From Patescibacteria group bacterium (GTDB lineage: Bacteria; Patescibacteriota; Microgenomatia; UBA12405), in the NCBI GenBank assembly GCA_013387215.1, contig WARW01000022.1, positions 238,417-302,416 of the forward strand: a stretch of 64,000 bases of DNA, given 5' to 3'. Both the position numbers and the translations under genes were made by a program. Each line of letters begins with the position of its first letter. Positions within the stretch are counted from its first letter, which is position 1. Of the stretch, positions 1-64,000 are shown one piece after another. The notes beneath the pieces were generated by a model. That model ran no database searches. It was not told the DNA's origin and worked only from the letters and a program-made list of their open reading frames with translations.

Positions 1-1238
1 GCTAATTTAGATTTCATTTGGATAGTATTTTCAGTGGCTTTTTCTTTGGTATTGCCAACAGCAACACTCTTGAAACCTAATTGGGTGAATTTAGCTTTGA
101 TAGTAGCAGCCTGACCATTAATATCAGTTGCATTCAAAACTTGGATTTTAATGGTTTTGCTTGGTTCAACTACAGCAACAGTTGGAGCTGGAGCGACAGT
201 TGGGGTTGGAATATCGGTTGGAGCAGCGTTTTCAGCAGTTTGATTTTGGGAACTTGGGTTTTGAATTTCAGCGTTGTTTTTATTTAAAACGAACCAAATG
301 ATAACAGAGGCGAGGGCTGCGGTGAAAATAAATACCGCAACTATGGGGAGTATATTTTTTTTATGTTCCATAGGTTTTGGAGATAAAGGTAAACTAATAT
401 CAGTAGATTTCTCTACAGGTGCTTCTATTATAACAGCATTAGCTTGGTTGGAAGAAGATAATTCTCCAAGCACCGGCAACGGCAAATTAGCTGCTTTTCC
501 CCTGCTTTGTGAGATTTGAGATTCACTGTATGGAGTTTGTTCAAGTTTTGAGGTGGTTAAAATTTCGATTTCTTTAGATTCTGGCACATAAAGTTTTTTG
601 GCCGGAGTGGAAAAATAAAGATTACTATAGTTAATAATCTTTTGAATATCTAGAGATGGACCTTTAACATTGGCAGTTAAATAAACTAAATTGTTTTTAG
701 ATAAAATTAAAGTGTATTCGTGTTCATTGAGAGGATAAATCAAGAAAAATTCACCAGTATTAACACCTGAAAGGACCTGGGCAATTGAAGTGGAAACCGA
801 ACGAATAGAAGTTATACTAATGTTAAGTTTGGCTAAATTGGATTTAAGGGCATCAATTTTCTTTTTTTCAAAGATTTGAGCACGAATAATAGTTTTATCA
901 GTTTCCTGAGTCAAAGAATATTCAATAGTCCCCGGTTCAATTTTGAAGTGAACAAAACTTTCAGCAAGACCAATCACCTCTTTCTGATCGATTTCAGTGA
1001 TCTTAGTGTCGTAGATAAAAGACTTGGTCAAAACCACATCATCAGGAATCAATATAGAACAAGCATCAATCTTGTTTTGCTTTAAGAAAAACAATAATGG
1101 CTCAAGTTCTTTTTCAGTGTGGTCTTCCCAAAGGTTAATGTCTACCGAAAGATTATTAGAATCTTTTTTATCGATATAGATTTCAACTGCTTTGGCTTTA
1201 GGCCACAGCACAACTTTTGATTTAGAGAAGAGTGGCAT
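1..1238 (-). CDS. Membrane protein with LytR C-terminal-like domain (runs off window start)
   Basis: Not in the ORF track because it has no stop in the window. ATG at 1238 (MPLFSKSKVVLWPKAK...), a TM segment, a P/T-rich linker, then IQVLNATDINGQAA..LGF..VGN typical of LytR_C. Confidence 0.7.
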   Translation of the reverse strand, partial: MPLFSKSKVVLWPKAKAVEIYIDKKDSNNLSVDINLWEDHTEKELEPLLFFLKQNKIDACSILIPDDVVLTKSFIYDTKITEIDQKEVIGLAESFVHFKIEPGTIEYSLTQETDKTIIRAQIFEKKKIDALKSNLAKLNISITSIRSVSTSIAQVLSGVNTGEFFLIYPLNEHEYTLILSKNNLVYLTANVKGPSLDIQKIINYSNLYFSTPAKKLYVPESKEIEILTTSKLEQTPYSESQISQSRGKAANLPLPVLGELSSSNQANAVIIEAPVEKSTDISLPLSPKPMEHKKNILPIVAVFIFTAALASVIIWFVLNKNNAEIQNPSSQNQTAENAAPTDIPTPTVAPAPTVAVVEPSKTIKIQVLNATDINGQAATIKAKFTQLGFKSVAVGNTKEKATENTIQMKSKL

Positions 1239-1263
1239 GCTGTATTAGTATGGACAAAAAAGC

Positions 1264-1746
1264 TTACCAACGCAAGTGGGCAAAGGCTTTATTAGCTTCA
1301 GCCATTCTTTCGACTTCCATTCTTTTAGTAATAGCTGTACCTTCATTGTTGATAGCAGCAATTAATTCTGAGGCAAGTTTTTGGGCAAAAGAATGAAATT
1401 GTTTATTGGCTTTGGCGCGAGAAGCGTTGATTAACCATCTGATAGCTAAAGAATTTTGTCGATGTCCACGGACAGGGGTTGGAACTTGATAAACAGCTCC
1501 ACCAATGCGGCGAGGTCTGACTTCAACTTTTGGTTTGATATTATCAAGAGCTTTTTCAAGAGTAACAACAACGTCATCTTGTGGATATTCTTTTTTAAGA
1601 ATCTCTAAAGCATCATAAACCTGCTTTTCAGCAGCACCACGTTTACCATCTTTCATGGTAGCAGTGATAATTTTAGTGATAATAACTTGATTGTAAAGTG
1701 TATCAGGATTTACTTCTCTGATTTTACTGGTTCCTTTTCTGGACAT
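1264..1746 (-). CDS. rpsG: 30S ribosomal protein S7
   Basis: EVRPRRIGGAVYQVP and MAEANKAFAH motifs. Confidence 0.98.
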   Translation of the reverse strand: MSRKGTSKIREVNPDTLYNQVIITKIITATMKDGKRGAAEKQVYDALEILKKEYPQDDVVVTLEKALDNIKPKVEVRPRRIGGAVYQVPTPVRGHRQNSLAIRWLINASRAKANKQFHSFAQKLASELIAAINNEGTAITKRMEVERMAEANKAFAHLRW

Positions 1747-1775
1747 AGTTTATAGTTTAGTTTAAAAGTTAATGA

Positions 1776-2198
1776 TTAGGCAGTTTTTGCGCTAGGTCTT
1801 TTAGCACCGTATTTACTGCGTGATTGTAATCTGCCTGCAACTGCACCAGCATCATATTTACCACGGATAACGTGATAACGGACACCTGGTAAATCTCGGA
1901 CACGACCTCCACGAATAGAGACGATACTGTGTTCAGCAAGATTGTGGCCAATACCCGGAATATAAGCAGTGACTAAATTGCGGTTACTAAGTTTAACTTT
2001 AGCAACTTTACGTAAAGCTGAATGTGGCTTTTTTGGAGTCATTGTTTTTACAGCAACAACGACACCTTTTTTAACAGGATTAATGGTTCCAATAAGTCTA
2101 TTTTTAATACTATTGAAGTTTTTGCGCAAAGCACCGGTCTTGAGTTTAATGACTCTGGTTTTGCGACCTTTTTTAATTAATTGATTGAATGTTGGCAT
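1776..2198 (-). CDS. rpsL: 30S ribosomal protein S12
   Basis: [30 protein letters not shown]. Confidence 0.98.
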
Positions 2199-2202
2199 TT
2201 TT

Positions 2203-5200
2203 TTATTTTACAATTTGATTTTTACCCACAGGTATTAATCGTCCGATAATAACATTTTCTTTAAGACCAATCAAGCCGTCTACTTCCGCAAGCAAGGATG
2301 CTTCGGTTAAAACGCTAGTTGTCTGTTGGAATGAAGCAGCAGATAACCATGAGCCAGTGGTTAAAGCAGATTGGATAAGACCCAATAAGACTTTTTTACC
2401 TTTAGCTGGTTTACCACCTTCAGATTTTGCCTTTTCATTGGCTGCATTGTATACAGCAGCAGTGGTGATTTGGCCATATAAGAAGTTGGTGTCACCTGGA
2501 TCTTCAACTTTAATCTTGTCGCTCATTTCTTTAACGATAACTTCAAGATGTTTGTCGTGGATACCGATACCCTGAGATTCGTAAACAGCTTGGATGCTGT
2601 TGATAAGGTATTTTTGAGCAGCTTCGATACTCTTAACATCCATGATTTCTCGAACATCGAGAGAACCTGAACAAAGTTGAGTACCTTGAGCAACTAAATC
2701 ACCATCGGAAACTAAGAGGGTAACGTTGGATGGTAAAAGATAAGTAATAGTTTTGGTGGTATTAGACTCATCTTTACCAGTGAGTTTAATTTCGTAACCA
2801 TCAATAGATTCTTTTACTTTGATCTTTCCACTGATTTCTGCTAATGGAGAAGGTAATTTTGGAGTTCGAATTTCGAATAATTCCTGAACACGTGGTAAAC
2901 CTTGAGTAACGTCGACGCCGACGACACCTCCGGTGTGCTTGGTACGAAGAGTTAACTGGGTACCTGGTTCACCAATAGATTGAGCAGCGATAACACCGAC
3001 TGGAACTCCGATTTCAACTAATTTTCGGGTGGAAAGATCCCAACCGTAACATTGTTGACAAAGACCGGTTTCAGCAGCACAGGTTAAAGCAGATCGGATG
3101 TCTACAGAAGTAATATTGTGAGATTCGATATCAGCAACAACATTGTTGTCTAATAAAGTACCTTTGGCAAATAAAACTTTCTTGGTTTTGGCATCAATAA
3201 TATCGTTAGCTAAAACTCGGCCTAAAATTCGGCGAGAGAAATAGCGTTCTCTTCCCTTTTCATTAGCTTCAACAGTAATGAATTTTTTGGTGCCACAGTC
3301 ATCTTGTCTAATAATAGAAATATGAGCAGCATCAACAAGTCTTCGGGTTAAGTAACCTGCATCAGCGGTTTTCAAAGCGGTATCGGCCAAACCTTTTCTG
3401 GTTCCTCTAGCACCGGTAACGTATTCGAAAACTGACAAACCTTCACGGAAGTTTGATTTGGTTGGAAGTTGAACGATTCGACCAGTTGGATCGACCATTA
3501 AACCTCTCATACCAGAAAGCTGTTTGATTTGATCTTTAGATGCACGCTTGATACCTGCAGCAGAAACGATACGGATTGGAGAATCGATATCGAGAGTTGC
3601 CCAAGTTTTTTCAGCGATTTCTTCGGTTTTTTCCATCCAAACAGATTGACTTAATCTCTTCTTTTCTTCATTGGAAATTAATCCCATTTTGTAGTTATCT
3701 TCAATTTCAGCAACTTGCTTGTTTGCACCAGCAATAATACTGTCTTTTTCTTGTAAGTGACCACAATCTGCCATAGATAAGGAAAGACCAGAAATAGTGA
3801 AACCTTTGAAACCAATGTCTTTTAAGGAATCAATAAGTTTTACAGTCTTAACTCTTCCAGCAATTTCAAGTGATTTAACGACTAAATCGTTAACAGCCTT
3901 GGAACCAGCCATAGATTCGTTAACAAAACTGAATTCTTTTGGAAGGATTTTATTGAACCAAATTCGGCCGTAAGTGGTTTTGATTAATTTACCGTCCATT
4001 CTGACGACAATTAATTCACGTAAACCGATTTTCTTAGCTTCGTAAGCAAGTTCAACTTCTTTAACGTCTGAGAAAATAGATAAACCTTCAAAGCTTTCGG
4101 ATTTTTCTTTTTCAAGATCTTCAGATTGAACAGAAGTGATGTAATAACATCCGACTGCCATTTCTTGGGTAGGAACTGAAACTGGAGAACCGTCAGCAGG
4201 TTTAAGTAAGTTTCGAGAAGGCAACATTAATTTCTTGGCTTCTTTTTGTGAAGCTTCAGATAATGGTAAATGGACACCCATTTGATCTCCGTCGAAATCG
4301 GCGTTGAAACCTTTACAGACACATGGATGTAGTCTGATGGCTAAACCGTCAACCAAAATTGGTTTAAATGCTTGAATTGAGAGTTTGTGAAGGGTTGGAG
4401 CGCGGTTTAATAAGACGTGACTGTCTTTGGTAACCTTTTCCAAAATATCGTAAACCTCGTTAGCTCGGTGATCAATTAAGTTTTTAGCAGATTTGATGTT
4501 TGGAGCAATGCCAGTAGACATTAATTCACGCAAAACAAATGGTCTGTAGATTTCGAGAGCAATTTCTTTTGGTAAACCGACTTGGTTAAGTTTAAGTTCT
4601 GGACCGACAACGATAACAGAACGACCTGAGTAATCGACACGTTTACCTAAAAGATTTCGTCGGAAACGACCTTTCTTACCTCTTAAGAGATCAGAAAGGG
4701 ATCTTGGAGTTCTTTTAGTACTTTTTCTTTTATTCTTAGCACTCTTTTGAGCATCAATTAAAATGTCGACAGATTCCTGCAACATTCTTTTTTCGTTGCG
4801 CAAAATAATTTCTGGAGCACCAAGTTTAAGAAGTTTCTTTAAACGGTTATTACGATTAATTAATCTTCGATATAAATCATTTAAATCAGAAGTGGCAAAT
4901 CGGCCGCCAGTAAGTTGGACCATAGGTCGTAAATCTGGTGGAATAACTGGAACATTGGTCATGATCATCCATTCTGGATGGATTTCATTTTCAATCATTC
5001 CATTCAAAATTCTGATCTTGTACATGATTTTCTTTTTCTTGAGTTTGGAAGTGGTTTTAGCTAATTCTTTCTTAAGATTTTTGACAGTTTCTTTAAGATC
5101 GATTTTCTTTAAAACTTCAACTAAAGCTTCAGCACCCATTTTAGCTTCGAAGAAAAGATCTGCCTTAAATTGGGAAAGATAGAAAGATTCTTCATCAGAA

Positions 5201-5919
5201 ATAGTTGATAAAACTTGGAGAGAAGAAATCTTGTCTTCCAAATATTTAATCAAACTTTCAATTCTATTCTTTTCAGTAGAAGCTTTATTTTCAATCTTTT
5301 GGATATCTTGCTTTAATTTAACATCGCGTTCTTCTTTGGCAATGTTAAGTTGGTCTTTATTTTTGATTTTTTCTTTAAGATCAGCTTTTTCTTTTTCGAT
5401 TTGAGCAGTTTTGCTTTCGATGTTCTTTTTAGAATCGATATCAATTTGTTCTTGTCGTTTTTTAGAATTTTCTCTGAGGTTTTCTAATGCTTCTTTTCTT
5501 TTTTCGTCGTTAACTGAAGTAACTAAATACTTAGTGAAATAAACGACAGATTCCAAATCTTTTTGCGGAACGTCAAGAATGACGCCAACTGGAGATGGAG
5601 TATTTCGCAAATACCAAAGATGAGTTACAGGAGCAGCAAGGGTAATGTGACCCATTCTTTCGCGTCGGACTTTAGAAGTGGTGACTTCAACTCCACAGCG
5701 ATCACAAACTACACCCTTAAATCTGATTTTCTTATATTTTCCACAGTAACATTCATAATCACGAGATGGTCCGAAGATCTTTTCACAGAAAAGACCGTCT
5801 TTTTCTGGTCTCCAGCTTCGATAATTGATAGTTTCTGGTTTAAGAACTTCACCGTGAGACCAAGCTAAGATCTCTTCTGGAGAAGCTAATTTAATTTGCA
5901 AACCGGTAAAATCGATCAT
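2203..5919 (-). CDS. rpoC: RNA polymerase beta' subunit (alternative start 5937)
   Basis: NADFDGD catalytic motif, N-terminal zinc finger, GEPGTQLT. Confidence 0.98.
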
Positions 5920-5936
5920 GTTTTTGAATTTAAGCA

Positions 5937-8900
5937 TTAATTTTCCTCCTTAACATCTTCTAACGATTCCTCGTCCTGTGAGGATACAGTCATATCTTTA
6001 AGATCAGTTTCTTCAACAACAGACTCCTGATCTGTTATGACGTCTGCAGGAACGATACCTTCACCAGCAGTTACGCCTTCAGTGTCAAAAATTCCTTCTT
6101 TAACACCAACAGGTGAGATATCGAGAGCTAAACCTGCCAATTCTTTGGTTAAAACCTTGAATGATTCTGGAATAGCTGGTTCTGGAATTGCCAACCCTTT
6201 GATGATGGATTGGAAGGCGTGGGTGCGACCTTCAATATCATCGGATTTAATGGTTAACATTTCTTGTAATGTGTGTGCAGCACGATGTGCTTCAAGCGCC
6301 CAAACTTCCATTTCTCCAAGTCTCTGACCTCCCATTCTGGCTTTACCGCCGAGTGGCTGTTGAGTAACTAAAGAGTATGGACCGGTAGAACGAGCATGAA
6401 CTTTATCATCGACCATGTGGACAAGTTTCAAAATGTATCCAATACCGACAACTGATTCTTGATCATAAGCTTCACCGGTTCGACCATCGTAAAGTTGAAC
6501 TTTACCATTAGCTTTGAAACCAGCTTTTTCTAGTTCATCGCCAATCTCTTTTTCAGAATATTTTTCGAAAACTGGAACAGCATATTTTTTATCGAGAACA
6601 TAACCTGCGTGAGCAAGAGTAGTTTCCAAAATCTGGCCCAAATTCATACGGGAAATAACAGAAATTGGAGACATGATTAAGTCCATTGGAGTGCCATCAG
6701 CAAGTCGTGGCATGTCATATTGAGGCATGATTCGGCAGATAACACCCTTGTTTCCGTGGCGTCCGGCGATTTTATCACCTTCTTGAATACGTCGGATTTG
6801 AGCAACATAGACTTTAACAACTTTGTTGACACCTGGATCAAGTTCATCACCTTTATCTTTATCAAGAGTATCGACTTTGATAACGACACCGCCTTCGCCG
6901 TTTGGAATACGAAGTGAAGTATCTTTAACTTCACGAGCTTTTTCACCGAAAATAGCGCGTAAAAGTCTTTCTTCTGCAGATAATTCTTTTTCACCACGAG
7001 GTTCAACTTTACCGACAAGAATATCGTTTGGACCGACAGTGGCGCCGATCATGACAATACCGTCATCAGTAAGTTTAGCTAATTCAGTTTCAGAAACATT
7101 TGGAATATCTTTAGTTAATTCTTCAGAACCAAGTTTGGTTTCGACGACTTGAGCTTGATATTCGTAAATTTGGATATTAGTTAAGATATCTTCTTTTACT
7201 AAACGATCAGAAATTAAGAATGAATCTTCGTAAGTTAAACCGTCAATTGAAGCGTAAGCAACTAAAAGATTTCGACCAATTGAAAGTTCACCACCATCAG
7301 TGGATGGACCATCAATTAATAAATCACCAACTTTTACAACATCACCGACTTTTACAACTGCTTTTTGGTTGTAACAAGTACCGTATGGTGAAGTTCGGAT
7401 GAATTTAGTAATGAAATAGGTTTCAGTTTTATCTTTATTGCTGATTTCACTATTTTCACTAACTTCAGATTCTAATTTTTTATCTAAAGTAACAACGATT
7501 TTAGAACCATCAACATAAGAAACTTTACCAGCATGGTTAGCCAATACAGTTCTGCCCATAGATGAGGCAATAGCTGATTCCATTCCAGTTCCAACATATG
7601 GAGATTCTGGAGCAATTAAAGGAACAGCTTGAGTCTGCATGTGGGAGCCCATCAATGCGCGGGTAGCGTCGTCGTGGTCAACAAAAGGAATCATGGATGC
7701 AGAAGCACCAACGATTTCATTTGGAACTAAATCGATATATTCAACTTGTTCAATTGGACCTTCAATAAATTCACCTTGATAACGAATTGGAACCCATTCT
7801 TGATTAGTGATACCTTTTTCATCAAATTTGATACCTAAATGAGTGATTGGATGGACATATTCATCCTCAGCATCCATATAGAAGAAATCATCAGAAATTT
7901 TGTAGCCACCTTTAACTTTTTCGAGTTTTCGGAAAGGAGCTTCAATGAAGCCGTATTTGTTTACTTTTGCATATAAAGCAAGGTAAGTAACTAAACCGAT
8001 GTTTGGACCTTCTGGAGATCTAACAACGTCGATACGACCGTATTGTGAACCGTGTACGTCGCGGATAGAGAAAGCTGCACGCTCTCTGGTTAAACCGCCG
8101 ACACCGACAACAGTGACTCTTCGTAATAAATCAAGTTCAGCTAATGGATTAGTTTGATCCAAAATAGCGGAAAGTTGGTTAGATCGGAAGAAAGTGTTTA
8201 AAGCAGAAATCAATGGTTGAGGATTGATCATTTGAGACGGAGTTGGTTTTTCTTTGGTAGAAATTAAACTCATTCTTTCTTTGACCATTCTTTCGAATCT
8301 GGCTAAAGCAGGGCGAATAGCGATTTGAGAAACGATTTCGCCGCAGCGTCGTAAACGTCGGTTAGCAAGTGAATCGATATCATCAAGTCTGGTTGCTTCA
8401 CCTTTTTGGAGTTGGATTAAGTATTTAACAGTAGCGATTAAGTCTTCTTTCTTTAAAACCCAATTTTCTTTATTAGCATCATCAAATTTAAAACCGAATT
8501 TTTTATCAATTTTGTAGCGACCAACGTTACCTAATTCGTATGTTCTTAAATCAAAAAATCTTTCATTGAAGAATTTTTCTGCATTTTCAAGAACAACAGG
8601 TTCGCCTGGTCGAAGCTTTCGATAGAATTCGAGCATTGCTTCTTCTGGAGTTTTAGAAATGTCAGCAGCAATGGTGTGATTAAAATAGTCACCGAATTCA
8701 GCAACTAATTGTTTATCACCCATTTGGCAGGCAGCTCTTAAAATAATGGAAGCAGGAAATTTCTTTTTGCGATCAATACGAGCAAAAACAACGTCTTTTT
8801 TACCAACAAAGAATTCGAGCCATGAACCACGGACAGGTCTGATTTCAGCATTATAAAGGGTTTTACCAGTAGAAGGATCATTTTCACCAGTGAAATAAAC

Positions 8901-9308
8901 GCCAGGAGATCGGACTAATTGATTAATAATACCTCTTTCAATACCGTTAACAAGGAAAGTTCCCTGATCGGTCATAGTAGGCAAATTCAAGAAGAAAACA
9001 TCTTCTTCACGGATATCACCAGTTCTTTTGTTGGTTAACTTAGCTTTAATTCTGACCGGAATGGTGTAATTCAACCCTTTTCTTTTGGCAATATCTGGAG
9101 TGACGCTGATCGGATCGAAGGTTAATTCTCCAAGTTTTAATTCCCAGTTATTACCGGTGTAATCACTGATTGGAGAAATTGATTGTATCGTGTCTTTTAG
9201 TTCGCGTTCGAGGAAGTCTTTCCAAGATTCTTTTTGAATTTGTATAAGATCTAATTTAGGAAGGTTAGGGTAAACTTTACCCCATTGTATTCTTTTTGCG
9301 GAACCCAT
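5937..9308 (-). CDS. rpoB: RNA polymerase beta subunit
   Basis: GDKIAGRHGNKG, GGQRLGEMEVWALEA, PEGPNIGL. Confidence 0.98.
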   Translation of the reverse strand: MGSAKRIQWGKVYPNLPKLDLIQIQKESWKDFLERELKDTIQSISPISDYTGNNWELKLGELTFDPISVTPDIAKRKGLNYTIPVRIKAKLTNKRTGDIREEDVFFLNLPTMTDQGTFLVNGIERGIINQLVRSPGVYFTGENDPSTGKTLYNAEIRPVRGSWLEFFVGKKDVVFARIDRKKKFPASIILRAACQMGDKQLVAEFGDYFNHTIAADISKTPEEAMLEFYRKLRPGEPVVLENAEKFFNERFFDLRTYELGNVGRYKIDKKFGFKFDDANKENWVLKKEDLIATVKYLIQLQKGEATRLDDIDSLANRRLRRCGEIVSQIAIRPALARFERMVKERMSLISTKEKPTPSQMINPQPLISALNTFFRSNQLSAILDQTNPLAELDLLRRVTVVGVGGLTRERAAFSIRDVHGSQYGRIDVVRSPEGPNIGLVTYLALYAKVNKYGFIEAPFRKLEKVKGGYKISDDFFYMDAEDEYVHPITHLGIKFDEKGITNQEWVPIRYQGEFIEGPIEQVEYIDLVPNEIVGASASMIPFVDHDDATRALMGSHMQTQAVPLIAPESPYVGTGMESAIASSMGRTVLANHAGKVSYVDGSKIVVTLDKKLESEVSENSEISNKDKTETYFITKFIRTSPYGTCYNQKAVVKVGDVVKVGDLLIDGPSTDGGELSIGRNLLVAYASIDGLTYEDSFLISDRLVKEDILTNIQIYEYQAQVVETKLGSEELTKDIPNVSETELAKLTDDGIVMIGATVGPNDILVGKVEPRGEKELSAEERLLRAIFGEKAREVKDTSLRIPNGEGGVVIKVDTLDKDKGDELDPGVNKVVKVYVAQIRRIQEGDKIAGRHGNKGVICRIMPQYDMPRLADGTPMDLIMSPISVISRMNLGQILETTLAHAGYVLDKKYAVPVFEKYSEKEIGDELEKAGFKANGKVQLYDGRTGEAYDQESVVGIGYILKLVHMVDDKVHARSTGPYSLVTQQPLGGKARMGGQRLGEMEVWALEAHRAAHTLQEMLTIKSDDIEGRTHAFQSIIKGLAIPEPAIPESFKVLTKELAGLALDISPVGVKEGIFDTEGVTAGEGIVPADVITDQESVVEETDLKDMTVSSQDEESLEDVKEEN

Positions 9309-9396
9309 CAAAGTTTTTTAAATTTTTAAAAACACGGACGCAACGAGACCAAAGCGCGCCGAATGTGTTGTATTATAGTATGTTCGTCAAAGCGGG

Positions 9397-10299
9397 TCAA
9401 TAAGTAGTTTGTGATGAATTTGTTGCCGTATTAGTTGGGGTTAAAGTTTTTGCCGAAGAACTGGCTGTTGGAGTTACAGTTTTAGTAGATTTTGCCGAAA
9501 CTGTGGCTAAACAAGTTCTACTAGTGCAAGTAATACTGCCATTGGTGCAGCTGCAAGCGTTGCAGCCGTCGCTAGCGACAAAATTTTGACCTTCATTATA
9601 GTGTTTATCGTTTAAGTCACAACCGGCCCCAGTTTGAACTGCAGTGGATGGAGTGGAAGTTATCTCTGGAGTACTGGTTTTTGTTAAATTTGTGACTGGC
9701 TTACTGCTAAAATTAGTATAGGCAAGAGCTGAGGCTACGCAGAGAAAAAGAATTAGTGAAAAAATGAAAAATATTTTTGGTATAGGACTTGCTTTTGGTG
9801 TTGGTGGCTCCACAGGAGGAACAAAGTCGGAAATTGGAGGAAGATCTGATTTAAAAGCAGGTTCAGGTTGAGGAGCTGGTGTTGGTTCAATAACTGGCTC
9901 TGGTTCAGGTATGGTTTCAACTGCTGGAGTGGAAATGGGTGCAGATTCAACAACAGGGGCTGGTGCGGCCTCAACTACTGGCGGATTGGTAACTGGAGTC
10001 AACACCTCTGCTTCATTTTCATTTTCATCAACTTCAATATTTTCATTCAAAACTAATTGTGGAGGAGGAGTTTCGAGAGACAAGACAGGCTCTTGAACTT
10101 TTGGCTGTTCAATTGGAGTTATAGGCGTTTCAGATACTGCTGGAGTTCCTTGGGTCACTGGAGAAACTGGATTTTCTGCTGGTTCTGGCGGGGCATTTTT
10201 AATCTCTTGAGCGTATTTATCTAAAATAGCTTGATATTGCTTATTGGCATCAATATTTTGATCTTCTTGATCACCTGGGACAGGATTAATATTATTCAT
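9397..10299 (-). CDS. Pro-rich single-pass membrane protein with C-terminal pacifastin/VWC-like Cys domain
   Basis: P/E-rich region, TM helix, then C..GCNACSCTNGSITCTSRTC. Confidence 0.7.
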   Translation of the reverse strand: MNNINPVPGDQEDQNIDANKQYQAILDKYAQEIKNAPPEPAENPVSPVTQGTPAVSETPITPIEQPKVQEPVLSLETPPPQLVLNENIEVDENENEAEVLTPVTNPPVVEAAPAPVVESAPISTPAVETIPEPEPVIEPTPAPQPEPAFKSDLPPISDFVPPVEPPTPKASPIPKIFFIFSLILFLCVASALAYTNFSSKPVTNLTKTSTPEITSTPSTAVQTGAGCDLNDKHYNEGQNFVASDGCNACSCTNGSITCTSRTCLATVSAKSTKTVTPTASSSAKTLTPTNTATNSSQTTY

Positions 10300-10360
10300 A
10301 AATAAATATCTCATTTAATATTTATGCCGTCAATAAATACAAGGGAAATTAGTATAGTTT

Positions 10361-11527
10361 ATGAATGATCTGATAAAATTGGCAATGCAAAAAACCGGTA
10401 GCGTGTTTATTAAAACCTTTGGCTGTATTCAAAATACGGCAGATTCAGAAAGAATCAAAGCTTTCTATTGGGACATCGGATACAAAGAAGTTGATGATTG
10501 GAAAAAGGCCGATTTAGTGGTCATAAATACTTGTATTGTTAGGGAATCGGCTGAAAACAGAGCTTATGGGCTTATTAATGAAATTGATAAGATCAACCGA
10601 AAATCTTCAAAAAAAATCGAAATTATTGTGACCGGGTGTTTGGTCGGCAAGGCTAATTTAGATAAAACCGGTAAAAAGATAAATAAATTGAATCGTGATT
10701 TTCCAGAAGTATCGGAATTTTTACCTATAGAAAAAATTTCTTTCCAAATTAAACCAATTCGAGATTTTAAAAATATTGCCCTGATTCCAATTAGCAGCGG
10801 CTGCAGCAATTTTTGCTCATACTGTATTGTCCCCTATGCCCGCGGACCAGAAATATCAAGAAAATTTGAAGATATTTTGACTGAAGTAGACGAAGCAATT
10901 AAAAATGGTTTTAAGAGTGTTGTATTAATTGGCCAAAACGTTAATTCGTATGGTTCTGATTTAGTCAAAGAAAATGAATATATTCTTTTAGACGGCAAAA
11001 AGATTTTACCAGTGATGGTGAAAAGCATGGGAAAGGCAAGAATACCAACACTTTTCCCATATCTTTTGGAAGAAATTGCAAAGAAAAATTTAGAAAAAAT
11101 AAGTTTTGTCAGCAGTAATCCTTGGGATTTTTCCGATGAACTTATTGAAGTAATCGCTAAGTATCCAAATATTGATAAATTACTGCATTTGCCGATTCAA
11201 TCGGGAGATGATGAAATCCTAAAAAGGATGAACCGAGGTTATACAACTGATGAATATTTAAAATTAGTCGAAAAAATCCGAGGTAAAGTAAAAGATGTTC
11301 AATTCAGCACCGATATTATTATCGGTTTTCCAGGCGAAGATGAAGCGTCATTTAACAGAACTGTGGAAGTATGCAAAAAGGCAAAATTCCAAATCGGATA
11401 TTTAAATAAATATTCCCCAAGAAAAGGAACTCTTTCCGCACAAATATACGAAAATGATGTGCCTCAAAGTGAAAAGAAAAGAAGATGGACTGTGTTAAAC
11501 GATTTAATAAATAAGAAAATTAATTAG
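10361..11527 (+). CDS. miaB: MiaB-family radical SAM methylthiotransferase (no TRAM domain)
   Basis: TFGCIQN, INTCIVRESAE, CSNFCSYC, DIIIGFPGE. Confidence 0.85.
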   Translation: MNDLIKLAMQKTGSVFIKTFGCIQNTADSERIKAFYWDIGYKEVDDWKKADLVVINTCIVRESAENRAYGLINEIDKINRKSSKKIEIIVTGCLVGKANLDKTGKKINKLNRDFPEVSEFLPIEKISFQIKPIRDFKNIALIPISSGCSNFCSYCIVPYARGPEISRKFEDILTEVDEAIKNGFKSVVLIGQNVNSYGSDLVKENEYILLDGKKILPVMVKSMGKARIPTLFPYLLEEIAKKNLEKISFVSSNPWDFSDELIEVIAKYPNIDKLLHLPIQSGDDEILKRMNRGYTTDEYLKLVEKIRGKVKDVQFSTDIIIGFPGEDEASFNRTVEVCKKAKFQIGYLNKYSPRKGTLSAQIYENDVPQSEKKRRWTVLNDLINKKIN

Positions 11528-11533
11528 AGTCTT

Positions 11534-11978
11534 ATAGCGGAAAAGTGGCGGGTCCCCCAGAGGGGGGTAATTAATTTATTAAAACAGCACGCAGGTCTAG
11601 AAGTTACAATAGAATGTTACTCCTAAGGTTTATGATCCTTAGTTTCGCGTCAGATGGGTACTCAAGGTTGACACTGTGGTCGCAAAGACTATTCACCGAT
11701 AAGGATACACACTGGTTGACTCTATATTTGTCTTGCATATCGACAATAGGGTCAAGACAGAGACTTTCCGTTCCCACAGACCCGTTGTACACACTCAGTC
11801 CTATTTTCCAACCTCTACTGGACCAATAATTGAATACCCTGCATTCTATTGTTTCCCCCTCGTCATTCTTGTACACCACGGTTGCATCTTTGCCCCCTTC
11901 GATATTAGTGTTCATCAAGTCCATGAGGCTCTCCTTTGCTTGCAACCTGCGTGCTGTTTTTTCCGTATTTTCCGCTAT
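11534..11978. repeat. Nested inverted repeats enclosing ORF (unit A)
   Basis: ATAGCGGAAAA 11534-11544 pairs with 11968-11978. AAAACAGCACGCAGGT 11581-11596 pairs with 11945-11960. Both are perfect. Confidence 0.9.
11604..11924 (-). CDS. Hypothetical protein (unit A cargo)
   Basis: ORF with AAAGGAGAG SD upstream of ATG 11924. Confidence 0.6.
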   Translation of the reverse strand: MDLMNTNIEGGKDATVVYKNDEGETIECRVFNYWSSRGWKIGLSVYNGSVGTESLCLDPIVDMQDKYRVNQCVSLSVNSLCDHSVNLEYPSDAKLRIINLRSNILL

Positions 11979-11989
11979 TTAAAAGAACT
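11979..11989 (-). promoter_or_regulatory. boxA-like motif AGTTCTTTTAA
   Basis: Directly precedes the 5' arm. TATAAT lies further upstream near 12027-12032. Confidence 0.6.
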
Positions 11990-12118
11990 GTTTGCATATT
12001 CTAGGAATTAAAGGGCAGCTAAAGCCATTATAGAATAATGCAACTATCATTTTATGAATAATTTTTATGATGTATATTACAAACATGTAAGAATACGGTA
12101 AGATAGGGATTTAGTATC

Positions 12119-12806
12119 AACATAGCGAAAAGAGGGTCCCCAGAAGGGGTGTAATTTAACCTTAAGCACGGCACGCAGACAAAAAATCAGTTAAGTCTTT
12201 CAACCAGACAACTTCCTTCCTGAGGATAAGTAAACAAAACAGTCTTATCCTCCATGGATAAGGTGATAACATAGAAATCCACCTTGAAGTCGGATGACGG
12301 GTTGACAACTTTTTTTTGGGTCACAGTTGATTCATCAACAGCATCATAAGAGATAAGCCAGTCGTTTCCAACTGAAGTCTCAGGGAAATTGGCCAGGCCA
12401 ATCATATACTTTCCATTTTTGTCTGATTCGACTTTAGCTTTATAGCCGGGAGGCACTTTGCAAGTACCATTGGTTACAGGGGCTGGCTTAGTGACGATTC
12501 TAGTTGCTTGGATGTAATGCTGCTGAGTTGGAACCGAGGTTGGATTGGATTCATAAACCATGGCTGAAGCGGTGCGGGCTGTTTTAGGGCTTGGGTTCAT
12601 GAGCAGTAAAAATGCTGCAACAACTGCCGTGATAAATACGAAGATGGGAACCAGAAACTTAGCTTTCATTAGTCCAGAATCCTTTCTATTTATGGGTTAG
12701 ATTACTTGAATAGTCTGCGTGCCGTGCCGGAAGAGAAAACAAAAGATAAGGATTTATCCTCTATTTTCTCTTTCGGAAGGCCGCAAACTGGTCTTTTCGC
12801 TATGTT
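12119..12806. repeat. Nested inverted repeats enclosing ORF (unit B)
   Basis: AACATAGCGAAAAGA 12119-12133 pairs with 12792-12806. GCACGGCACGCAGAC 12166-12180 pairs with 12713-12727. Both are perfect 15 bp. Confidence 0.9.
12187..12669 (-). CDS. Hypothetical secreted/membrane-anchored protein (unit B cargo)
   Basis: N-terminal hydrophobic helix, AGAAAGGA SD. Confidence 0.7.
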   Translation of the reverse strand: MKAKFLVPIFVFITAVVAAFLLLMNPSPKTARTASAMVYESNPTSVPTQQHYIQATRIVTKPAPVTNGTCKVPPGYKAKVESDKNGKYMIGLANFPETSVGNDWLISYDAVDESTVTQKKVVNPSSDFKVDFYVITLSMEDKTVLFTYPQEGSCLVERLN

Positions 12807-12813
12807 AAAGAAC
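12804..12813 (-). promoter_or_regulatory. boxA-like motif GTTCTTTAAC preceded by hairpin
   Basis: Matches rrn boxA. Upstream hairpin ATTTAGG-ATTTTATGC-CCTAAAT. Confidence 0.65.
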
Positions 12814-13124
12814 GGATAATAAGCATGATTTAGGGCATAAAATCCTAAATTGGCTTATATGATATATTGTAACATATATTACAGGATAGTCAATATATAA
12901 ACAGTTGGTTTAAATTCAAAATAATAGCGGAAAGAATGGACTATTTTAGTATATTTGCTGGCGAACGGAAGTCACATTTTTCCGCCATTTATATTGTTTT
13001 TAGCCTTAAATCCATTTGGTGGCCGCTTGTGACCAGAATGAAGAGGTATCAAACAATTCAGTCTAGAAAGAAAAATATAGGGTTAGATTAAGATTGAGCA
13101 ATAATTCAGTAAGATTAAGTTATC

Positions 13125-14006
13125 TTAGATACTTAAAGAAGATGCAAATGAAAGGCTTGTGTGATCGTTAGGTTTTAGTTGCCTAATAAATATTTTCTCT
13201 GATTTTAAGTTTTTCTTTACTGTTGAATTAGTTACTGTTCCGAATTTTATATGATAATTAATTTTATTGATTTCACAAAATTTGGAAACTATTTCAGCAC
13301 ATTCATTATAAAAATTCTTGTAATCCCTATACTCCGCGACAGCTGAGTTATAATTTAACCTTCCAAAAACAATTTTATCTACAAAGGAAACTTTTTCTAA
13401 TATTTCTAATAAATTTTGTTTAACTAAATTTGGTGTTGGATATGGTTCCATACTTACCCAAGTCTTTAATCCTGACTCATGAAGTCTTTTTAAAGTTTTT
13501 ATTCTTTTTAGAAATGGTGATGCTTTCGGTTCAAATATGGATCTAAATTTTTCATTCAAAGAAACTATTGTGATTCCGTATTCATTTTTATTACTATATT
13601 TTTTTGTATCTATTAAATCTTTTGGATAAACACCTTTTGTTAAAACAGTACATCGGATTTTATCTTTGTTCAGTCTTGCAATTACTTTTAACGTCATTTC
13701 TTCAACCTCTGGCTGTTCATACATAAACGGATCAGTACTAAAACAAAGGTGTACAAATTTAATCTTATCTTTAAGTTTTGGTATTTCTTTATCTAATAAC
13801 TCAATTGCATTTGCAACAATTTTTGGTTTAATCCAATCTTGATAATTTTTAATTACACCACATCTCTTCTTCATCATCATTGCATAGCAAGGATACATAC
13901 ACCCATGAGAACATCCTTCAACATGATTCAAGCAATAATCTGCATATTCGACTCCACTTTTATAAAGTAAAGATTTTCTGTAAATCTTCTGCAATTTCTG
14001 TTTCAC
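13125..14006 (-). CDS. Radical SAM protein, SplB/DUF5131-like
   Basis: GCSHGCMYPCYA three-Cys motif, FSTDPF, WVSMEP. Confidence 0.8.
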   Translation of the reverse strand: MKQKLQKIYRKSLLYKSGVEYADYCLNHVEGCSHGCMYPCYAMMMKKRCGVIKNYQDWIKPKIVANAIELLDKEIPKLKDKIKFVHLCFSTDPFMYEQPEVEEMTLKVIARLNKDKIRCTVLTKGVYPKDLIDTKKYSNKNEYGITIVSLNEKFRSIFEPKASPFLKRIKTLKRLHESGLKTWVSMEPYPTPNLVKQNLLEILEKVSFVDKIVFGRLNYNSAVAEYRDYKNFYNECAEIVSKFCEINKINYHIKFGTVTNSTVKKNLKSEKIFIRQLKPNDHTSLSFASSLSI

Positions 14007-14085
14007 TAGATTAGTTTAGACAATTTTAATTAAAAGGTCAAAGGTGTAATATATAACTCATTAAATAAGTTATTATTATTACGAC

Positions 14086-15222
14086 ATGACTATAAAGAAA
14101 CCTAAAGATTGGCCTAATGTTTCATATAAAACTTGGAGATATGAAAAACAGACAAAAATGAAACACCAAGTTCTAGATAATTATTTTCCGCAATGGTTAC
14201 AAATTCTTAATAAATATAACAAAAAATTAAATTATATTGATGGTTTTGGAGGATTAGGAGCCTATCACACAAAAAATGATATTGAAAATAATGCCTACAA
14301 CTCAAAATCATTTGGTTCTCCGATTTTAGCAATAAAGACTATTAATAGGCTTATAAGTGAAAATAAAGTTACAAAAGTGAATGTTTTAATTATAGATAAG
14401 GATAAAAATAATATTGCCAACATTCAAAAGATTTTATTCGAGGAAAATATTTCTCCTTTAAATTATGTAAATTTTATTAATGGAGATTTTGATGTAAAAA
14501 TTAATGAGTTTTTAGATAAACTGGACAATATTGCTCCCACCTTCTTTCTTATTGATCCATTTGGTTATTCTCAAATTAAGATTAGTACGATTAAAAGAAT
14601 CATGGAGTTGGAAAAATCGGAGATCTTTTTAAATTTTATGTACAATGCAATACAAAGATGGATTAAAAAACCTGCATTAGAGGCAAGATTTAATGAACTA
14701 TTTGGTTGTGAAGATTGGAAACAATATGCAGATGAACCAACAAAAGCTAAAGAAGAAAAACTTGTAGCTTTGTTTAAAAAGGAATGTGAAACATTCGCTG
14801 AATATGTTACTCCATTTAGGTTGAGAAACCCAAAAAGCGATAGGCCTTATTATTATCTTTTTCATTTATGCAATGATGATACTGGTTGTGTAAAAATGCG
14901 AGCTAGTTTTGCTCGTTTTAACAAAGGGTTTACAGATTATTGCGGATCCGACCAACAAATGTGTTTATTTGATAAAAACTCAACAAAAAAACAAGTCTGT
15001 GTAGAAAAAATTATTAAATATTTTTCCGGACAAAATATAAGTTATAAAGAATTTCGAAAACAAATGTTAAAGCTGTCTGATTATCATACAGAAAGGGATA
15101 TTATTAGGACTTTACAACATTTAGAAAAAAGAAAATCTATTACAATAGCTCCTTCAGATGGAAGAAAAAGAAAAACTGGAATATTAAAAACTGATATTAT
15201 TAAAATTCCACATTTATCTTAA
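14086..15222 (+). CDS. tcmP: Three-Cys-motif partner protein (TcmP family, MTase-like fold plus wHTH)
   Basis: T..KH..L..Y...W, YIDGFGG.G, GSP, FFLIDPFG, SEIFLNFM. Confidence 0.8.
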   Translation: MTIKKPKDWPNVSYKTWRYEKQTKMKHQVLDNYFPQWLQILNKYNKKLNYIDGFGGLGAYHTKNDIENNAYNSKSFGSPILAIKTINRLISENKVTKVNVLIIDKDKNNIANIQKILFEENISPLNYVNFINGDFDVKINEFLDKLDNIAPTFFLIDPFGYSQIKISTIKRIMELEKSEIFLNFMYNAIQRWIKKPALEARFNELFGCEDWKQYADEPTKAKEEKLVALFKKECETFAEYVTPFRLRNPKSDRPYYYLFHLCNDDTGCVKMRASFARFNKGFTDYCGSDQQMCLFDKNSTKKQVCVEKIIKYFSGQNISYKEFRKQMLKLSDYHTERDIIRTLQHLEKRKSITIAPSDGRKRKTGILKTDIIKIPHLS

Positions 15223-16176
15223 ATATTTTTGGATGTTTTGATTGTGCTCGGCGAGGGTTTTGGCATAATGCATGGTACCGTCGGTGCCAGTGAGATAGAA
15301 AATGTAGTCAGATTTGATTGGATGATAGGCAGCATAGAAGGAGTTATAGCCAGGGTTGCAAATTGGTTTAGGCGGGATACCAGTATTTTTATAGGTGTTG
15401 TAGGGAGAAACTATATCAAGATCGTTTGAAGTTACCTGCTGCCAATAAGTGTTTGGTTTGGTTTTGGAATCACGAGCATATTGAACGGTGGCATCTAGCT
15501 GAAGCGGCATGTTTTTGGAAAGTCGATTTAAAAGAATTCCAGCAATCATTTGTTTAGACTGTAAAGTCTTCCCTTCTCTTTCCAAAAGAGAGGCAAAAAT
15601 AACAATCTGGCGATCATTCAGCTGAGTGTTGGTGGCTTCGCTTTTAGCTTGAGAAATTTTATTGGCAAAATTTTTATTGATGACATCTAAAATTTGACTA
15701 ACATCAAAATATTGAGGCACTAAATAACTGTCAGGATAAAGATAACCTTCAAGAGATTGCGCTTGTTTTGCAAAATCTTTGTAGGTGAAATTGATATCGT
15801 CCGGGAAAAGGTCAGCGAACTCTTCAAGACGGGTGCCGTCTTTGATTTTAAGCCAATAATCGTGACTGCCTCCTTTTATGAGTTTGGCAATGATATCCGG
15901 GGTACTCATAGAAGGAGAGAGGCGATAATTTCCTGACTTTAATTTTTTATTGTCACCTGTATAAAAGGTATAAGCAATAAAAGAATATTTATCACGAATT
16001 AAATTATTTTTTACTAGATTGTCGGTAATGGTTTCAATTTTGTCACCATCTTTTACGACAAATATTTTTGCCTTAGATTCGGTTGATAATGGTTTTAGAT
16101 TTGAGTAAACATACACAAATCCACCAAAAGCTGCCAATACTACTATCAACAAAAATGCTAGTAAAACTTTTTTCAT
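15214..16176 (-). CDS. mltG: Endolytic transglycosylase MltG
   Basis: LEGYLYPDSY, ASLLERE, LQLDAT, SPYNTY..G.PP.PI.NPG. Start chosen at MKKVLL. Confidence 0.92.
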   Translation of the reverse strand: MKKVLLAFLLIVVLAAFGGFVYVYSNLKPLSTESKAKIFVVKDGDKIETITDNLVKNNLIRDKYSFIAYTFYTGDNKKLKSGNYRLSPSMSTPDIIAKLIKGGSHDYWLKIKDGTRLEEFADLFPDDINFTYKDFAKQAQSLEGYLYPDSYLVPQYFDVSQILDVINKNFANKISQAKSEATNTQLNDRQIVIFASLLEREGKTLQSKQMIAGILLNRLSKNMPLQLDATVQYARDSKTKPNTYWQQVTSNDLDIVSPYNTYKNTGIPPKPICNPGYNSFYAAYHPIKSDYIFYLTGTDGTMHYAKTLAEHNQNIQKYLR

Positions 16177-16180
16177 CGGT

Positions 16181-16378
16181 TTAAATTTCGTTAAATAAAG
16201 CGCGACGATAAGATTTTTTGGATGGATCGTAAATAAAGATTCGACCACAACGACAAGTGACAGTCGTTTGACCTTTGACTTCTTTGTGGGCACCTCTGGA
16301 TAAAGGAGCATTACAACCAACACAACGACCTTGGGAAAGCAGCCAAGCTTGGATAGGGGCAATTAAGTTTTTGAACAT
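16181..16378 (-). CDS. Small zinc-ribbon-like protein
   Basis: CVGC...CRC in a 65 aa ORF filling the gap between ruvX and mltG. Confidence 0.65.
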   Translation of the reverse strand: MFKNLIAPIQAWLLSQGRCVGCNAPLSRGAHKEVKGQTTVTCRCGRIFIYDPSKKSYRRALFNEI

Positions 16379-16400
16379 GTTTTTTTATTTAATTAATAAT

Positions 16401-16772
16401 TTAACCTATCGCTCTTCTTAAAATTACGGCTGCGGCAACTGAGTCGATCGAAGTTTTATAGTCTTTTTTCTTTTTCTTATTCTTTTTATAAATTTCGTCG
16501 GCCTCTATTGTCGATACAGCTTCCTCGATGGTTTCTACAGATAATTGTAGCATGGTAGAAAGTTTTTCAGCAAACAGTTTTGAGGCTGTTGCCACCTCTC
16601 CTTCCGAGACTCCGACATAGACACCTTTAACGTCATATTCGGCAATAATTCTTTTAAGAACCTCAAAAACCTGCTCATTATTTTTGATGGCGGGAATGGG
16701 TGTAATTATACCGATTATAGACACGGCAAGGCCAATTCTTTTTAAACCGTAATCAATTGCTAAAAAATTCAT
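16401..16772 (-). CDS. ruvX: YqgF/RuvX family nuclease
   Basis: LAIDYGLKRIGLA, DSVAAAVIL. Confidence 0.9.
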   Translation of the reverse strand: MNFLAIDYGLKRIGLAVSIIGIITPIPAIKNNEQVFEVLKRIIAEYDVKGVYVGVSEGEVATASKLFAEKLSTMLQLSVETIEEAVSTIEADEIYKKNKKKKKDYKTSIDSVAAAVILRRAIG

Positions 16773-16789
16773 AGTCTATTTTACCAAAA

Positions 16790-17521
16790 CTAATTATCCA
16801 CAATTCTGGCTTTTACCACTAAGCGTCTGAGAATCGTTCCCGGAGGACTGCAAGTAATTATGGTTAAATATTTAGCGTCAAAACGCTGCTCCAAAACCGA
16901 AAGGTCGTTGGCCGAGACTTCAAACATTTCATCAACTTTATATTTGTAATCAACATTGTCGAAATCAACATCAATTTCATCACCAGGTTTCAAGCGATAA
17001 AGGGTGGCAAAAATAGTTAAATATGATTTAGGATTGAAAAATTGAGGCAGGACTGAATGACCAAAAATAACTGGACTGCCAAATTGACCCGGAAGGGCAG
17101 TTTGAGGATATTGAATTAAACTTTTTTTCAAATCCATACTGCCAACTTTAACTACAGCATCCTTAATTTTTAAGGTTGGAATAGAAATTGTATAAGAAGT
17201 GTTTGAACCATCAGTTAAAAACTTAGATCCAGAAGTTTGGGTGCCTGAAGAATTATCCACAAACCAATTGGAAAGCTGAGTATAATCGGTGCTCATGGAA
17301 CCTAGAATACTGCCTGTTCTTTCGTAATATTTTGTAGATAAAGGGTTTATTATCTGTTTAAATTTTAATGAATATTCAATTTGATATTTAACAATAGGAA
17401 AGACAGCTGATAATAAGAAAAATAGACCAAAAGAAAAGAATACCGAAGCTAGGATACGTTTTTTAAACGGATCAAGACGAAATTGTTTAGCTGGAGGTTT
17501 TTTGAAATAAATATAGCTCAC
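16790..17521 (-). CDS. Sortase
   Basis: N-terminal TM, IFGHS, ITCSPPG...R catalytic residues. Confidence 0.88.
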   Translation of the reverse strand: MSYIYFKKPPAKQFRLDPFKKRILASVFFSFGLFFLLSAVFPIVKYQIEYSLKFKQIINPLSTKYYERTGSILGSMSTDYTQLSNWFVDNSSGTQTSGSKFLTDGSNTSYTISIPTLKIKDAVVKVGSMDLKKSLIQYPQTALPGQFGSPVIFGHSVLPQFFNPKSYLTIFATLYRLKPGDEIDVDFDNVDYKYKVDEMFEVSANDLSVLEQRFDAKYLTIITCSPPGTILRRLVVKARIVDN

Positions 17522-19755
17522 AGAGATTCGGTTTGAACTTTAATGGTAATATTTTGGGAACGGAAAGGCATGAACATGAAACTGAAGTTAGTTTTAATGT
17601 TGAAGTTGTAGGCTCTCAAAACCTCTTTTTTGATTAAAGTGCCAGCAGTAGATTTAGTTTTAGCGACTAAATCTTTTTTAAGTTTGGCAATATCAATTTT
17701 TGGCAAAGCTTTACCGGTGATTGTCATAATTCCTTTGGCAGAGTTGGTGTCGATTTTAGTGAATTTAAAACTAAGATTAAAAGTTGAAGGATCAATTTGA
17801 ATTTGGGCAAAGTCAGGCTCTTTTGACAAGAAACTATTTATAATCTGTTCTTTTATGGCTGGGTCAAGAGTAAAAACGACAACTGAAGCATCAGCAGTAG
17901 CACTGAGCTCATCAGCCTCTTCTCCCACCTCACGGCTGAAATCAACCTTATTTTTCTTGCTTTGAATTGTTTCTTTGATGATTCCTGGAATATTGGATAG
18001 TTCGGTGTTGATTTTGGCATTAATTGATTCTGTGATTGATTGGTCGACTTTTTGACTTAGATCTTTTTGGTCTTGATCACTGACAGCATTAATTTGTTTT
18101 TTGGAACCACCAGTAAAAGTGTCGCTAACTTTAGCAATAAGAGAATTTTCCGAAAAATCTTTGAATTGAAGTTTAGTGTCTTTAGTAGTGTTATATTCAG
18201 GGCCAATATCAGAAGCAACAGCCAAAGCAGTGGTTTGGCCAGGCTTTAAAATTCCAGCATTAATATCAAAAGAGCTGGTGGCCACAGAAACAGAATCGGC
18301 AAGTTCATATTTTTTTCCTGATGGATCGGTTAAAACACTGCCTCTGGGCAAACTTTGGGCTTTGCCAAGAATATTAAAAATCAAGATACTACCTTTGGCC
18401 TTATCACCAACAGTTTTTTGACCAGTAGTTCTTTGGGTGGTGCTGGTGTTAACTGAAAATTCTTTTTTGGCAACAGGAATGACCCCTGTAGAAGTGTTGA
18501 TTGCCTGAGAACCGGTGTCAAGGGTAATTGGAATTTGTTTATCAAAAGAATATGGAGTGACAAAAAGAGTAATGTTGGCGTTTGACAACAATAATGGAAT
18601 CAAAAGCAAAAGCGGAGCTAAAGCAAAAATAAAAAGAAAATAATAATTATTTTTAAATGAAATTTTAGGACGATGGAATTTTCTTGGAAAATCAAAAGGA
18701 ATTTTTAGTTTTGGCGCTTTAAAACTGAATTTAGGAACAGAGGAAACATCGTTAGCAATAGGCTCGCTGACTTCATTTCTCTGGCTAAATAAGGGAAAAT
18801 CTTTAGCATCAATTACAGGCAGTTTTTCAGAATAATCTTTGGGGACAGAAAAGCCAAGATCATCCGGCGGGACTTCGGCTAAATCTAAAGTTTTCTCATC
18901 TTCGAAATCTTCATCACGGGAAAGTGACTCGGGCTGAGAAATAAGTTCTTCTTCAACTTCTTCCGAAACCTCTGGCTCTTCTTCAAGCAAAATCTCTGGT
19001 TCATCGACTGGAATTGAAGCAGTGACTGCCTGAGGATTCATTTGAGAAATTATAATTTTGGAAAAAATATCAACCAGTTCTTCTGGAAGATAATATTTAA
19101 CATCAGGAAAATGCAGGAATGTTTCAATATCTTTTTTCCCTACCCAAGCATAATTTTTTAGACTAATTAAAATGTCATGGTGGACTTGACCAAATACAAT
19201 TATTTGCGGAGGCAATGCCGATTCTGATTTTAGCTCTAACAAAGATGATTCAACATATTGAGGTTTAAATTCACCTTCGAATCGCTTTTTAATCCGTTCT
19301 TTAATATGGCCTAAATATGCCAAAGACAAGGTAAAATCGCTAGGACTTATATGGAGCAAAATAAAACTAGCCGGGAAACCATCATTTTGATTAAATTCCT
19401 CAACAACCGCTTCATCATTGGCAATAAATCCAATCGGTTTAAGATTTAAATTTTTACAAAGATTTTCAATTAGTTTTAATTTATGGGGAACAATTTTTCC
19501 TTCTGAACTAATCCAAAATGGAGGCAGAACAAATGCGGTTTGTACCGGCTCTTGTTCTTCCGGCAAATTGGCGGTGTTACCAGCAATAGATAAGGATTCA
19601 TCAACAGCTATATCGAGAGATTCATTTTCCGTTTCTGACCAATTCTTTTGCGACCCAACTGCAGCTACCCGGAATTGACCACTGATAGACGACAAAAGAG
19701 AGACGCTAGCATACGATTCTTCAATTGATATTAACCAAAAGCTACTTAACTCCAT
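17518..19755 (-). CDS. Membrane protein with baseplate J-like C-terminal region
   Basis: TM followed by TTG.KTVGDKAKG.I.IFN and A.DIGPEYN...F.GG patterns, as in CPR baseplate-J-like proteins. Confidence 0.6.
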   Translation of the reverse strand: MELSSFWLISIEESYASVSLLSSISGQFRVAAVGSQKNWSETENESLDIAVDESLSIAGNTANLPEEQEPVQTAFVLPPFWISSEGKIVPHKLKLIENLCKNLNLKPIGFIANDEAVVEEFNQNDGFPASFILLHISPSDFTLSLAYLGHIKERIKKRFEGEFKPQYVESSLLELKSESALPPQIIVFGQVHHDILISLKNYAWVGKKDIETFLHFPDVKYYLPEELVDIFSKIIISQMNPQAVTASIPVDEPEILLEEEPEVSEEVEEELISQPESLSRDEDFEDEKTLDLAEVPPDDLGFSVPKDYSEKLPVIDAKDFPLFSQRNEVSEPIANDVSSVPKFSFKAPKLKIPFDFPRKFHRPKISFKNNYYFLFIFALAPLLLLIPLLLSNANITLFVTPYSFDKQIPITLDTGSQAINTSTGVIPVAKKEFSVNTSTTQRTTGQKTVGDKAKGSILIFNILGKAQSLPRGSVLTDPSGKKYELADSVSVATSSFDINAGILKPGQTTALAVASDIGPEYNTTKDTKLQFKDFSENSLIAKVSDTFTGGSKKQINAVSDQDQKDLSQKVDQSITESINAKINTELSNIPGIIKETIQSKKNKVDFSREVGEEADELSATADASVVVFTLDPAIKEQIINSFLSKEPDFAQIQIDPSTFNLSFKFTKIDTNSAKGIMTITGKALPKIDIAKLKKDLVAKTKSTAGTLIKKEVLRAYNFNIKTNFSFMFMPFRSQNITIKVQTESL

Positions 19756-19809
19756 GTATTATAAGGATACTATATTTTGAAGCTAAAAAAATTATTTAAT
19801 TAGCATTTG

Positions 19810-20580
19810 CTAATAAAGTTTTTCGTTATATACATCTAAAACTAGATGACCTTCACGGCCTTCATTTGGTTTACCTCGATATATAGTGACTCCAGCATTT
19901 ATAGGTTTCTCTTCTTCATCTAAGCGCTGGAACTCATATTCGTCTAGTCTTTCTAAATTTGCTCGGACAGAAAGAATAGTGAGATGGTGTGTTACTGCTA
20001 AAACTTCTTTTTCATTATAATCGCGAGTAACAGTATTCATCCAAGAATGAGTTCTTTGCCTAACATCAGGAATATTCTCTCCTTGAGGATATCTATATCG
20101 ATAAGAACCTTGTAAATTATACAGTTCACGTTGTTCAGGATGTAAAACATGAAAGACCCGCCAATCATTATATAAAAGTGACAATCCATGGTCTTGTTCA
20201 GTTATTCTTTCTTCTTTGAGTGTTTTTACATTTTTAAGTTCTGGCCAAGCTCTGGTCATGATTTCTAATGTAGATTGAGTTCTCTGATAAGGAGAAACAA
20301 AAATAATATCTGGAAGATTAATTCTTTCTCTTAAATTTTTTGCCATTGTTTCAGCTTGAAAACCAGCACCGTTGGCAAGAGGCGTATTGTGATCTGCACA
20401 TTTAAGAGCAAATTGTTCTTTTACTTCTAAAGCAAGATGACGGGCTCGATCAGAATCGGGTTCGGTTTCATAAGCTTGAATAAATTCTTGATAGAGTGAA
20501 CTTCGAGCTTTTTGAGGCTTCAAAACATTATAAGCTGAACTGTCGTGTCGGATTAAAGTTAATGTTTCTGGCCATTTCAT
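19810..20580 (-). CDS. Histidine phosphatase (phosphoglycerate mutase family)
   Basis: LIRH, VSPYQRT, E.DHG, P.GE, VTH. Confidence 0.85.
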   Translation of the reverse strand: MKWPETLTLIRHDSSAYNVLKPQKARSSLYQEFIQAYETEPDSDRARHLALEVKEQFALKCADHNTPLANGAGFQAETMAKNLRERINLPDIIFVSPYQRTQSTLEIMTRAWPELKNVKTLKEERITEQDHGLSLLYNDWRVFHVLHPEQRELYNLQGSYRYRYPQGENIPDVRQRTHSWMNTVTRDYNEKEVLAVTHHLTILSVRANLERLDEYEFQRLDEEEKPINAGVTIYRGKPNEGREGHLVLDVYNEKLY

Positions 20581-20629
20581 GGCGAAAGTATCTCATTCAA
20601 ATATATTGTCGTCAACAATAAGTTGGTGT

Positions 20630-22423
20630 TTATTTTAAAACTGCATAAATTCGGCGCTTGCCACTTCCGGCGGATTCTTCTTTAGTTATTTCAAATGTTC
20701 CCAAAACATTAGTATTTTTAACATGAGGTCCAGTGCAGACTTCTTTAGAAAAATAAGTATCTTTTGAACCTATAGTAAAGACACTGACGGTTTCTGGATA
20801 TTTGCTGCCGAAGAAAGCCAAAGCACCTTGTTTTTGAGCTTCAACGAAAGGCATAGTTTCTTTAAGAACTGGAAGCGATAGCTGAATTTGTTGGTTTACT
20901 ATTTCCTGAACCTGTTTAATTTGTTCTTCAGTTAATTTGTCTGGATGTGAAAAATCAAAACGCAAACGTTCGGAAGTAATATTGGAACCAGATTGTTGGA
21001 CATGATCACCTAATACTTGTCTTAAAGCAGCGTGTAATAAATGGGTGGCGGTGTGATATTTGGTAATGATTTCAGAATTATCAGCTAAACCAGATTTAAA
21101 TTTACCAGCAGATAAAGTTTGAGAGAGTTTGACATGTTCTTCTTGGGATTGATTAAATTCTTCCCTATTTAAGGTTAAATTATTTTTTTGCAGCTCTTCT
21201 TCAATCATCTCGACCGGGAAACCAAAACTTTCATATAAGGTAAAAGCTTCTTTTCCGGACACCTGATGATTACGGGCAATTAATTTATTGATTTCATTTA
21301 GTCCCCGATCAAGGGTTTTTCGAAATTTATTTTCTTCAGCTTCCAAAATAGATAAAATTTTATCCCGGTTATCATTTAATTCGGGATAAGTGCCAGCATA
21401 ATTATCTTGATTGTCTAAAACAGTGCCGGCAATAATGGAACAAAAATTCTTATCAATTCCAATAGCTTTTCCTCGGCGAATTGTGCGGCGAATAAGACGG
21501 CGTAAAACATAGCCGGCTTCTTTATTGGATGGCTCAACTCCATCAGCGATTATAAAAACTGCTGATCGAAGATGGTCGGCGATTATACGAATTGATTTAT
21601 TATCAGGAGAATTTTTGTCTGCACCTGGTTCATAAGTCTTACCAGATAATTCTTCGATTTTTTTTATAATTGGCTGCCAAATTGATGATTGATAGTTATC
21701 AGAAAATCCCGAGAATATGGCAGCATTTCGTTCAACTCCAAGACCGGTATCAACATTTTTTTGAGGCATTTCGACATATTTACCAGTTTCATCTTTGTAA
21801 TATTGCATGAAAACATCATTCCAAACTTCAATAATTCTCCCCTGCTTGCAGCCTGTTTCAAAATCAATTTGACCTTCTTCTGGTTTAGTGTCGACAAACA
21901 TTTCAGAATCTGGACCACATGGGCCAACAGCGCCTGCTGGACCCCACCAATTATCTTTTTTAGGTAAATAATGGATTCTGTCTTCAGGAATGCCAAGCGA
22001 TAACCAGAGGTCGTGTGACTCGGTGTCTTTTGGAGCATCTTCGTCCCCGGCAAAACAAGTGACATGAAGATTCTTTGGATCCAAATTTAAAACTTTGGTT
22101 AAAAACTCATAACTCCATGGGATCATTTCTTTTTTGAAGTAATCACCCAAAGACCAGTTGCCTAACATTTCAAAAAAGGTGTGATGAAAAGTATCACCGA
22201 CATCATCAATATCGCCAGTTCGGACACATTTTTGAACATCGACGAGTCTTTTACCAAGCGGATGTGGCTGACCTAAAAGGAAAGGGACGAGAGGGTGCAT
22301 GCCGGCAGAAATAAAAAGAGTGGTGGGGTCGTTTTCAGGAATTAGACTGGCTGATGGAATTTCTTTATGACCTTTTGACACGAAAAAACTTACATATTTA
22401 TCTTTTAATTCTTTGGCGTTCAT
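20630..22423 (-). CDS. alaS: Alanine--tRNA ligase (short form, no C-Ala domain)
   Basis: HHTFFEMLGNWS, HTATHLL, CTGPHV. Confidence 0.97.
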   Translation of the reverse strand: MNAKELKDKYVSFFVSKGHKEIPSASLIPENDPTTLFISAGMHPLVPFLLGQPHPLGKRLVDVQKCVRTGDIDDVGDTFHHTFFEMLGNWSLGDYFKKEMIPWSYEFLTKVLNLDPKNLHVTCFAGDEDAPKDTESHDLWLSLGIPEDRIHYLPKKDNWWGPAGAVGPCGPDSEMFVDTKPEEGQIDFETGCKQGRIIEVWNDVFMQYYKDETGKYVEMPQKNVDTGLGVERNAAIFSGFSDNYQSSIWQPIIKKIEELSGKTYEPGADKNSPDNKSIRIIADHLRSAVFIIADGVEPSNKEAGYVLRRLIRRTIRRGKAIGIDKNFCSIIAGTVLDNQDNYAGTYPELNDNRDKILSILEAEENKFRKTLDRGLNEINKLIARNHQVSGKEAFTLYESFGFPVEMIEEELQKNNLTLNREEFNQSQEEHVKLSQTLSAGKFKSGLADNSEIITKYHTATHLLHAALRQVLGDHVQQSGSNITSERLRFDFSHPDKLTEEQIKQVQEIVNQQIQLSLPVLKETMPFVEAQKQGALAFFGSKYPETVSVFTIGSKDTYFSKEVCTGPHVKNTNVLGTFEITKEESAGSGKRRIYAVLK

Positions 22424-22452
22424 AGGGAGATTATAACAATTCAGGATGAAAA

Positions 22453-23067
22453 TTACACTTCAATTAATTTGATTTCTTTATCATTTACAGCAATGGCCTG
22501 ATTATCTTTAATTATTTTAAACGAGTATTTATTTTTATATTTATCAATTATTTTTTGAATAAGAGGAATATATGCTTCATTATTTGCATGCGGCATAATA
22601 ATAAAATCAACTAAATTTAAAGCCTCATAAGATTCTAATTCAACATCATAATCCTTATCATCTTCATCCTTTTCAATTTCAATATTTGGCCCTGCCAGAA
22701 GTGAACCGGCACTTGAACCAATATATATTGTGCCGTTTAAAACTTTTTCTCTAATTAAGCTAAGGCAATTACTTTTTTGCATTTGTTCCAAAAGATATAT
22801 GGTGTTTCCACCTGCGACAAAGATTATATCTATTCCATCAAATTCTGTTTTTAAGTTTTCCAGAGTTTGATTCTTTATATCAACAACTTTTACTTGGAAT
22901 CCAAGTTCTACCAATTTAGATTTATCTCCTTCAATCCAAGGAGTGTCTTTATAGATATCGCCAGCAGTTGGGATAAAAGCAACTTTCATTGAATTGGGAT
23001 TTTTAGGTAGAAATTTAATAAGATTATCAAGAGTTTTAGAGGCAGCAGAAGTTAAATATAAAAACAT
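22453..23067 (-). CDS. Peptidase S51 (peptidase E) family
   Basis: FIPTA, GGNT, YIGSSAG, PH. Confidence 0.85.
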   Translation of the reverse strand: MFLYLTSAASKTLDNLIKFLPKNPNSMKVAFIPTAGDIYKDTPWIEGDKSKLVELGFQVKVVDIKNQTLENLKTEFDGIDIIFVAGGNTIYLLEQMQKSNCLSLIREKVLNGTIYIGSSAGSLLAGPNIEIEKDEDDKDYDVELESYEALNLVDFIIMPHANNEAYIPLIQKIIDKYKNKYSFKIIKDNQAIAVNDKEIKLIEV

Positions 23068-23088
23068 AAATTGATTTTATCAAACAAG

Positions 23089-23499
23089 CTATCGGCGCGG
23101 TTTTACAAACATTTTCGGGGCGGCTTTTTTCTTGATAGGAGTTGGAGCGGCAACTGGTTTATCAACAGGAACTGAAACAATTTTCTTTTCGACGACTTTT
23201 GTAGCTACAGGTGCGGGCTTGGAAGTTATAACAGGTTTTATAATTGAAACTTTTTTGGATTTAATTATCTTTTTAGGCTTAATTACAACAGGAACAGTTT
23301 GAGGTTCAGAACTAGAAAGGTTAATAAAGTTTTTGAAAAAATCTTCTAATTTTTTTTGGAGATTATCAAAGACTTTTCCTTTATTTTTTTTATAAATAAC
23401 AATGGCAATAATAGCTCCAATAATAGCCCCGAGAATTAAACCAAATACAAAACTGGAACTGCGGTTTTCATCATGTTCGCAGCAACAAGCCTTACTCAT
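23089..23499 (-). CDS. YtxH-like protein
   Basis: FVFGLILGAIIGA hydrophobic motif. Confidence 0.6.
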   Translation of the reverse strand: MSKACCCEHDENRSSSFVFGLILGAIIGAIIAIVIYKKNKGKVFDNLQKKLEDFFKNFINLSSSEPQTVPVVIKPKKIIKSKKVSIIKPVITSKPAPVATKVVEKKIVSVPVDKPVAAPTPIKKKAAPKMFVKPRR

Positions 23500-23501
23500 G
23501 T

Positions 23502-23753
23502 TTAGTCTTTCTTTTTAAACAAAGTATTAAATAAGGAAACGCCATTTTTGAATCCAAGAACAAACTCAGATAGAGAGCTGACAGGTTCAGCTACCGATGA
23601 AGTGATGGTTTTGGTGTCGTCAAGAATTCCGTTGGTTTTAACAACAGTAATTTTGAGCTCTTTTAAGATTTTAATAACCCAGATTCCACAGCCAACAATA
23701 ATGGCAGTAATAGAGATAAGACTAACGATAATTACGATTTGTGTAATGTCCAT
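23502..23753 (-). CDS. DUF948/YoxC-like small membrane protein
   Basis: TM helix followed by amphipathic helix, adjacent to YtxH-like gene. Confidence 0.55.
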   Translation of the reverse strand: MDITQIVIIVSLISITAIIVGCGIWVIKILKELKITVVKTNGILDDTKTITSSVAEPVSSLSEFVLGFKNGVSLFNTLFKKKD

Positions 23754-23775
23754 AAAATTAGTATAGACTATTTTC

Positions 23776-24387
23776 CTATTGATTGCTTTTAATAATTTTT
23801 TCGTCGACAGTGATTTTTCCGGTGGGAGATTTTGATTCAATTGTTATTTTATTATCGCCATTAGATAGGTTTATTTTCTTCTCAAAGTTGCCACTAGGAT
23901 CAACTAAAATTAAATCGTTATTTACTTTAATTGTTGCCTCAGGATCGGTAACCCCGGTTAAATCCAAAATACTTCCAAGAGTAATAGTATTGCTCGGCCA
24001 ATTCACTTTTAATTTGGGAGGACGATTGAATTTTATATATTCTGAAACTAAATAAAATGAGAATAATAAAATGGTGATAAAAATAGTGAGAATAAAGGTA
24101 AATTTGGGAGTGAAGGCAAAGAACTTTTCTTGACGGGATTTTGATTTTCTTTTGGTTTCAAAATCGCGGCGAAAAAGCCTCAGAGTTTCCTGGCCATTTA
24201 GACCTAAATAATCTGCATAATCTTTAATCATCAAAGAACAATATGGTTCCTGAGGAAAATTTAGTGTGTCTTCATTTTCCAAAGCTTCTAGATACTTAAT
24301 AGGTATTTTTAATTTCTTAGAAATATCTGCAAGCTCATATTCTTTGTCGAGACGAGTATTTTTAAGTAGTGATGAGGCTCGAAACAT
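23776..24387 (-). CDS. RodZ-like HTH membrane protein
   Basis: HTH (YLEALE...YADYLGL), TM, Ig-like C-terminus; follows ftsK. Confidence 0.75.
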   Translation of the reverse strand: MFRASSLLKNTRLDKEYELADISKKLKIPIKYLEALENEDTLNFPQEPYCSLMIKDYADYLGLNGQETLRLFRRDFETKRKSKSRQEKFFAFTPKFTFILTIFITILLFSFYLVSEYIKFNRPPKLKVNWPSNTITLGSILDLTGVTDPEATIKVNNDLILVDPSGNFEKKINLSNGDNKITIESKSPTGKITVDEKIIKSNQ

Positions 24388-24394
24388 ATTTTGA

Positions 24395-26518
24395 TTATTC
24401 AGCAGTATCGTCTGAAGTGTTGTGAGCAATTAAAATTTCCCGTGGTTTAGCACCATTGGCTGGGCCAACAATACCCGCTTGTTCAAGCTGGTCTAATACA
24501 CGAGCAGCGCGGGCGTAACCTAATTTAAGACGACGCTGCATTAAGGAAGCAGAAGCTTTACCGGTTTCTTGAACCAGCTTAACCGCATCTTCAAACATCG
24601 CATCCCGATCTTCAACATTACCACTCATAGCAGCATTGCCTTTGCCATTGTGGGCAACTGGCTGACTGATAACTTGATCGTCATACTCGGTGACTTTTTG
24701 AGTTTTTAGATAGTCAATTAAGGCAGTTAATTCTTTATCAGAAACAAAACAGCCTTGAATTCTGACTGGCTTGGCTAAATCCGGTGGAATATAAAGCATG
24801 TCTCCCCTTCCGAGAAGCTTTTCAGCTCCTGGAGAATCCAAAATAACCCGAGAATCAGTAACAGAGGCTACAGCAAAAGAAAGACGAGTTGGGATGTTGG
24901 CTTTGATTAAACCAGTAATGACGTTTACAGAAGGTCTTTGAGTGGCCAAAATTAAATGGATACCGACAGCACGAGCCATTTGAGCTAAACGACAGATATT
25001 GTCTTCAACTTCAGTTGGCGAAAATAACATGATTTCGGCAAGCTCGTCGATAAAAATTAAAATGTAGGGCAAAGATTGAAAACCTGCCAAATTGTTGTAG
25101 GCTTCAATATTTTTGGCACCAACTTCAGTAAAGGTTTTATAGCGTCGTTCCATCTCCCCTACTGCCCATTTTAAGGCAGAAATAACTTTTTCAGGTTCAA
25201 CGATAACTGGAGTTAAAAGATGAGGAATACCGTTATATGGAGTTAATTCGACCCGTTTTGGATCGACCATAATCATTCTGACCTCATCTGGAGAAGCCCG
25301 GAATAAAATGTTGGCAATCCAAGAGTTCACACAAACAGATTTACCTGAACCTGTTTGACCGGCAATAAGCACGTGAGGCATTTTAGCAATATCGCCGACT
25401 TTAGGATTACCAGCCACATCCAAACCAAGCGGAACACAAATCTTATTCTTAGCACTCTTCATGGCTTCAGATTCAAGGATTCGGCGAATAGGCACAACTT
25501 CCAATGAACGATTAGGAACTTCAATACCTACAAGAGAACGGCCTGGAATTGGAGCTTCCACACGGATCATACCGCCTGGAGCAGCTAAAGCCATAGCCAT
25601 ATCGTTGCTTAAGCTTAAAATTTTAGCTAATTTAGTGCCTAGAGCTACTTCAAGAGCATATTGAGTGACTGATGGACTATTATTGACTTCAGTGACACGA
25701 GCAGTAATACCGAAGGAATCAAGAGTTTGTTCAATAATTGAGGCATTTTTGCGGACATCACCTCGGTCAGCCTTGGCTCCGGGAGTGCCGTCAAAAATTG
25801 AAATGGATGGATATTCCCACATTTGATTTCCAGAAGAACTGAGAGCCTTGACTGGTGCAGCTGGATTATTGGAAAGCGGATTATCTTTAAAAATAGGGGC
25901 AATATTGACCACGGCCGGATCTTCTTTGAACTTTTCTTTAGCAGATTCCTTTGAAGAACTAATTTCTGAGTGGTAAATAGCTTCTTTAGAACCTTTCTTG
26001 GTTTTTGCCTTGTTAACACTACCGATAGTGTATTTTTTAAGCATTACAAAGATAGTAGTCAAGAATTTGACCACTTGAGCAACCGAGGTGTCGAAAAGAA
26101 TAACAAAGCCGACAATCATGGCAAAAAAGAAGATAAAAAAGCTTGGAAGTTTTCCAAAAAGAACCAATAGTTGATTCCAAAAGAAAACACCAGCAACACC
26201 CTGCTCAAACAAACTGATCAAAGATACAAACATGATGGTAAAACCCAAAAATACGTTTAATTCTTTTAAAGGGGATTTAATTTTAGCGAACAAAAAAGAA
26301 ATTAAGAGCAATAAAAAAGGGATAAAAACAGAACCGAAACCAAAATATTCGGTTAGGAATTTATTGTATCCCGATGGAATCGGACCAGTCTGTAAAAATG
26401 AAAATACAGAAAGGATCGATAAAATTAAAAAGAAAATGAAGAAGACTGTTTGGACAGTTTCAGGTTTTAGAGTTAAGCGAGGGAATGCCCCCTTTTTTTT
26501 TCGACCACGTTTAGCCAT
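24395..26518 (-). CDS. ftsK: DNA translocase FtsK/SpoIIIE
   Basis: AGQTGSGKS, ATQRPS, LLGRGDML, gamma domain. Confidence 0.96.
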   Translation of the reverse strand: MAKRGRKKKGAFPRLTLKPETVQTVFFIFFLILSILSVFSFLQTGPIPSGYNKFLTEYFGFGSVFIPFLLLLISFLFAKIKSPLKELNVFLGFTIMFVSLISLFEQGVAGVFFWNQLLVLFGKLPSFFIFFFAMIVGFVILFDTSVAQVVKFLTTIFVMLKKYTIGSVNKAKTKKGSKEAIYHSEISSSKESAKEKFKEDPAVVNIAPIFKDNPLSNNPAAPVKALSSSGNQMWEYPSISIFDGTPGAKADRGDVRKNASIIEQTLDSFGITARVTEVNNSPSVTQYALEVALGTKLAKILSLSNDMAMALAAPGGMIRVEAPIPGRSLVGIEVPNRSLEVVPIRRILESEAMKSAKNKICVPLGLDVAGNPKVGDIAKMPHVLIAGQTGSGKSVCVNSWIANILFRASPDEVRMIMVDPKRVELTPYNGIPHLLTPVIVEPEKVISALKWAVGEMERRYKTFTEVGAKNIEAYNNLAGFQSLPYILIFIDELAEIMLFSPTEVEDNICRLAQMARAVGIHLILATQRPSVNVITGLIKANIPTRLSFAVASVTDSRVILDSPGAEKLLGRGDMLYIPPDLAKPVRIQGCFVSDKELTALIDYLKTQKVTEYDDQVISQPVAHNGKGNAAMSGNVEDRDAMFEDAVKLVQETGKASASLMQRRLKLGYARAARVLDQLEQAGIVGPANGAKPREILIAHNTSDDTAE

Positions 26519-26562
26519 AAAATCAGTATAACAATAAATTTATTGTTTTTATTAGATTGAGA

Positions 26563-28260
26563 TTATTTTAATTCGCCGATAATTTCTTTATCAGAAATTA
26601 TTTTTGATTCTGACTGATCGCGTTTTTTATACTCAATACCGCCTTTTTCAAGACTGCGCTTACTAATAACCAATCTAACAGGAATTCCAATCAAATCGGC
26701 ATCTGCAAATTTAGCGCCAGCAGTGACATCGTCCCGATCGTCATATAAAACATCAATATTATTTTTCTTGAGATTTTCGTACAAAGACTCGGCTTTAGCC
26801 TTGATTGATTCGTCGAATAAATCTAAACCCAACAAATGGACTTGGTATGGTGCAATTGATTCAGGCCAAATAATCCCCTTGTCATCATGATGAGTTTCGA
26901 TGATGGTAGAAATTGCCCGACCAATTCCAATGCCATATGAACCCATATAAAGTTTTTTCAAAGAGCCGTCTTTATCAACAAAGTTGCCATCCATCGGATT
27001 ACTATAAGTGTAGCCAATATTGAAAATATTACCGAATTCTACAGCTTTTATGAATCTTAATTTGCCTTTATGACATTTGGCACAGGTGTCTCCGACTTGG
27101 GCTTCAGCAATATCGCCGAAGAATTGGCACTCAAAATCGCGGCCATAATTTACATTAATTGAGTCAGTATCTTTTTGTTTTTGTCCGCCAATAAAATTAT
27201 GGACAGTTTTTAGCGATAAATCGCCAACGTAAACTGCATCGTGCCCCCAACAATGGACCCAACCAGATTTGGTACCTAATTTTTTTAGATCTTCATCGGT
27301 GGCTGGCTCGAGTTCGCCTTTAGCACCATAAACTTTTGCAAGTTTGGCGGGATTGACAGACAAATCTCCACGAATAACACCAATAACGATAGTGCCATCA
27401 GTATCTTTATAGACAACATTTTTTAAATAATGTTCTTTGGATTTGCCGTAATGTTTAATATTATCTTCCATGGTTTCCACCCATTCAGGTTGAGTAACTA
27501 TTTCCATGTCTTTAATTTCTTCATCAAGATTAATGTCTTTTCGATCAAATTGAGCGGTTTCTAAATTAGCAGCGTATCTGCATTCATCACACAAAGCGAT
27601 AGTATCTTCACCAACATCAGTTTCGACCATAAATTCGTGAGAAACTGCACCGCCAATGGCGCCATTATCGGATTCAACGACAATTACTTTTAGACCCAAT
27701 CTTTTGGCAATATTTTCATAGGCCACCCAATATTTTTGATAAGTTTCTTTTAAACTTTCTTCATTTTCATGAAAAGAATAAGCATCTTTCATGACAAATT
27801 CGCGGGTGCGCAAAAGACCGCCGGTTGGGCGAGCTTCATCGCGGAATTTTTGAGAGAACTGATAAATATTAATTGGCAAATCTTTGTAGGTAGGATTCAT
27901 TTGATTAACCAAATCCATCATGACCACTTCCGCAGTTGCACCCAAAGTAAATTCAGCTTCGTTTCTATCTTTAACCAACATCATTGAAGAACCAAACTTT
28001 TTATCGCGATTAGCTTTTTGCCAAAGTTCTAGAGGTTGAAGAGTTGGAACAATCAGTTCTTGAGCACCAGTTTTTTCGACTTCTTCACGAATTATATCTT
28101 CAACTTTTTTGGATACTTTAAAACCTAGAGGCAAAAAGGTGTAACGGCCAGCAGAAAGCATGCGGATAAAACCGCCTTGCAATAAAAGTTTATGACTAAC
28201 GGCTGTTGCTTGATTGCTAACAGTTTTACTAGTTTTTCCAAATAGTTTTGAATATCGCAT
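26563..28260 (-). CDS. proS: Proline--tRNA ligase
   Basis: KFRDEARP.GGLLRTREF.MKD, MGSYGIG. Confidence 0.96.
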   Translation of the reverse strand: MRYSKLFGKTSKTVSNQATAVSHKLLLQGGFIRMLSAGRYTFLPLGFKVSKKVEDIIREEVEKTGAQELIVPTLQPLELWQKANRDKKFGSSMMLVKDRNEAEFTLGATAEVVMMDLVNQMNPTYKDLPINIYQFSQKFRDEARPTGGLLRTREFVMKDAYSFHENEESLKETYQKYWVAYENIAKRLGLKVIVVESDNGAIGGAVSHEFMVETDVGEDTIALCDECRYAANLETAQFDRKDINLDEEIKDMEIVTQPEWVETMEDNIKHYGKSKEHYLKNVVYKDTDGTIVIGVIRGDLSVNPAKLAKVYGAKGELEPATDEDLKKLGTKSGWVHCWGHDAVYVGDLSLKTVHNFIGGQKQKDTDSINVNYGRDFECQFFGDIAEAQVGDTCAKCHKGKLRFIKAVEFGNIFNIGYTYSNPMDGNFVDKDGSLKKLYMGSYGIGIGRAISTIIETHHDDKGIIWPESIAPYQVHLLGLDLFDESIKAKAESLYENLKKNNIDVLYDDRDDVTAGAKFADADLIGIPVRLVISKRSLEKGGIEYKKRDQSESKIISDKEIIGELK

Positions 28261-28288
28261 AAGTTATTCTATATTAATTTTTATAACA

Positions 28289-28450
28289 AAAAAGCTCGTC
28301 ACTGCTCAGAAAATTATTTCTGAACAAGGACGAGCGTTGTCGTGGTACCACCTTGTTTCGATTAAATAAATTTAATCCTTAAAAATTTTACGGTTGTTTC
28401 CGGAACTACTTTCGTAGTCAGCTCCACGGCGGGATACCGTTTCTCAGCTT
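28289..28450 (-). ncRNA. T-box riboswitch (Pro) upstream of proS
   Basis: AAGGTGGTACCACG at 28341-28354, antiterminator partner CGTCCTT, terminator GCTCGTC...GACGAGC-TTTTTT, TATAAT at 28458-28463. Confidence 0.9.
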
Positions 28451-28482
28451 TGGAAATATTATAGCATGGAGAATTTAGAAAG

Positions 28483-28522
28483 AAAAAAGGTGGTAAAAAC
28501 CATTAAAGATTTGTACCACCTT
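28483..28522 (-). terminator. Intrinsic terminator of unit C
   Basis: AAGGTGGTA/TACCACCTT stem followed by U-tract. Confidence 0.75.
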
Positions 28523-28542
28523 GGCAGAAAATTACAGAAAAG

Positions 28543-29037
28543 TTAAATTTGGCTTAAACAGTCAAAAATGAACTGGACAATGAGTTCTAGAGTTTTTTCC
28601 AGATCAGCGCCAGCAAGGTTTATAAGCCTAAAAGTTTTTGTGATTTCAGCGAATTTAAAAACGACAGTTTCTGAATCGGAATAAATCTTAAGAACTCCTT
28701 TTCCGTAAAGTGATATAGCACCCAAATCGAGACAATAATACCTGCCAAATACATATTCAATAATCTCAAAATTAAAGGTTTTATCTTCGCAAACATATGC
28801 GTCGGTTTTATCGAGTATCTCAGTTCTTTGATCTTTCATTTTGTCAATAAAATACTTCTTACCTGGATCAACATCTTTGGATTCAAGAGGATAACCGCAG
28901 TTGAGGAAGTCAACCATGGTTTCAAGAGCCTCCCGGGCATAGATACATCCAAGTATTTCTTTACCTTTCTGAGCACTTGCCACATTATTCTGATAGCTTT
29001 TTTCTATAAGCATAACTAATTTGCTTATGTCTGACAT
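28543..29037 (-). CDS. Hypothetical protein (unit C cargo)
   Basis: 164 aa ORF, GGAAAGG SD-like, flanked by complementary arms 28529-28544 and 29047-29063. Confidence 0.7.
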   Translation of the reverse strand: MSDISKLVMLIEKSYQNNVASAQKGKEILGCIYAREALETMVDFLNCGYPLESKDVDPGKKYFIDKMKDQRTEILDKTDAYVCEDKTFNFEIIEYVFGRYYCLDLGAISLYGKGVLKIYSDSETVVFKFAEITKTFRLINLAGADLEKTLELIVQFIFDCLSQI

Positions 29038-29060
29038 TTATTTCACAACCTTTCCTGTAA

Positions 29061-29104
29061 TTTAAAGTACGCGAGTATTATATAGGTTATTTTTTTTAAG
29101 TCAA
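29061..29104 (-). promoter_or_regulatory. sigma70 promoter plus boxA-like GTACTTTAAA
   Basis: TTGACT 29099-29104, TATAAT 29077-29082, motif 29061-29070. Confidence 0.65.
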
Positions 29105-29140
29105 TTTAGTGAAATGATTATATGTTTTATATAATATGTA

Positions 29141-29356
29141 GTGACAAATTTCTGCCCAGAATGCAGCCAGACAGGCAAATGCTGGTTTAAAGAAAAAGCT
29201 GATGAAGTTGCAACACAAGAATCAAAACGATCTGATTTAGATCAGGCGATTGATAAACATCAACAAATTACAGAATTAAGAGTCAGAGCTAGAGAAAAAA
29301 TGTGTCCCAACTTAAATGATATTGATCCTGATTATCCTGGAAAAAATTTGTTATAA
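29141..29356 (+). CDS. Small Cys-containing hypothetical protein
   Basis: CPEC..C..C ORF, TATAAT 5 nt before GTG, terminator follows. Confidence 0.6.
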   Translation: MTNFCPECSQTGKCWFKEKADEVATQESKRSDLDQAIDKHQQITELRVRAREKMCPNLNDIDPDYPGKNLL

Positions 29357-29385
29357 AAAAGCCGCCCATTACTGAGCGGCAATTT
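29355..29385. terminator. Terminator hairpin between convergent genes
   Basis: GCCGC-CCATTACTGA-GCGGC with flanking A tract. Confidence 0.65.
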
Positions 29386-29399
29386 ATGAGTTTATATTT

Positions 29400-31184
29400 T
29401 TAGACTTCGATAACTAATGGCAATACCATTGGCTGGCGGCCGGTTTTTTGATAGATTATATCTTCAATATGGGCCTGGACTTCTTCACGAATAAAGTCCA
29501 TGTTGGCTGGAGTGCTAGTAGATTCGTTGAACTTATTAGCAACTTCCTGTTTAAGGAAATTCATCAGTTCAGTGTTTTCTTTCATGAAAACGAAACCTCG
29601 GCTTAAGATAACTGGATCTTTAACTAGAGCACCTGACTCACGATTTATGAGCATGACCACAGAGAACATTCCATCTTCAGCTAATAATTTTCGATCGCGA
29701 AGAACGGTAGCACCAACATCACCGACTCCAAGACCATCAATTAAGACTTTACGAAGAGAAATGTGATAATTTGTGTCGTAGGTGCCGTTATTATAGAAAG
29801 TAGCCGTGCCATCATAATCAGGGAAAATCACCTGATCTTCGGCAAAACCAAGAGTTTTTGCCATGGTTTGGTAGCTTTTCAAATGGCGGAAGTTACCACC
29901 AATCGGCAAAAGGAATTTTGGCTGTAAAAGTTCAATCAAAAGAGCGTGCTCTTTTTGGTAGCCGTGACCAGAAACATGGAGCTCCTCTTTTTCGCCATAA
30001 ACAACTTCAGCGCCCATTTTGGATAAAATATCAATCATATTATTGATATTGGAAGTGGTGCCTGGAATGTAGTCTGGTGAAGAGAAGATCACTTTATCAC
30101 CCGATTTAACTTTGACCCGGTGCTTACCCATAACCATTTTGCTTAAAGCAGAATCTGGTTGTCCAGCAAAACCGGCAACTAAGAATAATAATTTATTATC
30201 TGGGAAGTTTTTGACACGTTCGATCGGAATAATGTCAGAATCATTGAGAGTTAAATATCCCAAATCTTTGGCAATACCGATAGCTCTGTCAACAGAAAAA
30301 CCAACAATAACAATTTTTCGGCCCACACTTTTACCGTAATCGATAGCTTGAGTCCAGCGAACAATGTTGCTGGAAATTGAAGTGACAAAAACCCGGCCTT
30401 TAGCAGAAACTATTTCTTTCTTGAAATTTTCAGCAATAGATCTTTCTGATGGCGAAAAACCTTCGTGATCAGAACCAAGACTGTCAGACATTAAAGCAAT
30501 AACATTTTTCTCGCCAACTCTGGCAATGTGTTGATAATCAACAGGTTTACCATCAAGCGGAAAAACGTCAAATTTAAAATCAGAACCATGGTAGAAAACA
30601 CCAAGCGGAGTGGTAATAGCAAAATGGAAAGTGTCAGGAATTGAGTGTGTGACTCGGACTGGATCAACAGTAAAGACGCCTTTGATTATCGGTTCAGCAC
30701 TATCATAAACATTTATTGAGGCTCTAATATTGGTTTCAGCAAGTTTTGCTTCAATAAAAGCAGCCGCAAGTTTTGGAGCGTAAACAGGGATATTAGTGCC
30801 CAGAATCGGCAAAATAAATCTGATGGCGCCAATGTGATCTTCGTGACCGTGAGTAATAAAAATACCCATAATTCGGTCTTTTTTATCTTGAAGATAATGA
30901 GTGTCTGGAATTTGAAGATCGACACCAAAAGCATCTTCTTCAGGAAAACCAACACCACAATCAACGATAATTATTTGACTTTTTGATTGATCGCCATTGG
31001 GGATGAACTCATAAACAAACATGTTTTGAGTAACATCGCCAAAACCTCCAAGAGAACTGATCCTGACTGCGTCACGACCGTTTTTAAACTCTCTGGGTTT
31101 ATTTTTCATATTAAAATTTTGTGGCATTACAGCGCCATCTACTGGTTTTTTCGTAGTATCTCTACGTTGATTTTTAATCATCAT
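29400..31184 (-). CDS. rnj: Ribonuclease J
   Basis: THGHEDHIGA, HSIPD, HVSGH. Confidence 0.93.
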   Translation of the reverse strand: MMIKNQRRDTTKKPVDGAVMPQNFNMKNKPREFKNGRDAVRISSLGGFGDVTQNMFVYEFIPNGDQSKSQIIIVDCGVGFPEEDAFGVDLQIPDTHYLQDKKDRIMGIFITHGHEDHIGAIRFILPILGTNIPVYAPKLAAAFIEAKLAETNIRASINVYDSAEPIIKGVFTVDPVRVTHSIPDTFHFAITTPLGVFYHGSDFKFDVFPLDGKPVDYQHIARVGEKNVIALMSDSLGSDHEGFSPSERSIAENFKKEIVSAKGRVFVTSISSNIVRWTQAIDYGKSVGRKIVIVGFSVDRAIGIAKDLGYLTLNDSDIIPIERVKNFPDNKLLFLVAGFAGQPDSALSKMVMGKHRVKVKSGDKVIFSSPDYIPGTTSNINNMIDILSKMGAEVVYGEKEELHVSGHGYQKEHALLIELLQPKFLLPIGGNFRHLKSYQTMAKTLGFAEDQVIFPDYDGTATFYNNGTYDTNYHISLRKVLIDGLGVGDVGATVLRDRKLLAEDGMFSVVMLINRESGALVKDPVILSRGFVFMKENTELMNFLKQEVANKFNESTSTPANMDFIREEVQAHIEDIIYQKTGRQPMVLPLVIEV

Positions 31185-31443
31185 ATATATAAATTTTTAT
31201 AATTCCGAACAAGCTCACAACTCCCACAAAGTAATTATGTTGTATCGGAGAACTTTAAAGGTTATTTAATTTTACCCAAGAAATTAATAATTTGGGTAAG
31301 TATTTTGCATATAAGCAAATATCTTTTTTTGGTGAACGATTTTTCAATGCTACGTTGCGGTTAACTAGGTTAAATCGGACCGACTCAAATAAGGTCTAAA
31401 GTTTTGTTTTTGTAGTTTAACAAAAAGTCATTTAAATGGCAAA

Positions 31444-32079
31444 TTACTTGCGAATCAACTGACATTTGCCACTAGCATCTGGATATTTTCCTTGAATTAT
31501 ACATTCATACCCAGCAGGACAGGCTGCATTAGCTATACCACCGCACATTTTTGCGGCAACAGGAGTTGGAGTTGTAGTTAGTTTTGACTTAACTATAACT
31601 ATATAACTTTTAGCGTTTTCTTTTAGACCACTTGGGTTATCGGCTTCAAAAACCAAATACATTGGATTACTCTTGGCAGAATAATTAAGTACCGCTTTAA
31701 AATCAACTTTTCCACCTTGAGTCCATGAACCTGGAGTTACTTCTTTGGCAATGCTTTGGATAATTACCTTTCTATTGGAATCGAGAAGCTTAATATTGAA
31801 AGAGCCTTCAAACATCCAAGAACTGTCGATTTTACCAGTGACCGTTAACGGGCTGCTAATGACTGTGCCATCTTTTATATTCGAAACAATTGGAGCTGGA
31901 GACGGAGTTGGTGCACGAGTGACTTTTGGAGTGACAACAATATTATTTTGAGTTTCAACAACGATACCTTTTGAAATTTCATTGATGTAAACTTCAAACA
32001 GAATAAAAGTGAAAAATGCCGCCATAACTACGGCAAAAAACGTTGTGGAGAATTTTAAATTTTGTTCTTTTTGTGACAT
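31444..32079 (-). CDS. Gmad2 Ig-like domain membrane protein with Cys-rich tail
   Basis: SSPL.V.G...WMFEGSF, ADNPSG, CGGIA...CP.GY.C. Confidence 0.75.
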   Translation of the reverse strand: MSQKEQNLKFSTTFFAVVMAAFFTFILFEVYINEISKGIVVETQNNIVVTPKVTRAPTPSPAPIVSNIKDGTVISSPLTVTGKIDSSWMFEGSFNIKLLDSNRKVIIQSIAKEVTPGSWTQGGKVDFKAVLNYSAKSNPMYLVFEADNPSGLKENAKSYIVIVKSKLTTTPTPVAAKMCGGIANAACPAGYECIIQGKYPDASGKCQLIRK

Positions 32080-32095
32080 ATATAATTAAATAATA

Positions 32096-33157
32096 TCACC
32101 ATTGAGGGATAAATTGTTTAACATTTGTTTCATCAATAATGACCTGTTTTGCTTTTCCATCTAGAATCATTTTGGCTGACTTTCGGCAAAGGCCTTCAAT
32201 GTTGCGCTGAAGAGTACGAACACCAGCATCGAAACCTAATGGACGAACGATTTGAGACCAAACATCGGGAGATATTTTTATTTCTTCATTGCTTAATCCA
32301 CAGTTAGAAATTGCTTTTGGCAAAATATAATCTCTGCCGATAACAATTTTTTCATCATCATTGTAGGAAGGCATTTGGATTACTTCCAAACGGTCCATCA
32401 CAGCGGTAGCAATCCGGGCAGTGTTGTTGCAGGTGGCACAGAAAAAGGCTTGAGACAAATCGATTGGATAATCAATATAATGATCAACAAAATGATTATT
32501 TTGTTCAGGGTCGAGAAGTTCAACAAGAACACCCATGATCGTGTTTAAAGCATCATCGGCAACACGGTCGATTTCATCCAAAAGAATAATCGGATTATTA
32601 CTTTTACAATTAACAAGGCCTTTGATGATTTGTCCTGGTTCGGCTTCAGGATAAATGCGGGAACGGCCTCTTAAATATAAAGGATCACCTAGACCTCCAA
32701 AAGGAATTCTTATTAATTGCCGACCCATAACTTCAGCAATCGATTTGGCCATAGTAGTTTTTCCAGTACCAACCAAGCCAACAAACAATAAAACTGGGGC
32801 ACGCATTGGCTTGTCGGGATTTCGGTTGTTTTGGAGAGCCAAAACGGAAATATATTCCAATAATCTTTCTTTGACACTATCCAAACCAAAATGATTGTCA
32901 TTTAATTTTTCTTGAGCATATTGCAGGTCTAAAATATCTTTGGTTTTGGTGAACCAGGGAATTTTAATTAGCCAGTCAATATAGTTGTTAGCGATTTGAT
33001 AATTTTGCCAAAAAGTTTGATCGTTATGGGAATTAATTGAGAGCTGAGAAAACATTTCTTTAACTTTTTCTTCCAGACCTTCGGGTATTTTTACAGCATC
33101 AATTTTAGCCTTAAGCTTTTCAATTGCCTCGTCTTTTGATAATAAAACTTTATCCAT
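32096..33157 (-). CDS. Lon-type AAA+ ATPase module without protease domain
   Basis: HFGL..VKERLLEY, GLVGTGKT, LLDEID, LLDPEQN..F.DHY. Ends before the Lon_C domain. Confidence 0.85.
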   Translation of the reverse strand: MDKVLLSKDEAIEKLKAKIDAVKIPEGLEEKVKEMFSQLSINSHNDQTFWQNYQIANNYIDWLIKIPWFTKTKDILDLQYAQEKLNDNHFGLDSVKERLLEYISVLALQNNRNPDKPMRAPVLLFVGLVGTGKTTMAKSIAEVMGRQLIRIPFGGLGDPLYLRGRSRIYPEAEPGQIIKGLVNCKSNNPIILLDEIDRVADDALNTIMGVLVELLDPEQNNHFVDHYIDYPIDLSQAFFCATCNNTARIATAVMDRLEVIQMPSYNDDEKIVIGRDYILPKAISNCGLSNEEIKISPDVWSQIVRPLGFDAGVRTLQRNIEGLCRKSAKMILDGKAKQVIIDETNVKQFIPQW

Positions 33158-33193
33158 GTAAAAAGTATAGATTATTTTGAGAGTAAAGTCAGT

Positions 33194-33514
33194 TCAAAGA
33201 TTAGGATTCTTTTTTTTCTGAAAGTCATGTTCAATTTTTTGAGCCACTGTAAAATCACGAGCGGTGACTTTTCCGCCAACGCTGAAACGAGTTAATTCAA
33301 AGCGAACTTTTTTGAAACTTATGAAAATATCAGGATGATGGTCAAGAGAATTACAAAAATCAACAAGACCGTCAATAAAATGGACAGCATCGGTAAAAGA
33401 AGCAAATTCAAACGTTTTGATAATTTTATTGGATTCGTATTTCCAGTCTGGAAAAGATTTTAATCGAGAAATGATTTCTGTTTCGGATAAGGGAATTAAA
33501 TCTTTATCTGCCAT
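33194..33514 (-). CDS. Pterin-4a-carbinolamine dehydratase family
   Basis: F.F..F..A, DHHPD, G.VT..D. Confidence 0.85.
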   Translation of the reverse strand: MADKDLIPLSETEIISRLKSFPDWKYESNKIIKTFEFASFTDAVHFIDGLVDFCNSLDHHPDIFISFKKVRFELTRFSVGGKVTARDFTVAQKIEHDFQKKKNPNL

Positions 33515-33516
33515 AA

Positions 33517-33780
33517 TTATTCTTTATATATATCGTCAATATAGCAATATTGCCAATCTTCACCAGGTTCGAATGATTTGATAACCGGATGATTGGTGGA
33601 ATGAAAATGCTTGGTGGCATGTTTATTTTTGGATTGGTCGCAGCAACCAACATGACCACAAGTTAAGCAGAGACGTAAATGGACCCAAGTATCACCCATC
33701 TTAAGGCATTCTTCACAGCCTTGAGTGTTGGCTTTAATATTATTATTGGCATTTTTAAGATGCTGGCAAAGTGTTATCAT
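33517..33780 (-). CDS. UBP-type zinc finger protein
   Basis: CEEC..W.HLRLCLTCGHVGCCD.S..KHA..H. Confidence 0.88.
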   Translation of the reverse strand: MITLCQHLKNANNNIKANTQGCEECLKMGDTWVHLRLCLTCGHVGCCDQSKNKHATKHFHSTNHPVIKSFEPGEDWQYCYIDDIYKE

Positions 33781-33797
33781 TTTTCTTTTTATAAAAT

Positions 33798-34424
33798 TTA
33801 GGGAAGTATTTTGATGGCACTCATCCAATTTGTTTCAAGTTTTTCCTGAAGAGACATTTGGATTAGCTGCATTCCTTCCAGATATCTCGCTCTTTTTAGC
33901 GGTCCAACATAAAGACCACGCAATCCTCCATCCCTAGTTAACTTCACAATAGCATCGGCTGCAAGAGTATCATCTGATGCAATATAGATATCCAGCTTCT
34001 TTCCATCAACTTCCCCTGCAAGAAGCGGGCCAGCAAAGACAGTGTTAAATGCTTTTACAAGGTTTGCTCCAGGCGGCAAAAGTTTTTCTATTTCTTCTGC
34101 ACCAGAACTATCTGCTGGCGGAATAAAGTCAAATGTTTGGTAATTAAGAGGATTTGAAATGTCGACAATAATTTTTCCGGCAAGCTGATCTGAATATTTT
34201 TCTACCATTTCCAGAATTACTTGATATGGAAGTGCAAATATAACTACATCGCCAGTAATCGCATCTGTTAACTCCTGGGCTTGAACATCAGCACCAAGGC
34301 TCGAAGCTAATGCTTGAGCATTGCCTAAGTTTCGGTCATATATTGTTAAGGAATGGTTTCCTTTCGCAATTCTTGCGCCAATAGCATTAGCCATGTTTCC
34401 AGAACCAATTATAGATACATTCAT
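33798..34424 (-). CDS. NADPH-dependent F420 reductase-like oxidoreductase
   Basis: IIGSGNMA, VDISNP, VKAFNT. Confidence 0.85.
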   Translation of the reverse strand: MNVSIIGSGNMANAIGARIAKGNHSLTIYDRNLGNAQALASSLGADVQAQELTDAITGDVVIFALPYQVILEMVEKYSDQLAGKIIVDISNPLNYQTFDFIPPADSSGAEEIEKLLPPGANLVKAFNTVFAGPLLAGEVDGKKLDIYIASDDTLAADAIVKLTRDGGLRGLYVGPLKRARYLEGMQLIQMSLQEKLETNWMSAIKILP

Positions 34425-34542
34425 AGCGTGAGATTACTCTTACATTATTAAAAAAATGTAAATAACAATACTAAATAATGTAAGTTTGAACGGTCAATTT
34501 TATAGTTCAATTAAAAAAGATTAGTTTTTTGGAAAACGAAAT

Positions 34543-34821
34543 CTATTTCACTAGTCCTCGAATAATTAAGTAAGGTACTAGAGTGATAATAAGTAATACA
34601 ACAAATAAAAATAACCCACCAAATACTGCAGTTAAACCCATTATTAGTGACTGAAAAATAAATACTAAAACAAAACCAATTAAATTACCGTTATGAGCGT
34701 TGATAAATAATTCCACAATCCACCTATAGAAAGCCCATATTCCTGCAAAAAACAATGATATATTCCATAAAATTCCATAATAAGAACCATGTTTTGAAAA
34801 GAAATTTTTAAGTTTATCCAT
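34543..34821 (-). CDS. Small membrane protein
   Basis: Hydrophobic 92 aa ORF. Confidence 0.55.
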   Translation of the reverse strand: MDKLKNFFSKHGSYYGILWNISLFFAGIWAFYRWIVELFINAHNGNLIGFVLVFIFQSLIMGLTAVFGGLFLFVVLLIITLVPYLIIRGLVK

Positions 34822-34828
34822 TTATAAA

Positions 34829-35062
34829 TTATTTATATAAGGATTTATAACCTTTCTTTCCTGTATAAGGATTGTAATTACCTTTAGTTGAGTAATTATC
34901 AATTCTAGTTTTATTTGGGCTGCTTCGATAATGTGGCATAACAACTCTGCCCGTACTCGGTTTATAGTAACTTCTTACACGAGTAATAGCTTCAGTTTTA
35001 TTATGAAAAGAAGTAAAGATAGTGATACTTAAAAAGGTTAAAAGAAAAATAAAATATTTCAT
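34829..35062 (-). CDS. Small secreted basic protein
   Basis: Signal-like N-terminus, VRSYY...HYRS.PN....DNYST.GN.NPYTG motif. Confidence 0.7.
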   Translation of the reverse strand: MKYFIFLLTFLSITIFTSFHNKTEAITRVRSYYKPSTGRVVMPHYRSSPNKTRIDNYSTKGNYNPYTGKKGYKSLYK

Positions 35063-35104
35063 TGGCTGTATGTTACTCTACAAAAATGAACAGAAAATGA
35101 ATTC

Positions 35105-35131
35105 AAAAAATACCGGCACTTCTGCCGGTAT
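35105..35131 (-). terminator. Terminator after pnp
   Basis: ATACCGGCA/TGCCGGTAT hairpin plus U-tract. Confidence 0.75.
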
Positions 35132-35151
35132 TAAAATTCAAATAATTTTAT

Positions 35152-37368
35152 TTATCTTCGATTGTCGCGTCGGTCACGATCACCATATCTTGGAGGTCCG
35201 AATTTTCGGAATCCACCACTTTGTCGATTGTCACTGCCGAATTGGGCTCGGTTGCCATCGTCTTGACGAGGTTGACCAGGATGAGCAGCTTTAAATTCTG
35301 GAGAAGACAATTTAATTTGGTGATTGTCGTTAAATCCAGAAATCTGGACATTTAATTTATCGCCAACTTTAATGATGGATGATGGATCAGATAAGAAACC
35401 ACCAGACATTTCAGAAACATGGAGCAATGCTTCACGGCCTGGTAAGAATTCAACAAAAGCACCATAATTTTCAACACGGGTAACAACACCGTTGTATTGT
35501 TCGCCAATTTGAACTTCTTTAATCATGGATTCGATTTCGTAAGCAGCATCAGCAATCTTGATTTGATCTTGAGAGGAAATTGAAGCTTTACCTTCATCAT
35601 CAATATCGATTTGGACACCGTATTTTTCCATTAGGGCTTTGATGGTTTTACCACCGCTACCAATAACTTCACCAATTTTATCTTCAGGAAGTCTGACCAT
35701 TTTAATTTTTGGAGCAGTTGCAGAAAGCTCGGCTCTTGGTTCTGCCAAAGTTTCGGTCATTTTATCAAGGATTTGCAAACGAGCTTTGGTAGAAGCAGTA
35801 AAAGTATCGTGAATCATTGGAAGAGTTAAACCTTGTCTTTTGATATCTAATTGAATGGCAGTAATTCCATTTCTGGTCCCAGTGATTTTGAAATCCATGT
35901 CACCATTGTGGTCTTCGATGCCAGCAATATCGGTTAAAAGAAGATATTTGTCGTCACCTTCAGAGACCATACCAATGGAAATTCCAGCGACTTTGTCTTT
36001 GATTGGAACACCAGCATCCATAAGAGACATGGTGGAACCACAAGTAGAAGCCATTGAAGAAGAACCGTTTTGGGATAAAACTTCAGAGGTTAAAACGATG
36101 GTATATGGGAATTCATCTTCAGTTGGAATGACGGGAATTAAGGCTTTTTCAGCTAATGCACCGTGGCCAATTTCGCGTCGACCAGGTCTTCCGACTCTGC
36201 CTGTTTGACCAGTAGAGTATGGACCAGCAGAATAATAATGAAGATATCTTTTGGTGGTTTCACCACTGGAATCTTCAAGATATTGTTTTTCAGATAATGG
36301 AGCCAAAGTGGTAACAGTGATGGCTTGGGTTAAACCTCTTTGGAAAAGGGCTGAACCGTGAGTCATTGGCAAAACACCAGCTTCAATATTGAGTGGACGG
36401 ATTTCGTCAACAGCTCTTTTATCGTAACGGGTTCCAGCTAAAGTTTGAGCTCTAAAATATTTTTTTATAATCAAATCAACAGCTTGAACGACATGATTTT
36501 CAGAAACTTCTTCAGCTTTGATTTTATCTTCATAAAGTTTTTTAGCTTTATCAACGATAGCTTCTTGACCAGCCATGTGGGCACCATCTACACCCTCTTC
36601 TAAGAATTTATCAACATCAGATTTGATTTCTTTTTCAATTTCAGTAATTAATTCAGCTGAGGCACCAGCAGGTTCAAATGATTTCTTTGGTTTGCCGCAT
36701 TCTTTAGCAAATTCCATAAGTTGTTTGTTGACCTCATCGCCAGTTTCTTTAGCTAAATCAATACCTTTAATAGCAGTTTCGTTATCAACAATGTTAGCGT
36801 CACATTCGATCATGTTGACACCAGCAGCACCAGTACAAACCAAAAGATCCATTTGGGATTTGGTTAGTTCAATGGCAGTTGGATTAATAACTAATTGATT
36901 GTCAATATAACCAACTCGGACAGCTGAAACTGGAGAGTTGAAAGGAATATCGGAAATAGCGAGAGCTGCAGAAGCGCCTAAGAAAGCAGGAATAATAACG
37001 TCGTTTTCTTTATCATTACTGAGAACAGTAACTATAATTTGGACTTCGTTTAAGAAACCTTCTGGAAATAAAGGACGTAATGATCGGTCAATAATACGAC
37101 CGAAGAGAATAGAATTATCGGAAGGGTTGCCATCACGCTTAATCCATTTTCCACCTTTAACAATGCCGCCAGCATAAAGTTTATCGGCAAATTCAACAGA
37201 CAAAGGAAAATAATCCTTACTGTTATCAAGTTTGCCCATCATGACTGTAGCTAAAATAACGGTATTGCCGTATTGAGCCACGACAGAGGCATTGGTTTGA
37301 GGAGCAAGTTTTCCCGTAGAGAGTGTAACTTTTTTATCTCCAATTAAAATGTCTTTTTTATATTCCAT
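35152..37368 (-). CDS. pnp: Polyribonucleotide nucleotidyltransferase
   Basis: RREIGHGALAE, NGSSSMAS, GDMDFK, KH and S1 domains. Confidence 0.97.
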   Translation of the reverse strand: MEYKKDILIGDKKVTLSTGKLAPQTNASVVAQYGNTVILATVMMGKLDNSKDYFPLSVEFADKLYAGGIVKGGKWIKRDGNPSDNSILFGRIIDRSLRPLFPEGFLNEVQIIVTVLSNDKENDVIIPAFLGASAALAISDIPFNSPVSAVRVGYIDNQLVINPTAIELTKSQMDLLVCTGAAGVNMIECDANIVDNETAIKGIDLAKETGDEVNKQLMEFAKECGKPKKSFEPAGASAELITEIEKEIKSDVDKFLEEGVDGAHMAGQEAIVDKAKKLYEDKIKAEEVSENHVVQAVDLIIKKYFRAQTLAGTRYDKRAVDEIRPLNIEAGVLPMTHGSALFQRGLTQAITVTTLAPLSEKQYLEDSSGETTKRYLHYYSAGPYSTGQTGRVGRPGRREIGHGALAEKALIPVIPTEDEFPYTIVLTSEVLSQNGSSSMASTCGSTMSLMDAGVPIKDKVAGISIGMVSEGDDKYLLLTDIAGIEDHNGDMDFKITGTRNGITAIQLDIKRQGLTLPMIHDTFTASTKARLQILDKMTETLAEPRAELSATAPKIKMVRLPEDKIGEVIGSGGKTIKALMEKYGVQIDIDDEGKASISSQDQIKIADAAYEIESMIKEVQIGEQYNGVVTRVENYGAFVEFLPGREALLHVSEMSGGFLSDPSSIIKVGDKLNVQISGFNDNHQIKLSSPEFKAAHPGQPRQDDGNRAQFGSDNRQSGGFRKFGPPRYGDRDRRDNRR

Positions 37369-37417
37369 ATGTTAATTATAGGTAATCCAAACTAAAGTAG
37401 AAAGAAGCTTTTAGGCT

Positions 37418-37687
37418 TTACTTTTTGAGACCGAGATCTTTGGTGACTTTGACGTATCTTTCTGGATTATGAAGTGAAAGGTATCGAAGTAATCTTCGTC
37501 TTTTAGCAATCTTGCTTAAAATTCCGCGCTTAGCAGGAGAATCGTGTTTATTTTCAGTTAAATGACCTTGGAGTTTTTCAACTTCTTTGGTTAAAATAGC
37601 AATTTGGATTTCTGGAGAACCAGTATCACCTTTTGCTTGAGCGTACTTAACAATAATATCTTGTTTTTCTTCTTTGGTTAATGCCAT
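37418..37687 (-). CDS. rpsO: 30S ribosomal protein S15
   Basis: GDTGSPEIQIA..HD...RG. Confidence 0.96.
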   Translation of the reverse strand: MALTKEEKQDIIVKYAQAKGDTGSPEIQIAILTKEVEKLQGHLTENKHDSPAKRGILSKIAKRRRLLRYLSLHNPERYVKVTKDLGLKK

Positions 37688-37775
37688 AGAGATTTTGGCT
37701 ATTTATCGGTAAATTATAATGTGACAGAATGGCTCCCGTCAGACCGACATAATAGTTATGGGCCTATTATACCAC

Positions 37776-37806
37776 AAAAAAGCCGGCAGGAAGCCGGCTT
37801 TTTTTT
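37776..37806. terminator. Bidirectional intrinsic terminator
   Basis: AAAAAAGCCGGC-AGGAA-GCCGGCTTTTTT. Confidence 0.8.
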
Positions 37807-37820
37807 AGTTTATTTTTAAA

Positions 37821-38558
37821 TTAAGCTGTTGGTAAAGTGGCAGCTTGTGGAGCTTGGTTAGCTTCTGGTTGAGTAGCTCTCAAACAAATAGCACCAGCTT
37901 CAAAAGTTTCAGGAGAAACATTGACTGAGAAAGATTGGGTGGCAACACGAAGACCAATTAAAAGATCTTTAGCTGAATCCATATCTAATTTCAAACCTAA
38001 CATAGGAAGCAAGAAGGTAAAAATTTCACTGAATGGTGCATCTTGGTCAATAATAGTAGCTTTAGCCCAAGATTTATTGATATCGGCTGGAGAAATGAAT
38101 ACCCAATTACCTTTATTGACCATGACAGCGTTTGGACCTAAAGAGGTTTCGTCACCTAACATGAAGCCAATGTCGGCAGAAGAAGGTTCGTTATTAATGA
38201 TAATTTGATTATTTTCAATTTTTGGAGCTTGGTCTTTGGTTTTAACAACCAAGTTCAAGTGACCACCGTCATCATTATAGGAAACTTGTTCGATTTGGTC
38301 TAAAGGATAGTTTAAAGAAACGACAAGATCATTTTGACTAAAAACGTCGGTAATTAAATCTAAACCACTAAGTTTGGAATAATTAGCATCAGGTTTTTGA
38401 GGACAATATACTTTAACGTTTAAATTGGATTTCTTTAAAAGTAAAGCTAAGCTTAAAGCTGCGCCAGCACTATCAACAGTAAGTTGAGGGACGGCAATAA
38501 TGGCAGATTTAGCATTTGCTAACAAATTTTTGATTTGATCTACTTTATAGTTTTTCAT
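37821..38558 (-). CDS. Degenerate DHH/NrnA-like protein
   Basis: D..GAALSL N-terminal pattern, located after infB, no DHH triad visible. Confidence 0.5.
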   Translation of the reverse strand: MKNYKVDQIKNLLANAKSAIIAVPQLTVDSAGAALSLALLLKKSNLNVKVYCPQKPDANYSKLSGLDLITDVFSQNDLVVSLNYPLDQIEQVSYNDDGGHLNLVVKTKDQAPKIENNQIIINNEPSSADIGFMLGDETSLGPNAVMVNKGNWVFISPADINKSWAKATIIDQDAPFSEIFTFLLPMLGLKLDMDSAKDLLIGLRVATQSFSVNVSPETFEAGAICLRATQPEANQAPQAATLPTA

Positions 38559-38599
38559 AGCCTGCTTTTACTATTATTTAGACTTTAATATGTATAAAA

Positions 38600-40039
38600 T
38601 TAAGTCTTATAGGATATTATAACATCATTTAGCTTAAAATCAATATAAGGCTTAAAAGTCATGCCACATTCTCCGCCAGATTTGACTTTATCGACAACTT
38701 GCTTGCCAAGTCTGATTCCTTCGACTTTAGTATCTTTTATTATCTTTCCATCACGTTTTATATGGATAAGGTCACCTTTGGAAATTTCACCTTTAGTGCA
38801 TTGGACACCTGCAATTCTGACTTTATCAATTTTGAATTCAGCTTTAATTAGACCTTCACCAAGAACGGTTTCATCGATGGTAGGTTCAAGTAAATGTAAG
38901 ACTTGAGATTGAATATCTTCAATTATTTCGTAGATAATTCGAGATTTAAAGACACGAACCTTGGAGCTTTCGGCTAATTTTTCAATATGAGTGGGAACGT
39001 TAACATTGAAGGCAAATATTTGAGATCTGGTGGTTTCGCCTAAAAATACATCATTGTCAGAAACAGCGCCAATACCTGAGGAGACAACTACCACATCGTC
39101 AGAAAAACTGTGTTCTAGAGCTTCTAAAGTACCCTTAACATCGGCTTTTAAGATAACATTTAGCTTTGGAGTTTCCTCGATACTGGAATTTGTTGGAACA
39201 ACGTCTTTTTTCCGAGTTTCTTCGCAAGCACGCTTGTCTGGAGTAACGACACTGCCTACAGCAGGCACAGTTTCAAAACCAAGAACTTCGACTGGAGTGC
39301 TTGGGACAGCTTCTTTAATAAGCTTGCCAGTATAATCAATCATAGCTTTAACTTTACAAGCAATATCGTCGGCATAAACAATGTCACCCACACGAAGAGT
39401 GCCTTGTTTAACAATCAATGAAGCTACTGGACCACGATTCTTATCCAGCTTGGATTCAATGACAACTGCTTCAACGCAATCGCTTGGGTCGCCGCTTAAA
39501 TCCATAACTTCAGCATTCAATAAGATTTCTTCGAGAAGTTTATCGATTCCTAGGCCAGTTCGAGCGGAAACAGGAATAAGCGGAGTTTGACCACCATATT
39601 CTTCAGGAGTAAAACCAAGTTCAACCAGTTGACCTTTAACTTTGTCAGGCATAGCACCTTCCAAATCCATTTTATTCATGGCGACAATAAAAGGAAGGTC
39701 AGATTTTTTGATAAGTTCCAAACTTTCTTTGGTTTGAGGCATGATGCCTTCAGTGGCAGCAACAACCAAAACCACAATATCGGTTACTTGAGCACCACGA
39801 GCCCGCATGTTGCCAAAAGCAGCGTGTCCAGGAGTATCAATAAAGGTGATTAATTTTTCTTGACCATCAGAAGTTTTGACAGTAGCCTGATATGCACCGA
39901 TATGTTGAGTAATTCCACCAGCTTCTTTTTTGGTAATACTAGTTGATCTGATTCGATCGAGAAGCGAAGTTTTACCATGGTCGATGTGACCCATAACTGC
40001 AACAATAGGTGGTCTGATAGGGGTTTTATTATCGGTCAT
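38600..40039 (-). CDS. infB: Translation initiation factor IF-2 (short)
   Basis: GHIDHGKT, GGITQHIGA, DTPGH, NKMD. Confidence 0.95.
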   Translation of the reverse strand: MTDNKTPIRPPIVAVMGHIDHGKTSLLDRIRSTSITKKEAGGITQHIGAYQATVKTSDGQEKLITFIDTPGHAAFGNMRARGAQVTDIVVLVVAATEGIMPQTKESLELIKKSDLPFIVAMNKMDLEGAMPDKVKGQLVELGFTPEEYGGQTPLIPVSARTGLGIDKLLEEILLNAEVMDLSGDPSDCVEAVVIESKLDKNRGPVASLIVKQGTLRVGDIVYADDIACKVKAMIDYTGKLIKEAVPSTPVEVLGFETVPAVGSVVTPDKRACEETRKKDVVPTNSSIEETPKLNVILKADVKGTLEALEHSFSDDVVVVSSGIGAVSDNDVFLGETTRSQIFAFNVNVPTHIEKLAESSKVRVFKSRIIYEIIEDIQSQVLHLLEPTIDETVLGEGLIKAEFKIDKVRIAGVQCTKGEISKGDLIHIKRDGKIIKDTKVEGIRLGKQVVDKVKSGGECGMTFKPYIDFKLNDVIISYKT

Positions 40040-40101
40040 ATTTTTTAGGTTGATAGGGGCGCAAGAACGCCTTTCAATAATTAATTATTGGAGATTAAGA
40101 G

Positions 40102-41106
40102 TTACTCTTCCTTAGCAGAAGCTTCTGAACTTTGAGTAATTTTGATCTCTAGACCAACCAATTGGCCAGCAAGACGAACGTTTTCGCCACCGCCACCAAT
40201 AGCCAAAGCTAATTGATTTTCAGGTACAGATACAGTAGCGATTTTGTTGGTAACCGAAATTACCTTAACATTTTGTGCTGGAGATAGTGCTTGAATAATA
40301 AATTGGTTGATATTTTTGGAGAAAAGAACCACATCAACTTTTTCTTCGTTAGGAAGTTCGCTTAAAACAGATTGGATGCGGGAACCTTTTTGACCGATAC
40401 AAGATCCCACTGGATCAACTCCAGCTTGAGTGGAAGATACGGCAATTTTAGTTCTTTCACCAGGTGATCTGGCGATTCTTTCGATTTTTACAGTGTTATT
40501 ACCTACTTCAGGCACTTCGCGAGCGAATAGCTCTTCAACAAAGGCAGAATCTCTTCTGGAAAGAATGATTTCGCTTTTTCCAGTTTCATCACGAAGGATT
40601 CTTTGAAGTAAAAATAATTTTTTAGCGCCAAGAGGAAGGATTTCACCTCGGATTTGTTCTTCTTTAGGACAAATACCTTCAGTTTTACCAACACCGACAA
40701 CAGCTTTGAAAGGATCAGTTTTTAAAACTATGCCGTTAATGAGAGTGCCAACTTTTTTGGCATATTCAGAAACAACAGCTTCTTTTTCTGCTTCGTGGAT
40801 TTTTTGATCGATAACTTGTTTAGCAGTTTGAGCAGCAATACGACCGAAACCTGGAGGGGTGACGTCGGATTTTTTCTTGTCTTCAATTTTGTAAACTCGG
40901 AATGAACCAGTTTCTGGAGACAATTCAACTGTAAATTGGTCTTCTTCATCAATAATGATTCCGTGTTCTTTTTGATCTCTTTTGTAGGCAGAAATTAAAC
41001 CGAATTCAATTGAATCTAAGATTAATTGCACATCAATATTGCGCTCGCCAGCGATCTGGGCTACGGCTACAGCAAATTCTGTTTTTGGTAGTTTTTTTAA
41101 ATCCAT
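40102..41106 (-). CDS. nusA: Transcription factor NusA
   Basis: FGRIAAQTAKQ, EVPE, DPVGSCIG..G.R. Confidence 0.95.
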   Translation of the reverse strand: MDLKKLPKTEFAVAVAQIAGERNIDVQLILDSIEFGLISAYKRDQKEHGIIIDEEDQFTVELSPETGSFRVYKIEDKKKSDVTPPGFGRIAAQTAKQVIDQKIHEAEKEAVVSEYAKKVGTLINGIVLKTDPFKAVVGVGKTEGICPKEEQIRGEILPLGAKKLFLLQRILRDETGKSEIILSRRDSAFVEELFAREVPEVGNNTVKIERIARSPGERTKIAVSSTQAGVDPVGSCIGQKGSRIQSVLSELPNEEKVDVVLFSKNINQFIIQALSPAQNVKVISVTNKIATVSVPENQLALAIGGGGENVRLAGQLVGLEIKITQSSEASAKEE

Positions 41107-41222
41107 ATTTTTCTCCTGCAAATTAAAAATGGGGCGATACTTCACCCCATTCAAAACTTACTTATATTAAACTGAGTTATTATACCAGAAGAGTCGGTCC
41201 TATTACAATTCTTTAGGAAGCA

Positions 41223-42081
41223 TTATAAACCTAGTTCTTTGAGTAATTGTTTTTGATGACTGGTTAAATGAGACGGAACTTCAACTAAAAGTCTGATGTA
41301 AAAATCTCCCTGTCCATAGCCATTAACATCACGAATCCCCTTGCCTCTCAATCGAATTAAAGTGTTTGGCTGTGTGCCAGCTTTGACCCGGACTTTTAAG
41401 GAACCATCAAGTGTAGGCACTTCCAAGTCGGTGCCAAGAGCGGCTTGTGTGAAACTAATATTAATATTTATGAAAACATCATTACCATCGCGCTTGAAAA
41501 CTTTATCAGGTTTGACGTCAATATAAAGAATAAAATCATTAAAACGAATTCGCTGACCATCATCGACACCAGCAGGAATTTTGATTTTTTTGCGTTTGCC
41601 ATCAATTTCAACTTCCTTTTCCACGCCTTTGACGGCTTCTAAAAATGAAATTTCAACCCGATAGGTTTGAAGTCTTTGACTGGTTCGACGAGAGCCGCCG
41701 CCAGTGCCGAAAAATTGTTCAAAAATATCGAAAGGATTGGAAAATCCTCCGAAATCAAAATCAGCGTTACCAAAAGGATTTGAACCAGAGCTGGTATAAG
41801 TGTAATTAAAAGGACCATTTTGCTGAGTATAAGTGTGACCACCAAAACCGCCTGAAGACGGGTCAAAAGCAGCATGTCCAAATTGATCATATGCGGATTT
41901 TTTTTTGATCATTGCTTAAAACCTCATAAGCTTCATTGATCTCTTTGAACTTTTCTTCAGCATCAGGTTCTTTGTTTCTGTCCGGATGAAATTTTAAAGC
42001 CATCTTACGATAGGCCGTTTTAATTTCGTCTTTGGTGGCGTTTTTGGAAACACCCAGTAATTCGTAAAAATCTTTTTTCAT
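41223..42081 (-). CDS. dnaJ: DnaJ-family chaperone (no zinc finger), frameshifted at an A9 run (41898-41906)
   Basis: J domain (HPD) in 41887-42081, G/F-rich and C-terminal domain in another frame 41223-41912. Removing one A restores [11 protein letters not shown]. Confidence 0.9.
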
Positions 42082-42096
42082 TTTTGTTCATTATCG

Positions 42097-42117
42097 GGGC
42101 GCGGAAACCGCGCCCCT
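42097..42117. other. GC-rich intergenic hairpin between dnaK and dnaJ
   Basis: GGGGCGCGG-AAA-CCGCGCCCC. Confidence 0.6.
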
Positions 42118-42131
42118 AGATAACTATCTTT

Positions 42132-44033
42132 TTATTTTACTATTTCGCCTTCTTCTGGTTCAGTATCAGATTTTTTCTGATCGCCTTGACCTTCGGCTGG
42201 ACCACCATTGGCACCTGGCTGAGGTGGTTGTTGCTGCTGATAAATAGCAGCACCAACGGTTTGAAGAATTTGATTTAATTCTTCAGAAGCCTTATCAAAA
42301 TCATCTTTCTTAGCATCAGTTTTAGCTAAAAGATCTTTGGCAGCTTTAACTTTTTCTTCAATTTTAGCCTTATCTTCGGCTTTAACTTTATCGCCGAAAT
42401 CTTTTAAGGTTTTTTCTGCAGAAAAGATTGTACCATCAAGTTTATTTTTAGCTTCGACTAGAAGATGTTTCTCTTCATCTTCGCGAGCGTGGGCTTCCGC
42501 ATCCTTTTTCATTTGTTCAATTTCTTCTTCTTTAAGATTGGTGGCATTTTGAATAGTAATGCGCTGCTCTTTGTTGGTACCTTTATCTTTAGCACTGACA
42601 CTTAAAATGCCGTTGCTATCGATATCGAAAGTAACTTCGATTTGAGGAGTGCCTCGAGGTGCAGGTGGAATACCATCTAAAATGAATCGGCCTAGAGTTT
42701 TATTGTCGGCAGCCATTGGACGTTCACCTTGCAAGACATTGATTTCTACTTGAGGCTGACTGTCAGCATATGTAGTGAATACTTGAGATTTTTTGGTAGG
42801 AACGGTAGTATTTCGTTCAATAAGTGGAGTTCGAACACCACCGGCAGTTTCAATACCAAGGGTTAATGGAGTGACATCCAAAAGAACGACATCTTTGACT
42901 TCTCCAGTTAAAACAGCTCCCTGAACAGCAGCACCAACAGCAACAACTTCATCAGGATTAACGGTATTATTTAAATCTTTACCGAAATAGTTTTTGACTA
43001 CTTCCTGAACTTTTGGCATGCGGGTCATGCCTCCGACCATGATAATTTCTTTGATGTCTGATTTAGAAACACCAGCATCTTTGAGAGCTTTTTCGACAGG
43101 TCCAATAGTTCTTTGAATTAAATCATCAACTAATCTTTCCAATTCAGAGCGGGTTAGCTTAGTAGTTAAGTGCAAAGGCTGTCCGTCTTTTTGAGTGATG
43201 AATGGAAGATTAATTTCAGTTTCTTGAGCTGAAGATAATTCAATTTTAGCTTTTTCAGCAGCTTCACGAACACGCTGTAAAGCTTGCGGATCTTTAGCCA
43301 AATCAACTCCATTTTCTTTTTGGAAGGTTTCCAAAATCCAAGCAATGATTTTTTGATCAAAATCATCACCGCCAAGGAAAGTATCACCGTTAGTGGCTTT
43401 GACTTCAAAAATACCACCACCGATTTCGAGAATGGAAATATCAAAAGTTCCACCTCCTAAATCATAAACAGCAACGAGCTCATTGCCTTTTTTGTCTAAA
43501 CCATAGGCTAAAGCAGCAGCAGTTGGTTCATTGACTATTCTTTGAACATTAAGTCCTGCGATTTCACCAGCTTGTTTAGTAGCTTGTCGTTGAGAATCAT
43601 CGAAATAAGCAGGAACGGTAATAACAGCATCAGTAACTTTTTCACCTAAATATTTTTCAGCATCAGCTTTGGCTTTTTGCAAAATCATAGCTGAAATTTC
43701 TTGAGGAGTATAAGATTTGCCACTGATTTCGACAGATGCAGTATTGTCTTTACCGGCAACAATTTTGTATGGAACAACCGATTGAGTTCTTTTAACTTCA
43801 GGATCATCAATACGGCGACCCATCAAACGTTTAACACTATAAACGGTGTTTTGAGGATTTAACACCATTTGTCTTTTGGCTAAATCGCCAACTAATTTTT
43901 TGACTGGTTCAACAACAGAAGGAATAATATTTCTGCCTTCTGAGGTTAATATAACTTTTGGATTACCACCTTCCATCACTGCAACGCAGGAGTTGGTAGT
44001 TCCTAAATCGATTCCGATTATTTTGTTTGCCAT
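42132..44033 (-). CDS. dnaK: Chaperone DnaK
   Basis: [28 protein letters not shown]. Confidence 0.98.
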
Positions 44034-44061
44034 ATTTTTTAATAATTATTAATTGATAAAG

Positions 44062-44544
44062 TTAGTTTTTGCCCACAACTACTTGGGCAGGACGAATAAC
44101 ATGTCCATTTAATTTATAACCATTTTTTTTGACTTCAAGAACTTTATTTTCATCGCCTTGTCTGACTTCAATACATTCCATTAATTCCGGGTCAAAATCC
44201 TCGCCTTCTGCTTTAATTTCTTCCAATCCTTCGGACTTTAATACTTGTAGAAGTTTGTCGATACCCATTTTTAAGCCCATGTCTTTTAAATGATTTTGGG
44301 CTAAATAAAGATCATCTAAAACTTCAACCATTCTCGAAATGATGGCAGTGGTGGCTAAAGTGACAAAAAGCTGTCGTTGAGATTCAATTCTTTTCTCAAG
44401 ATTTGAATAATCAGCAAGAGACCTTTTTAGTTTGTCTTCAAGCTCAGCTGCTTTCTGTTCCATTTTAATTAATTTTTCATCTGCCTCCGTTTGATTTGGA
44501 GTTAAGTTTTGTGCCATATCGGCTTTACGTTTGGTATGTGGCAT
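44062..44544 (-). CDS. grpE: Nucleotide exchange factor GrpE
   Basis: ADYSN..KR, FDP, GY......RPA.V. Confidence 0.93.
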   Translation of the reverse strand: MPHTKRKADMAQNLTPNQTEADEKLIKMEQKAAELEDKLKRSLADYSNLEKRIESQRQLFVTLATTAIISRMVEVLDDLYLAQNHLKDMGLKMGIDKLLQVLKSEGLEEIKAEGEDFDPELMECIEVRQGDENKVLEVKKNGYKLNGHVIRPAQVVVGKN

Positions 44545-44553
44545 ATATAAGGA

Positions 44554-45288
44554 TTAACGACTAATAGTAGAGAGTAATTCAGCGAAATAATCAACAACGG
44601 GAACAACAACCTGGTATCGGAATCGGGCTGGACCAACAATTCCTAGGATACCGCGATGTGGGCCAGCTTCATAAGTTTGGAAAACGAAACCGCACGGCTC
44701 CAGATGTTCCATTCCTAAATCTTCACCGATTAAAAGGTGAATAATTTCTTCGGATCCTTGATGAATTCCAGCCTTATTGACGATATCAAACCAAAAATTG
44801 GTATTATCCATTAAAGATAAAACTGTTTTAGTGACATCAATGTTATAGAACTCCGGTTCTTCCAATAAATTTGAAGCACCACAACAATAAATTGAACCTT
44901 GGTCGGTGGTAGCAATAGCCATGGAACGAGTCTTAACAGCTAGTTCTTTAGTGGTTTCTTTAATTAATTTTTCAAATTCATTTCGATAATTCCAGATTTT
45001 TTCTTTGGCGCCAACTTCTTCGCTGATTGACATGTTTTTAGGTGTCATTAAGTTGCGAACATAATATTTCAGACCCATAGAAGTTGGACAACGGCCAGCT
45101 GACAAATGGCCTTTTTTTAGAAAACCAAGTTGAGTTAAAGAGGACATCTCATTTCTGATCGTTGCAGAGGAGATTCCTAAACTGAATTTTTTTTCTAGAG
45201 TTTCAGAACCAACTGGAGAGGCTGTCTCAATAAATTCTTCTGTAATACATTTTAGAATCTTGATTTGCCGTTGAGTTAAATCTGACAT
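44554..45288 (-). CDS. hrcA: Heat-inducible repressor HrcA
   Basis: PVGS, SSATIRNEM, H.SAGR.PT, GIVGP.R..Y. Confidence 0.93.
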   Translation of the reverse strand: MSDLTQRQIKILKCITEEFIETASPVGSETLEKKFSLGISSATIRNEMSSLTQLGFLKKGHLSAGRCPTSMGLKYYVRNLMTPKNMSISEEVGAKEKIWNYRNEFEKLIKETTKELAVKTRSMAIATTDQGSIYCCGASNLLEEPEFYNIDVTKTVLSLMDNTNFWFDIVNKAGIHQGSEEIIHLLIGEDLGMEHLEPCGFVFQTYEAGPHRGILGIVGPARFRYQVVVPVVDYFAELLSTISR

Positions 45289-45289
45289 A

Positions 45290-45316
45290 TTAGCAATATA
45301 ATATGTCGAGTGCTAA
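45290..45316. promoter_or_regulatory. CIRCE operator
   Basis: TTAGCAATA-N9-GAGTGCTAA immediately upstream of hrcA, with TTGACA at 45321-45326 (minus). Confidence 0.88.
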
Positions 45317-45351
45317 TGAGTGTCAAGGGGTAAATTCTTATAATAAAAATG

Positions 45352-45395
45352 AAAAAGCCGATAGTGTTTTAGTGTGATACTAAAGCATATCGGCT
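45352..45395 (-). terminator. Terminator of unit D
   Basis: AGCCGATA/TATCGGCT stem plus U-tract. Confidence 0.75.
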
Positions 45396-45418
45396 CGGAT
45401 AATCAGGGCTTTTGAAAA

Positions 45419-45682
45419 TTAAAAAATATTTTGAGGGGTAACAATTTTGCCAGTTTCGATTGCTTGACGATATCTTGCCTCATCTGAGGATAAAATCCAC
45501 AGACCGTGAGAAAAGTTTGAACCGTAATACTGTTTGATTCCTTGATCTTCAATCTGTTTCAAAAAATTGGCAATGTCGAGGCGATCTTGGTCGATTCCAC
45601 CAGGATAAAAAGAAAAAATGCAGGTAGTATTTTTGCGTCTGATTTCTTTGAGACTAATACCATTAAGGCAAAACTGATTCAT
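45419..45682 (-). CDS. Hypothetical protein (unit D)
   Basis: ORF with AAAGGGAG SD. Confidence 0.6.
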   Translation of the reverse strand: MNQFCLNGISLKEIRRKNTTCIFSFYPGGIDQDRLDIANFLKQIEDQGIKQYYGSNFSHGLWILSSDEARYRQAIETGKIVTPQNIF

Positions 45683-45712
45683 AAGAAAACAACTCCCTTT
45701 CGTTTTTTATTT

Positions 45713-46003
45713 TTATAGATTATTGAGATCGATTTTTTTCAATTTTAGTTGACTATCTTTGGAAACTACCTGAAAAAGTGTATCCGTTAAAGTGACGGTG
45801 TCTTCTTCAAAAATAGAGAAAATCAAGTTGTTGTCTAAATAAAAATCTACAGATGATTCGCCAAAAGCAACATCAATTCGGGTTTTTCCTGCAATATTAG
45901 TACAGATATTTTGACTGCCAGTTAAGGTTAGATTAAAAGGTGTTTCGACAAATCTTTTCAACAATAGGTAGTTTGTGGCCATTAAAGTTGCCCATCGAGA
46001 CAT
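45713..46003 (-). CDS. Hypothetical protein (unit D)
   Basis: ORF with TAAGGAGGTGA SD. Confidence 0.65.
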   Translation of the reverse strand: MSRWATLMATNYLLLKRFVETPFNLTLTGSQNICTNIAGKTRIDVAFGESSVDFYLDNNLIFSIFEEDTVTLTDTLFQVVSKDSQLKLKKIDLNNL

Positions 46004-46025
46004 ACATACTCACCTCCTTAAAACA

Positions 46026-46083
46026 CAAAAGCCTGATTATTAAAGAACAAAAATTGTCTATCTTGCGTATAAAATAGCAATTT
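46026..46083 (-). promoter_or_regulatory. Hairpin + boxA-like GTTCTTTAA + 5' arm (unit D)
   Basis: boxA 46040-46048. Arm 46026-46040 is complementary to 45399-45414 with one bulge. Confidence 0.75.
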
Positions 46084-46110
46084 GTAAGTAGCAGATCTTA
46101 TCATATTTCC

Positions 46111-46163
46111 AAAAAAAATGCCGACTGGAGTTTGAATATTAATATTCAAAACCTATCGGCATT
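46111..46163 (-). terminator. Terminator of unit E
   Basis: AATGCCGA/TCGGCATT long stem plus U-tract. Confidence 0.75.
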
Positions 46164-46203
46164 GTGATAATTTATCAACTTAAATGGAAAGAAAAATATC
46201 GTA

Positions 46204-46590
46204 TTACGAAAAAAACTGTCGGCCAGCATAAAGAATAGAGTTTTGAATCGCATAATCAATTCCAGCAATCTGTAGCAAAAAACTGCTTTCTAATGCAGGA
46301 AGCTCGACATTGTTGAACTTAAGGACGATTATGGCTGGATAATTAAGTTTCTTTAGATCTACGGGTTTGACGTTTTTCCTGAGGGCTTTTTTGATGCAAT
46401 CAAAATAATCATACGAAACCGAAATTTTGTTTCTTTCGTCCAGATTGTAGTCCTGACCTGCTGAATACAAAAGAGATTTTATTTTTTCCGGATTCAGTTT
46501 GACAGCATCTTTGTTTGGCATTCCTAATACCACTATCTCTAAGAGATTAGGGTTGTTTAGACTGTCTTTGGGAACATTATGACCTGTCAT
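46204..46590 (-). CDS. Hypothetical protein (unit E)
   Basis: AAAGGAGGTG SD before ATG 46590. Confidence 0.65.
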   Translation of the reverse strand: MTGHNVPKDSLNNPNLLEIVVLGMPNKDAVKLNPEKIKSLLYSAGQDYNLDERNKISVSYDYFDCIKKALRKNVKPVDLKKLNYPAIIVLKFNNVELPALESSFLLQIAGIDYAIQNSILYAGRQFFS

Positions 46591-46604
46591 ATTAACACCT
46601 CCTT

Positions 46605-46700
46605 TCATCGATACTGACCGGCTATTAAGCAAGCACCATAAATCAAGATTGAGCCTATCAGTAAAAATATCCCAGCGATTAGAAATATTCTCCGTTTCAC
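46605..46700 (-). CDS. 31 aa hydrophobic peptide (unit E)
   Basis: GTG start after AAGGGAG; MKRRIFLIAGIFLLIGSILIYGACLIAGQYR. Confidence 0.55.
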   Translation of the reverse strand: MKRRIFLIAGIFLLIGSILIYGACLIAGQYR

Positions 46701-46704
46701 AAGA

Positions 46705-46839
46705 TCAACTCCCTTCATTTCTCTTTTCCAATGTGACTTTTTCCGGAATATAGGCAAAAAATAATCCGACAGAGTACACTTGAAAACTGGAACACAACAA
46801 AACTAAAACCAACAAACAAGACAAAATCTTTCGATTCAT
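46705..46839 (-). CDS. 44 aa hydrophobic peptide (unit E)
   Basis: AAAGGAGG SD; MNRKILSCLLVLVLLCSSFQVYSVGLFFAYIPEKVTLEKRNEGS. Confidence 0.6.
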   Translation of the reverse strand: MNRKILSCLLVLVLLCSSFQVYSVGLFFAYIPEKVTLEKRNEGS

Positions 46840-46860
46840 TTTCAAATCCCCTCCTTTTAT

Positions 46861-46932
46861 ATTTAGTTGATAGATTTTAAAAGAACGACTAATAAATTAT
46901 TATTCTTTGCAAAATTAAAGAATTGATTTATT
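46861..46932 (-). promoter_or_regulatory. Hairpin + boxA-like GTTCTTTTAA + 5' arm (unit E)
   Basis: boxA 46877-46886. Arm 46861-46876 is complementary to 46169-46185. Confidence 0.7.
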
Positions 46933-47064
46933 TTTGGTTAATTGCCAAAGAAAAAAAGTCAAAAAAACTGCTTTTCTTTTGTAATTAAAATATAAAATCC
47001 GTAAAACTAATGTGTGCCCTAAAAAGGGAGAGAATTGAGCAGAAGCCCAATCCTCTTTTTGTTT

Positions 47065-47565
47065 TCAGTTCAAAAACTGATCAAGGTGGTTTAACAAGTG
47101 GTCAAGCTTCAACAACACTGTAGGAATTTGATCGGAATATTTAAGTTCAAGGCAAAACTCGACAACATAAGCATCAGTAATAATGCGATCGATGTCTTGA
47201 GTCAAAGTCTCATTCATCTTTTGAAGATATTTTTGATCTTCTTTTCCGGTTCGACGACGAAGCCAAGATTCAAAATTTTTGACTTCATCATCCCTTTCAT
47301 ATTGAGGAAATAATTCCCAAGCCGCAGCCGTTCTTCTAGAGAATAATCCCGGATTTCCAGTCATATCCAAAAGAGCATCAATTGTTGATAAACGATAATT
47401 GTTTATTTCTTCCTCTGCCAATGGATTACTCTCGATTTTAACGTAATAATCGGCAAGTATAGCAACTGCTTTATTGAGCATCTCGTCGGTTATTTTAGTA
47501 AAACCTATTCTTTTGGAAAAGAAATCAACCAGATATAAATAAGATTCTGAAATATTTGTCAACAT
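47065..47565 (-). CDS. Hypothetical helical protein (unit F)
   Basis: TAAGGAG SD, 166 aa. Confidence 0.7.
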   Translation of the reverse strand: MLTNISESYLYLVDFFSKRIGFTKITDEMLNKAVAILADYYVKIESNPLAEEEINNYRLSTIDALLDMTGNPGLFSRRTAAAWELFPQYERDDEVKNFESWLRRRTGKEDQKYLQKMNETLTQDIDRIITDAYVVEFCLELKYSDQIPTVLLKLDHLLNHLDQFLN

Positions 47566-47637
47566 AAAAAAACACTCCTTATAATTTTTATTTTGAAACT
47601 TTCTACTTATATTTTTCTAATGAGTGTTTATGAAGCG

Positions 47638-47748
47638 TTACCACAATTTATCTAAACCCCAAATCATGAATGTCAAAAACAATGACAAGCCAAATAGGAT
47701 TATTAGCGCAATTTTTTCATTTCGGTTGTATTTTTTAAAATGTTTCAT
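47638..47748 (-). CDS. 36 aa single-TM peptide (unit F)
   Basis: AGAGGTGA SD; MKHFKKYNRNEKIALIILFGLSLFLTFMIWGLDKLW. Confidence 0.6.
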   Translation of the reverse strand: MKHFKKYNRNEKIALIILFGLSLFLTFMIWGLDKLW

Positions 47749-47759
47749 GTTCTCACCTC

Positions 47760-48143
47760 TTAAAATAATGATTTCTGACTCCACTGATTAAAAACAGCAA
47801 GGTCTTCATCACCAAATAAAGCTTGATAACATTCGTTTCTAACCAAAAGAGATTCATCGAGCTCTAAAAAATCCAAAACCCAATAAATCGTTTCGGTTTT
47901 TAGTTTAAAAATAGTGTCTTGAGACTCACGATCATCATAAGTTTTAATGTCGATTCGATGCAGTGTTTTGATTAATGCATCAATTGCTTCGTCCGCTTCT
48001 TGATATTTTTTTAGTCCTAAGTGTTTAGCAAGATATTCCAGCGCGTTTTGATGAGCTTTTGGGAAATAAATTACCTTAAAGTTCTCAGCTCCGCCCATTT
48101 TTTCGATGAGTGTAGAGTAAAACTCCTTTTCGTGATTAGACAT
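47760..48143 (-). CDS. Hypothetical helical protein (unit F)
   Basis: GAGAGGTG SD before ATG 48143. Confidence 0.7.
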   Translation of the reverse strand: MSNHEKEFYSTLIEKMGGAENFKVIYFPKAHQNALEYLAKHLGLKKYQEADEAIDALIKTLHRIDIKTYDDRESQDTIFKLKTETIYWVLDFLELDESLLVRNECYQALFGDEDLAVFNQWSQKSLF

Positions 48144-48200
48144 ATGCAACACCTCTCTTTTTATTCCAAAAATATTTCTATTTTTGGTATGTACACAAAG

Positions 48201-48250
48201 AGTTTTACGGATTTTTAAAGAACAAACCTTTTTTTAAAGCGCTTTGCTTT
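48201..48250 (-). promoter_or_regulatory. Hairpin + boxA-like GTTCTTTAA + 5' arm (unit F)
   Basis: boxA 48215-48223. Arm 48201-48215 is perfectly complementary to 46994-47008. Confidence 0.8.
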
Positions 48251-48342
48251 TAAAAGTTTTTAATTTAATGATAATTAAATTATGTGCCGTATATATACTC
48301 TTAATTACCAATGAAATCAAGATATAGGTTATATTTTTTATA

Positions 48343-48645
48343 TCAGCGGACAAAAACCAGAAGGACTACAAACAACCCAGTTAATAAAATGAAGCTAAGC
48401 AAAGCCAACTGATGAAAGAAGAGAAGCAAAATAAGTCCAAGAATATATATAGATATTATAAAATTTATTTTGAAGCGTTTTAAAAAAATGTATATTGTGG
48501 ATAAAACAGCGGTAAACAAAAGTATAAAAAATATTATTTTTGCAGCCAGAGTGCTAGGAGCAACAGTGCAAAAAAATATAATCCAAGAAAGCCAAATTAC
48601 AGAACAGATGATTGGCCAATAATATAGTTTTTCGGTTTTATTCAT
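48343..48645 (-). CDS. Small multi-pass membrane protein
   Basis: Hydrophobic 100 aa ORF downstream of rmuC. Confidence 0.6.
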   Translation of the reverse strand: MNKTEKLYYWPIICSVIWLSWIIFFCTVAPSTLAAKIIFFILLFTAVLSTIYIFLKRFKINFIISIYILGLILLLFFHQLALLSFILLTGLFVVLLVFVR

Positions 48646-48648
48646 GCT

Positions 48649-49866
48649 TTAGTCAAATAATTGTTTTGGCTCATCTGAAATTTTTTCGCTAGGTTTTTCT
48701 GAATCGGGCAAAGCTTGTTGAACTTTATTAAGTTTAGTAACAATAGTTCGCGACTTGGAACTGGCATCTTCAATAACATTACTGGCTTCCTGAAGTTTCT
48801 TTTGAGTCTTAGTTAAAAGCTCACCAAAGATTCCAAATTCTTTGCGGACGGTTCCCAAAACCGACCAGACTTCTGAAGATCTCTTTTCGACAATTAAAGT
48901 TCTGAAGCCCATTTGCAAACTATTTAGCAAGGCAGTAATGGTGTTTGGACCAGCAATGGTGACTCGGTATTGACGCTGTAAAGTATCAATTAAGTTCTGT
49001 TTTTGGGCAATTTCGGCATATAAACCTTCGACTGGCAAATATAAAATGGCAAAATCGGTGGTGTGAGGCGGATCAATATATTTATCAAAAATGCATTTGG
49101 CTTCTGATTTAACTCGGTTTTCCAGGGCTTTGGATAATAATTCTATTTGAACTAAATCGACCGATTCTTGGGCTTTAATGAGAGCCTGATAATCTTCAAG
49201 AGGGAATTTGGAATCGATAGGCAACCAGCATTGTTTTTTATCATCATCTTTTCCAGGAAGTTTGATGGCAAATTCAACTCGGTCGGCACTCCCCTGTTTG
49301 ACGGCCACATTTTTATCATACTGATCATTGGTTAAAATTTGTTCCAAAAGACTGTTTAGTTGAACTTCTCCCCAAGTTCCGCGAACTTTGACATTGGAAA
49401 GAACTTTTTTCAAATCACCTACTCCAACTGCTAGTGTCTGCATTTCACCAAGACCTTTGTAGACTGATTCGAGCTGAGTGCTGACTTGTTTGAAGGATTC
49501 ACCAAGACGTTTTTCCAAAGTCGATTGAAGTTTTTCATCAACAGTGGCCCGCATTTTTTCCAATTGGTCGGAATTATCTTTTTGAATTAATTGCAGCCGT
49601 TTTTCAACTGATTCTCTGACTTGATTAAGATTTAAATTGATATGGTTAACTAATTGATCTAGTTTCATGGAGAAATTATTGAAAGAAGACCCTAGTTCTT
49701 GGCGGTTTAAAGAAAATTCTTCTTTAGTTACCTTTTCATTTCTGTCCTGTATTTCGGTTAATTTTTTAATTATTTCATCGGTGCGGTCGGAAGATTTTCG
49801 ATTTATTAATAAAAATAAAACGAGAGCGTTTAAAACTAATGAAATTATCAGTAAAATTGTGACCAT
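48649..49866 (-). CDS. rmuC: DNA recombination protein RmuC
   Basis: K.RG.WGE.QL, IDSKFP, KYI.PP.TTDFA..YLP.E. Confidence 0.92.
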   Translation of the reverse strand: MVTILLIISLVLNALVLFLLINRKSSDRTDEIIKKLTEIQDRNEKVTKEEFSLNRQELGSSFNNFSMKLDQLVNHINLNLNQVRESVEKRLQLIQKDNSDQLEKMRATVDEKLQSTLEKRLGESFKQVSTQLESVYKGLGEMQTLAVGVGDLKKVLSNVKVRGTWGEVQLNSLLEQILTNDQYDKNVAVKQGSADRVEFAIKLPGKDDDKKQCWLPIDSKFPLEDYQALIKAQESVDLVQIELLSKALENRVKSEAKCIFDKYIDPPHTTDFAILYLPVEGLYAEIAQKQNLIDTLQRQYRVTIAGPNTITALLNSLQMGFRTLIVEKRSSEVWSVLGTVRKEFGIFGELLTKTQKKLQEASNVIEDASSKSRTIVTKLNKVQQALPDSEKPSEKISDEPKQLFD

Positions 49867-49957
49867 AGTTGATTTTACACTAAGGCTTGAACGCAAAGAA
49901 ACGGATTAATTTTTTGTAATTATTGACACATACATATAAATTGGTTTAGTATTAATT

Positions 49958-50611
49958 ATGACAATAAATACTGCTGAATTAAATCAAATACAAAGTGCTG
50001 AAATTACTGGAAATTCCGAAATAGTGGAAAAATCTAAGAAGGGATTGAAGGTATTAAAAGAAAAACTAGAAAAACTGGGCACAATAGAAAATCTAACCCC
50101 ACTAGATTCACGTCCTTTGGATCCATCTGAAGTACCTGCTTTTAATACAATTTGGAAAGATTTTACTTTTAGTGAAATGGAAAAATGGAGAGCATACTCT
50201 CGCATTCCCGATTGGGAAGGACTTTGGTCAGGACAGACTGATGAAAATGGATTAAGCACTGTCTATGAAATTCACGTAAAAAACGGTGGACATTTAGATA
50301 ATGATAAAGATGGAAAAAATAGAATAGATGAGGTTTTCATAATAAAGACTGTGGGCAGAATGGAAGAACTTGAGTTTTCTACAAAAGAGCCAATTACGAT
50401 TGAATCCGAATTTAAAAAACTAAATCATACACCACCGTTAGATATAAATACTGATGGAGGTTATCAGGTCGCAATTAGGTATGACAGTGCAAAAGGGCTT
50501 TCGAGCAGTACGGCTGAAAATATTAGGCTTGATGTGGGAGCTTCAAGGGACCGCTATGGTCTTCCGAGCGAACCAGAAAAACATATTCACAGTTTATATT
50601 ACAAACTGTAG
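49958..50611 (+). CDS. Hypothetical protein
   Basis: 217 aa ORF with TTGACA promoter upstream. Confidence 0.6.
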   Translation: MTINTAELNQIQSAEITGNSEIVEKSKKGLKVLKEKLEKLGTIENLTPLDSRPLDPSEVPAFNTIWKDFTFSEMEKWRAYSRIPDWEGLWSGQTDENGLSTVYEIHVKNGGHLDNDKDGKNRIDEVFIIKTVGRMEELEFSTKEPITIESEFKKLNHTPPLDINTDGGYQVAIRYDSAKGLSSSTAENIRLDVGASRDRYGLPSEPEKHIHSLYYKL

Positions 50612-51144
50612 TTTTTTTTCTGGATTATATTTTTAATCTCTTGCCTAATTGATTCGATTTGGGCGATTCTGTCATTATCTTCAACAATTTGTTCGGCAGT
50701 TCTTGGCTGATTTTCATTTAAATTATACTGATAAATGATACTATCAACACATCCAAATAGAGGTTGATCTAGGCTGGAAATTTGATCAGTAATGGCATGT
50801 TTAACAGTGCCATCATAAAGTGTAACCTCAACTGGAACAAATTTACGCCATCCTCCTACTTCTTCCCAATCTTTTAATTTGGAAAATTCTTCTGGTGTAA
50901 GCTGCCAAAAGATACCAGTAACCAACCCATTGCCAGGAATAATTGTATAAGCTAAAAATTTTTTTCCCCAGACTGTTTTAAGAATACTTTTAGCAGGTTC
51001 CGGTATTTGATTAAGGGTTTGGATAGCTAATTTGGAGTTATAAATCAGACCACCAATTTTTTTCTCCGGCAAGTGACCAATAATTTCCTTAATTCTATTT
51101 GGATTAGCATTAGCTCCATAACCAAAATAGGATATATAGTCCAT
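50599..51144 (-). CDS. Gamma-glutamylcyclotransferase-like protein
   Basis: YFGYGAN, V.G....L....L..WE. Confidence 0.6.
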   Translation of the reverse strand: MDYISYFGYGANANPNRIKEIIGHLPEKKIGGLIYNSKLAIQTLNQIPEPAKSILKTVWGKKFLAYTIIPGNGLVTGIFWQLTPEEFSKLKDWEEVGGWRKFVPVEVTLYDGTVKHAITDQISSLDQPLFGCVDSIIYQYNLNENQPRTAEQIVEDNDRIAQIESIRQEIKNIIQKKNYSL

Positions 51145-51201
51145 AAAAAAGTATAACAAAGTAATATTAGTTACATGGGAAGATGATATTTAAAATAGAA
51201 A

Positions 51202-51636
51202 TTACTTCTTTCCTGTGGTACCAAAGCCGCCGCGATCGGTTAAGCCAGGCATGGTCTCGACTTCTTCAACCTCAAACGTTTCGCATTTGATTAACAATAA
51301 TTGGGTTAATCTGGTGCCTTTGGTGACTTCGACTGGTTTGTCGGTGAAATTGTAGGCGGCAAATTGGTATTCATCGTTTTCGCCACAATAATCGCGATCA
51401 AAAATTCCAATACTATTCACTGCCATTAAACCAAGTTTATGAGTGGAACTTCTGGGAGCCTGCAAAATAAAATAGTCGTCAGGGATTTTTATAGCTACAT
51501 TCATGGGAATATATTCGATTTGTTTTGGTTGAATAGTAATATCGATTCGGGAGCAGAGATCAACTGCAACGGCGCCTGGAGTTTTATGCAAAGGCAACGG
51601 TAACGATTTATCAAAACGTTTGATTTGAATTTTCAT
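51202..51636 (-). CDS. dut: dUTPase
   Basis: GAVAVDL, PRSS, GIFDRDY.G, RGGFGTTG. Confidence 0.93.
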   Translation of the reverse strand: MKIQIKRFDKSLPLPLHKTPGAVAVDLCSRIDITIQPKQIEYIPMNVAIKIPDDYFILQAPRSSTHKLGLMAVNSIGIFDRDYCGENDEYQFAAYNFTDKPVEVTKGTRLTQLLLIKCETFEVEEVETMPGLTDRGGFGTTGKK

Positions 51637-51640
51637 TGGA

Positions 51641-54600
51641 TTATTTTAACAAGGCATGAAGGTCTTGGTCATCACGACAATCTTCGCCAAGAGAATTAAA
51701 TTCGAGGTTTATAATTTTTTTATAGATATCCTTGATTAGAGTTTCCAATTCTTTTATCTGCTCTTCAGTAATTTTGAAATCTTTTTTGACAAAATTATTT
51801 TTAAGCTTGCTTTTTTGAACAAAATCAATCGACCCTGAGACAACATTATATTTAAAGTTAGGATTATTATCGGCTAAGATTTTATAGAAAACTAATTGGC
51901 GGAAATATTCTCCATTTTCTTTTAGTTCTTTTGATTTAGTATCGGGATTACCAGTTTTGAAATCCACCACATTGGCATCGGGCTTACCATTACTATTCAT
52001 CCCTAGTACTTCAATTTTGTCGATTTTACCAGTTAAAGGAATATCTCCCAGATGAACATGGTCGTGGCTGAAATCGTATTCAGTTACGCAATCGCAATCA
52101 AAAGTGTCTTTGTAATTTTGATAATAAGAGGCCAAAATTTCCTGACCACGGCTTAAACTTTCAGAAAATTCCAAATGGCTTAAATTTTCTCTTAATAAAT
52201 ATTTATTAAATGAATTTAATAAATCAGCTTCGGAAATTAGTTTTTTGGTTTCTTTTAGTTTGTCGAAAAGATAAGATAATGAGTTGTGAACAGCCGTACC
52301 TAGGGCGGAATGTTTATTTTTTAGAGCAGGGATTCTTAAAATAGTTTTATGATAAAAACACCATGGACAACGTAGATAAGAATTGAGATGAGTGACATTA
52401 AATTTGTATTCATTGGTTAAATACCAACGTAAATATTTTTCCAGTTGATTATCGGTGATAAACGGTTTTGGATCCAAAGGCATTGAGGCAAGCAGTGCCA
52501 ACTTTTCAATATTGGGATCGGCCACTACATTTTCAATTGATTCAGGATTAATTTCGGAGGCAAAAAGTGAGGGAATCTGATCGCGGCCAGAATCGCTTTT
52601 GCAGGAGAAAGAGATATAAACTTGGTTTTTAGCCCGAGTCAGAGCCACATAAAATAATCTTCTTTCATCTTCATTTTCGTCGATTGCCTGGCGCAAGAGT
52701 TCAGTTTTTAAGATTCCATATGGCAAACGGATGTTGCTAAATTGAGTATTATTTCCCCACTTTTTATCAACACATTTGATTAAAAATACATGTTCAAATT
52801 CCAAACCTTTAGACCGATGTGTGGTCATAATGTTTATGGCATCTTCATATTCAGAGTTAAGTTCAGGTGCTGACAAGGGAATTTTATTTTCAACTAATAG
52901 GTTTATTCGAGCAATGAATTGAGGCAAATCGTAGTTTTTAGTGAGAGAAAGTCGTTTTAGTTCAGAGTAAAAAACATTTAAATGGTTAATAACAAAAAAG
53001 TCATTTAAGCTTAATATATAACTTAGATAACCGAATTTACGGATAAATTTATTATAAAAAGTATCCAGACTATAGTTATCTAGCCATTTGATGGCTTTGG
53101 CCATTCTGACAGAAAAATTGCTGATTTTAGTAATAGTGCTAGGACGAAGTTTAGGACTAATTAGCAACAATTTTTCTTTGTCGGCAATTAATTCCGAAAG
53201 ACTTATATGTTCATGATAAGCAAAACGTAAAATCTTTAAAAGATCATAAGAATTAATATTGAGGAAATCAAAAGATAGAATATGAAAAAGAACGTTGTCA
53301 TCGGAAGGATTGTTGACATAAGCCAGAAGCTTAATTAATTGCTGAATCCGAACATCTTCCAAAATATTTTCTCCGAAACCAAGATGATATTTAATCCCAA
53401 GATTGGTTAATGTTTCAACAAGATCAATAATATCGCTGTTATTTCTGACCAGAACCGCAATTTCACTGGGCTTAGTTCCTGATTCAATTAATTTTTTAAT
53501 TTTATTAGCAACGTAATAGTTTTCTTCCAAAACACTTTTGGCTTGAAATAAATTTATGGGAGTCGGGTCAAAAGTTTTGCTAGAGACTAGGGATTTGTCG
53601 AGGTTTTCAATAAAATTGGCAATACGATTTTTATTATTATCGATGACGGATTTTGAAGAATCCAAAATTAATTGGTGGCTGCGATAATTATTTTTAAGAA
53701 CAATCAGTTTAATTTGAGCTTTGTATAAAAGATAGAATTCATAAATATTTTCGATAGCGGCACCTTGGAATCGAAAAATTGATTGATCATCATCACCGAC
53801 CACAAAAAGATTAGGATTTTCAAAATAAGAACCAAGAAGATGAATTATTTGGTTTTGAGCCGAATTGGTGTCCTGATATTCGTCGACCAAAATATATTGA
53901 AATCTTTCTTGATAAGAAGCCAAGAGATCTTTGTTTTCTTTGAATTGATTTAAGACAAATAAGATCATGTCATCAAAATCGTAACGGCCACGTTTTTTGA
54001 GCTCAGCTTGATATTCAGTGTATATATTTAATAATTCAAATTGTTTAGGAATATCTTTGGCTAGATTTTCGAAATATTTTATTAAAGCGTTTTTGTAGTT
54101 AACGGCCGGACTTTTAGCAGCACCAATATCGTAAAATCCATTTTTATAGAGTTCTTGATAATAGTTAATTAGGGCAAAAATAGAGGGGAACTTGGAGGCA
54201 ATTTTTTTGGCATTTTCAACAATCGGCAAAAGTTCCGATTCTAGACTTTTACTGGCTTTTAGAGCTTTGATTTGGCAATAAACATCGTTGGTTAAATCTA
54301 AATATTTTTTTTGATCATTAATTAAAGTTTCGAGTTTTGCTGGAATAATATTTTCTCTTTTTAAAGTTTGAATACAAGAAATGATGTCGCGCTGATAATA
54401 AAAATGATCGCCCCAAGGTTTTAAAATTGAACCGTCTTTGAGATTTTCAATTATATTTTGGATTATTTCAATTTTTTCCAGTTCTTCCAGAGAATCAATA
54501 TCTTTTGCAAAGATAAATGATTCCGGATTAGTTTTAATGACTTCGTTGCAAAAAGAATGGAAGGTGTGGATTTTAATACTATAGGCAACTGGACCAATAA

Positions 54601-54847
54601 TATTTAATAGGCGCTGGCGCATAGCAACGGTGCCAGTTTCAGTGAAGGTGAGACACAAAATGCTTTGGGGTGGAGTTTGAGTTTTGAGAAGAATATTGGC
54701 AATTCTTAAGGCAATAGTTTGGGTTTTACCAGTTCCCGCTCCAGCAATAACCATAACTGGACCTTCGATAGTGTCGACAGCCAGTTTTTGTTCGGCGTTA
54801 AGCTTCTGATATTCGGAATTAAATTTTTCTTGGCTAATTTTTTCCAC
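51641..54847 (-). CDS. UvrD/PcrA-family helicase fused to PD-(D/E)XK nuclease
   Basis: AGAGTGKT, VDEYQD, VGDDDQSI, YVALTRAK; C-terminal GKIDK..VVDFKTG..QL.FY. Confidence 0.9.
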   Translation of the reverse strand: MEKISQEKFNSEYQKLNAEQKLAVDTIEGPVMVIAGAGTGKTQTIALRIANILLKTQTPPQSILCLTFTETGTVAMRQRLLNIIGPVAYSIKIHTFHSFCNEVIKTNPESFIFAKDIDSLEELEKIEIIQNIIENLKDGSILKPWGDHFYYQRDIISCIQTLKRENIIPAKLETLINDQKKYLDLTNDVYCQIKALKASKSLESELLPIVENAKKIASKFPSIFALINYYQELYKNGFYDIGAAKSPAVNYKNALIKYFENLAKDIPKQFELLNIYTEYQAELKKRGRYDFDDMILFVLNQFKENKDLLASYQERFQYILVDEYQDTNSAQNQIIHLLGSYFENPNLFVVGDDDQSIFRFQGAAIENIYEFYLLYKAQIKLIVLKNNYRSHQLILDSSKSVIDNNKNRIANFIENLDKSLVSSKTFDPTPINLFQAKSVLEENYYVANKIKKLIESGTKPSEIAVLVRNNSDIIDLVETLTNLGIKYHLGFGENILEDVRIQQLIKLLAYVNNPSDDNVLFHILSFDFLNINSYDLLKILRFAYHEHISLSELIADKEKLLLISPKLRPSTITKISNFSVRMAKAIKWLDNYSLDTFYNKFIRKFGYLSYILSLNDFFVINHLNVFYSELKRLSLTKNYDLPQFIARINLLVENKIPLSAPELNSEYEDAINIMTTHRSKGLEFEHVFLIKCVDKKWGNNTQFSNIRLPYGILKTELLRQAIDENEDERRLFYVALTRAKNQVYISFSCKSDSGRDQIPSLFASEINPESIENVVADPNIEKLALLASMPLDPKPFITDNQLEKYLRWYLTNEYKFNVTHLNSYLRCPWCFYHKTILRIPALKNKHSALGTAVHNSLSYLFDKLKETKKLISEADLLNSFNKYLLRENLSHLEFSESLSRGQEILASYYQNYKDTFDCDCVTEYDFSHDHVHLGDIPLTGKIDKIEVLGMNSNGKPDANVVDFKTGNPDTKSKELKENGEYFRQLVFYKILADNNPNFKYNVVSGSIDFVQKSKLKNNFVKKDFKITEEQIKELETLIKDIYKKIINLEFNSLGEDCRDDQDLHALLK

Positions 54848-55026
54848 TACCCTATTTTACCAAGCGGAGCTGTATTAGCGCGAATACAATTTGATGACAG
54901 TAACGGCAATGATGACAAAGGAACAAAGCACAATAAGAAAAAATTGATTATTCTCGTCTACTTTCTTTTTATTTTTTTTGGGCATAAATAATTGTAAACA
55001 AACGATTGGTAAAAAACAATGTAAGC

Positions 55027-55075
55027 AAAAAAAATACCCGCCAAGTTGTTTTTATAAAAAAACAATTGGCAGGTT
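55027..55075 (-). terminator. Terminator of unit G
   Basis: ACC.GCCAA/TTGGC.GGT stem plus U-tract. Confidence 0.7.
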
Positions 55076-55084
55076 TGCCTCAAT

Positions 55085-55444
55085 TTATTGGATGATGCGT
55101 TCTATGGTGAATTTGGAAAAATTTGGTTCATTACCCAATAAGGGTTTATAACCTAGAGACATCAAAAGCGGCGCAGAGAGATTGATAATATACCAACGGG
55201 TTTCGGATTGAATAAGGTTGATACCATTGAAAATTTGATCAGCATCGACTTCTATAGTTTCGATTTCGCCCTTTTTTTCAAATACACGATTTTGTATTTG
55301 ACTTATTAAGGCTTTAATTATCTTTTGTGCTTTCTGACAAGTCCCCTGTTCAGTGATCAGCTTGTTGATCTGCTGTTCCCGACTTGTAATTTGGTTTTCA
55401 AAGTAAGAAACGATTTTATTGTCGGAGCTTTCATTTTGGTCCAT
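55085..55444 (-). CDS. Hypothetical protein (unit G)
   Basis: GAAAGGTGG SD before ATG 55444. Confidence 0.65.
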   Translation of the reverse strand: MDQNESSDNKIVSYFENQITSREQQINKLITEQGTCQKAQKIIKALISQIQNRVFEKKGEIETIEVDADQIFNGINLIQSETRWYIINLSAPLLMSLGYKPLLGNEPNFSKFTIERIIQ

Positions 55445-55467
55445 AAAAACCACCTTTCACATTTTAT

Positions 55468-55521
55468 TAAATTGAGATTTAAGGTACAGCGGGATTTTAC
55501 CTTATTTTAGGAAAATGTCAA
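55468..55521 (-). promoter_or_regulatory. Promoter + boxA-like GTACCTTAAA + 5' arm (unit G)
   Basis: TTGACA 55516-55521, TAAAAT 55494-55499, motif 55478-55487. Arm 55468-55476 pairs with 55079-55087. Confidence 0.7.
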
Positions 55522-55525
55522 AAAT

Positions 55526-56257
55526 TTAATAAATTAATTTGATGTGCGTAGGTAATATTTTGGAAAGGCGATCGATTTCTGTTTGGCTTATTGAAGAACT
55601 TCTAACGTCGAGTTCCTCTAGTGCAGCCATGTTTTTAATTCCATCGGGCAGAACCGCAATTTGAGTTCCTAAAATTGATAATTTTTTAAGTTTTTTTAGT
55701 TTTAGAATGCTTTGAGGAAAATCGGTTAAAGGATTAAAAGACAAATCTAGTTCTTCAAGATTTTGCAAATCTCCAAGTGAATCAGCAACAGTGCTAATTC
55801 GATTTGAACTTAAGGACAAATACTTGAGATTATCTAAACTGCCAAGCGGAGCTGGGATGGAAGTTAAGGAACCGTCAATATTGTGAAGATACTCAAGTTT
55901 TTTCAAACTAGAAATCTGGGGAGGGATTGTATGAATTGAAATGCGGCAAAGCTCTAAATATTTCAAATTAGTATACTGAGAAATTTCTTTTAATAAAAGA
56001 AAATCATCGCCTTGAAAAGCATAATGACCGGTACATAAATCTATTTTTATTACTTTAGCCGGATCTTTTAGAGCTTCTTCGCGATTCGAATCAGGGGTCG
56101 CGTCAACAATTTCCTGAATCGTTTTGACTGAATTAGAAACTGGTTTTTTAGGACTGACAATAATCGGTGTTGAGGAGTTAATAAAATAAATTGCAAAAAA
56201 CATAAAAACACAAAAGCCAGATAAAAGTAAAATAAATCCGTTTTTATGGTTTCGCAT
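55526..56257 (-). CDS. Membrane-anchored leucine-rich repeat protein
   Basis: N-terminal TM, repeated LxxLxLSxNxL..P. Confidence 0.88.
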   Translation of the reverse strand: MRNHKNGFILLLSGFCVFMFFAIYFINSSTPIIVSPKKPVSNSVKTIQEIVDATPDSNREEALKDPAKVIKIDLCTGHYAFQGDDFLLLKEISQYTNLKYLELCRISIHTIPPQISSLKKLEYLHNIDGSLTSIPAPLGSLDNLKYLSLSSNRISTVADSLGDLQNLEELDLSFNPLTDFPQSILKLKKLKKLSILGTQIAVLPDGIKNMAALEELDVRSSSISQTEIDRLSKILPTHIKLIY

Positions 56258-56357
56258 AAATTAATTATGCAATAAATTTAAAATAAAAACACTTTTTGAT
56301 AAAAAAACCCGCTAAAAGCAAAATGTTTAGCGGGTTTGGCCCAGATCCATATAGTTT

Positions 56358-56675
56358 TTAGTAATTACTTATAGTAATAACTTTTTCTTCAAACATTTTA
56401 TGGGGTGTCTGGTAGGGTAAAGAAAGTTGATAATACTTTTTTAAATAATCCTTAATAATAGGAACCACCAGATCATGAAAATTGTCTATTGTCATGTCAC
56501 TTTTAATAAACTGAGAAATTTTAATTTCAACTTTTTTCTTTTCTTCTGTTTTAAAGTTTTCCAGAATAGTTGGAATTATTTCTTTGGCTATGCCAATGAC
56601 ATAGACTTCTCTTTGATGGTCGTTTAAATGAAGGTTAAGGTTATCAAAATAAGTATCCGAATTAGATTTTTCCAA
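56358..56675 (-). CDS. Hypothetical protein (unit H)
   Basis: TTG start with AAAGGAGG SD, terminator 56301-56337. Confidence 0.65.
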   Translation of the reverse strand: MEKSNSDTYFDNLNLHLNDHQREVYVIGIAKEIIPTILENFKTEEKKKVEIKISQFIKSDMTIDNFHDLVVPIIKDYLKKYYQLSLPYQTPHKMFEEKVITISNY

Positions 56676-56701
56676 GATACTCGCCTCCTTTCTTTTGTTT
56701 A

Positions 56702-56772
56702 GTTTAATGTGCCTTATTTAAGCGCTTTTGCTTAAAGTATGGGGATTTTACAGGAATATTTTAGAAAGTCAA
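56702..56772 (-). promoter_or_regulatory. Promoter + hairpin + boxA-like GCACATTAAAC (unit H)
   Basis: TTGACT 56767-56772, TAAAAT 56745-56750, hairpin 56717-56736. Confidence 0.65.
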
Positions 56773-56819
56773 AAAAAACCCGCTAAATTTTTTATTTTTA
56801 GCGAGTAAGGACTCAAAAA

Positions 56820-57179
56820 CTAAGATTGGGGTAGATTAAAATTTATGTAACCATTATAGAATTCGGTTTTTACTTCGATACCAAATTTTGGTTTTAAGAT
56901 TTCTTCGAATTTCAATTTCAAACTTTTTACCGATTCTTGGTCGTAATGGACGTGGGCTATTTTAAAAGCCTCCATCAAATCGACTCGAACTCTTTTGGAA
57001 CCTTTTTTGATTTGTTTCTTGTGAACCAAATCTTCAATGAATGTCGTTAAAAGCCAAATTTGAGAAAGAGACTTATCGGTTTTGCCGTTTTTTTCGCATT
57101 CATCAAGGATTTGTTTTTTTACTTGAGTAATTACGAGTTTGAATTCATTGGGATGAGACAACTTTATTATATTGTCCAT
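56820..57179 (-). CDS. Hypothetical protein (unit I), paralog of unit J cargo
   Basis: GAAAGGTGA SD; IW.....IE......V.VDL..AF shared with J. Confidence 0.7.
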   Translation of the reverse strand: MDNIIKLSHPNEFKLVITQVKKQILDECEKNGKTDKSLSQIWLLTTFIEDLVHKKQIKKGSKRVRVDLMEAFKIAHVHYDQESVKSLKLKFEEILKPKFGIEVKTEFYNGYINFNLPQS

Positions 57180-57213
57180 ATATATCACCTTTCTTTCTTC
57201 TACCTTTATATAT

Positions 57214-57290
57214 TAGTTGTTGAGTTAAAGAGCAATTTTTTGGCGCATTTGCCAGGTGCGTTATTTTAGCCTATTTTTTGGTAATGTCAA
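57214..57290 (-). promoter_or_regulatory. Promoter + boxB-like hairpin + boxA TGCTCTTTAAC + 5' arm (unit I)
   Basis: TTGACA 57285-57290, TAAAAT 57263-57268, hairpin 57241-57254, boxA 57224-57234. Confidence 0.8.
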
Positions 57291-57342
57291 AAAAATACCC
57301 CCAAAAGATTTTTATACTTTTAGAGGTCAAGATCTCAACGCG

Positions 57343-57717
57343 TTAAATAAAAGTAAATTCAAGAATTTTTTTGGGATAATTGATGGTGATTAACATGTCA
57401 TATTTTTGGCAAAGCATGGCTTCAATTTTGTCTTTACATTTTATAGCTAGGGTTGTACTGTAAATTATTCCGGATAGTTCAAAAGCTTTTGCAAGATCGA
57501 CTTGGACAAAATATTGATGTCTAAATAATTTTTTGTGTCTTAACTGAAATTCAATACCATTTATTATCATCCAAATCTTTTCCAATTCTTGAATCGATTC
57601 AACTGATTCTTTTGAGTCGTTTTTCTTTTGTTGATATTCCTTTTGTATATCTGTACAAATATTTAAAAATATTTGTTTCAACTCGACGGCTGAAAATATT
57701 TTTTCAAGTTGTTCCAT
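57343..57717 (-). CDS. Hypothetical protein (unit J)
   Basis: AGTAGGTG SD-like, similar to unit I cargo. Confidence 0.7.
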   Translation of the reverse strand: MEQLEKIFSAVELKQIFLNICTDIQKEYQQKKNDSKESVESIQELEKIWMIINGIEFQLRHKKLFRHQYFVQVDLAKAFELSGIIYSTTLAIKCKDKIEAMLCQKYDMLITINYPKKILEFTFI

Positions 57718-57739
57718 AAAACACCTACTTTCTTTTTGG

Positions 57740-57812
57740 GCGTTGAGTTAAAGAGCGATTTGGCGCGTTTACCAAAGTTGAATGATTTTACATTAGTTCT
57801 GGCCAAAGTCAA
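57740..57812 (-). promoter_or_regulatory. Promoter + boxB-like hairpin + boxA GCTCTTTAAC + 5' arm (unit J)
   Basis: TTGACT 57807-57812, TAAAAT 57785-57790, hairpin 57759-57776, boxA 57747-57756. Confidence 0.8.
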
Positions 57813-57869
57813 AAAAATACCCGTCAAAGATTTTATGACGGGTTAGACCCAAAAAAATTAGAGAAAAAA

Positions 57870-58217
57870 TTAGGTTAACCTAATTCGTATAGTATCTTTT
57901 TCTTTATCAATCGTAATCCAATTACATTTTTCAGTTAAAGTTTCGTCTATCGATGGATAACTTGGACCAGATGCCCGCCTGATCCGACGACAGATATTTT
58001 CCCAGTGAGGTATTTCTACTTCATTCTCACTAATTCTTCTTTTATTAATACGGTTGTCTGACAAGACAGGGATTATAAATCCTAAAAAGAACGCGGCCCA
58101 ACCAGCACTGCAGCATTCTAACTTTAATCTTTCTAAAATAACGGCTTTTTCTTGTCTCTCTTTTTCTAGGGCATCTTTTGAATTTTCAACTTTAGCAGAA
58201 AACAAATCATTAGTCAT
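57870..58217 (-). CDS. Hypothetical protein (unit K)
   Basis: GGGAGGTG SD before ATG 58217. Confidence 0.65.
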   Translation of the reverse strand: MTNDLFSAKVENSKDALEKERQEKAVILERLKLECCSAGWAAFFLGFIIPVLSDNRINKRRISENEVEIPHWENICRRIRRASGPSYPSIDETLTEKCNWITIDKEKDTIRIRLT

Positions 58218-58232
58218 ATTCACACCTCCCAA

Positions 58233-58309
58233 TTCTCTAATTTTAAAAATGTGCAATTTTGGAGCTATTTCCAATTTAGTGATTTTAGCCTAAAATCGGG
58301 AAAAGTCAA
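58233..58309 (-). promoter_or_regulatory. Promoter + hairpin + boxA-like + 5' arm (unit K)
   Basis: TTGACT 58304-58309, TAAAAT 58282-58287, hairpin 58259-58274, TGCACATTTTTAA. Arm 58233-58244 pairs with 57854-57865. Confidence 0.7.
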
Positions 58310-58314
58310 AAGAA

Positions 58315-58770
58315 CTAAAGACTCAGTTCAAAAAATATACTACTGTCTCCATCAATTCGATCGTTTTTAATTTCTTTAGTTTGGATAAAATTTAGTGAAT
58401 TAAAAATTTTTCGTGATCCTAAATTATTGCCCCAAGTTCTAGTTTCTATTGTTTTATAATTATTTAGTTTTGCCCAAGTAATTACAAACTCAACCTGCTT
58501 TTGGCCGTAACCTTTACCTCTGTAATTTTTTAATATAAACATAGGACCGATATCCAGGAAATTGTTTTCAGGATCTAATATTAATGAAATATACCCGATG
58601 ATTTGATTATTAATTTGTGTAGAAAAAAGTTTTAAGATTTTTTTTGCTTCAAATTTTTGACAAAACTTATATGCATCAAAAAAACCATCTTTACGTGTAG
58701 GAAGAAAAAACGAACTAGATGCAACAATCAAATCCTTTATTGAATCTATTTTAATTTCTTCAATTTCCAT
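58315..58770 (-). CDS. GNAT family N-acetyltransferase
   Basis: YRGKGYG motif A, N..S...F..L.F. Confidence 0.85.
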   Translation of the reverse strand: MEIEEIKIDSIKDLIVASSSFFLPTRKDGFFDAYKFCQKFEAKKILKLFSTQINNQIIGYISLILDPENNFLDIGPMFILKNYRGKGYGQKQVEFVITWAKLNNYKTIETRTWGNNLGSRKIFNSLNFIQTKEIKNDRIDGDSSIFFELSL

Positions 58771-60226
58771 TTAATATTTTTTCCAATATTTCTTTTGCCA
58801 TTTGGGGATTGGCGGAGCCTTTGGATAGGCGCATCAACTGGCCAATTAAAAAGCCAATGGACATCGGATTTTTCTTGTAATCTTCAACGGCTTTTGGATT
58901 GGCAGTAATCACCTCTTGAGCCATTTTTTCGAGCGCGCCAGTGTCAGATACCTGAATTAATCCCTTATCTTTGGCTATTTCGACTGGGTTAGTTCCAGTT
59001 TGATAAGACTCAACAATTACTTGTTTGGCAGCAGAACTTGATATTTCCGATTTCTGAACTGAGTCAAAAAGATTTAAGAAATACTCAGGATTAATTTTGG
59101 ATTGATTTAGTTCCTCTCCTGTTTCATTGAGGTGAGTTTTAATGGCACCTAAGAATAAATTAGCGACAAACTTGGCAAACTCTTTGATTTTATCGTTCCT
59201 ATTTTGAGGAGTAACGACAGTTTCATAAATATCAGCAAAATTTTGATCAGTGGCAATTACAGAAGAATCGTAATCATTTAGACTATAAACCGATTTATAT
59301 TTTTCAATTTTTTGATCTGGAAGTTCGGGAATAGAAATTCTTATTTCTTCAATTTGAGCTGGAGTAAATTCCATATGAGGAATGTCTGGTTCTGGGAAAT
59401 AACGGTAATCAGCTGAACCTTCTTTCTCTCTTTGCAAAAAAGTTTGTGCTTTTTCAGCATTCCAACCACGGGTAGTTTTATTTTTGGAATTTTTTACTTC
59501 ACGGGTTTTTTCAAACTCTTCAGTTTGTCTTTTGATTTCAAATTCAATCGCATTTTGAACGCCAGTTAAAGAGGCCACGTTTTTGATTTCGGCAAGTGGA
59601 GTATAAAAGACTTCTCCATTATCTTCTATTTTTAAGTTAACTGTTGGCTCACAACGCATGCTTCCTTTTTCAATATCTGCATCAGAAATCCCTAAATACC
59701 GGATAATTTGCTGCATCTTCAAAAGGTAGTCTTTAGCCATGGTGGCGGAAGTAATATCCGGTTCAGACACGATTTCAACTAATGGCACACCACAACGGTT
59801 GTAATCAATTAAAGTCAAATCTTGGCCATACTCAGAGATATGAACTGATTTACCAGTGTCTTCTTCCATATGAGCGCGATTAATTCTGACTTCTTGATCC
59901 CCGACTTTAACCTTGCCATTTATTACAAATGGTTTTTCGTATTGAGTTAATTGATAGCCTTTGGCTAAATCTGGATAAAAATAATTTTTGCGTTCAAAGA
60001 AACTAGTCTCATTTGGGGTGCAGCCTAGAGCTAAACCCAATTTAACACACCATTCGCAAGCAGTTATGTTTGGCACTGGAAGGGCACCAGGAAGACCTAG
60101 GCAAACAGGACAAGTGTGAGTATTAGGTTCAACATGAAAATGTTCGGCAGAACAATTACAAAACATTTTTGATTTAGTTTTAAGTTCAACATGAACTTCG
60201 AGACCGATAATTGGTGTTATTTTCAT
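58760..60226 (-). CDS. gatB: Asp/Glu-tRNA amidotransferase subunit B
   Basis: IGLEVH, YFYPDL.KGYQ, DYRYFPEPD. Confidence 0.97.
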   Translation of the reverse strand: MKITPIIGLEVHVELKTKSKMFCNCSAEHFHVEPNTHTCPVCLGLPGALPVPNITACEWCVKLGLALGCTPNETSFFERKNYFYPDLAKGYQLTQYEKPFVINGKVKVGDQEVRINRAHMEEDTGKSVHISEYGQDLTLIDYNRCGVPLVEIVSEPDITSATMAKDYLLKMQQIIRYLGISDADIEKGSMRCEPTVNLKIEDNGEVFYTPLAEIKNVASLTGVQNAIEFEIKRQTEEFEKTREVKNSKNKTTRGWNAEKAQTFLQREKEGSADYRYFPEPDIPHMEFTPAQIEEIRISIPELPDQKIEKYKSVYSLNDYDSSVIATDQNFADIYETVVTPQNRNDKIKEFAKFVANLFLGAIKTHLNETGEELNQSKINPEYFLNLFDSVQKSEISSSAAKQVIVESYQTGTNPVEIAKDKGLIQVSDTGALEKMAQEVITANPKAVEDYKKNPMSIGFLIGQLMRLSKGSANPQMAKEILEKILNGN

Positions 60227-61686
60227 AGCTGTGGCCTTTTTTGATGATAATCAGTAAATTGCTGGAATTGGTGTCCGAGAGAAAATAATTTTTCTTCTTC
60301 AAAGAAATTACCAATAAGCTGGAAACCAATTGGAAGGTTTTGATTGTTGAAACCGCATGGTAGAGCTAAACCTGGTACTCCAGCAACGTTAATACAAACC
60401 GTATAAACATCAGCCAAATACATTTGCAATGGATCGTTGACTTTAGCCCCAATTTTCCAGGCTGGAGTCGGAGAACAGGGAGCCAAAATGACATCGACAT
60501 TTTTGAAAGCTTCAACAAATTCATTTTTAATTAGAGTTCTGACTTTGGCTGCTTTAGTGTAGTAAGCATCATAATAGCCTGAAGATAGGGCATATGTTCC
60601 GATTAAAATGCGGCGTTTAACTTCAGGTTCCATATATTTGCCGCGAGTCTGCATGTAGTATGAAACAATATCAGGTGCACCATCAACACTTTGACCAAAA
60701 CGAATACCGTCATAACGAGCCATGTTGGCAGAAATTTCAGAAGGAATCAAAATATAGTAAACAGCAATTCCAAGATCAGTACTTGGCAAAGAAATATCGA
60801 CCAAAATGGCACCTTGTTTTTCAAATTCCTTGGCAGCATTAAGAACTTTTTCTTTAACTTCAGGATCAATAGAACCAGTAAAATATTCTTTAGGTAAACC
60901 AATTTTCAGACCTTTAATATTTATTTTTTTAAGATTTTCAGTATATTTAGGAACTTCAATATCACAAGTTGTGGCGTCATGAGGATCAAGCCCCGCTGTT
61001 ATTTCAGTGACCAAAGCAATATCCTCAACATCGCGGGCAAAAACACCAGGACAATCAAAAGATGAAGCCATGGCAGTAATACCGTAACGAGAATTGCGAC
61101 CATATGTTGTTTTTATTCCAGAAACTCCGCATAAAGATGAGGGCTGACGGATTGATCCGCCGGTGTCAGTGCCAAGCGCAAAGTGACATAAATCAGCAGC
61201 AACTGCGGCAGCGGAACCACCTGATGAACCACCAGGAACCATTTCTATGTTCCAAGGATTTTTAGTGGTAAAGTAGCCAGAGTTTTCAGTTGAAGCACCA
61301 AAAGCAAATGGATCAGTGTTGGTTTTACCGATAATCATGACATCTTCATCAATTAATTTTTGATAAATACTTGATGAATATTGAGGAATATAACCATTTA
61401 AGACTTGGGAGCTAGAAGTTGTTTGAATGCCTTTAGTTAAGAAAATATCTTTTACAGCCATAACTGCACCAGCTAATTTGCCTAGTTTCTCCCCTTTTTT
61501 GATTTTTTCATCAATTCTTTGAGCTTGGTCTATGATTTCTTTTTCAGTAATTGTAATAAAAGCTTTAATTTTTGGATCAATTTCTTTTGTGCGAGCCAAA
61601 AAATAATTAGCAATTTCAACAGCAGTAATCTGTTTATCCAAAAGCAGATGACGGGTTTGTTTGAATGAAAGGTTTTGAAGATCCAT
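60223..61686 (-). CDS. gatA: Asp/Glu-tRNA amidotransferase subunit A
   Basis: PGGSSGGSAAAVA, GTDTGGSIRQP, EVKRRI..G. Confidence 0.97.
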   Translation of the reverse strand: MDLQNLSFKQTRHLLLDKQITAVEIANYFLARTKEIDPKIKAFITITEKEIIDQAQRIDEKIKKGEKLGKLAGAVMAVKDIFLTKGIQTTSSSQVLNGYIPQYSSSIYQKLIDEDVMIIGKTNTDPFAFGASTENSGYFTTKNPWNIEMVPGGSSGGSAAAVAADLCHFALGTDTGGSIRQPSSLCGVSGIKTTYGRNSRYGITAMASSFDCPGVFARDVEDIALVTEITAGLDPHDATTCDIEVPKYTENLKKINIKGLKIGLPKEYFTGSIDPEVKEKVLNAAKEFEKQGAILVDISLPSTDLGIAVYYILIPSEISANMARYDGIRFGQSVDGAPDIVSYYMQTRGKYMEPEVKRRILIGTYALSSGYYDAYYTKAAKVRTLIKNEFVEAFKNVDVILAPCSPTPAWKIGAKVNDPLQMYLADVYTVCINVAGVPGLALPCGFNNQNLPIGFQLIGNFFEEEKLFSLGHQFQQFTDYHQKRPQL

Positions 61687-61688
61687 AG

Positions 61689-61991
61689 TTATTTTTTAAT
61701 TGTTGCCACGACTTCAAAATAACCATCTTTAGTTTTAGTGGCAGTTGATAAAGCGTCTTTTTGAGAAAATGATTCCTTTACCTCGTCTTGATGAAAAACG
61801 TTTTTTTGCTCATTAACTCTAAAGGTAGGCTTGATATTTGTAGTATCAGCTTTATTCAGAATATCTAAGTATTCTAGAACTGATTCTAGTTGAGGCAAAT
61901 AAGTTTTCTTTTCGTCATCTGTCAAATCGATTCTAGCCAATTTGGCAATATGATCCAGTTCTTCTGGGGTAATTTTATTGCTTGCAGACAT
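61689..61991 (-). CDS. gatC: Asp/Glu-tRNA amidotransferase subunit C
   Basis: HIAKLARI; position before gatA. Confidence 0.92.
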   Translation of the reverse strand: MSASNKITPEELDHIAKLARIDLTDDEKKTYLPQLESVLEYLDILNKADTTNIKPTFRVNEQKNVFHQDEVKESFSQKDALSTATKTKDGYFEVVATIKK

Positions 61992-62072
61992 AGGTGTATT
62001 TTAGAACATAAGCTCAAAAGACTCCACTTTTAGTTTCAAATTGATCCTTTGTAATTGAAATAAAGGTATGGT

Positions 62073-62161
62073 TATAATGAATACTAGTCTTATTAAAATG
62101 AGTGCTTAAAAAGCTTGAGCATTAGGTTTAATAGTACCTTAAAAAATTTAATTTTATCTGA
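62073..62161 (+). promoter_or_regulatory. -10 + hairpin + boxA-like GTACCTTAAA + 5' arm (unit L)
   Basis: TATAAT 62073-62078, hairpin 62103-62121, motif 62134-62143. Arm 62145-62161 pairs with 62758-62775. Confidence 0.65.
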
Positions 62162-62181
62162 TAAGAAAGGAATATCAGGTT

Positions 62182-62772
62182 ATGGGGAGAGGCACTAAAT
62201 ATCTTATTTTGATGGTGGTGATAGCTTTACTATTCTCACCAATCAAAGTTCTAGCAGAAAATAAAAAAGGAGGTGAAAGCAAAACATTAGTTGAATACTT
62301 GGAATTGAAAACCCCCAATGATTGTGGAAAATTAAATGCCAAAAGATCGGCCGAATTAGTTAATGGTATTGAAATTAATCCTGGCGACACTTTTTCATTT
62401 AATCAAATTGTTGGACAAATCAGCAAAAAACGTGGATTTAGGTGTGGTTTTATAACAATTATTCAAGGAGGAAAGAAAAAAACCTATTATGATGATGGGT
62501 CCAGTATTTGGAGAACGAGCACGGCGATATATCAAGCTGCTTTAGATTTGGGATTGGAAATTACCGAAAGGCATAAAACCTATAAACCTTGTGCATATGC
62601 CAAAATATGCGACAGTGCAGTTGCTGTTTGGGGAGAAGGGCCAGATTCGGATACCTACTTAGACATGAAAATCAAAAATAACAAAGACAAACAAATAAAG
62701 TTTGAAACCTCAGTGGATGATAATGCTCAAATAATAGTAAAGATATTCGAAACTGAATCAGAAAAAAATTGA
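62182..62772 (+). CDS. VanW-like domain secreted protein (divergent)
   Basis: Signal peptide, NG..I.PG.TFSFN..VG....RGF, STA.YQA....GLEI.ERH. Confidence 0.8.
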   Translation: MGRGTKYLILMVVIALLFSPIKVLAENKKGGESKTLVEYLELKTPNDCGKLNAKRSAELVNGIEINPGDTFSFNQIVGQISKKRGFRCGFITIIQGGKKKTYYDDGSSIWRTSTAIYQAALDLGLEITERHKTYKPCAYAKICDSAVAVWGEGPDSDTYLDMKIKNNKDKQIKFETSVDDNAQIIVKIFETESEKN

Positions 62773-62781
62773 ATTTTATCA

Positions 62782-62835
62782 AAAGGGTATTTTGTCGACT
62801 TAATTATCAAGTCTACTTAATGCCCTTTATTTTTT
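62782..62835 (+). terminator. Terminator after first VanW-like gene
   Basis: AAAGGGTATT/AATGCCCTTT stem plus T-tract. Confidence 0.65.
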
Positions 62836-62963
62836 CCCTAAATTTACATCTTGTGTATTGTGGCGTATAATCTCGCCTGTATTAAACATGAAAGGAGCGT
62901 TTGCAGCAAACGAAAACCTGTACATTAAAATCAAATTAGTTGAAGTCGAAAGGGGAGTTTTGT

Positions 62964-63551
62964 ATGAAAAAACCTTTGGTTCTGCTGATTATTTTTACAT
63001 TCAGTCTGATTTTTAGTTTTTCAGTGGTTTTGGCTGAAGACAAGAAATATACGAACGAACTTGTTTTTACCCATACCCTGCAATTATCAAAAAGCATTAA
63101 TAATGTTAATGCCGCAAAAGCTGCAGAATATGTAAATGGTTATATATTGGAACCAGGTGCAATCTTTTCCTATAATTTGGTTGTTGGAAAAAGAACTTGG
63201 GCAAGAGGCTTTAGATATGGATATATGCCGATTACCGATAAAAAGGGCCACATAATAAAAGAGATTAAAGTTGTTGGTTCAGGAGTATGTCGATTTTCTA
63301 CTGCCATGTTTCAAGCTGCGAGAGCATTTGATTTAGAAATCATTGAAAATCATTCTCATAGTTTTGGAGTTGATTATGCCAAGAAGGGCGATGATGCCAC
63401 AGTTAATTGGGGAAATGGCCCAGGGTCAAAAGGATGGCTGGATAATGTTTTTAAAAACACCAAAGATTATTCAATTCTGATCAAATGTTCAGTTAACAAA
63501 AAAAATCTTGTAACAGTTCAGTTCTACAAGATAAATGAATCAGAAAAATAA
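62964..63551 (+). CDS. VanW-like domain secreted protein
   Basis: PG..FSYN..VG, GSGVCRFSTAMFQA, HSHS..V.Y...G.DATV.WG; AAAGGGGAG SD. Confidence 0.85.
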   Translation: MKKPLVLLIIFTFSLIFSFSVVLAEDKKYTNELVFTHTLQLSKSINNVNAAKAAEYVNGYILEPGAIFSYNLVVGKRTWARGFRYGYMPITDKKGHIIKEIKVVGSGVCRFSTAMFQAARAFDLEIIENHSHSFGVDYAKKGDDATVNWGNGPGSKGWLDNVFKNTKDYSILIKCSVNKKNLVTVQFYKINESEK

Positions 63552-63571
63552 TTATGAAAGGTGGTTTTATT

Positions 63572-63736
63572 ATGGAAAACAAGATTCCTTATGATTACAT
63601 GAGAGGAAATATTTCAAGTTATGGTGAATTAAGCGAAGAAACCGCAGGATCAATTTCTCCAAGTTCTTCCGAGACTAATGATGATGACAGAAATAAAGAT
63701 TTTTACCATGACCGTTATACTGGCGGCTGCTGGTAA
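63572..63736 (+). CDS. Small acidic hypothetical peptide
   Basis: GAAAGGTGG SD before ATG 63572, terminator 63753-63799 follows. Confidence 0.5.
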   Translation: MENKIPYDYMRGNISSYGELSEETAGSISPSSSETNDDDRNKDFYHDRYTGGCW

Positions 63737-63781
63737 TATCTTTTTAGCACTTAGGGTGTTTTATTAACTTTTTTAAAGTTT

Positions 63782-63982
63782 TTAAGACGCCCTTTTTTTA
63801 TTTAATGATACTAATTCTCTAAATGCACCTATTGCCGAACCTTCAGGAATTGATAGCGTTTCTTTAATTTTTTTATGGCCGTCTGAGGTTGGTGGAAAAA
63901 AGCGTGAAGCTACTATTGGATCATGTTTATATTCTTTCCCCACTCTCCAATTTGTTTTTTGACAATATTCTTCAACTGTCAT
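63782..63982 (-). CDS. Hypothetical protein (may extend beyond window end)
   Basis: ORF converging on the same terminator. Confidence 0.35.
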   Translation of the reverse strand: MTVEEYCQKTNWRVGKEYKHDPIVASRFFPPTSDGHKKIKETLSIPEGSAIGAFRELVSLNKKRAS

Positions 63983-64000
63983 GTTGTTGGTTGCTAGAGC

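Follow-up and report, generated by a model that had tools for sequence, protein, structure and literature searches.

A Nus/boxA loop combined with a leader-trailer helix is a bacterial way to fold and process ribosomal RNA. The rrn leader (boxB-boxA-boxC, bound by the Nus complex), as laid out in the available portions of two papers (PMC10250234; 10.64898/2026.03.17.712431), contains a hairpin, a boxA and a long leader-trailer helix from which the cargo is looped out, together with extra leader hairpins. These parts recur in the two adjacent units described here, A and B, although in these the cargo is a protein gene led by a Shine-Dalgarno (SD) sequence, the helix segments are 11-16 bp long, no conserved boxC was identified and no SuhB was found. 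The boxA-bearing mRNAs and CRISPR leaders of gammaproteobacteria (suhB, ParE-like toxin; PMC5725501, PMC13753749) resemble A and B in placing boxA in a non-rRNA 5' UTR, but the accessible text of those reports describes no leader-trailer helix, and the effect at suhB is translational repression with premature termination. Long-range UTR pairing of 14 bp and a strong SD are reported in the available text on the hbs mRNA (PMC5737220), in which nuclease access is affected; hbs is, however, one conserved gene and boxA goes unmentioned in that text, whereas the frame of A and B has two helix segments and is duplicated around unrelated orphan ORFs. MITEs and IS ends also bracket a segment with inverted sequences but differ from A and B, which have no target duplication, no transposase and a low copy number, and whose arms co-vary between copies. 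Phage morons and T4-type promoter-stem-loop cassettes are self-contained promoter-gene units in which shared non-coding frames carry unrelated cargo at variable loci. We know of no end-to-end helix or boxA in such cassettes, and phage and viral searches found no phage context for A and B. Messenger RNAs led by boxA and UTR-UTR pairing are thus each known; their combination around genes that appear from their sequences to be orphans was not found in the literature searched, which was mostly non-subscription. No relevant literature on boxA in Patescibacteria was found either, and such terms do not occur in the main text of one bioRxiv report (10.64898/2026.10.21.760802).

The units are located in a window of 64,000 nt (the whole stretch of DNA analyzed, whose positions are used throughout) from a Patescibacteria genome of 1.3 Mb with about 34% GC, assembled in 23 contigs and 98.6% complete. 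They lie between miaB and mltG, beside a radical-SAM/TcmP-like pair. On the coding minus strand the order of parts in each unit is a promoter-like site, a hairpin, a boxA-like motif, helix arms, an SD, the ORF and the partner arms. Unit A starts with a weak sigma-70-like promoter candidate (12049-12076, 9/12), a type of match which is at chance level in the region (7 found, 5.3 expected), followed by a predicted 5' hairpin (11992-12043) and a boxA-like motif, GTTCTTTTAAA (11978-11988), which has one mismatch to the consensus GYTCTTTAANA. The 5' arm of the outer helix (11968-11978) begins where this motif ends, and is followed by the leader arm of the inner helix (11945-11960), the SD AAGGAG (11931-11936) and ORF A (11604-11924), which encodes an orphan of 106 aa from ATG with a predicted all-beta fold and a GC3 of 0.52. 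Seven nucleotides past the stop codon is the 3' arm of the inner helix (11581-11596), a perfect 16-bp complement of its leader arm; a conserved trailer block (11550-11572) and the 3' arm of the outer helix (11534-11544, 11 bp, perfect complement of 11968-11978) complete the unit.

Unit B has a better sigma-70-like promoter candidate with an extended -10 element (12866-12893, 10/12), which ends 7 nt ahead of the predicted 5' hairpin (12819-12858). In both units the hairpin is called boxB-like by position, not by sequence. The boxA-like motif of unit B, GTTCTTTAACA (12803-12813), matches the consensus perfectly and its final 4 nt are overlapped by the 5' arm of the outer helix (12792-12806). Between this arm and the 5' arm of the inner helix (12713-12727) stands an extra leader hairpin (12728-12776), which closes fully on the minus strand by way of G-U pairs; it had been noticed in the first-pass annotation and was recovered at 12727-12776. 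ORF B (12187-12669), preceded by an SD-like AAGGAT (12679-12684), encodes 160 aa comprising an N-terminal hydrophobic helix, a Pro/Thr-rich linker and a predicted beta domain, with a GC3 of 0.42. The 3' arm of the inner helix (12166-12180, 15 bp with 12713-12727) follows 6 nt past the stop codon, ahead of the trailer block (12134-12156) and the 3' arm of the outer helix (12119-12133, a perfect 15-bp complement of 12792-12806). Further along, a sequence match at 12924-12988 shows the outer helix of A once more, standing alone and enclosing no cargo (unit C, unstranded); upstream of it the plus strand matches the A leader in degenerate form, and a boxA pattern sought in this unit gave no match. 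Unit C, like the boxA-like motifs and 5' hairpins of A and B, was absent from the first-pass annotation.

That annotation had proposed that A and B are homologous two-segment clamps in which each difference between copies is mirrored in the distant partner arm, and on this point the sequence bears it out. The arms form four perfect long-range helices, of 11 and 16 bp in A and 15 and 15 bp in B, at the positions claimed. Aligned in register, A and B differ at 2 of the 11 pairs of the outer helix and at 5 of the 15 pairs of the inner helix, and all seven differences (7/26) are two-sided Watson-Crick swaps, although the two in the outer helix may alternatively be read as a single 1-nt slip copied on both arms. 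When the region 11500-13000 was subjected to 500 approximate dinucleotide shuffles, the longest perfect inverted repeat with at least 150 nt between its arms averaged 10.0 nt, reached 15 once and never 16; the real region has repeats of 16, 15 and 15. Since no homolog of the A/B frame was found, the covariation rests on these two copies and no phylogenetic covariation statistic is possible. Whole-unit folding gave z values of -3.3 (A) and -6.4 (B). Folding energy of the whole frame was alike on both strands (A, -69.8 on the minus and -71.2 on the plus; B, -97.9 and -98.7), and only a narrower B frame favored the minus strand. The units were assigned to the minus strand because of their ORFs, SDs, boxA-like motifs and promoter candidates; fold energy leaves the strand unfixed.

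The trailer block shared by both units also stood as first described, its loop differing slightly between them. The block comprises an AATTAC, a C-run hairpin and an ACCC; A and B have identical unpaired AATTAC and ACCC segments but differ in the adjacent linkers. Our guess is that the hairpin is terminator- or pause-like. An ATTAC with a similar C-run hairpin, terminator-like in appearance, stands after the 16S trailer of the same genome.

The 16S leader of this genome itself consists of a hairpin, the motif GATCTTTAAAA and then arms which pair with the post-16S trailer. The consensus GYTCTTTAANA used above is gammaproteobacterial (PMC5725501), and the 16S-leader motif closely resembles the boxA consensus of B. 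subtilis as given in the available text of PMC13753749. Judged by sequence, A and B follow the same order of parts as this 16S leader, which suggests that some mRNAs in this organism may be made and sealed as its rRNA is. Factors of the rrn system are also present: nusB directly precedes rnc, nusA and rho are encoded, and both nusB and rho were found in five of five congeners tested. RNase J and PNPase are encoded within the window. What A and B share with rrn-type loci is the boxA consensus, a predicted 5' hairpin, a leader-trailer helix just 3' of boxA and a genome with NusB, NusA, Rho and RNase III; what they lack is an rRNA cargo, having instead an SD-led ORF with no Rfam match. Because the cargo is an mRNA, A and B may work like an rrn leader yet are not one. 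SuhB (PF00459) was not found in this 98.6% complete genome, and stable assembly of the E. coli rrnTAC requires it, according to the portion of that study available (10.64898/2026.03.17.712431). The available text on E. coli suhB likewise describes a boxA near the SD as repressing translation and not aiding it (PMC5725501). Both points speak against carrying the E. coli model over unchanged.

The missing SuhB is also an argument for another explanation, namely that plain pairing of the 5' and 3' UTRs determines how stable the mRNA is or how well it is translated, like the pairing in B. subtilis hbs. The boxA-like motif would then be incidental or have fallen out of use by the Nus factors. The mismatch in the motif of unit A points the same way, and a 14-bp UTR interaction is reported, in the text available, to govern RNase Y cleavage in hbs (PMC5737220). 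On the other hand, in A, in B, in the 16S leader and in most members of a further gene family described below, the pairing arm starts exactly where the motif ends, and motif and SD occur together far more often than expected by chance. We regard this explanation as unlikely, and consider that A and B are probably short transcription units in which Nus-assisted pairing of the ends packages the mRNA in the manner of a pre-rRNA.

Such packaging can be outlined from the E. coli work, in which, according to the text available, it has been proposed that a boxA-bound Nus complex keeps the leader close to the exit channel as the rRNA is looped out, so that the trailer pairs with this leader on emerging (PMC10250234), and in which the Nus complex boosts RNase III processing (10.64898/2026.03.17.712431). 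By analogy, NusB-S10 would bind the boxA of A and B, the polymerase would turn Rho-resistant and retain the 5' end with the ORF looped out, and the trailer, on emerging, would pair with the retained leader. Sealed in this way, the ends may protect the mRNA against RNase J and PNPase, be trimmed by RNase III, or both. This would yield stable mRNAs for accessory proteins that are strongly translated and mostly exported or membrane-anchored. Units A and B would derive from one duplicated frame, with the cargo replaced or diverged past recognition and the arms kept matched by selection on pairing.

The two cargoes were dissimilar, as had been claimed, and gave no BLASTP alignment with each other at E ≤ 100. 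No homolog of ORF A or of ORF B was found in protein, genome, phage and viral searches. Among the DNA runs, a 264-nt contig of soil run X3 matches part of ORF B at about 89% identity. This contig differs from ORF B by 16 synonymous and 6 replacement changes (16/22, where 24% synonymous is expected), and outside a frame-keeping 3-nt loss 14 of 16 substitutions are synonymous. On the basis of this one low-depth contig, the synonymous excess indicates that ORF B is a real gene under purifying selection. For ORF A there is an SD and a beta-rich model. A match in a metagenome scan for the cargoes was rejected as a signal-peptide look-alike within an unrelated GC-rich gene. Both cargoes have GC3 values (0.52 and 0.42) above the genome median of 0.28, and both have a 5-base SD in a genome poor in them, such an SD being found at 8.1% of 1093 ATG genes. 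The anti-SD is kept at the 16S 3' end. The structure models were of low confidence (pLDDT 61 and 47), and no clear match came out of fold searches with them (best Z 7.0 for ORF A and 4.6 for ORF B). Folding of the cargo mRNAs was ordinary when compared with synonymous shuffles (z of -0.08 in A and -1.17 in B, with a mean of -0.85 in a host sample).

The site between miaB and mltG was compared in relatives. The two genes abut in 18 of 29 congener loci, the remaining 11 containing other DNA or a contig edge, and 11 miaB-mltG regions of relatives contained unrelated variable inserts, none with such a clamp. The junction is thus an insertion hotspot, and A and B are accessory. Ends of a DNA element (MITE, IS or foldback) which captured or bracket the ORFs could account for the perfect inverted arms and for the third, cargo-less copy nearby, and four tyrosine-recombinase matches occur elsewhere in the genome. 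The first-pass annotation had named target duplications with a cognate transposase as the marks of ordinary MITE ends. Neither was found: the flanks differ at both units, so that there is no target-site duplication at A or B, and no transposase or integrase, integron integrases included, is present among the 51 proteins of the window, nor did a genome-wide search detect a Y1 transposase. The trailer, which it had suggested counting, is present in two copies only in the 1.3 Mb genome. Moreover, the arms diverge between copies yet stay paired, the hairpin block is asymmetric and stands on one side only, and no empty site, joint or excised form was seen among the low-depth contigs of three DNA runs from one study. 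We consider a DNA-element origin highly unlikely and largely refuted.

Copies of the frame were then sought elsewhere. The trailer pattern was absent from 60 relatives; with 2 mismatches it matched in 8 of 400 genomes of the phylum, which is control level, none with a double clamp, and once in the genome_contigs set, where there was no clamp. Viral scans returned 0, 93, 85, 48 and 0 matches, with no double clamp among the distinct contexts examined. A covariance model of the two trailers recovered its own two copies only, with no match in 131 genomes of the order or 149 of the class (overlapping sets). BLASTN of 11500-13050 gave short matches in 25 of 400 class genomes, none of them a frame, none in phages and a single 34-nt chance match in plasmids, and a combined boxA and arm pattern was found in 19 of 131 genomes, at control level and with no clamp. 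An Rfam scan of both units gave no match and no ribozyme, and no hammerhead core was found at A or B. Hairpin, twister, pistol, hatchet and HDV-like ribozymes were dropped, as were T-boxes, IS608 ends, CRESS origins and RNA-phage termini, the full motif being absent in each case when inspected by eye. Of the two suggestions made in the first-pass annotation, an RNA clamp with a multibranch junction is supported, whereas an exchangeable cargo is an inference: the cargoes are unrelated, but the frame with another cargo was found nowhere searched and no empty site was seen in the three DNA runs.

As the A/B frame was not found elsewhere, the genome was scanned for other genes whose leader pairs with the gene's own trailer. 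A degenerate boxA pattern, which had been written after viewing these leaders so that counts made with it lean its way, matched 33 of 1080 gene leaders as compared with 7 in reversed and 11 in complemented controls. A 5-base SD accompanied 19 of these 33 leaders but only 68 of the other 1047 (P = 8e-14). Gene starts in these counts come from a crude caller, and kin and paralogs among them are not independent. When the 25 nt after boxA in each of 51 boxA+SD units were paired with all trailers, 12 units, A and B among them, paired best with their own trailer as compared with the other 50, about 1 being expected; for the remaining 39 the best pairing was not with their own trailer. In genome-wide counts, boxA in congeners was not above the reversed control, while this genome had 35 against 24.

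One gene with leader-trailer pairing, C11:16077-16742, belongs to an unrelated family, which is represented in 17 of the 132 genomes searched in the order. This family comprised 23 gene entries, 5 from this genome, of which 21 had full upstream sequence. Its leaders share a boxA-matching motif directly 5' of the pairing arm: the strict boxA pattern was present in 15 of 21 leaders and in none of the reversed or complemented controls, and when one mismatch was allowed, a count without matched control, in 20 of 21. In 12 of 19 the arm paired best with its own trailer, and the arm sequences differ. As in A, B and the 16S leader, the pairing arm of most members starts exactly at the end of the motif. 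A hammerhead core was present downstream in 13 of 23 genes; among the 20 loci which were scanned, one hammerhead passed the Rfam cut-off. Dissimilar ORFs within related arms are also seen in other tandem pairs of the genome, such as C11:22992-23813 with C11:24062-24745. We infer that frames of this kind form a broader class in the lineage, within which A and B are one sequence family.

The hammerhead cores have a bearing on two further explanations. The units could be integrated copies of a non-autonomous, RNA-borne mobile cassette (retron-, retrozyme- or circular-RNA-like), with a reverse transcriptase or ligase acting in trans to read the clamp and the trailer hairpin. Tandem homologous frames with orphan cargo which looks foreign by GC3 at an insertion hotspot, the hammerhead cores after 13 of 23 related-class genes, and the 89% identical relative of ORF B in the same soil study would all fit. 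Neither a reverse transcriptase (PF00078) nor RtcB was found in the genome, however, A and B have no Rfam match or hammerhead core, and their promoter-like sites are outside the clamp, where a copied, processed RNA would lack them. This makes an RNA-borne origin very improbable. In a second explanation the two-helix junction and trailer block are a functional RNA, either an undescribed self-cleaving ribozyme or a protein-binding site, which replaces the hammerhead of related cassettes. The invariance of the unpaired AATTAC and ACCC beside variable linkers, and the frequency of hammerhead cores in the trailers of related cassettes when A and B have none, argue for such a role, while the missing Rfam match, the restriction to two examples and the terminator-like hairpin after the 16S trailer argue against it. 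We give it very little weight, and it is compatible with the pre-rRNA-like packaging which we favor.

A bolder reading is that such frames mark a class of Patescibacteria mRNA in which Nus-controlled transcription is uncoupled from translation, the message being sealed and then stored or passed to a host for translation. A sealed, host-delivered mRNA class would explain strong SDs in an SD-poor genome, raised GC3, hydrophobic N-termini and YLP-box motifs. For 16 clamped units, chosen by a cut-off set after the scan, median GC3 was 0.34 against 0.28 for the genome and 12 of 16 had an N-terminal hydrophobic segment, as compared with 350 of 1080 genes. Proteins ending in a YLP-box-like motif numbered 2 of 1080, both of them behind a boxA. 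Against translation by a host, the core genes which we take from their N-termini to be tufA, rpoC and nusA also use an SD, so that the organism's own ribosomes can read such messages; the raised GC3 would also follow from horizontal gain in recent times. This reading is, in our estimation, a long shot.

Patescibacteria are thought to have little regulation. If they reuse the layout of rRNA for the mRNAs of orphan, mostly exported proteins, this would be a mode of expression which we have not found in print. Units A and B offer a natural experiment in which one frame occurs twice with seven compensated swaps around unrelated cargo, and they are short enough to be synthesized and tested in vitro. 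The signature of boxA, SD and end pairing would also pick out a set of accessory genes, plausibly genes for host contact.

Two further pairs of boxA units (genes with a boxA-like motif in the leader) were found on the plus strand of the source genome, G000, one at C1:169226-171298 and 176136-178175 and the other at C12:23437-23784 and 24071-24481; in each pair the ORFs differ while the arms are related and covary. In another boxA unit, from a congener (L368, G008:C5:14244-17254), the arm is 15 nt long and complements the stop-codon region, and a hammerhead core lies downstream. Six clear hammerhead-ribozyme cores were identified in G000, on the minus strand at C1:47614, C1:45052 and C11:11621 and on the plus strand at C11:16861, C15:180893 and C15:181618, and four of these come after genes with boxA and SD.

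A family of secreted or membrane-anchored proteins is encoded within boxA/end-pairing frames, in which the leader arm can pair with the trailer. The query gene (L319/L326, C11:16077-16742, plus strand) has paralogs in G000 at C11:17523-18542, C11:22992-23813, C15:180335-180802 and C15:181143-181529, and the family was present in 17 of the 132 order genomes. A hammerhead core lies downstream of 13 of 23 family genes. A search of NCBIfam with the query returned no family above cut-off.

A YLP-box-like C-terminal motif was observed in only 2 of 1080 G000 proteins, encoded in tandem at C11:24062-24745 and 24996-25652 (plus strand, L324), each gene preceded by boxA and SD. The first of these proteins passes NCBIfam NF053834. 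A similar motif is internal in the product of C1:196102-197247 (minus strand), a gene with an end-pairing frame. A 51-codon ORF at window 12936-13091 (plus strand), which starts within unit C, the cargo-less copy of the unit A outer helix, shares its first 7 nt with ORF A and includes a stretch like the YLP-box ending of C11:24062, resemblances which may be due to chance.

Other repeats were also noted. An interrupted inverted repeat of approximately 190 nt brackets a gene at C3:24047-25730 (L318) which reads as sugar-transferase-like from its sequence, and the spacers of adjoining genes on this GC3-rich contig are related and repeat-like. A perfect 24-nt inverted repeat surrounds 211 nt with no obvious ORF at C8:9757-10014 (L323), where the predicted fold is a long rod. 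In another genome, G151, a short GC-rich intergenic repeat occurs in three copies (L105, L110, L111) and forms a C-run/G-run hairpin similar to that of the A/B trailer, without the clamp.

The island containing units A and B also carries an AT-rich radical-SAM and TcmP-like gene pair (window 13125-15222), and, of 250 other genomes of the phylum, 1 has a radical-SAM gene 61% identical to the one here. Elsewhere in G000, an RNase III gene lies directly downstream of nusB (C19:6753-7453, plus strand). The putative promoter regions of units A and B have in common the 9-mer TGTAATATA (window 12073-12081 and 12875-12883, respectively, both minus strand), and the unit B copy falls within a 16-nt palindrome which could be an operator.

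Follow-up and report, generated by a model that had tools for sequence, protein, structure and literature searches.

A boxA motif of the rRNA type precedes predicted leader-trailer stems around accessory genes in a Patescibacteria genome

The window analysed here, a stretch of 64,000 nt from the tiny genome (98.6% complete) of a Patescibacteria group bacterium, contains 13 units, A to M (Table 1). The elements of a unit are arranged in the order promoter-like site, often a hairpin with GC at the end of its loop (GC-loop hairpin), boxA, arm, ribosome-binding site and cargo. Orphan genes are arrayed in tandem in units D to F and G to K, and the leaders of I, J and K are ~74% alike. The cargo is accessory: a counterpart in 780 kb of genome G010 was found for 3/46 cargo genes versus 452/1179 other genes, and a protein search with the 166-aa ORF of unit F returned no homologue except itself. 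Those cargo proteins that belong to a family appear harmless (purM-like, VanW, GH17, 3D domain, permease).

Table 1. Coordinates of boxA-led units and context genes in the window
Feature	Position	Strand	Content
A leader	11945..11988	-	boxA 11979-11988; outer 5' arm 11968-11978; inner 5' arm 11945-11960
A cargo	11604..11924	-	~106 aa, no Pfam or PHROG family; start uncertain
A trailer, layout 2	11534..11596	-	inner 3' arm 11581-11596; small GC hairpin; outer 3' arm 11534-11544; no terminator behind
B leader	12713..12813	-	boxA 12805-12813; outer 5' arm 12792-12806; long leader hairpin; inner 5' arm 12713-12727
B cargo	12187..12669	-	160 aa, N-terminal hydrophobic segment, no family
B trailer, layout 2	12119..12180	-	inner 3' arm 12166-12180; small GC hairpin resembling that of A; outer 3' arm 12119-12133; no terminator behind
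C leader	29047..29070	-	boxA 29062-29070; 5' arm
C cargo	28543..29037	-	164 aa, no family
C trailer, layout 1	28487..28544	-	3' arm 28529-28544; then terminator-like hairpin 28487-28522
D leader	46026..46077	-	GC-loop hairpin 46058-46077; boxA 46040-46048; 5' arm 46026-46040
D cargo	45419..46003	-	two ORFs, no family: 96 aa (45713-46003), 87 aa (45419-45682)
D trailer	45355..45414	-	3' arm 45399-45414; terminator-like hairpin 45355-45396
E leader	46861..46886	-	boxA 46877-46886; 5' arm 46861-46876
E cargo	46204..46839	-	possible 44-aa ORF 46705-46839; 128-aa ORF 46204-46590
E trailer	46117..46185	-	3' arm 46169-46185; terminator-like hairpin 46117-46163
F leader	48193..48250	-	GC-loop hairpin 48236-48250; boxA 48215-48223; 5' arm 48193-48215
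F cargo	47065..48143	-	127 aa (47760-48143), 166 aa (47065-47565)
F trailer, layout 2	46994..47056	-	terminator-like hairpin 47029-47056 ahead of 3' arm 46994-47015
G leader	55468..55521	-	promoter-like site 55494-55521; boxA 55479-55487; 5' arm 55468-55477
G cargo	55085..55444	-	119 aa, no family
G trailer	55024..55087	-	3' arm 55078-55087; terminator-like hairpin
H	56358..56772	-	promoter-like site 56745-56772; GC-loop hairpin 56717-56736; boxA 56704-56712; 105-aa ORF 56358-56675; no significant arm
I leader	57213..57290	-	promoter-like site 57263-57290; boxA 57225-57233; 5' arm 57213-57225
I cargo	56820..57179	-	119 aa, no family
I trailer	56778..56823	-	3' arm 56811-56823; terminator-like hairpin 56778-56806, its U-tract overlapping the -35 box of the next unit
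J leader	57740..57812	-	promoter-like site 57785-57812; GC-loop hairpin 57759-57776; boxA 57748-57756; 5' arm 57740-57747
J cargo	57343..57717	-	124 aa, no family
J trailer	57297..57341	-	3' arm 57334-57341; terminator-like hairpin 57297-57327
K leader	58233..58309	-	promoter-like site 58282-58309; GC-loop hairpin 58259-58274; boxA variant 58243-58254; 5' arm 58233-58244
K cargo	57870..58217	-	115 aa, no family
K trailer	57797..57865	-	3' arm 57854-57865; then terminator-like hairpin
L leader	62049..62162	+	promoter-like site 62049-62078; GC-loop hairpin 62101-62123; boxA 62134-62142; 5' arm 62143-62162
L cargo	62182..62772	+	VanW-like protein, 196 aa
L trailer	62757..62835	+	3' arm 62757-62777; terminator-like hairpin 62781-62835
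M	62843..63793	+	promoter-like site 62843-62871; GC-loop hairpin 62898-62912; boxA 62920-62928; second VanW-like gene; 54-aa ORF; terminator-like hairpin 63753-63793; no significant arm
nusA	40102..41154	-	machinery, context
RNase J	29400..31184	-	5'-3' exonuclease, context
PNPase	35152..37368	-	3'-5' exonuclease, context

All 13 arm pairs listed in a first-pass annotation were found in the sequence exactly where it had placed them; complementarity is perfect in A1, A2, B1, B2, F, G, J and K, and C, D, E, I and L contain one to three mismatches or bulges each. The 19 nt directly 3' of the boxA motif were tested, with the pairing of each unit to its own trailer compared with that to the genome's other trailers. 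Nine of the 13 window units reached p<0.05 (A, 0.003; B, 0.003; C, 0.006; D, 0.003; E, 0.014; F, 0.009; G, 0.047; I, 0.005; L, 0.034), J and K were borderline (0.059 each), and H and M, which had been described as weak-armed, lacked a significant arm (0.27 and 0.40, respectively). Using a motif definition that was relaxed once near misses had been seen, an arm complementary to its own trailer was detected at 42/80 intergenic boxA-like sites genome-wide (p<0.05; p<0.01 in 27), and 34/42 of these sites lie outside the window. Complementarity clearly exceeded that of windows shifted by -37 nt (2/80) or +24 nt (5/80). Arm pairing was seen at 11/293 TTAA anchors without boxA, and a same-strand repeat control gave 7/62 versus 28/62 for boxA. 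An independent genome of the same genus had an arm at 12/28 boxA sites, versus 0 and 0 in shifted windows. The clamp pattern was thus confirmed as real and genome-wide.

The proposal that the stem is kept while its arms vary was borne out by comparisons of cognate with swapped arms, by mismatches and by folding, indicating conserved RNA pairing. Both arms changed together in orthologous units, and cognate arms outperformed swapped arms in 8/8 comparisons, which were few and non-independent (five gene units). Orthologues of unit L in genomes G015 and G042 had kept boxA and changed the arm pair; 5/6 purM orthologues were without the layout. In full-length folds, the stem had a probability of >0.5 in 28/35 cases, versus 2/35 for an upstream window. 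Isolated mismatches within stems comprised 15 G-U, 4 A-C and 3 transversions (p = 0.02), a bias that was not significant when all mismatches were counted (21 versus 15, p = 0.41) and that could also arise from coding-strand C-to-T drift. No sequence was common to the arms across the genome. These data also bear on whether the arms are elements of DNA, namely terminal inverted repeats or recombination sites of integron-, MITE- or transposon-like mobile cassettes around orphan genes. Tandem arrays and the similar leaders of I, J and K would suit such cassettes, but the arms share no sequence, change in place in orthologues, favour G-U among isolated mismatches and begin at boxA, an RNA signal with no mirror copy in the trailer (0 to 1 of its first 4 nt in 48/56 units). 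With no integrase or transposase family found in the window and no RVT_1 in the genome, we regard mobile cassettes as exceedingly unlikely.

The paired stretch begins 0 to 3 nt past boxA in 49/56 units, even where leaders exceed 100 nt, while leaders without boxA seldom paired with their trailers (22/344, several of these being boxA variants). Both observations argue against boxA serving separately in antitermination, with the stems being ordinary end protection formed post-transcriptionally in the free 5' space beside it. That arrangement could account for stems arising in protein-free equilibrium folds and for the many armless boxA-led genes, which made up 10/12 of those at loci from across the phylum (an arm was present in 2/12), but we consider it improbable. 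BoxA can nevertheless stand alone, because 38/80 sites in this genome had no significant arm and armless boxA-led genes are common in other families.

The motif, claimed to be an rRNA-type boxA, proved to equal the 16S boxA of the genus, variants included. The 16S leader-trailer helix of the genus begins at boxA and has a terminator behind its 3' strand, and the 23S-5S unit, which is unlinked to 16S, has the same build. The mRNA units therefore resemble rRNA operons, in which an antitermination complex on boxA (NusB, S10, NusA, NusG, SuhB and S4) is combined with a helix of leader and trailer (PMC10250234, PMC4807359, PMC8632103, PMC11404451), in having the boxA of the lineage's 16S and 23S units, a helix starting from boxA, a terminator past the 3' strand, and Nus genes and rnc in the genome. 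They differ in their protein-coding cargo, their number (~40 per genome), a shorter stem (median of 15 to 18 versus ~45 to 50 pairs), the GC-loop hairpin, a second layout without a terminator and SuhB, which was not found in the 98.6% complete genome. Both nusB and rnc, whose presence the annotation had asked to be confirmed, were detected, with nusB adjoining rnc as it does in 30/30 order-level loci; rho, nusA, nusG and rpsJ are also present. The NusB protein is short (123 aa), and its match to solved NusB is limited to the C-terminal part. With the rRNA motif matching and nusB present, the proposal had survived all three attempts at refutation that could be run.

Two other leader elements fared less evenly. 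The GC-loop hairpin, described as frequent, occurred in 21/42 units versus 19/399 control leaders, with no such excess for nine other loop-end dinucleotides, but in only 7/13 window units by a strict test. It was absent from 10/10 16S leaders of the genus and, hence, is not simply the rRNA boxB. Among sigma70-like sites, the strongest in 45200-63999 include those preceding G to M, but the total of 68 equalled that in shuffled sequences (71.7).

The annotation had placed the 3' arm at or just after the stop codon, followed by a terminator. This holds for only one of two layouts, as indicated by the trailers of A, B and F, in which the outer 3' arm lies ~50 to 70 nt past the stop codon, behind a hairpin and without a clear terminator after it. 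In layout 1 the arm is followed by a terminator; in layout 2, which is newly recognized here, a hairpin precedes the arm and most units have no terminator past it. A strong hairpin was present ahead of the arm in 12/17 layout 2 units, and the stems of this layout were stronger (median of -19.1 versus -14.8 kcal/mol). Such features would suit an RNase III switch, in which a Nus-bound polymerase completes the stem and RNase III cuts it, the mRNA being either matured like pre-rRNA or destroyed; in layout 2, termination at the first hairpin would yield an open mRNA and read-through a cut one. The adjacency of rnc and nusB is in line with a switch but is already accounted for by rRNA, and the median stem is about one-third of the 16S helix and short for an RNase III double cut, making a switch unlikely. 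The model for destruction of this type is lambda sib retroregulation, in which read-through completes an RNase III stem; T7 RNase III sites are a further related system, and 5'-3' pairing controls the mRNAs of type I toxins (hok, aapA). Unlike lambda and toxin mRNAs, most stems here leave the ribosome-binding site free, and we know of no N-like protein in this bacterium. Lambda nut/N antitermination (PMC8632103) belongs with these systems, but in the present units boxA lies 3' of the hairpin, as in rRNA leaders, and the stem spans the whole gene.

Six hammerhead-like ribozyme motifs were detected behind boxA-led genes, 86 to 118 nt past the stop codon, in the genome and none in the window. Units C15:181010 and C1:47532 and an orthologous G010 array each lie between two such motifs, and the two ends of C15:181010 could rebuild a full hammerhead stem III. 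This would be consistent with circular mRNAs, the stem joining cut ends for ligation and units between two hammerheads being excised and closed. Circles are, however, very unlikely given the scarcity of the motifs, the altered core of one G010 ribozyme, the failure to find rtcB in G000 or G010 (one of five relatives has it) and the absence of circles when these were sought from clustered bacterial hammerheads (PMC3088659). The latter flank single prophage genes, and the suggestion was that they divide long transcripts into mRNAs the length of one gene (PMC3088659). Both systems have type III hammerhead-like motifs lying between accessory genes, but that text is without boxA and the ribozyme here is a 3' end that only some boxA-stem units have.

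As these mRNAs share with rRNA genes the same boxA and an arm complementary to their own tail, the Nus machinery likely also closes mRNAs end to end. On balance, we favour a model in which an rRNA-type Nus complex tethers the 5' end of ~40 accessory mRNAs, keeps Rho off untranslated RNA and brings in the arm for closure at the 3' end. By analogy with Escherichia coli and Bacillus subtilis, NusB-S10 on boxA would join NusA and NusG at the polymerase, NusG would be drawn off ribosome coupling and Rho and, hence, foreign, uncoupled mRNA would be made full length. At the exit channel, the tether would hold out the arm in the manner proposed for boxC in rRNA, and pairing of the 5' and 3' arms, which folding predicts and covariation supports, may terminate the Nus phase of the transcript. 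In layout 1, a terminator hairpin would lie right behind the closed stem. In layout 2, the polymerase would already be past the hairpin and the long-range stem, often with U's after it, would itself mark the end. Six loci have a hammerhead-like ribozyme that would cut the transcript end. The product would be an end-paired mRNA, usually translatable and less exposed to RNase J and PNPase. Tethering and delivery have been modelled for rRNA (PMC4807359, PMC8632103), for which spacing mutants are available (PMC10250234) and in which SuhB bridges the E. coli loop (PMC4807359); boxA-like RNA is bound by NusB outside the Proteobacteria, and CRISPR arrays with boxA are mentioned in the same source (PMC13753749). 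If the model is correct, the ribosome-building Nus machinery also serves accessory mRNAs, a use that appears to be undescribed, as a literature search found no description of boxA-led, 5'-3' closed protein-coding mRNAs.

Closure by the Nus machinery, as first proposed, is thus consistent with the motif, the machinery genes and the pairing, but general silencing was not supported, as only 11/56 units have their ribosome-binding site within the stem and 45/56 have it outside. Silencing would involve a Nus loop blocking translation, as at E. coli suhB, and a closed stem keeping the mRNAs of foreign or harmful genes off or stored. BoxA does repress suhB and a ParE-like gene, the opposite of protection (PMC5725501), and rho and the 11 covered sites are compatible with such an effect, but the benign cargo is not, and a 3' arm would be pointless if Rho were responsible; silencing is, therefore, quite improbable. 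The boxAs of E. coli suhB, the Citrobacter ParE-like gene and putative prsA and rpsJ (PMC5725501) likewise lie in non-rRNA 5' leaders near the ribosome-binding site. They differ, in the sections of that source drawn on here, in numbering 0 to 7 per gamma-proteobacterial genome, in having no 5'-3' stem described and in their outcome, repression. The leader-trailer match of E. coli suhB was weak, with a score of 9.5 that was equalled by 4.5% of control windows. Counting against the favoured model, the C-over-G skew expected of Rho targets was not seen in the cargo (p = 0.15), and the G+C content of the cargo was slightly above that of other genes.

The first-pass annotation had described 13 transcription units in the window (units A to M), in which a boxA leader is followed by a 5′ arm, ORF cargo and a complementary 3′ arm in the trailer, and all 13 arm pairs were found where it had placed them. 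The genome under study (G000), in which the window occupies C15:238417-302416, comprises 1.31 Mb at 98.6% completeness, in contigs of 32-38% G+C, and its genes were called with our own script (1322 genes). For each intergenic boxA-like motif, the 19 nt after the motif were scored against the unit's own trailer (next one to three genes), with all other trailers serving as the null. Nine of the 13 window units reached p<0.05; units J and K were borderline (0.059), and H (0.27) and M (0.40) failed. The suggestion that such pairing would exceed chance throughout the genome was borne out, as 42 of 80 boxA-like sites had p<0.05 and 27 had p<0.01, versus 2/80 and 5/80 for windows shifted by -37 nt and +24 nt. 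These 42 sites, eight of them window units, represent 40 distinct units, two pairs having a common trailer. The pairing signal was strongest at the boxA end and had vanished 16 nt further on. This motif had been relaxed after near misses had been seen; under the stricter first motif, the test was significant for 28 of 62 single-gene units, compared with 7/62 in a same-strand control and 11/293 TTAA anchors without boxA. Following this post hoc relaxation, a fixed test was applied to 780 kb of G010, a genome of the same genus, and was passed by 12 of 28 sites, versus 0 and 0 for the shifted windows.

Covariation, by which the annotation had proposed to judge the stem, was detected for five units: a 3D-domain gene, the VanW unit L, a DUF4230 gene and two units of a PurA-like array. 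Their orthologues keep the boxA variant and the arm pair while both arms change, and cognate arms paired better than swapped arms in 8/8 comparisons, which are not independent and draw on at most four orthologues per unit. For purM, the layout was clear only in G000 and present as a variant in G010, five of six orthologues being without it. Isolated mismatches within stems comprised 15 G-U, 4 A-C and 3 transversions (p 0.02); with all mismatches counted, the figures were 21 versus 15 (p 0.41). Full-length folds of 35 units shorter than 1.3 kb gave a stem probability above 0.5 in 28, compared with 2 for a control window, and the stem of unit F was present in both the best and the centroid fold. 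The ribosome-binding site was covered by the stem in 11 of 56 units. A DNA terminal repeat would mirror its end, whereas boxA of the G000 units is unmirrored in the trailer. As far as sequence comparison goes, the arm pairing looks like RNA under selection. That the units are DNA cassettes of integron, MITE or transposon type seems scarcely credible: the arms are unrelated across units, there is no common terminal or att sequence, the 62 window proteins include no integrase or transposase, and a genome-wide motif scan gave one XerC/D-like protein. Three low-depth DNA runs of a single study, represented by contigs only and possibly derived from the source sample, had no joints listed across window 44500-63999, a result given no weight as evidence. 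For window 54000-63900 no RNA run was listed, which has no bearing on expression.

Comparison with the rRNA genes of the same genome agreed with the proposed likeness to pre-rRNA. The 16S gene and the 23S-5S genes each have a boxA-like motif, directly after it a strand complementary to the trailer and then a terminator-like hairpin. A second boxA-like motif lies before a tRNA-Ala upstream of 23S. The 16S leaders of ten genus genomes contain the same boxA variants as the mRNA units, and their helix of ~45-50 pairs begins at boxA where trailer sequence is present. In the units, a sense-strand boxA close to the 5′ end matches the organism's own rrn boxA, and the leader-trailer helix, as in rrn units, starts beside boxA and shows compensatory change. 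Judged by these matches, the motif of the units is the boxA of this lineage. Both nusB and rnc, which the first-pass proposal had presupposed, were present in G000, nusB directly before rnc, and the same adjacency was found at 30/30 nusB loci of the order. In the G000 locus, rpsP-like and KH-like genes, recognised by eye, come next. NusB and S10 are a solved pair; NusB is short in the genus (about 122 aa) and was found in 150 of 151 phylum genomes. Also encoded in G000 are rho, nusG, rpsJ and nusA. SuhB (PF00459) was not found in this 98.6% complete genome.

Locations of features in G000, related genomes and other extracted loci
Feature	Location	Remarks
16S gene	G000:C1:98506-100008	own boxA, leader-trailer helix, terminator
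23S-5S genes	G000:C5:7302-10272	unlinked from 16S; own boxA, leader-trailer helix, terminator
nusB-rnc loci of the order	L002:1393-2994, L006-L034
Hammerhead-like motifs (L046, L040)	G000 C15:180893+, C15:181618+, C1:47614-, C1:45052-, C11:11621-, C11:16861+	behind boxA-led genes
134-aa gene	G000 C15:181125-181529	between two hammerhead-like motifs
PurA-like array	G000:C1:43573-49416	orthologous to array in G010
PurA-like array	G010:C1:139040-144439 (L084-L085)	orthologous to array in G000
Five boxA-led paralogues	G000:C15:181125, C15:180335, C11:23031, C11:16077, C11:17535	common 60-90 aa domain without Pfam name
305-aa protein	window 9397-10314	beside rpoB
Hairpins of units A and B	window 11534-11596, 12119-12180	CCCC-loop-GGGG-ACCC, between nested arms
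Tandem units K-J-I-H	window 56745-58309
tRNA-Ile, anticodon TAT	G000 C1:128624-128698
E. coli suhB	L526:243-1136

The annotation had also described a hairpin with a GC-ended loop before boxA. Such a hairpin was enriched (21 of 42 units versus 19 of 399 controls), with half of the units lacking it; it was present in 5/12 G010 units and 0/10 genus 16S leaders, and it bears only a loose resemblance to AAAAAGC in the leader hairpin of E. coli rrnB. At the 3′ end, two layouts were distinguished among 58 units from five genomes by a 28-nt boundary that was set once the units had been inspected. Layout 1 comprises 41 units; their arm is at the stop codon, and a strong hairpin comes next in 36. The 17 units of layout 2, including A, B and F, have the arm 30-90 nt past the stop; a strong hairpin is placed ahead of it in 12/17 and behind it in only 2 (p 6e-8), a terminator after the arm being absent from most of these units. 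Layout 2 stems were stronger than those of layout 1, and at least five U within 8 nt after the arm were found in 9/17 layout 2 and 14/41 layout 1 units. Units A and B have a small hairpin in common, and a similar one is present in a trailer of a same-family genome (L183). In the tandem units K-J-I-H, the U-tract of each terminator leads directly into the −35 box of the unit after it.

Six type III hammerhead-like motifs were detected in G000, none of them in the window. Four were scanned with Rfam and gave RF00008 matches below the gathering score (E 1e-6 to 0.04); the two on contig C1 were identified by pattern and fold. Each of the six is located 86-118 nt past the stop of a boxA-led gene, while under a loose motif such genes account for about 159 of 645 trailers. 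The cut predicted at C11:16861 falls a few nucleotides beyond the 3′ arm. If the ribozymes are active, their position behind boxA-led genes shows that those trailers are meant for transcription past their hairpins and for cutting as RNA. Hammerheads flank prophage genes according to PMC3088659; in viral contigs, zero were found immediately before boxA. Stem III strands of the two motifs around the 134-aa gene could pair across the excised RNA. Hammerheads divide the PurA-like arrays into boxA-arm units, and in both arrays the PurA-like start codon comes directly after the second ribozyme. Tandem motifs flank two G000 units and one in G010, an arrangement that would suit circular RNAs, but no window unit is so flanked and the RtcB family, like RVT_1, was not found in G000; this outcome, which the annotation had allowed for, we regard as very improbable.

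A protein from a same-genus genome bears the label Candidatus Shapirobacteria, by which the lineage belongs to the Microgenomates group of Patescibacteria. Core genes in the window (rpoBC, nusA, infB, pnp, rnj, dnaK and gatABC) are interspersed with small family-less genes, and a search of the window with Rfam and ARAGORN gave zero Rfam or tRNA matches. Where rrn units carry rRNA or tRNA, the cargo here consists of ORFs with ribosome-binding sites. It is short and accessory, with a counterpart in the G010 sequence for 3/46 genes versus 452/1179 other genes. Pfam families were matched by 10 of 41 cargo proteins from outside the window and PHROGs by 0/24, and a homologue search with one cargo protein returned only the query itself. 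Signal peptides were seen on some of the five paralogous cargo proteins. The 305-aa window protein weakly matches Pacifastin and von Willebrand C, with scores under the cut-off. ARAGORN on the whole of G000 gave 46 tRNAs and no tmRNA.

In E. coli, boxA-bound NusB-S10 loops with polymerase in an SuhB-mediated manner (PMC4807359), and the proposal has been made that the Nus complex hands the leader strand over to its complement (PMC8632103). Spacing insertions behind boxA mimic boxA loss in phenotype, and the Enterobacteriaceae rrn helix, a substrate of RNase III, exceeds 30 pairs (both PMC10250234); B. subtilis NusB binds its own boxA (PMC13753749). The units copy this rrn geometry in miniature, from which the same Nus tether is suggested. 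Such a tether would protect uncoupled foreign mRNA from Rho and pass the 5′ arm to the emerging tail, where the Nus phase would end, leaving an end-paired mRNA. On our analysis this course of events is rather probable. The motif, the arms, their position, the covariation and the gene content are what the sequences show, and binding, tethering, antitermination, end formation and effects on stability are inferred from them. The annotation's idea of a stem closed around coding cargo by the Nus machinery kept its boxA, its machinery and its covarying stem, but the stems are shorter than in rrn units and SuhB was not found. The latter and the repressive outcome of boxA at E. coli suhB (PMC5725501 and PMC12360218) are the main points against the tether. 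A switch operated by RNase III appears unlikely, since stems have a median of 15-18 pairs rather than the more than 30 of Enterobacteriaceae rrn, and antitermination accompanied by an incidental stem is distinctly unlikely. Silencing of the suhB type would fit a boxA near the ribosome-binding site and the presence of Rho, but the cargo showed no Rho-target (C-over-G) skew, and we rate it as improbable. In E. coli suhB itself, the strand after boxA weakly matches a stretch ~80 nt past the stop.

By current understanding, boxA and the Nus complex work on rRNA, in lambdoid phages, at CRISPR arrays and on a handful of repressed mRNAs. In the accessible full-text literature, boxA was found at rRNA and nut sites, at CRISPR arrays and on a small number of repressed mRNAs, and no description of a boxA-anchored 5′-3′ stem around protein genes was found; the 407-site table of PMC5725501 could hold such units. 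A term search of PMC11404451 gave no mention of boxA or Patescibacteria. This analysis adds a genome-wide test set against controls, the agreement with the rrn of the organism itself, the division into two layouts and the covariation. The units would work in the manner of rrn units without being such units, from which they differ in cargo, in the length of the stem and in SuhB. If some 40 protein genes of one genome are packaged like pre-rRNA, the Nus route would become a general one for mRNA synthesis, and looping by Nus would be set apart from the assembly of ribosomes. With these short natural substrates and their compensatory variants, in a lineage apparently without SuhB, the old idea that Nus "delivers" a 5′ strand to a far-off partner can be put to the test. 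For uncultured CPR bacteria, the units also supply a rule for recognising accessory transcription units in sequence and give the orphan hammerheads of these bacteria a context; in engineered bacteria they could potentially serve as a compact part for mRNA stabilisation. More tentatively, and with considerable doubt, Shapirobacteria, other CPR bacteria and phages might run a second mRNA class on the rRNA track. The tethered arm would pair with the tail at the exit channel as a long-range, tether-dependent terminator and give a closed-loop mRNA with stop beside start; hammerhead-flanked units would be excised and ligated to circles, and wrapping by boxA and arm would act as a transferable permit for new, orphan genes to be expressed in spite of Rho.

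The layout was found in the genus (G010, G043, G013 and G014), the family (G400) and the order (G356), and G000, the largest of 38 genus genomes listed, has expanded it. Wider spread is weak and uneven. Sites with p<0.05 numbered 2/11 in G043, 0/5 in G017, 3/10 in G400, 1/5 in G356, 0/1 in G373, 1/5 in G056, 0/1 in G148, 0/2 in G157 and 1/15 in G098 (a short tandem repeat). Five genus genomes gave 2/9 usable of 30 loci, and loci retrieved by pattern gave 3/13 for the order, 2/12 for the phylum and 3/13 GTDB-wide, with a null from G000 that is therefore not composition-matched. The bare boxA 11-mer was no more frequent than a reversed control in five genus genomes, and four more distant genomes, sampled over 200 kb each, had the layout rarely or not at all. 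Metagenome loci gave 5/39 unique usable of 80 (control, 2/39) and viral loci 4/26 of 80 (control, 1/26), the layout being sporadic in metagenome contigs, phage contigs and another Patescibacteria record (L111). Units running from boxA and arm through one or more genes to a complementary arm and a terminator were seen in L111, in three viral loci (L341, L378 and L379) and in three metagenome loci (L253, L254 and L258), and L254 and L379 look like homologous units.

Follow-up and report, generated by a model that had tools for sequence, protein, structure and literature searches.

Modular organization of the array

The window, that is, the whole 64,000-nt stretch of DNA from an ultra-small bacterium that was analysed, contains a chromosomal array between gatB and uvrD, in which head-to-tail single-gene units, each with its own promoter, lie on the minus strand in the order K, J, I, H, leucine-rich-repeat (LRR) gene, G. 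The modular layout proposed in the initial annotation was recovered in all five modules, each of which has a promoter, a boxA-like motif 25-45 nt 5' of the start codon, an SD, a small ORF of 105-124 aa and a terminator. The LRR gene does lie within the array as described, and no terminator was found between it and G. The features are as follows.

58282..58309, minus strand: module K sigma70-type promoter, directly 3' of a GNAT gene
58259..58274, minus strand: K leader hairpin in a boxB-like position, -4.1 kcal/mol
58243..58254, minus strand: K boxA-like motif, five-T variant
58233..58244, minus strand: K 5' arm, 12-bp perfect complement to 57854-57865 (z -3.2, 0/60 controls)
57870..58217, minus strand: ORF K, 115 aa, orphan
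57854..57865, minus strand: K counter-arm
57810..57843, minus strand: K terminator, U-run overlapping the J -35
57785..57812, minus strand: module J promoter
57759..57776, minus strand: J leader hairpin
57740..57756, minus strand: J boxA (57748-57756) and 5' arm (57740-57747)
57343..57717, minus strand: ORF J, 124 aa, I paralogue
57334..57341, minus strand: J counter-arm, 8 bp
57288..57327, minus strand: J terminator, U-run overlapping the I -35
57263..57290, minus strand: module I promoter
57241..57254, minus strand: I leader hairpin
57213..57233, minus strand: I boxA (57225-57233) and 5' arm (57213-57225; arm p 0.02)
56820..57179, minus strand: ORF I, 119 aa, J paralogue
56811..56823, minus strand: I counter-arm, overlapping the stop codon, 12/13 bp
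56770..56806, minus strand: I terminator, U-run overlapping the H -35
56745..56772, minus strand: module H promoter
56715..56736, minus strand: H leader hairpin
56704..56712, minus strand: H boxA-like motif, variant also in the 16S leader of L199
56358..56675, minus strand: ORF H, 105 aa, TTG start, no relative detected
56300..56336, minus strand: H terminator
55526..56257, minus strand: LRR gene, hydrophobic N-terminus, no wrapper
55494..55521, minus strand: module G promoter, sequence near the promoters of gatB-uvrD-site modules in G009, G043 and G006
55468..55487, minus strand: G boxA-like motif (55479-55487, variant also in the L196 16S leader) and 5' arm (55468-55476; arm p 0.03), no hairpin
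55085..55444, minus strand: ORF G, 119 aa, weak likeness to relatives' module proteins
55079..55087, minus strand: G counter-arm, overlapping the stop codon
55027..55074, minus strand: G terminator

The pattern TTGAC(A/T)-16-TAAAAT that had been claimed for every module was confirmed as five minus-strand, sigma70-type promoters (58309, 57812, 57290, 56772 and 55521), which match the consensus at 10-11 of 12 positions. The exact pattern occurs ten times in the 1.3-Mb genome, five of them in the array, and 300 shuffles of the stretch gave a mean of 0.007 and a maximum of 1. The leader hairpins reported for K, J, I and H were also found, as weak structures of -4 to -7 kcal/mol, whereas folding of the G leader gave none; the five terminator hairpins with U-runs range from -10.7 to -20.6. 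At the joints K-J, J-I and I-H, the U-run enters the next module as had been noticed and provides the T of the following -35. Leaders and terminators can be aligned across all five modules.

Cargo proteins

The proteins of K, J, I, H and G comprise 115, 124, 119, 105 (from a TTG start) and 119 aa, respectively, and each ORF has an SD. When the I and J proteins were aligned, the earlier statement of their similarity held (z 9.2, 0/200 shuffles as good), and by sequence they can be firmly regarded as paralogues, the sole firm pair among the five. Profile-profile comparison of G with I/J gave an hhalign E of 0.32, which is below significance, and the kinship suspected for G thus appears weak. K and H showed no similarity to other array proteins in any test run. 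Of the single paralogous cargo family first proposed, only I and J remain as firm members, with weak evidence for G and none for K and H. The predicted fold of J is helix-helix-strand-helix-helix-strand-strand. Winged-helix proteins were considered as candidate structural relatives of I and J. Searches of the array proteins against Pfam, PHROG and PADLOC gave nothing at threshold, fold comparison, which covered I and J, gave no match, and the description of the cargo as effector-like was not upheld.

Predicted pairing of the transcript ends

An arm with its counter-arm had been described for every module. Helices were found in four of them, with 12 bp (perfect) in K, 8 bp in J, 12/13 in I and 9-10 bp in G, the counter-arm lying at the stop codon, but neither the arm test (p 0.495) nor transcript folding revealed a counter-arm at the H stop. 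In addition, when the whole K transcript is folded, a local hairpin is preferred to pairing of the arms, and the J arm taken alone is borderline (p 0.069).

We then examined the source genome (G000) by pairing the 25 nt 3' of the motif with the gene's own trailer and with swapped trailers (p<=0.05). A cognate arm was present in 26 of the 76 motif-bearing stand-alone genes and in 6 of 150 motif-less controls sampled from 364 (Fisher 3e-9); the motif definition drew partly on the array modules themselves, and 21/72 were significant when the array genes were left out. Restricting the swaps to the motif set gave 22/76, and the control with the 25 nt 5' of the motif gave 2/76. The remaining 50 motif genes have no significant arm. 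In a motif-blind search of 440 genes, 12 of the 34 best 5'-3' helices begin at the motif, against a background of 2.7%.

The arm-bearing genes, whose helices have a median length of 13 bp, are mostly accessory: a homologue was found in the relatives' DNA read for 5/29 of them, compared with 157/364 genes that lack the motif. An SD precedes 93% of them versus 35%, with gene starts taken from a simple purpose-made caller that rewards SD. The wrapper is not specific to the array but is used by this genome generally to enclose accessory genes led by an SD, unrelated ones included.

Relationship to rRNA leaders

In 27 of 30 family loci, this degenerate motif is found 77-139 nt 5' of 16S, where the variants present in modules G, H, I and J also occur, and the leader arm begins <=4 nt from a motif in 19 of the 30. 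It is likewise present in both the 16S and the 23S leader of the source genome. Judged by its position and by its likeness to the E. coli element, the motif is a putative NusB-binding boxA. Genes for nusB, nusA, rho and rnc were found in the genome. SuhB is a core component of the E. coli Nus complex, and a PF00459 profile search detected no member of this family in the genome. The wrapper mirrors the stand-alone 16S transcription unit of the lineage. The modules would work like an rrn unit but are not one, because they enclose ORFs and the array gave no Rfam match at gathering score.

Variation among relatives

Copy number was compared among related genomes, and modules are present at the gatB-uvrD site in 6 of 29 loci (2, 2, 1, 1, 1 and 1), showing that the site is variable in the genus. 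At this site, the homologous modules of G043, G009 and G006 carry arms of 14-16 bp with changes on both strands, indicating covariation. Together with the alignable leaders and terminators and the I-J pair, the varying copy number supports the amplification of whole units that had been postulated.

Replication of the arms outside the source genome was uneven. In G010, arms were found in 5/21 motif genes versus 10/150 (p 0.023), and among ORF loci of the genus chosen by promoter and motif they were found in 4/8. The 448 kb of G043 gave 0/8, and an order-wide set chosen by promoter and motif gave 2/19, with 8/19 at p<=0.13.

Proposed mechanism and alternatives

Based on these observations, we lean, with moderate confidence, towards Nus-assisted, end-paired monocistronic mRNAs that are laid out like the rRNA unit of the lineage and multiplied by tandem duplication. 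The observed basis consists of the layout, the identity of the motif with those of rRNA leaders, the arm statistics, the covariation and the copy-number variation; what we infer is that Nus factors bind, that the ends pair in the cell, that the message is stabilised, and by which route duplication took place. The boxA-like motif is likely to recruit NusB-S10, and the polymerase, once modified by Nus factors, would retain the 5' arm and withstand Rho. The arm would pair with the 3' strand, giving a sealed and probably more stable mRNA; rrn complexes fix a 5' element and aid long-range pairing (PMC8632103). The array itself would have arisen when entire wrapped units were duplicated in tandem at the variable gatB-uvrD site, probably through recombination between similar terminator-promoter joints. 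I and J would be diverged products of duplication, and K and H may have diverged beyond recognition or may be other cargo inside a copied wrapper. It is likely that the mRNAs of the array are made and end-sealed as rRNA is, and that about two dozen other accessory genes behave alike. A broader and more tentative idea is that these genes, dozens in a Shapirobacteria-like genome, represent a second class of bacterial mRNA unit. Accessory genes would then occupy a portable frame of the rRNA type, in which the 5' end would travel with the Nus complex as far as the stop codon and the message would be closed into a loop, perhaps with processing or circularisation; the frame would behave as one unit both in duplicating and in acquiring new cargo.

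Here, we need to consider that the wrapper might limit expression, either by Nus loading at boxA that blocks ribosomes as at suhB or by end-pairing that shuts the finished mRNA, so that proteins, possibly harmful ones, would be made only in a short burst. A boxA near the start codon represses translation in E. coli (PMC5725501), which counts against our preferred interpretation, and the boxA spacing in the array is in the range of such control. The helix extends into the SD zone in 6 of the 26 arm-bearing genes, and the K motif can itself pair with the K SD in the fold. However, the SD zone is free in the other 20, the promoters are close to consensus, wrapped genes elsewhere in the genome include secreted and enzyme-like proteins, and none of the five array proteins has a toxin family match, so that we regard this explanation as unlikely. 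We are slightly more doubtful that RNase III uses the helix as a processing stalk of the pre-rRNA kind, from which the message would be excised and possibly circularised, setting its lifetime or separating neighbours. It is in keeping with such a stalk that nusB adjoins rnc, that some wrapped units carry two nested arms of 14-15 bp, and that in G009 the interval between two consecutive wrapped ORFs holds another boxA-like motif and lacks a terminator hairpin, like a 16S-23S operon. Since the helices (8-13 bp here, class median 13) are shorter than rRNA stalks, of which >17 bp are needed for E. coli 16S (PMC10250234), end protection seems likelier than RNase III cutting, and cuts within short arms would abolish protection.

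The boxA might also do no more than protect AT-rich accessory genes from Rho, with incidental arm matches. Rho is present, and in E. coli it keeps acquired AT-rich DNA silent (PMC12360218); two thirds of the motif genes have no significant arm, and replication was weak in G043 and order-wide. This is nevertheless very unlikely: arms lie directly behind the motif and are in excess of swapped controls, the control with the stretch 5' of the motif was negative, homologous arms have changed on both strands, and motif genes are not AT-richer than the average (GC content 35.5% versus 34.4%). Head-to-tail single-gene units whose copy number varies between genomes also recall an integron-like cassette array with arms or joints as DNA recombination sites. 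This scarcely credible explanation is already largely refuted: a simple pattern test found no attC-like core-site pair 3' of the five stops, no integron integrase was found above cut-off (best 86 bits versus 265), every unit has its own promoter, and the arms differ in sequence from module to module and are placed like rRNA arms.

Comparison with known systems

The Nus/boxA complex is known for its work on rRNA, to which a few regulatory tasks are added. If the end-sealing interpretation is true, a genome-wide class of mRNAs in which boxA leads directly into a 5'-3' helix would bring protein genes within the RNA-chaperone role of this complex, would suggest how new orphan genes can be expressed in a reduced bacterium in the face of Rho, and would provide a sequence rule for spotting real orphan genes and transcript ends in uncultured bacteria.

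The rrn unit (boxB-boxA-boxC, Nus antitermination complex, leader-trailer helix; PMC10250234, PMC8632103) shares with the modules the order of promoter, boxA, 5' strand, gene, 3' strand and terminator, with a weak hairpin in the boxB-like position in K, J, I and H, and the motif variants of the array match 16S leaders of the family; the array differs in its SD-led ORF, its 8-13 bp helix and the lack of a detected SuhB in the genome. E. coli suhB and a ParE-like gene of C. koseri likewise have boxA <50 nt from a protein-gene start codon, but they are single regulated genes for which the accessible text of PMC5725501 mentions no 3' partner strand, whereas a 5'-3' helix follows boxA here in a dispersed class of accessory genes. 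PeSL cassettes of T4-type phages (PMC2839356) resemble the array in their repeated joints of terminator and strong sigma70 promoter around orphan genes in a variable region; the array differs in lying on a bacterial chromosome and having boxA and arms, and joint recombination is here only presumed. Finally, the B. subtilis hbs mRNA is one gene rather than a repeated cassette, and boxA is not mentioned in the part of PMC5737220 available, but it is shielded by a 14-bp helix that joins both UTRs of one mRNA.

Structure of the tandem array

The tandem array of modules K, J, I, H and G is real. It lies on the minus strand of the window, which covers C15:238417-302416 of a 1.3-Mb genome; since a protein of a same-genus genome is assigned to Candidatus Shapirobacteria, we place the organism in this group of ultra-small bacteria. 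The array is flanked by gatB and a GNAT gene on one side and by a small membrane gene and uvrD on the other, and the architecture described in the initial annotation was recovered in most parts. All five promoters of the form TTGAC(A/T)-16-TAAAAT were found; the whole genome contains 10 such exact patterns, 5 of them within the array, while shuffled sequence gave a mean of 0.007 (300 shuffles). Leader hairpins are present but weak in K, J, I and H and absent from G, a hairpin with a U-run closes each of the five modules, and at three joints the U-run leads into the -35 of the next module. The ORFs encode 115 (K), 124 (J), 119 (I), 105 (H) and 119 (G) amino acids, and the LRR gene, which interrupts the array, carries no wrapper. 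The five leaders can be aligned with a mean column identity of 60% and the terminators with 59%, which supports duplication of the wrapper.

Each module had also been described with an arm after the boxA variant and a counter-arm after the ORF. Complementarity between the strand directly 3' of the boxA-like motif and one at or just past the stop codon was found in K (12 bp), J (8 bp), I (12/13) and G (9-10 bp), but H has no counter-arm partner at its stop (p 0.495, own versus swapped trailers). When whole transcripts were folded, J, I and G retained the end-to-end helix, a local hairpin pairing the motif with the SD outcompeted it in K, and the leader of H paired elsewhere. Additional elements were seen in this region:

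Window 58307-58316 (-), second boxA-like motif overlapping the module K -35; a similar sequence serves as motif and arm in the second module of the relative G009
Window 54847-54859 (-), -10-like hexamer 6 nt upstream of the uvrD start, as if leaderless
Window 56257-56269 (-), the same arrangement at the LRR gene

Cargo proteins

The cargo had been proposed to be a diverged, effector-like paralogous family. I and J are indeed paralogues (z 9.2), but H and K never scored with a relatives-only profile run against 2675 background proteins, in which G ranked second (E 0.16) and J fifth (E 0.21). Pairwise scores were suggestive for J with G009a (z 4.8) and for G with G009b (z 4.3), the module proteins of G009. 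Searching 1.84 billion proteins with a profile built from J, I and G009a yielded P0004 (48% to J), P0005 and P0006 as new relatives, and P0004 and P0006 each lie on a 6489-nt contig, perhaps one and the same. One match to a repeat protein was set aside. The predicted structure of J is confident (pLDDT 92, pTM 0.85), and the element order of the I model (pLDDT 66) agrees with it; we take this order to resemble a winged helix plus an extra N-terminal helix. Weak Foldseek rows lean towards the winged helix, none of them reaching E 0.001, and nothing was found in support of an effector-like role. We consider that the main interest of the array lies in the wrapper rather than in the cargo.

The wrapper as a genome-wide class

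A promoter and boxA scan of the genome revealed the same layout at other sites, including nested pairs and arms as long as 15 bp. Using our own gene caller, we collected 440 stand-alone genes, 76 with a degenerate motif and 364 without. The 25 nt after the motif paired better with the gene's own trailer than with swapped trailers (p<=0.05) in 26/76 motif genes, compared with 6 of 150 genes sampled from the 364 (Fisher 3e-9). K is missing from the 76 because the motif pattern permitted at most four T; scored separately, its arm gave z -3.2. With trailers swapped inside the motif set only, 22/76 genes were significant, and 21/72 after removal of the array genes, while the 25 nt preceding the motif, taken as a control, gave 2/76. 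When helices were ranked without reference to the motif, 12 of the top 34 started at one, against a background of 2.7%. Since the motif was derived in part from the array modules, the independent check on rRNA leaders matters.

The arm-bearing genes are mostly accessory: for 5/29 of them (p<=0.07) a homologue was found in the 1.3 Mb covered from the relatives G010 and G043, versus 157/364 motif-less genes. An SD is present in 93% of arm-bearing and 35% of comparison genes, the caller rewarding SD in both sets. Helix length ranges from 9 to 21 bp with a median of 13, and in 6/26 genes the helix extends into the SD zone. Of the motif-less genes, 53/364 have a -10-like hexamer 6 nt ahead of the start, versus 1/76 motif genes. 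Further sites, by window or contig (C) position, are as follows:

Window 62134-62772 (+), VanW-domain gene with boxA-like motif; an 18-nt near-palindromic sequence after the motif and again at the stop is readable both as an arm pair and as a direct repeat
Window 62964-63551 (+), second, tandem VanW-domain gene with boxA-like motif
Window 11604-12813 (-), two wrapped genes whose 12-15 bp arms match perfectly; in one of them two arm pairs are nested
C15:226400-228400 (-), second array between fusA and tuf, three tandem units of one gene each that share near-identical leaders and terminators; the proteins of the first two are paralogous (E 1e-4)
C11:22900-25700, C11:51300-55800 and C12:23250-24500, additional clusters in which single-gene units are wrapped or repeated, some of them paralogous

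Similarity to the rRNA unit

Judged from sequence, the wrapper layout copies the rRNA unit of this lineage. The 16S gene of the genome forms a unit of its own, in which a promoter, a hairpin, the motif and an arm come before 16S and a counter-arm and a terminator follow it, and in the 23S leader the motif likewise precedes an arm. Among 30 family 16S loci (L001, L172-L200), a boxA-like motif lies 77-139 nt upstream of 16S in 27, the leader arm begins within 4 nt of a motif in 19, and the motif variants of G, H, I and J are each present. The variant of I and J is presumably the E. coli rrn boxA. Throughout the 30 loci 16S was unlinked from 23S, no 23S start being found within up to 1.5 kb downstream (less in 7).

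Distribution among relatives

The gatB-uvrD gap is variable, and a copy-number comparison showed that the module count there differs among relatives (two, one or none seen). Modules lie within 1.5 kb upstream of uvrD in 6/29 relatives (four loci short), with two copies in G009 and G043 and one each in G006, G010, G015 and G042. In G043, G009 and G006, the arms of the homologous modules are 14-16 bp long and changed on both strands (three sequences, compared by eye), and the promoters resemble that of G. The second ORF of G009 has its own motif and a 16-bp arm, and the terminator hairpin before it is absent.

Arms were significant in 5/21 motif genes versus 10/150 controls in G010 (880 kb; p 0.023), and in 0/8 versus 6/104 in G043 (448 kb). 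Among genus loci chosen by promoter and motif, 4/8 having an ORF bear the arm, two of them homologous, and 3 more have no ORF call; the order-wide set gave 2/19 at p<=0.05 and 8/19 at p<=0.13, with 6 lacking an ORF. The strict pattern was found in 22/132 genomes, chiefly of this genus. Replication of the class is uneven, and it is thus richest in our 1.3-Mb genome, the largest examined in the genus.

Proposed mechanism and alternatives

Based on these observations, we suggest that the wrapper may be an rrn-type Nus unit applied to mRNAs, with strong statistics in this genome and patchy ones in relatives. Our best reading, which we favor at somewhat better than even chances, is that a Nus-loaded boxA and end pairing would give a sealed monocistronic mRNA. 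NusB-S10 and the Nus complex are likely recruited at boxA; the complex would keep the 5' arm at the RNA exit channel, protect the RNA against Rho and, once the strand past the stop codon emerges, pair it with the arm. We infer every functional step; the scheme is modelled on the rrn complex as described in PMC8632103 and PMC10250234 and on the protective UTR helix of hbs mRNA (PMC5737220). The genome encodes NusB, NusA and Rho, and no match to the SuhB family was found. In mostly open-access literature, we found no account of boxA with a 5'-3' helix around protein genes; the supplementary boxA gene tables of PMC5725501 could contain such genes.

Repression as at suhB is the foremost alternative, although we consider it unlikely. 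Processing by RNase III, whose gene lies directly downstream of nusB (C19:6753-7453), is a doubtful explanation ranking after repression. It is quite improbable that boxA acts alone and the arms arose by chance, and that the modules are cassettes at the DNA level is very improbable, since neither an attC pattern nor IntI was found.

Hairpin RNA units without an ORF

Some units lack an ORF. Here the promoter and boxA-like motif are followed by a long hairpin RNA (~60-80 nt), in two tandem copies:

C11:17127-17263, hairpin RNA units without ORF
L203, L204, L209, L214 and L225, promoter and motif loci of the same kind

Four loci scanned gave no Rfam match at the gathering score, and 56-57 nt of the hairpin RNA are identical between G043 and the genome under study.
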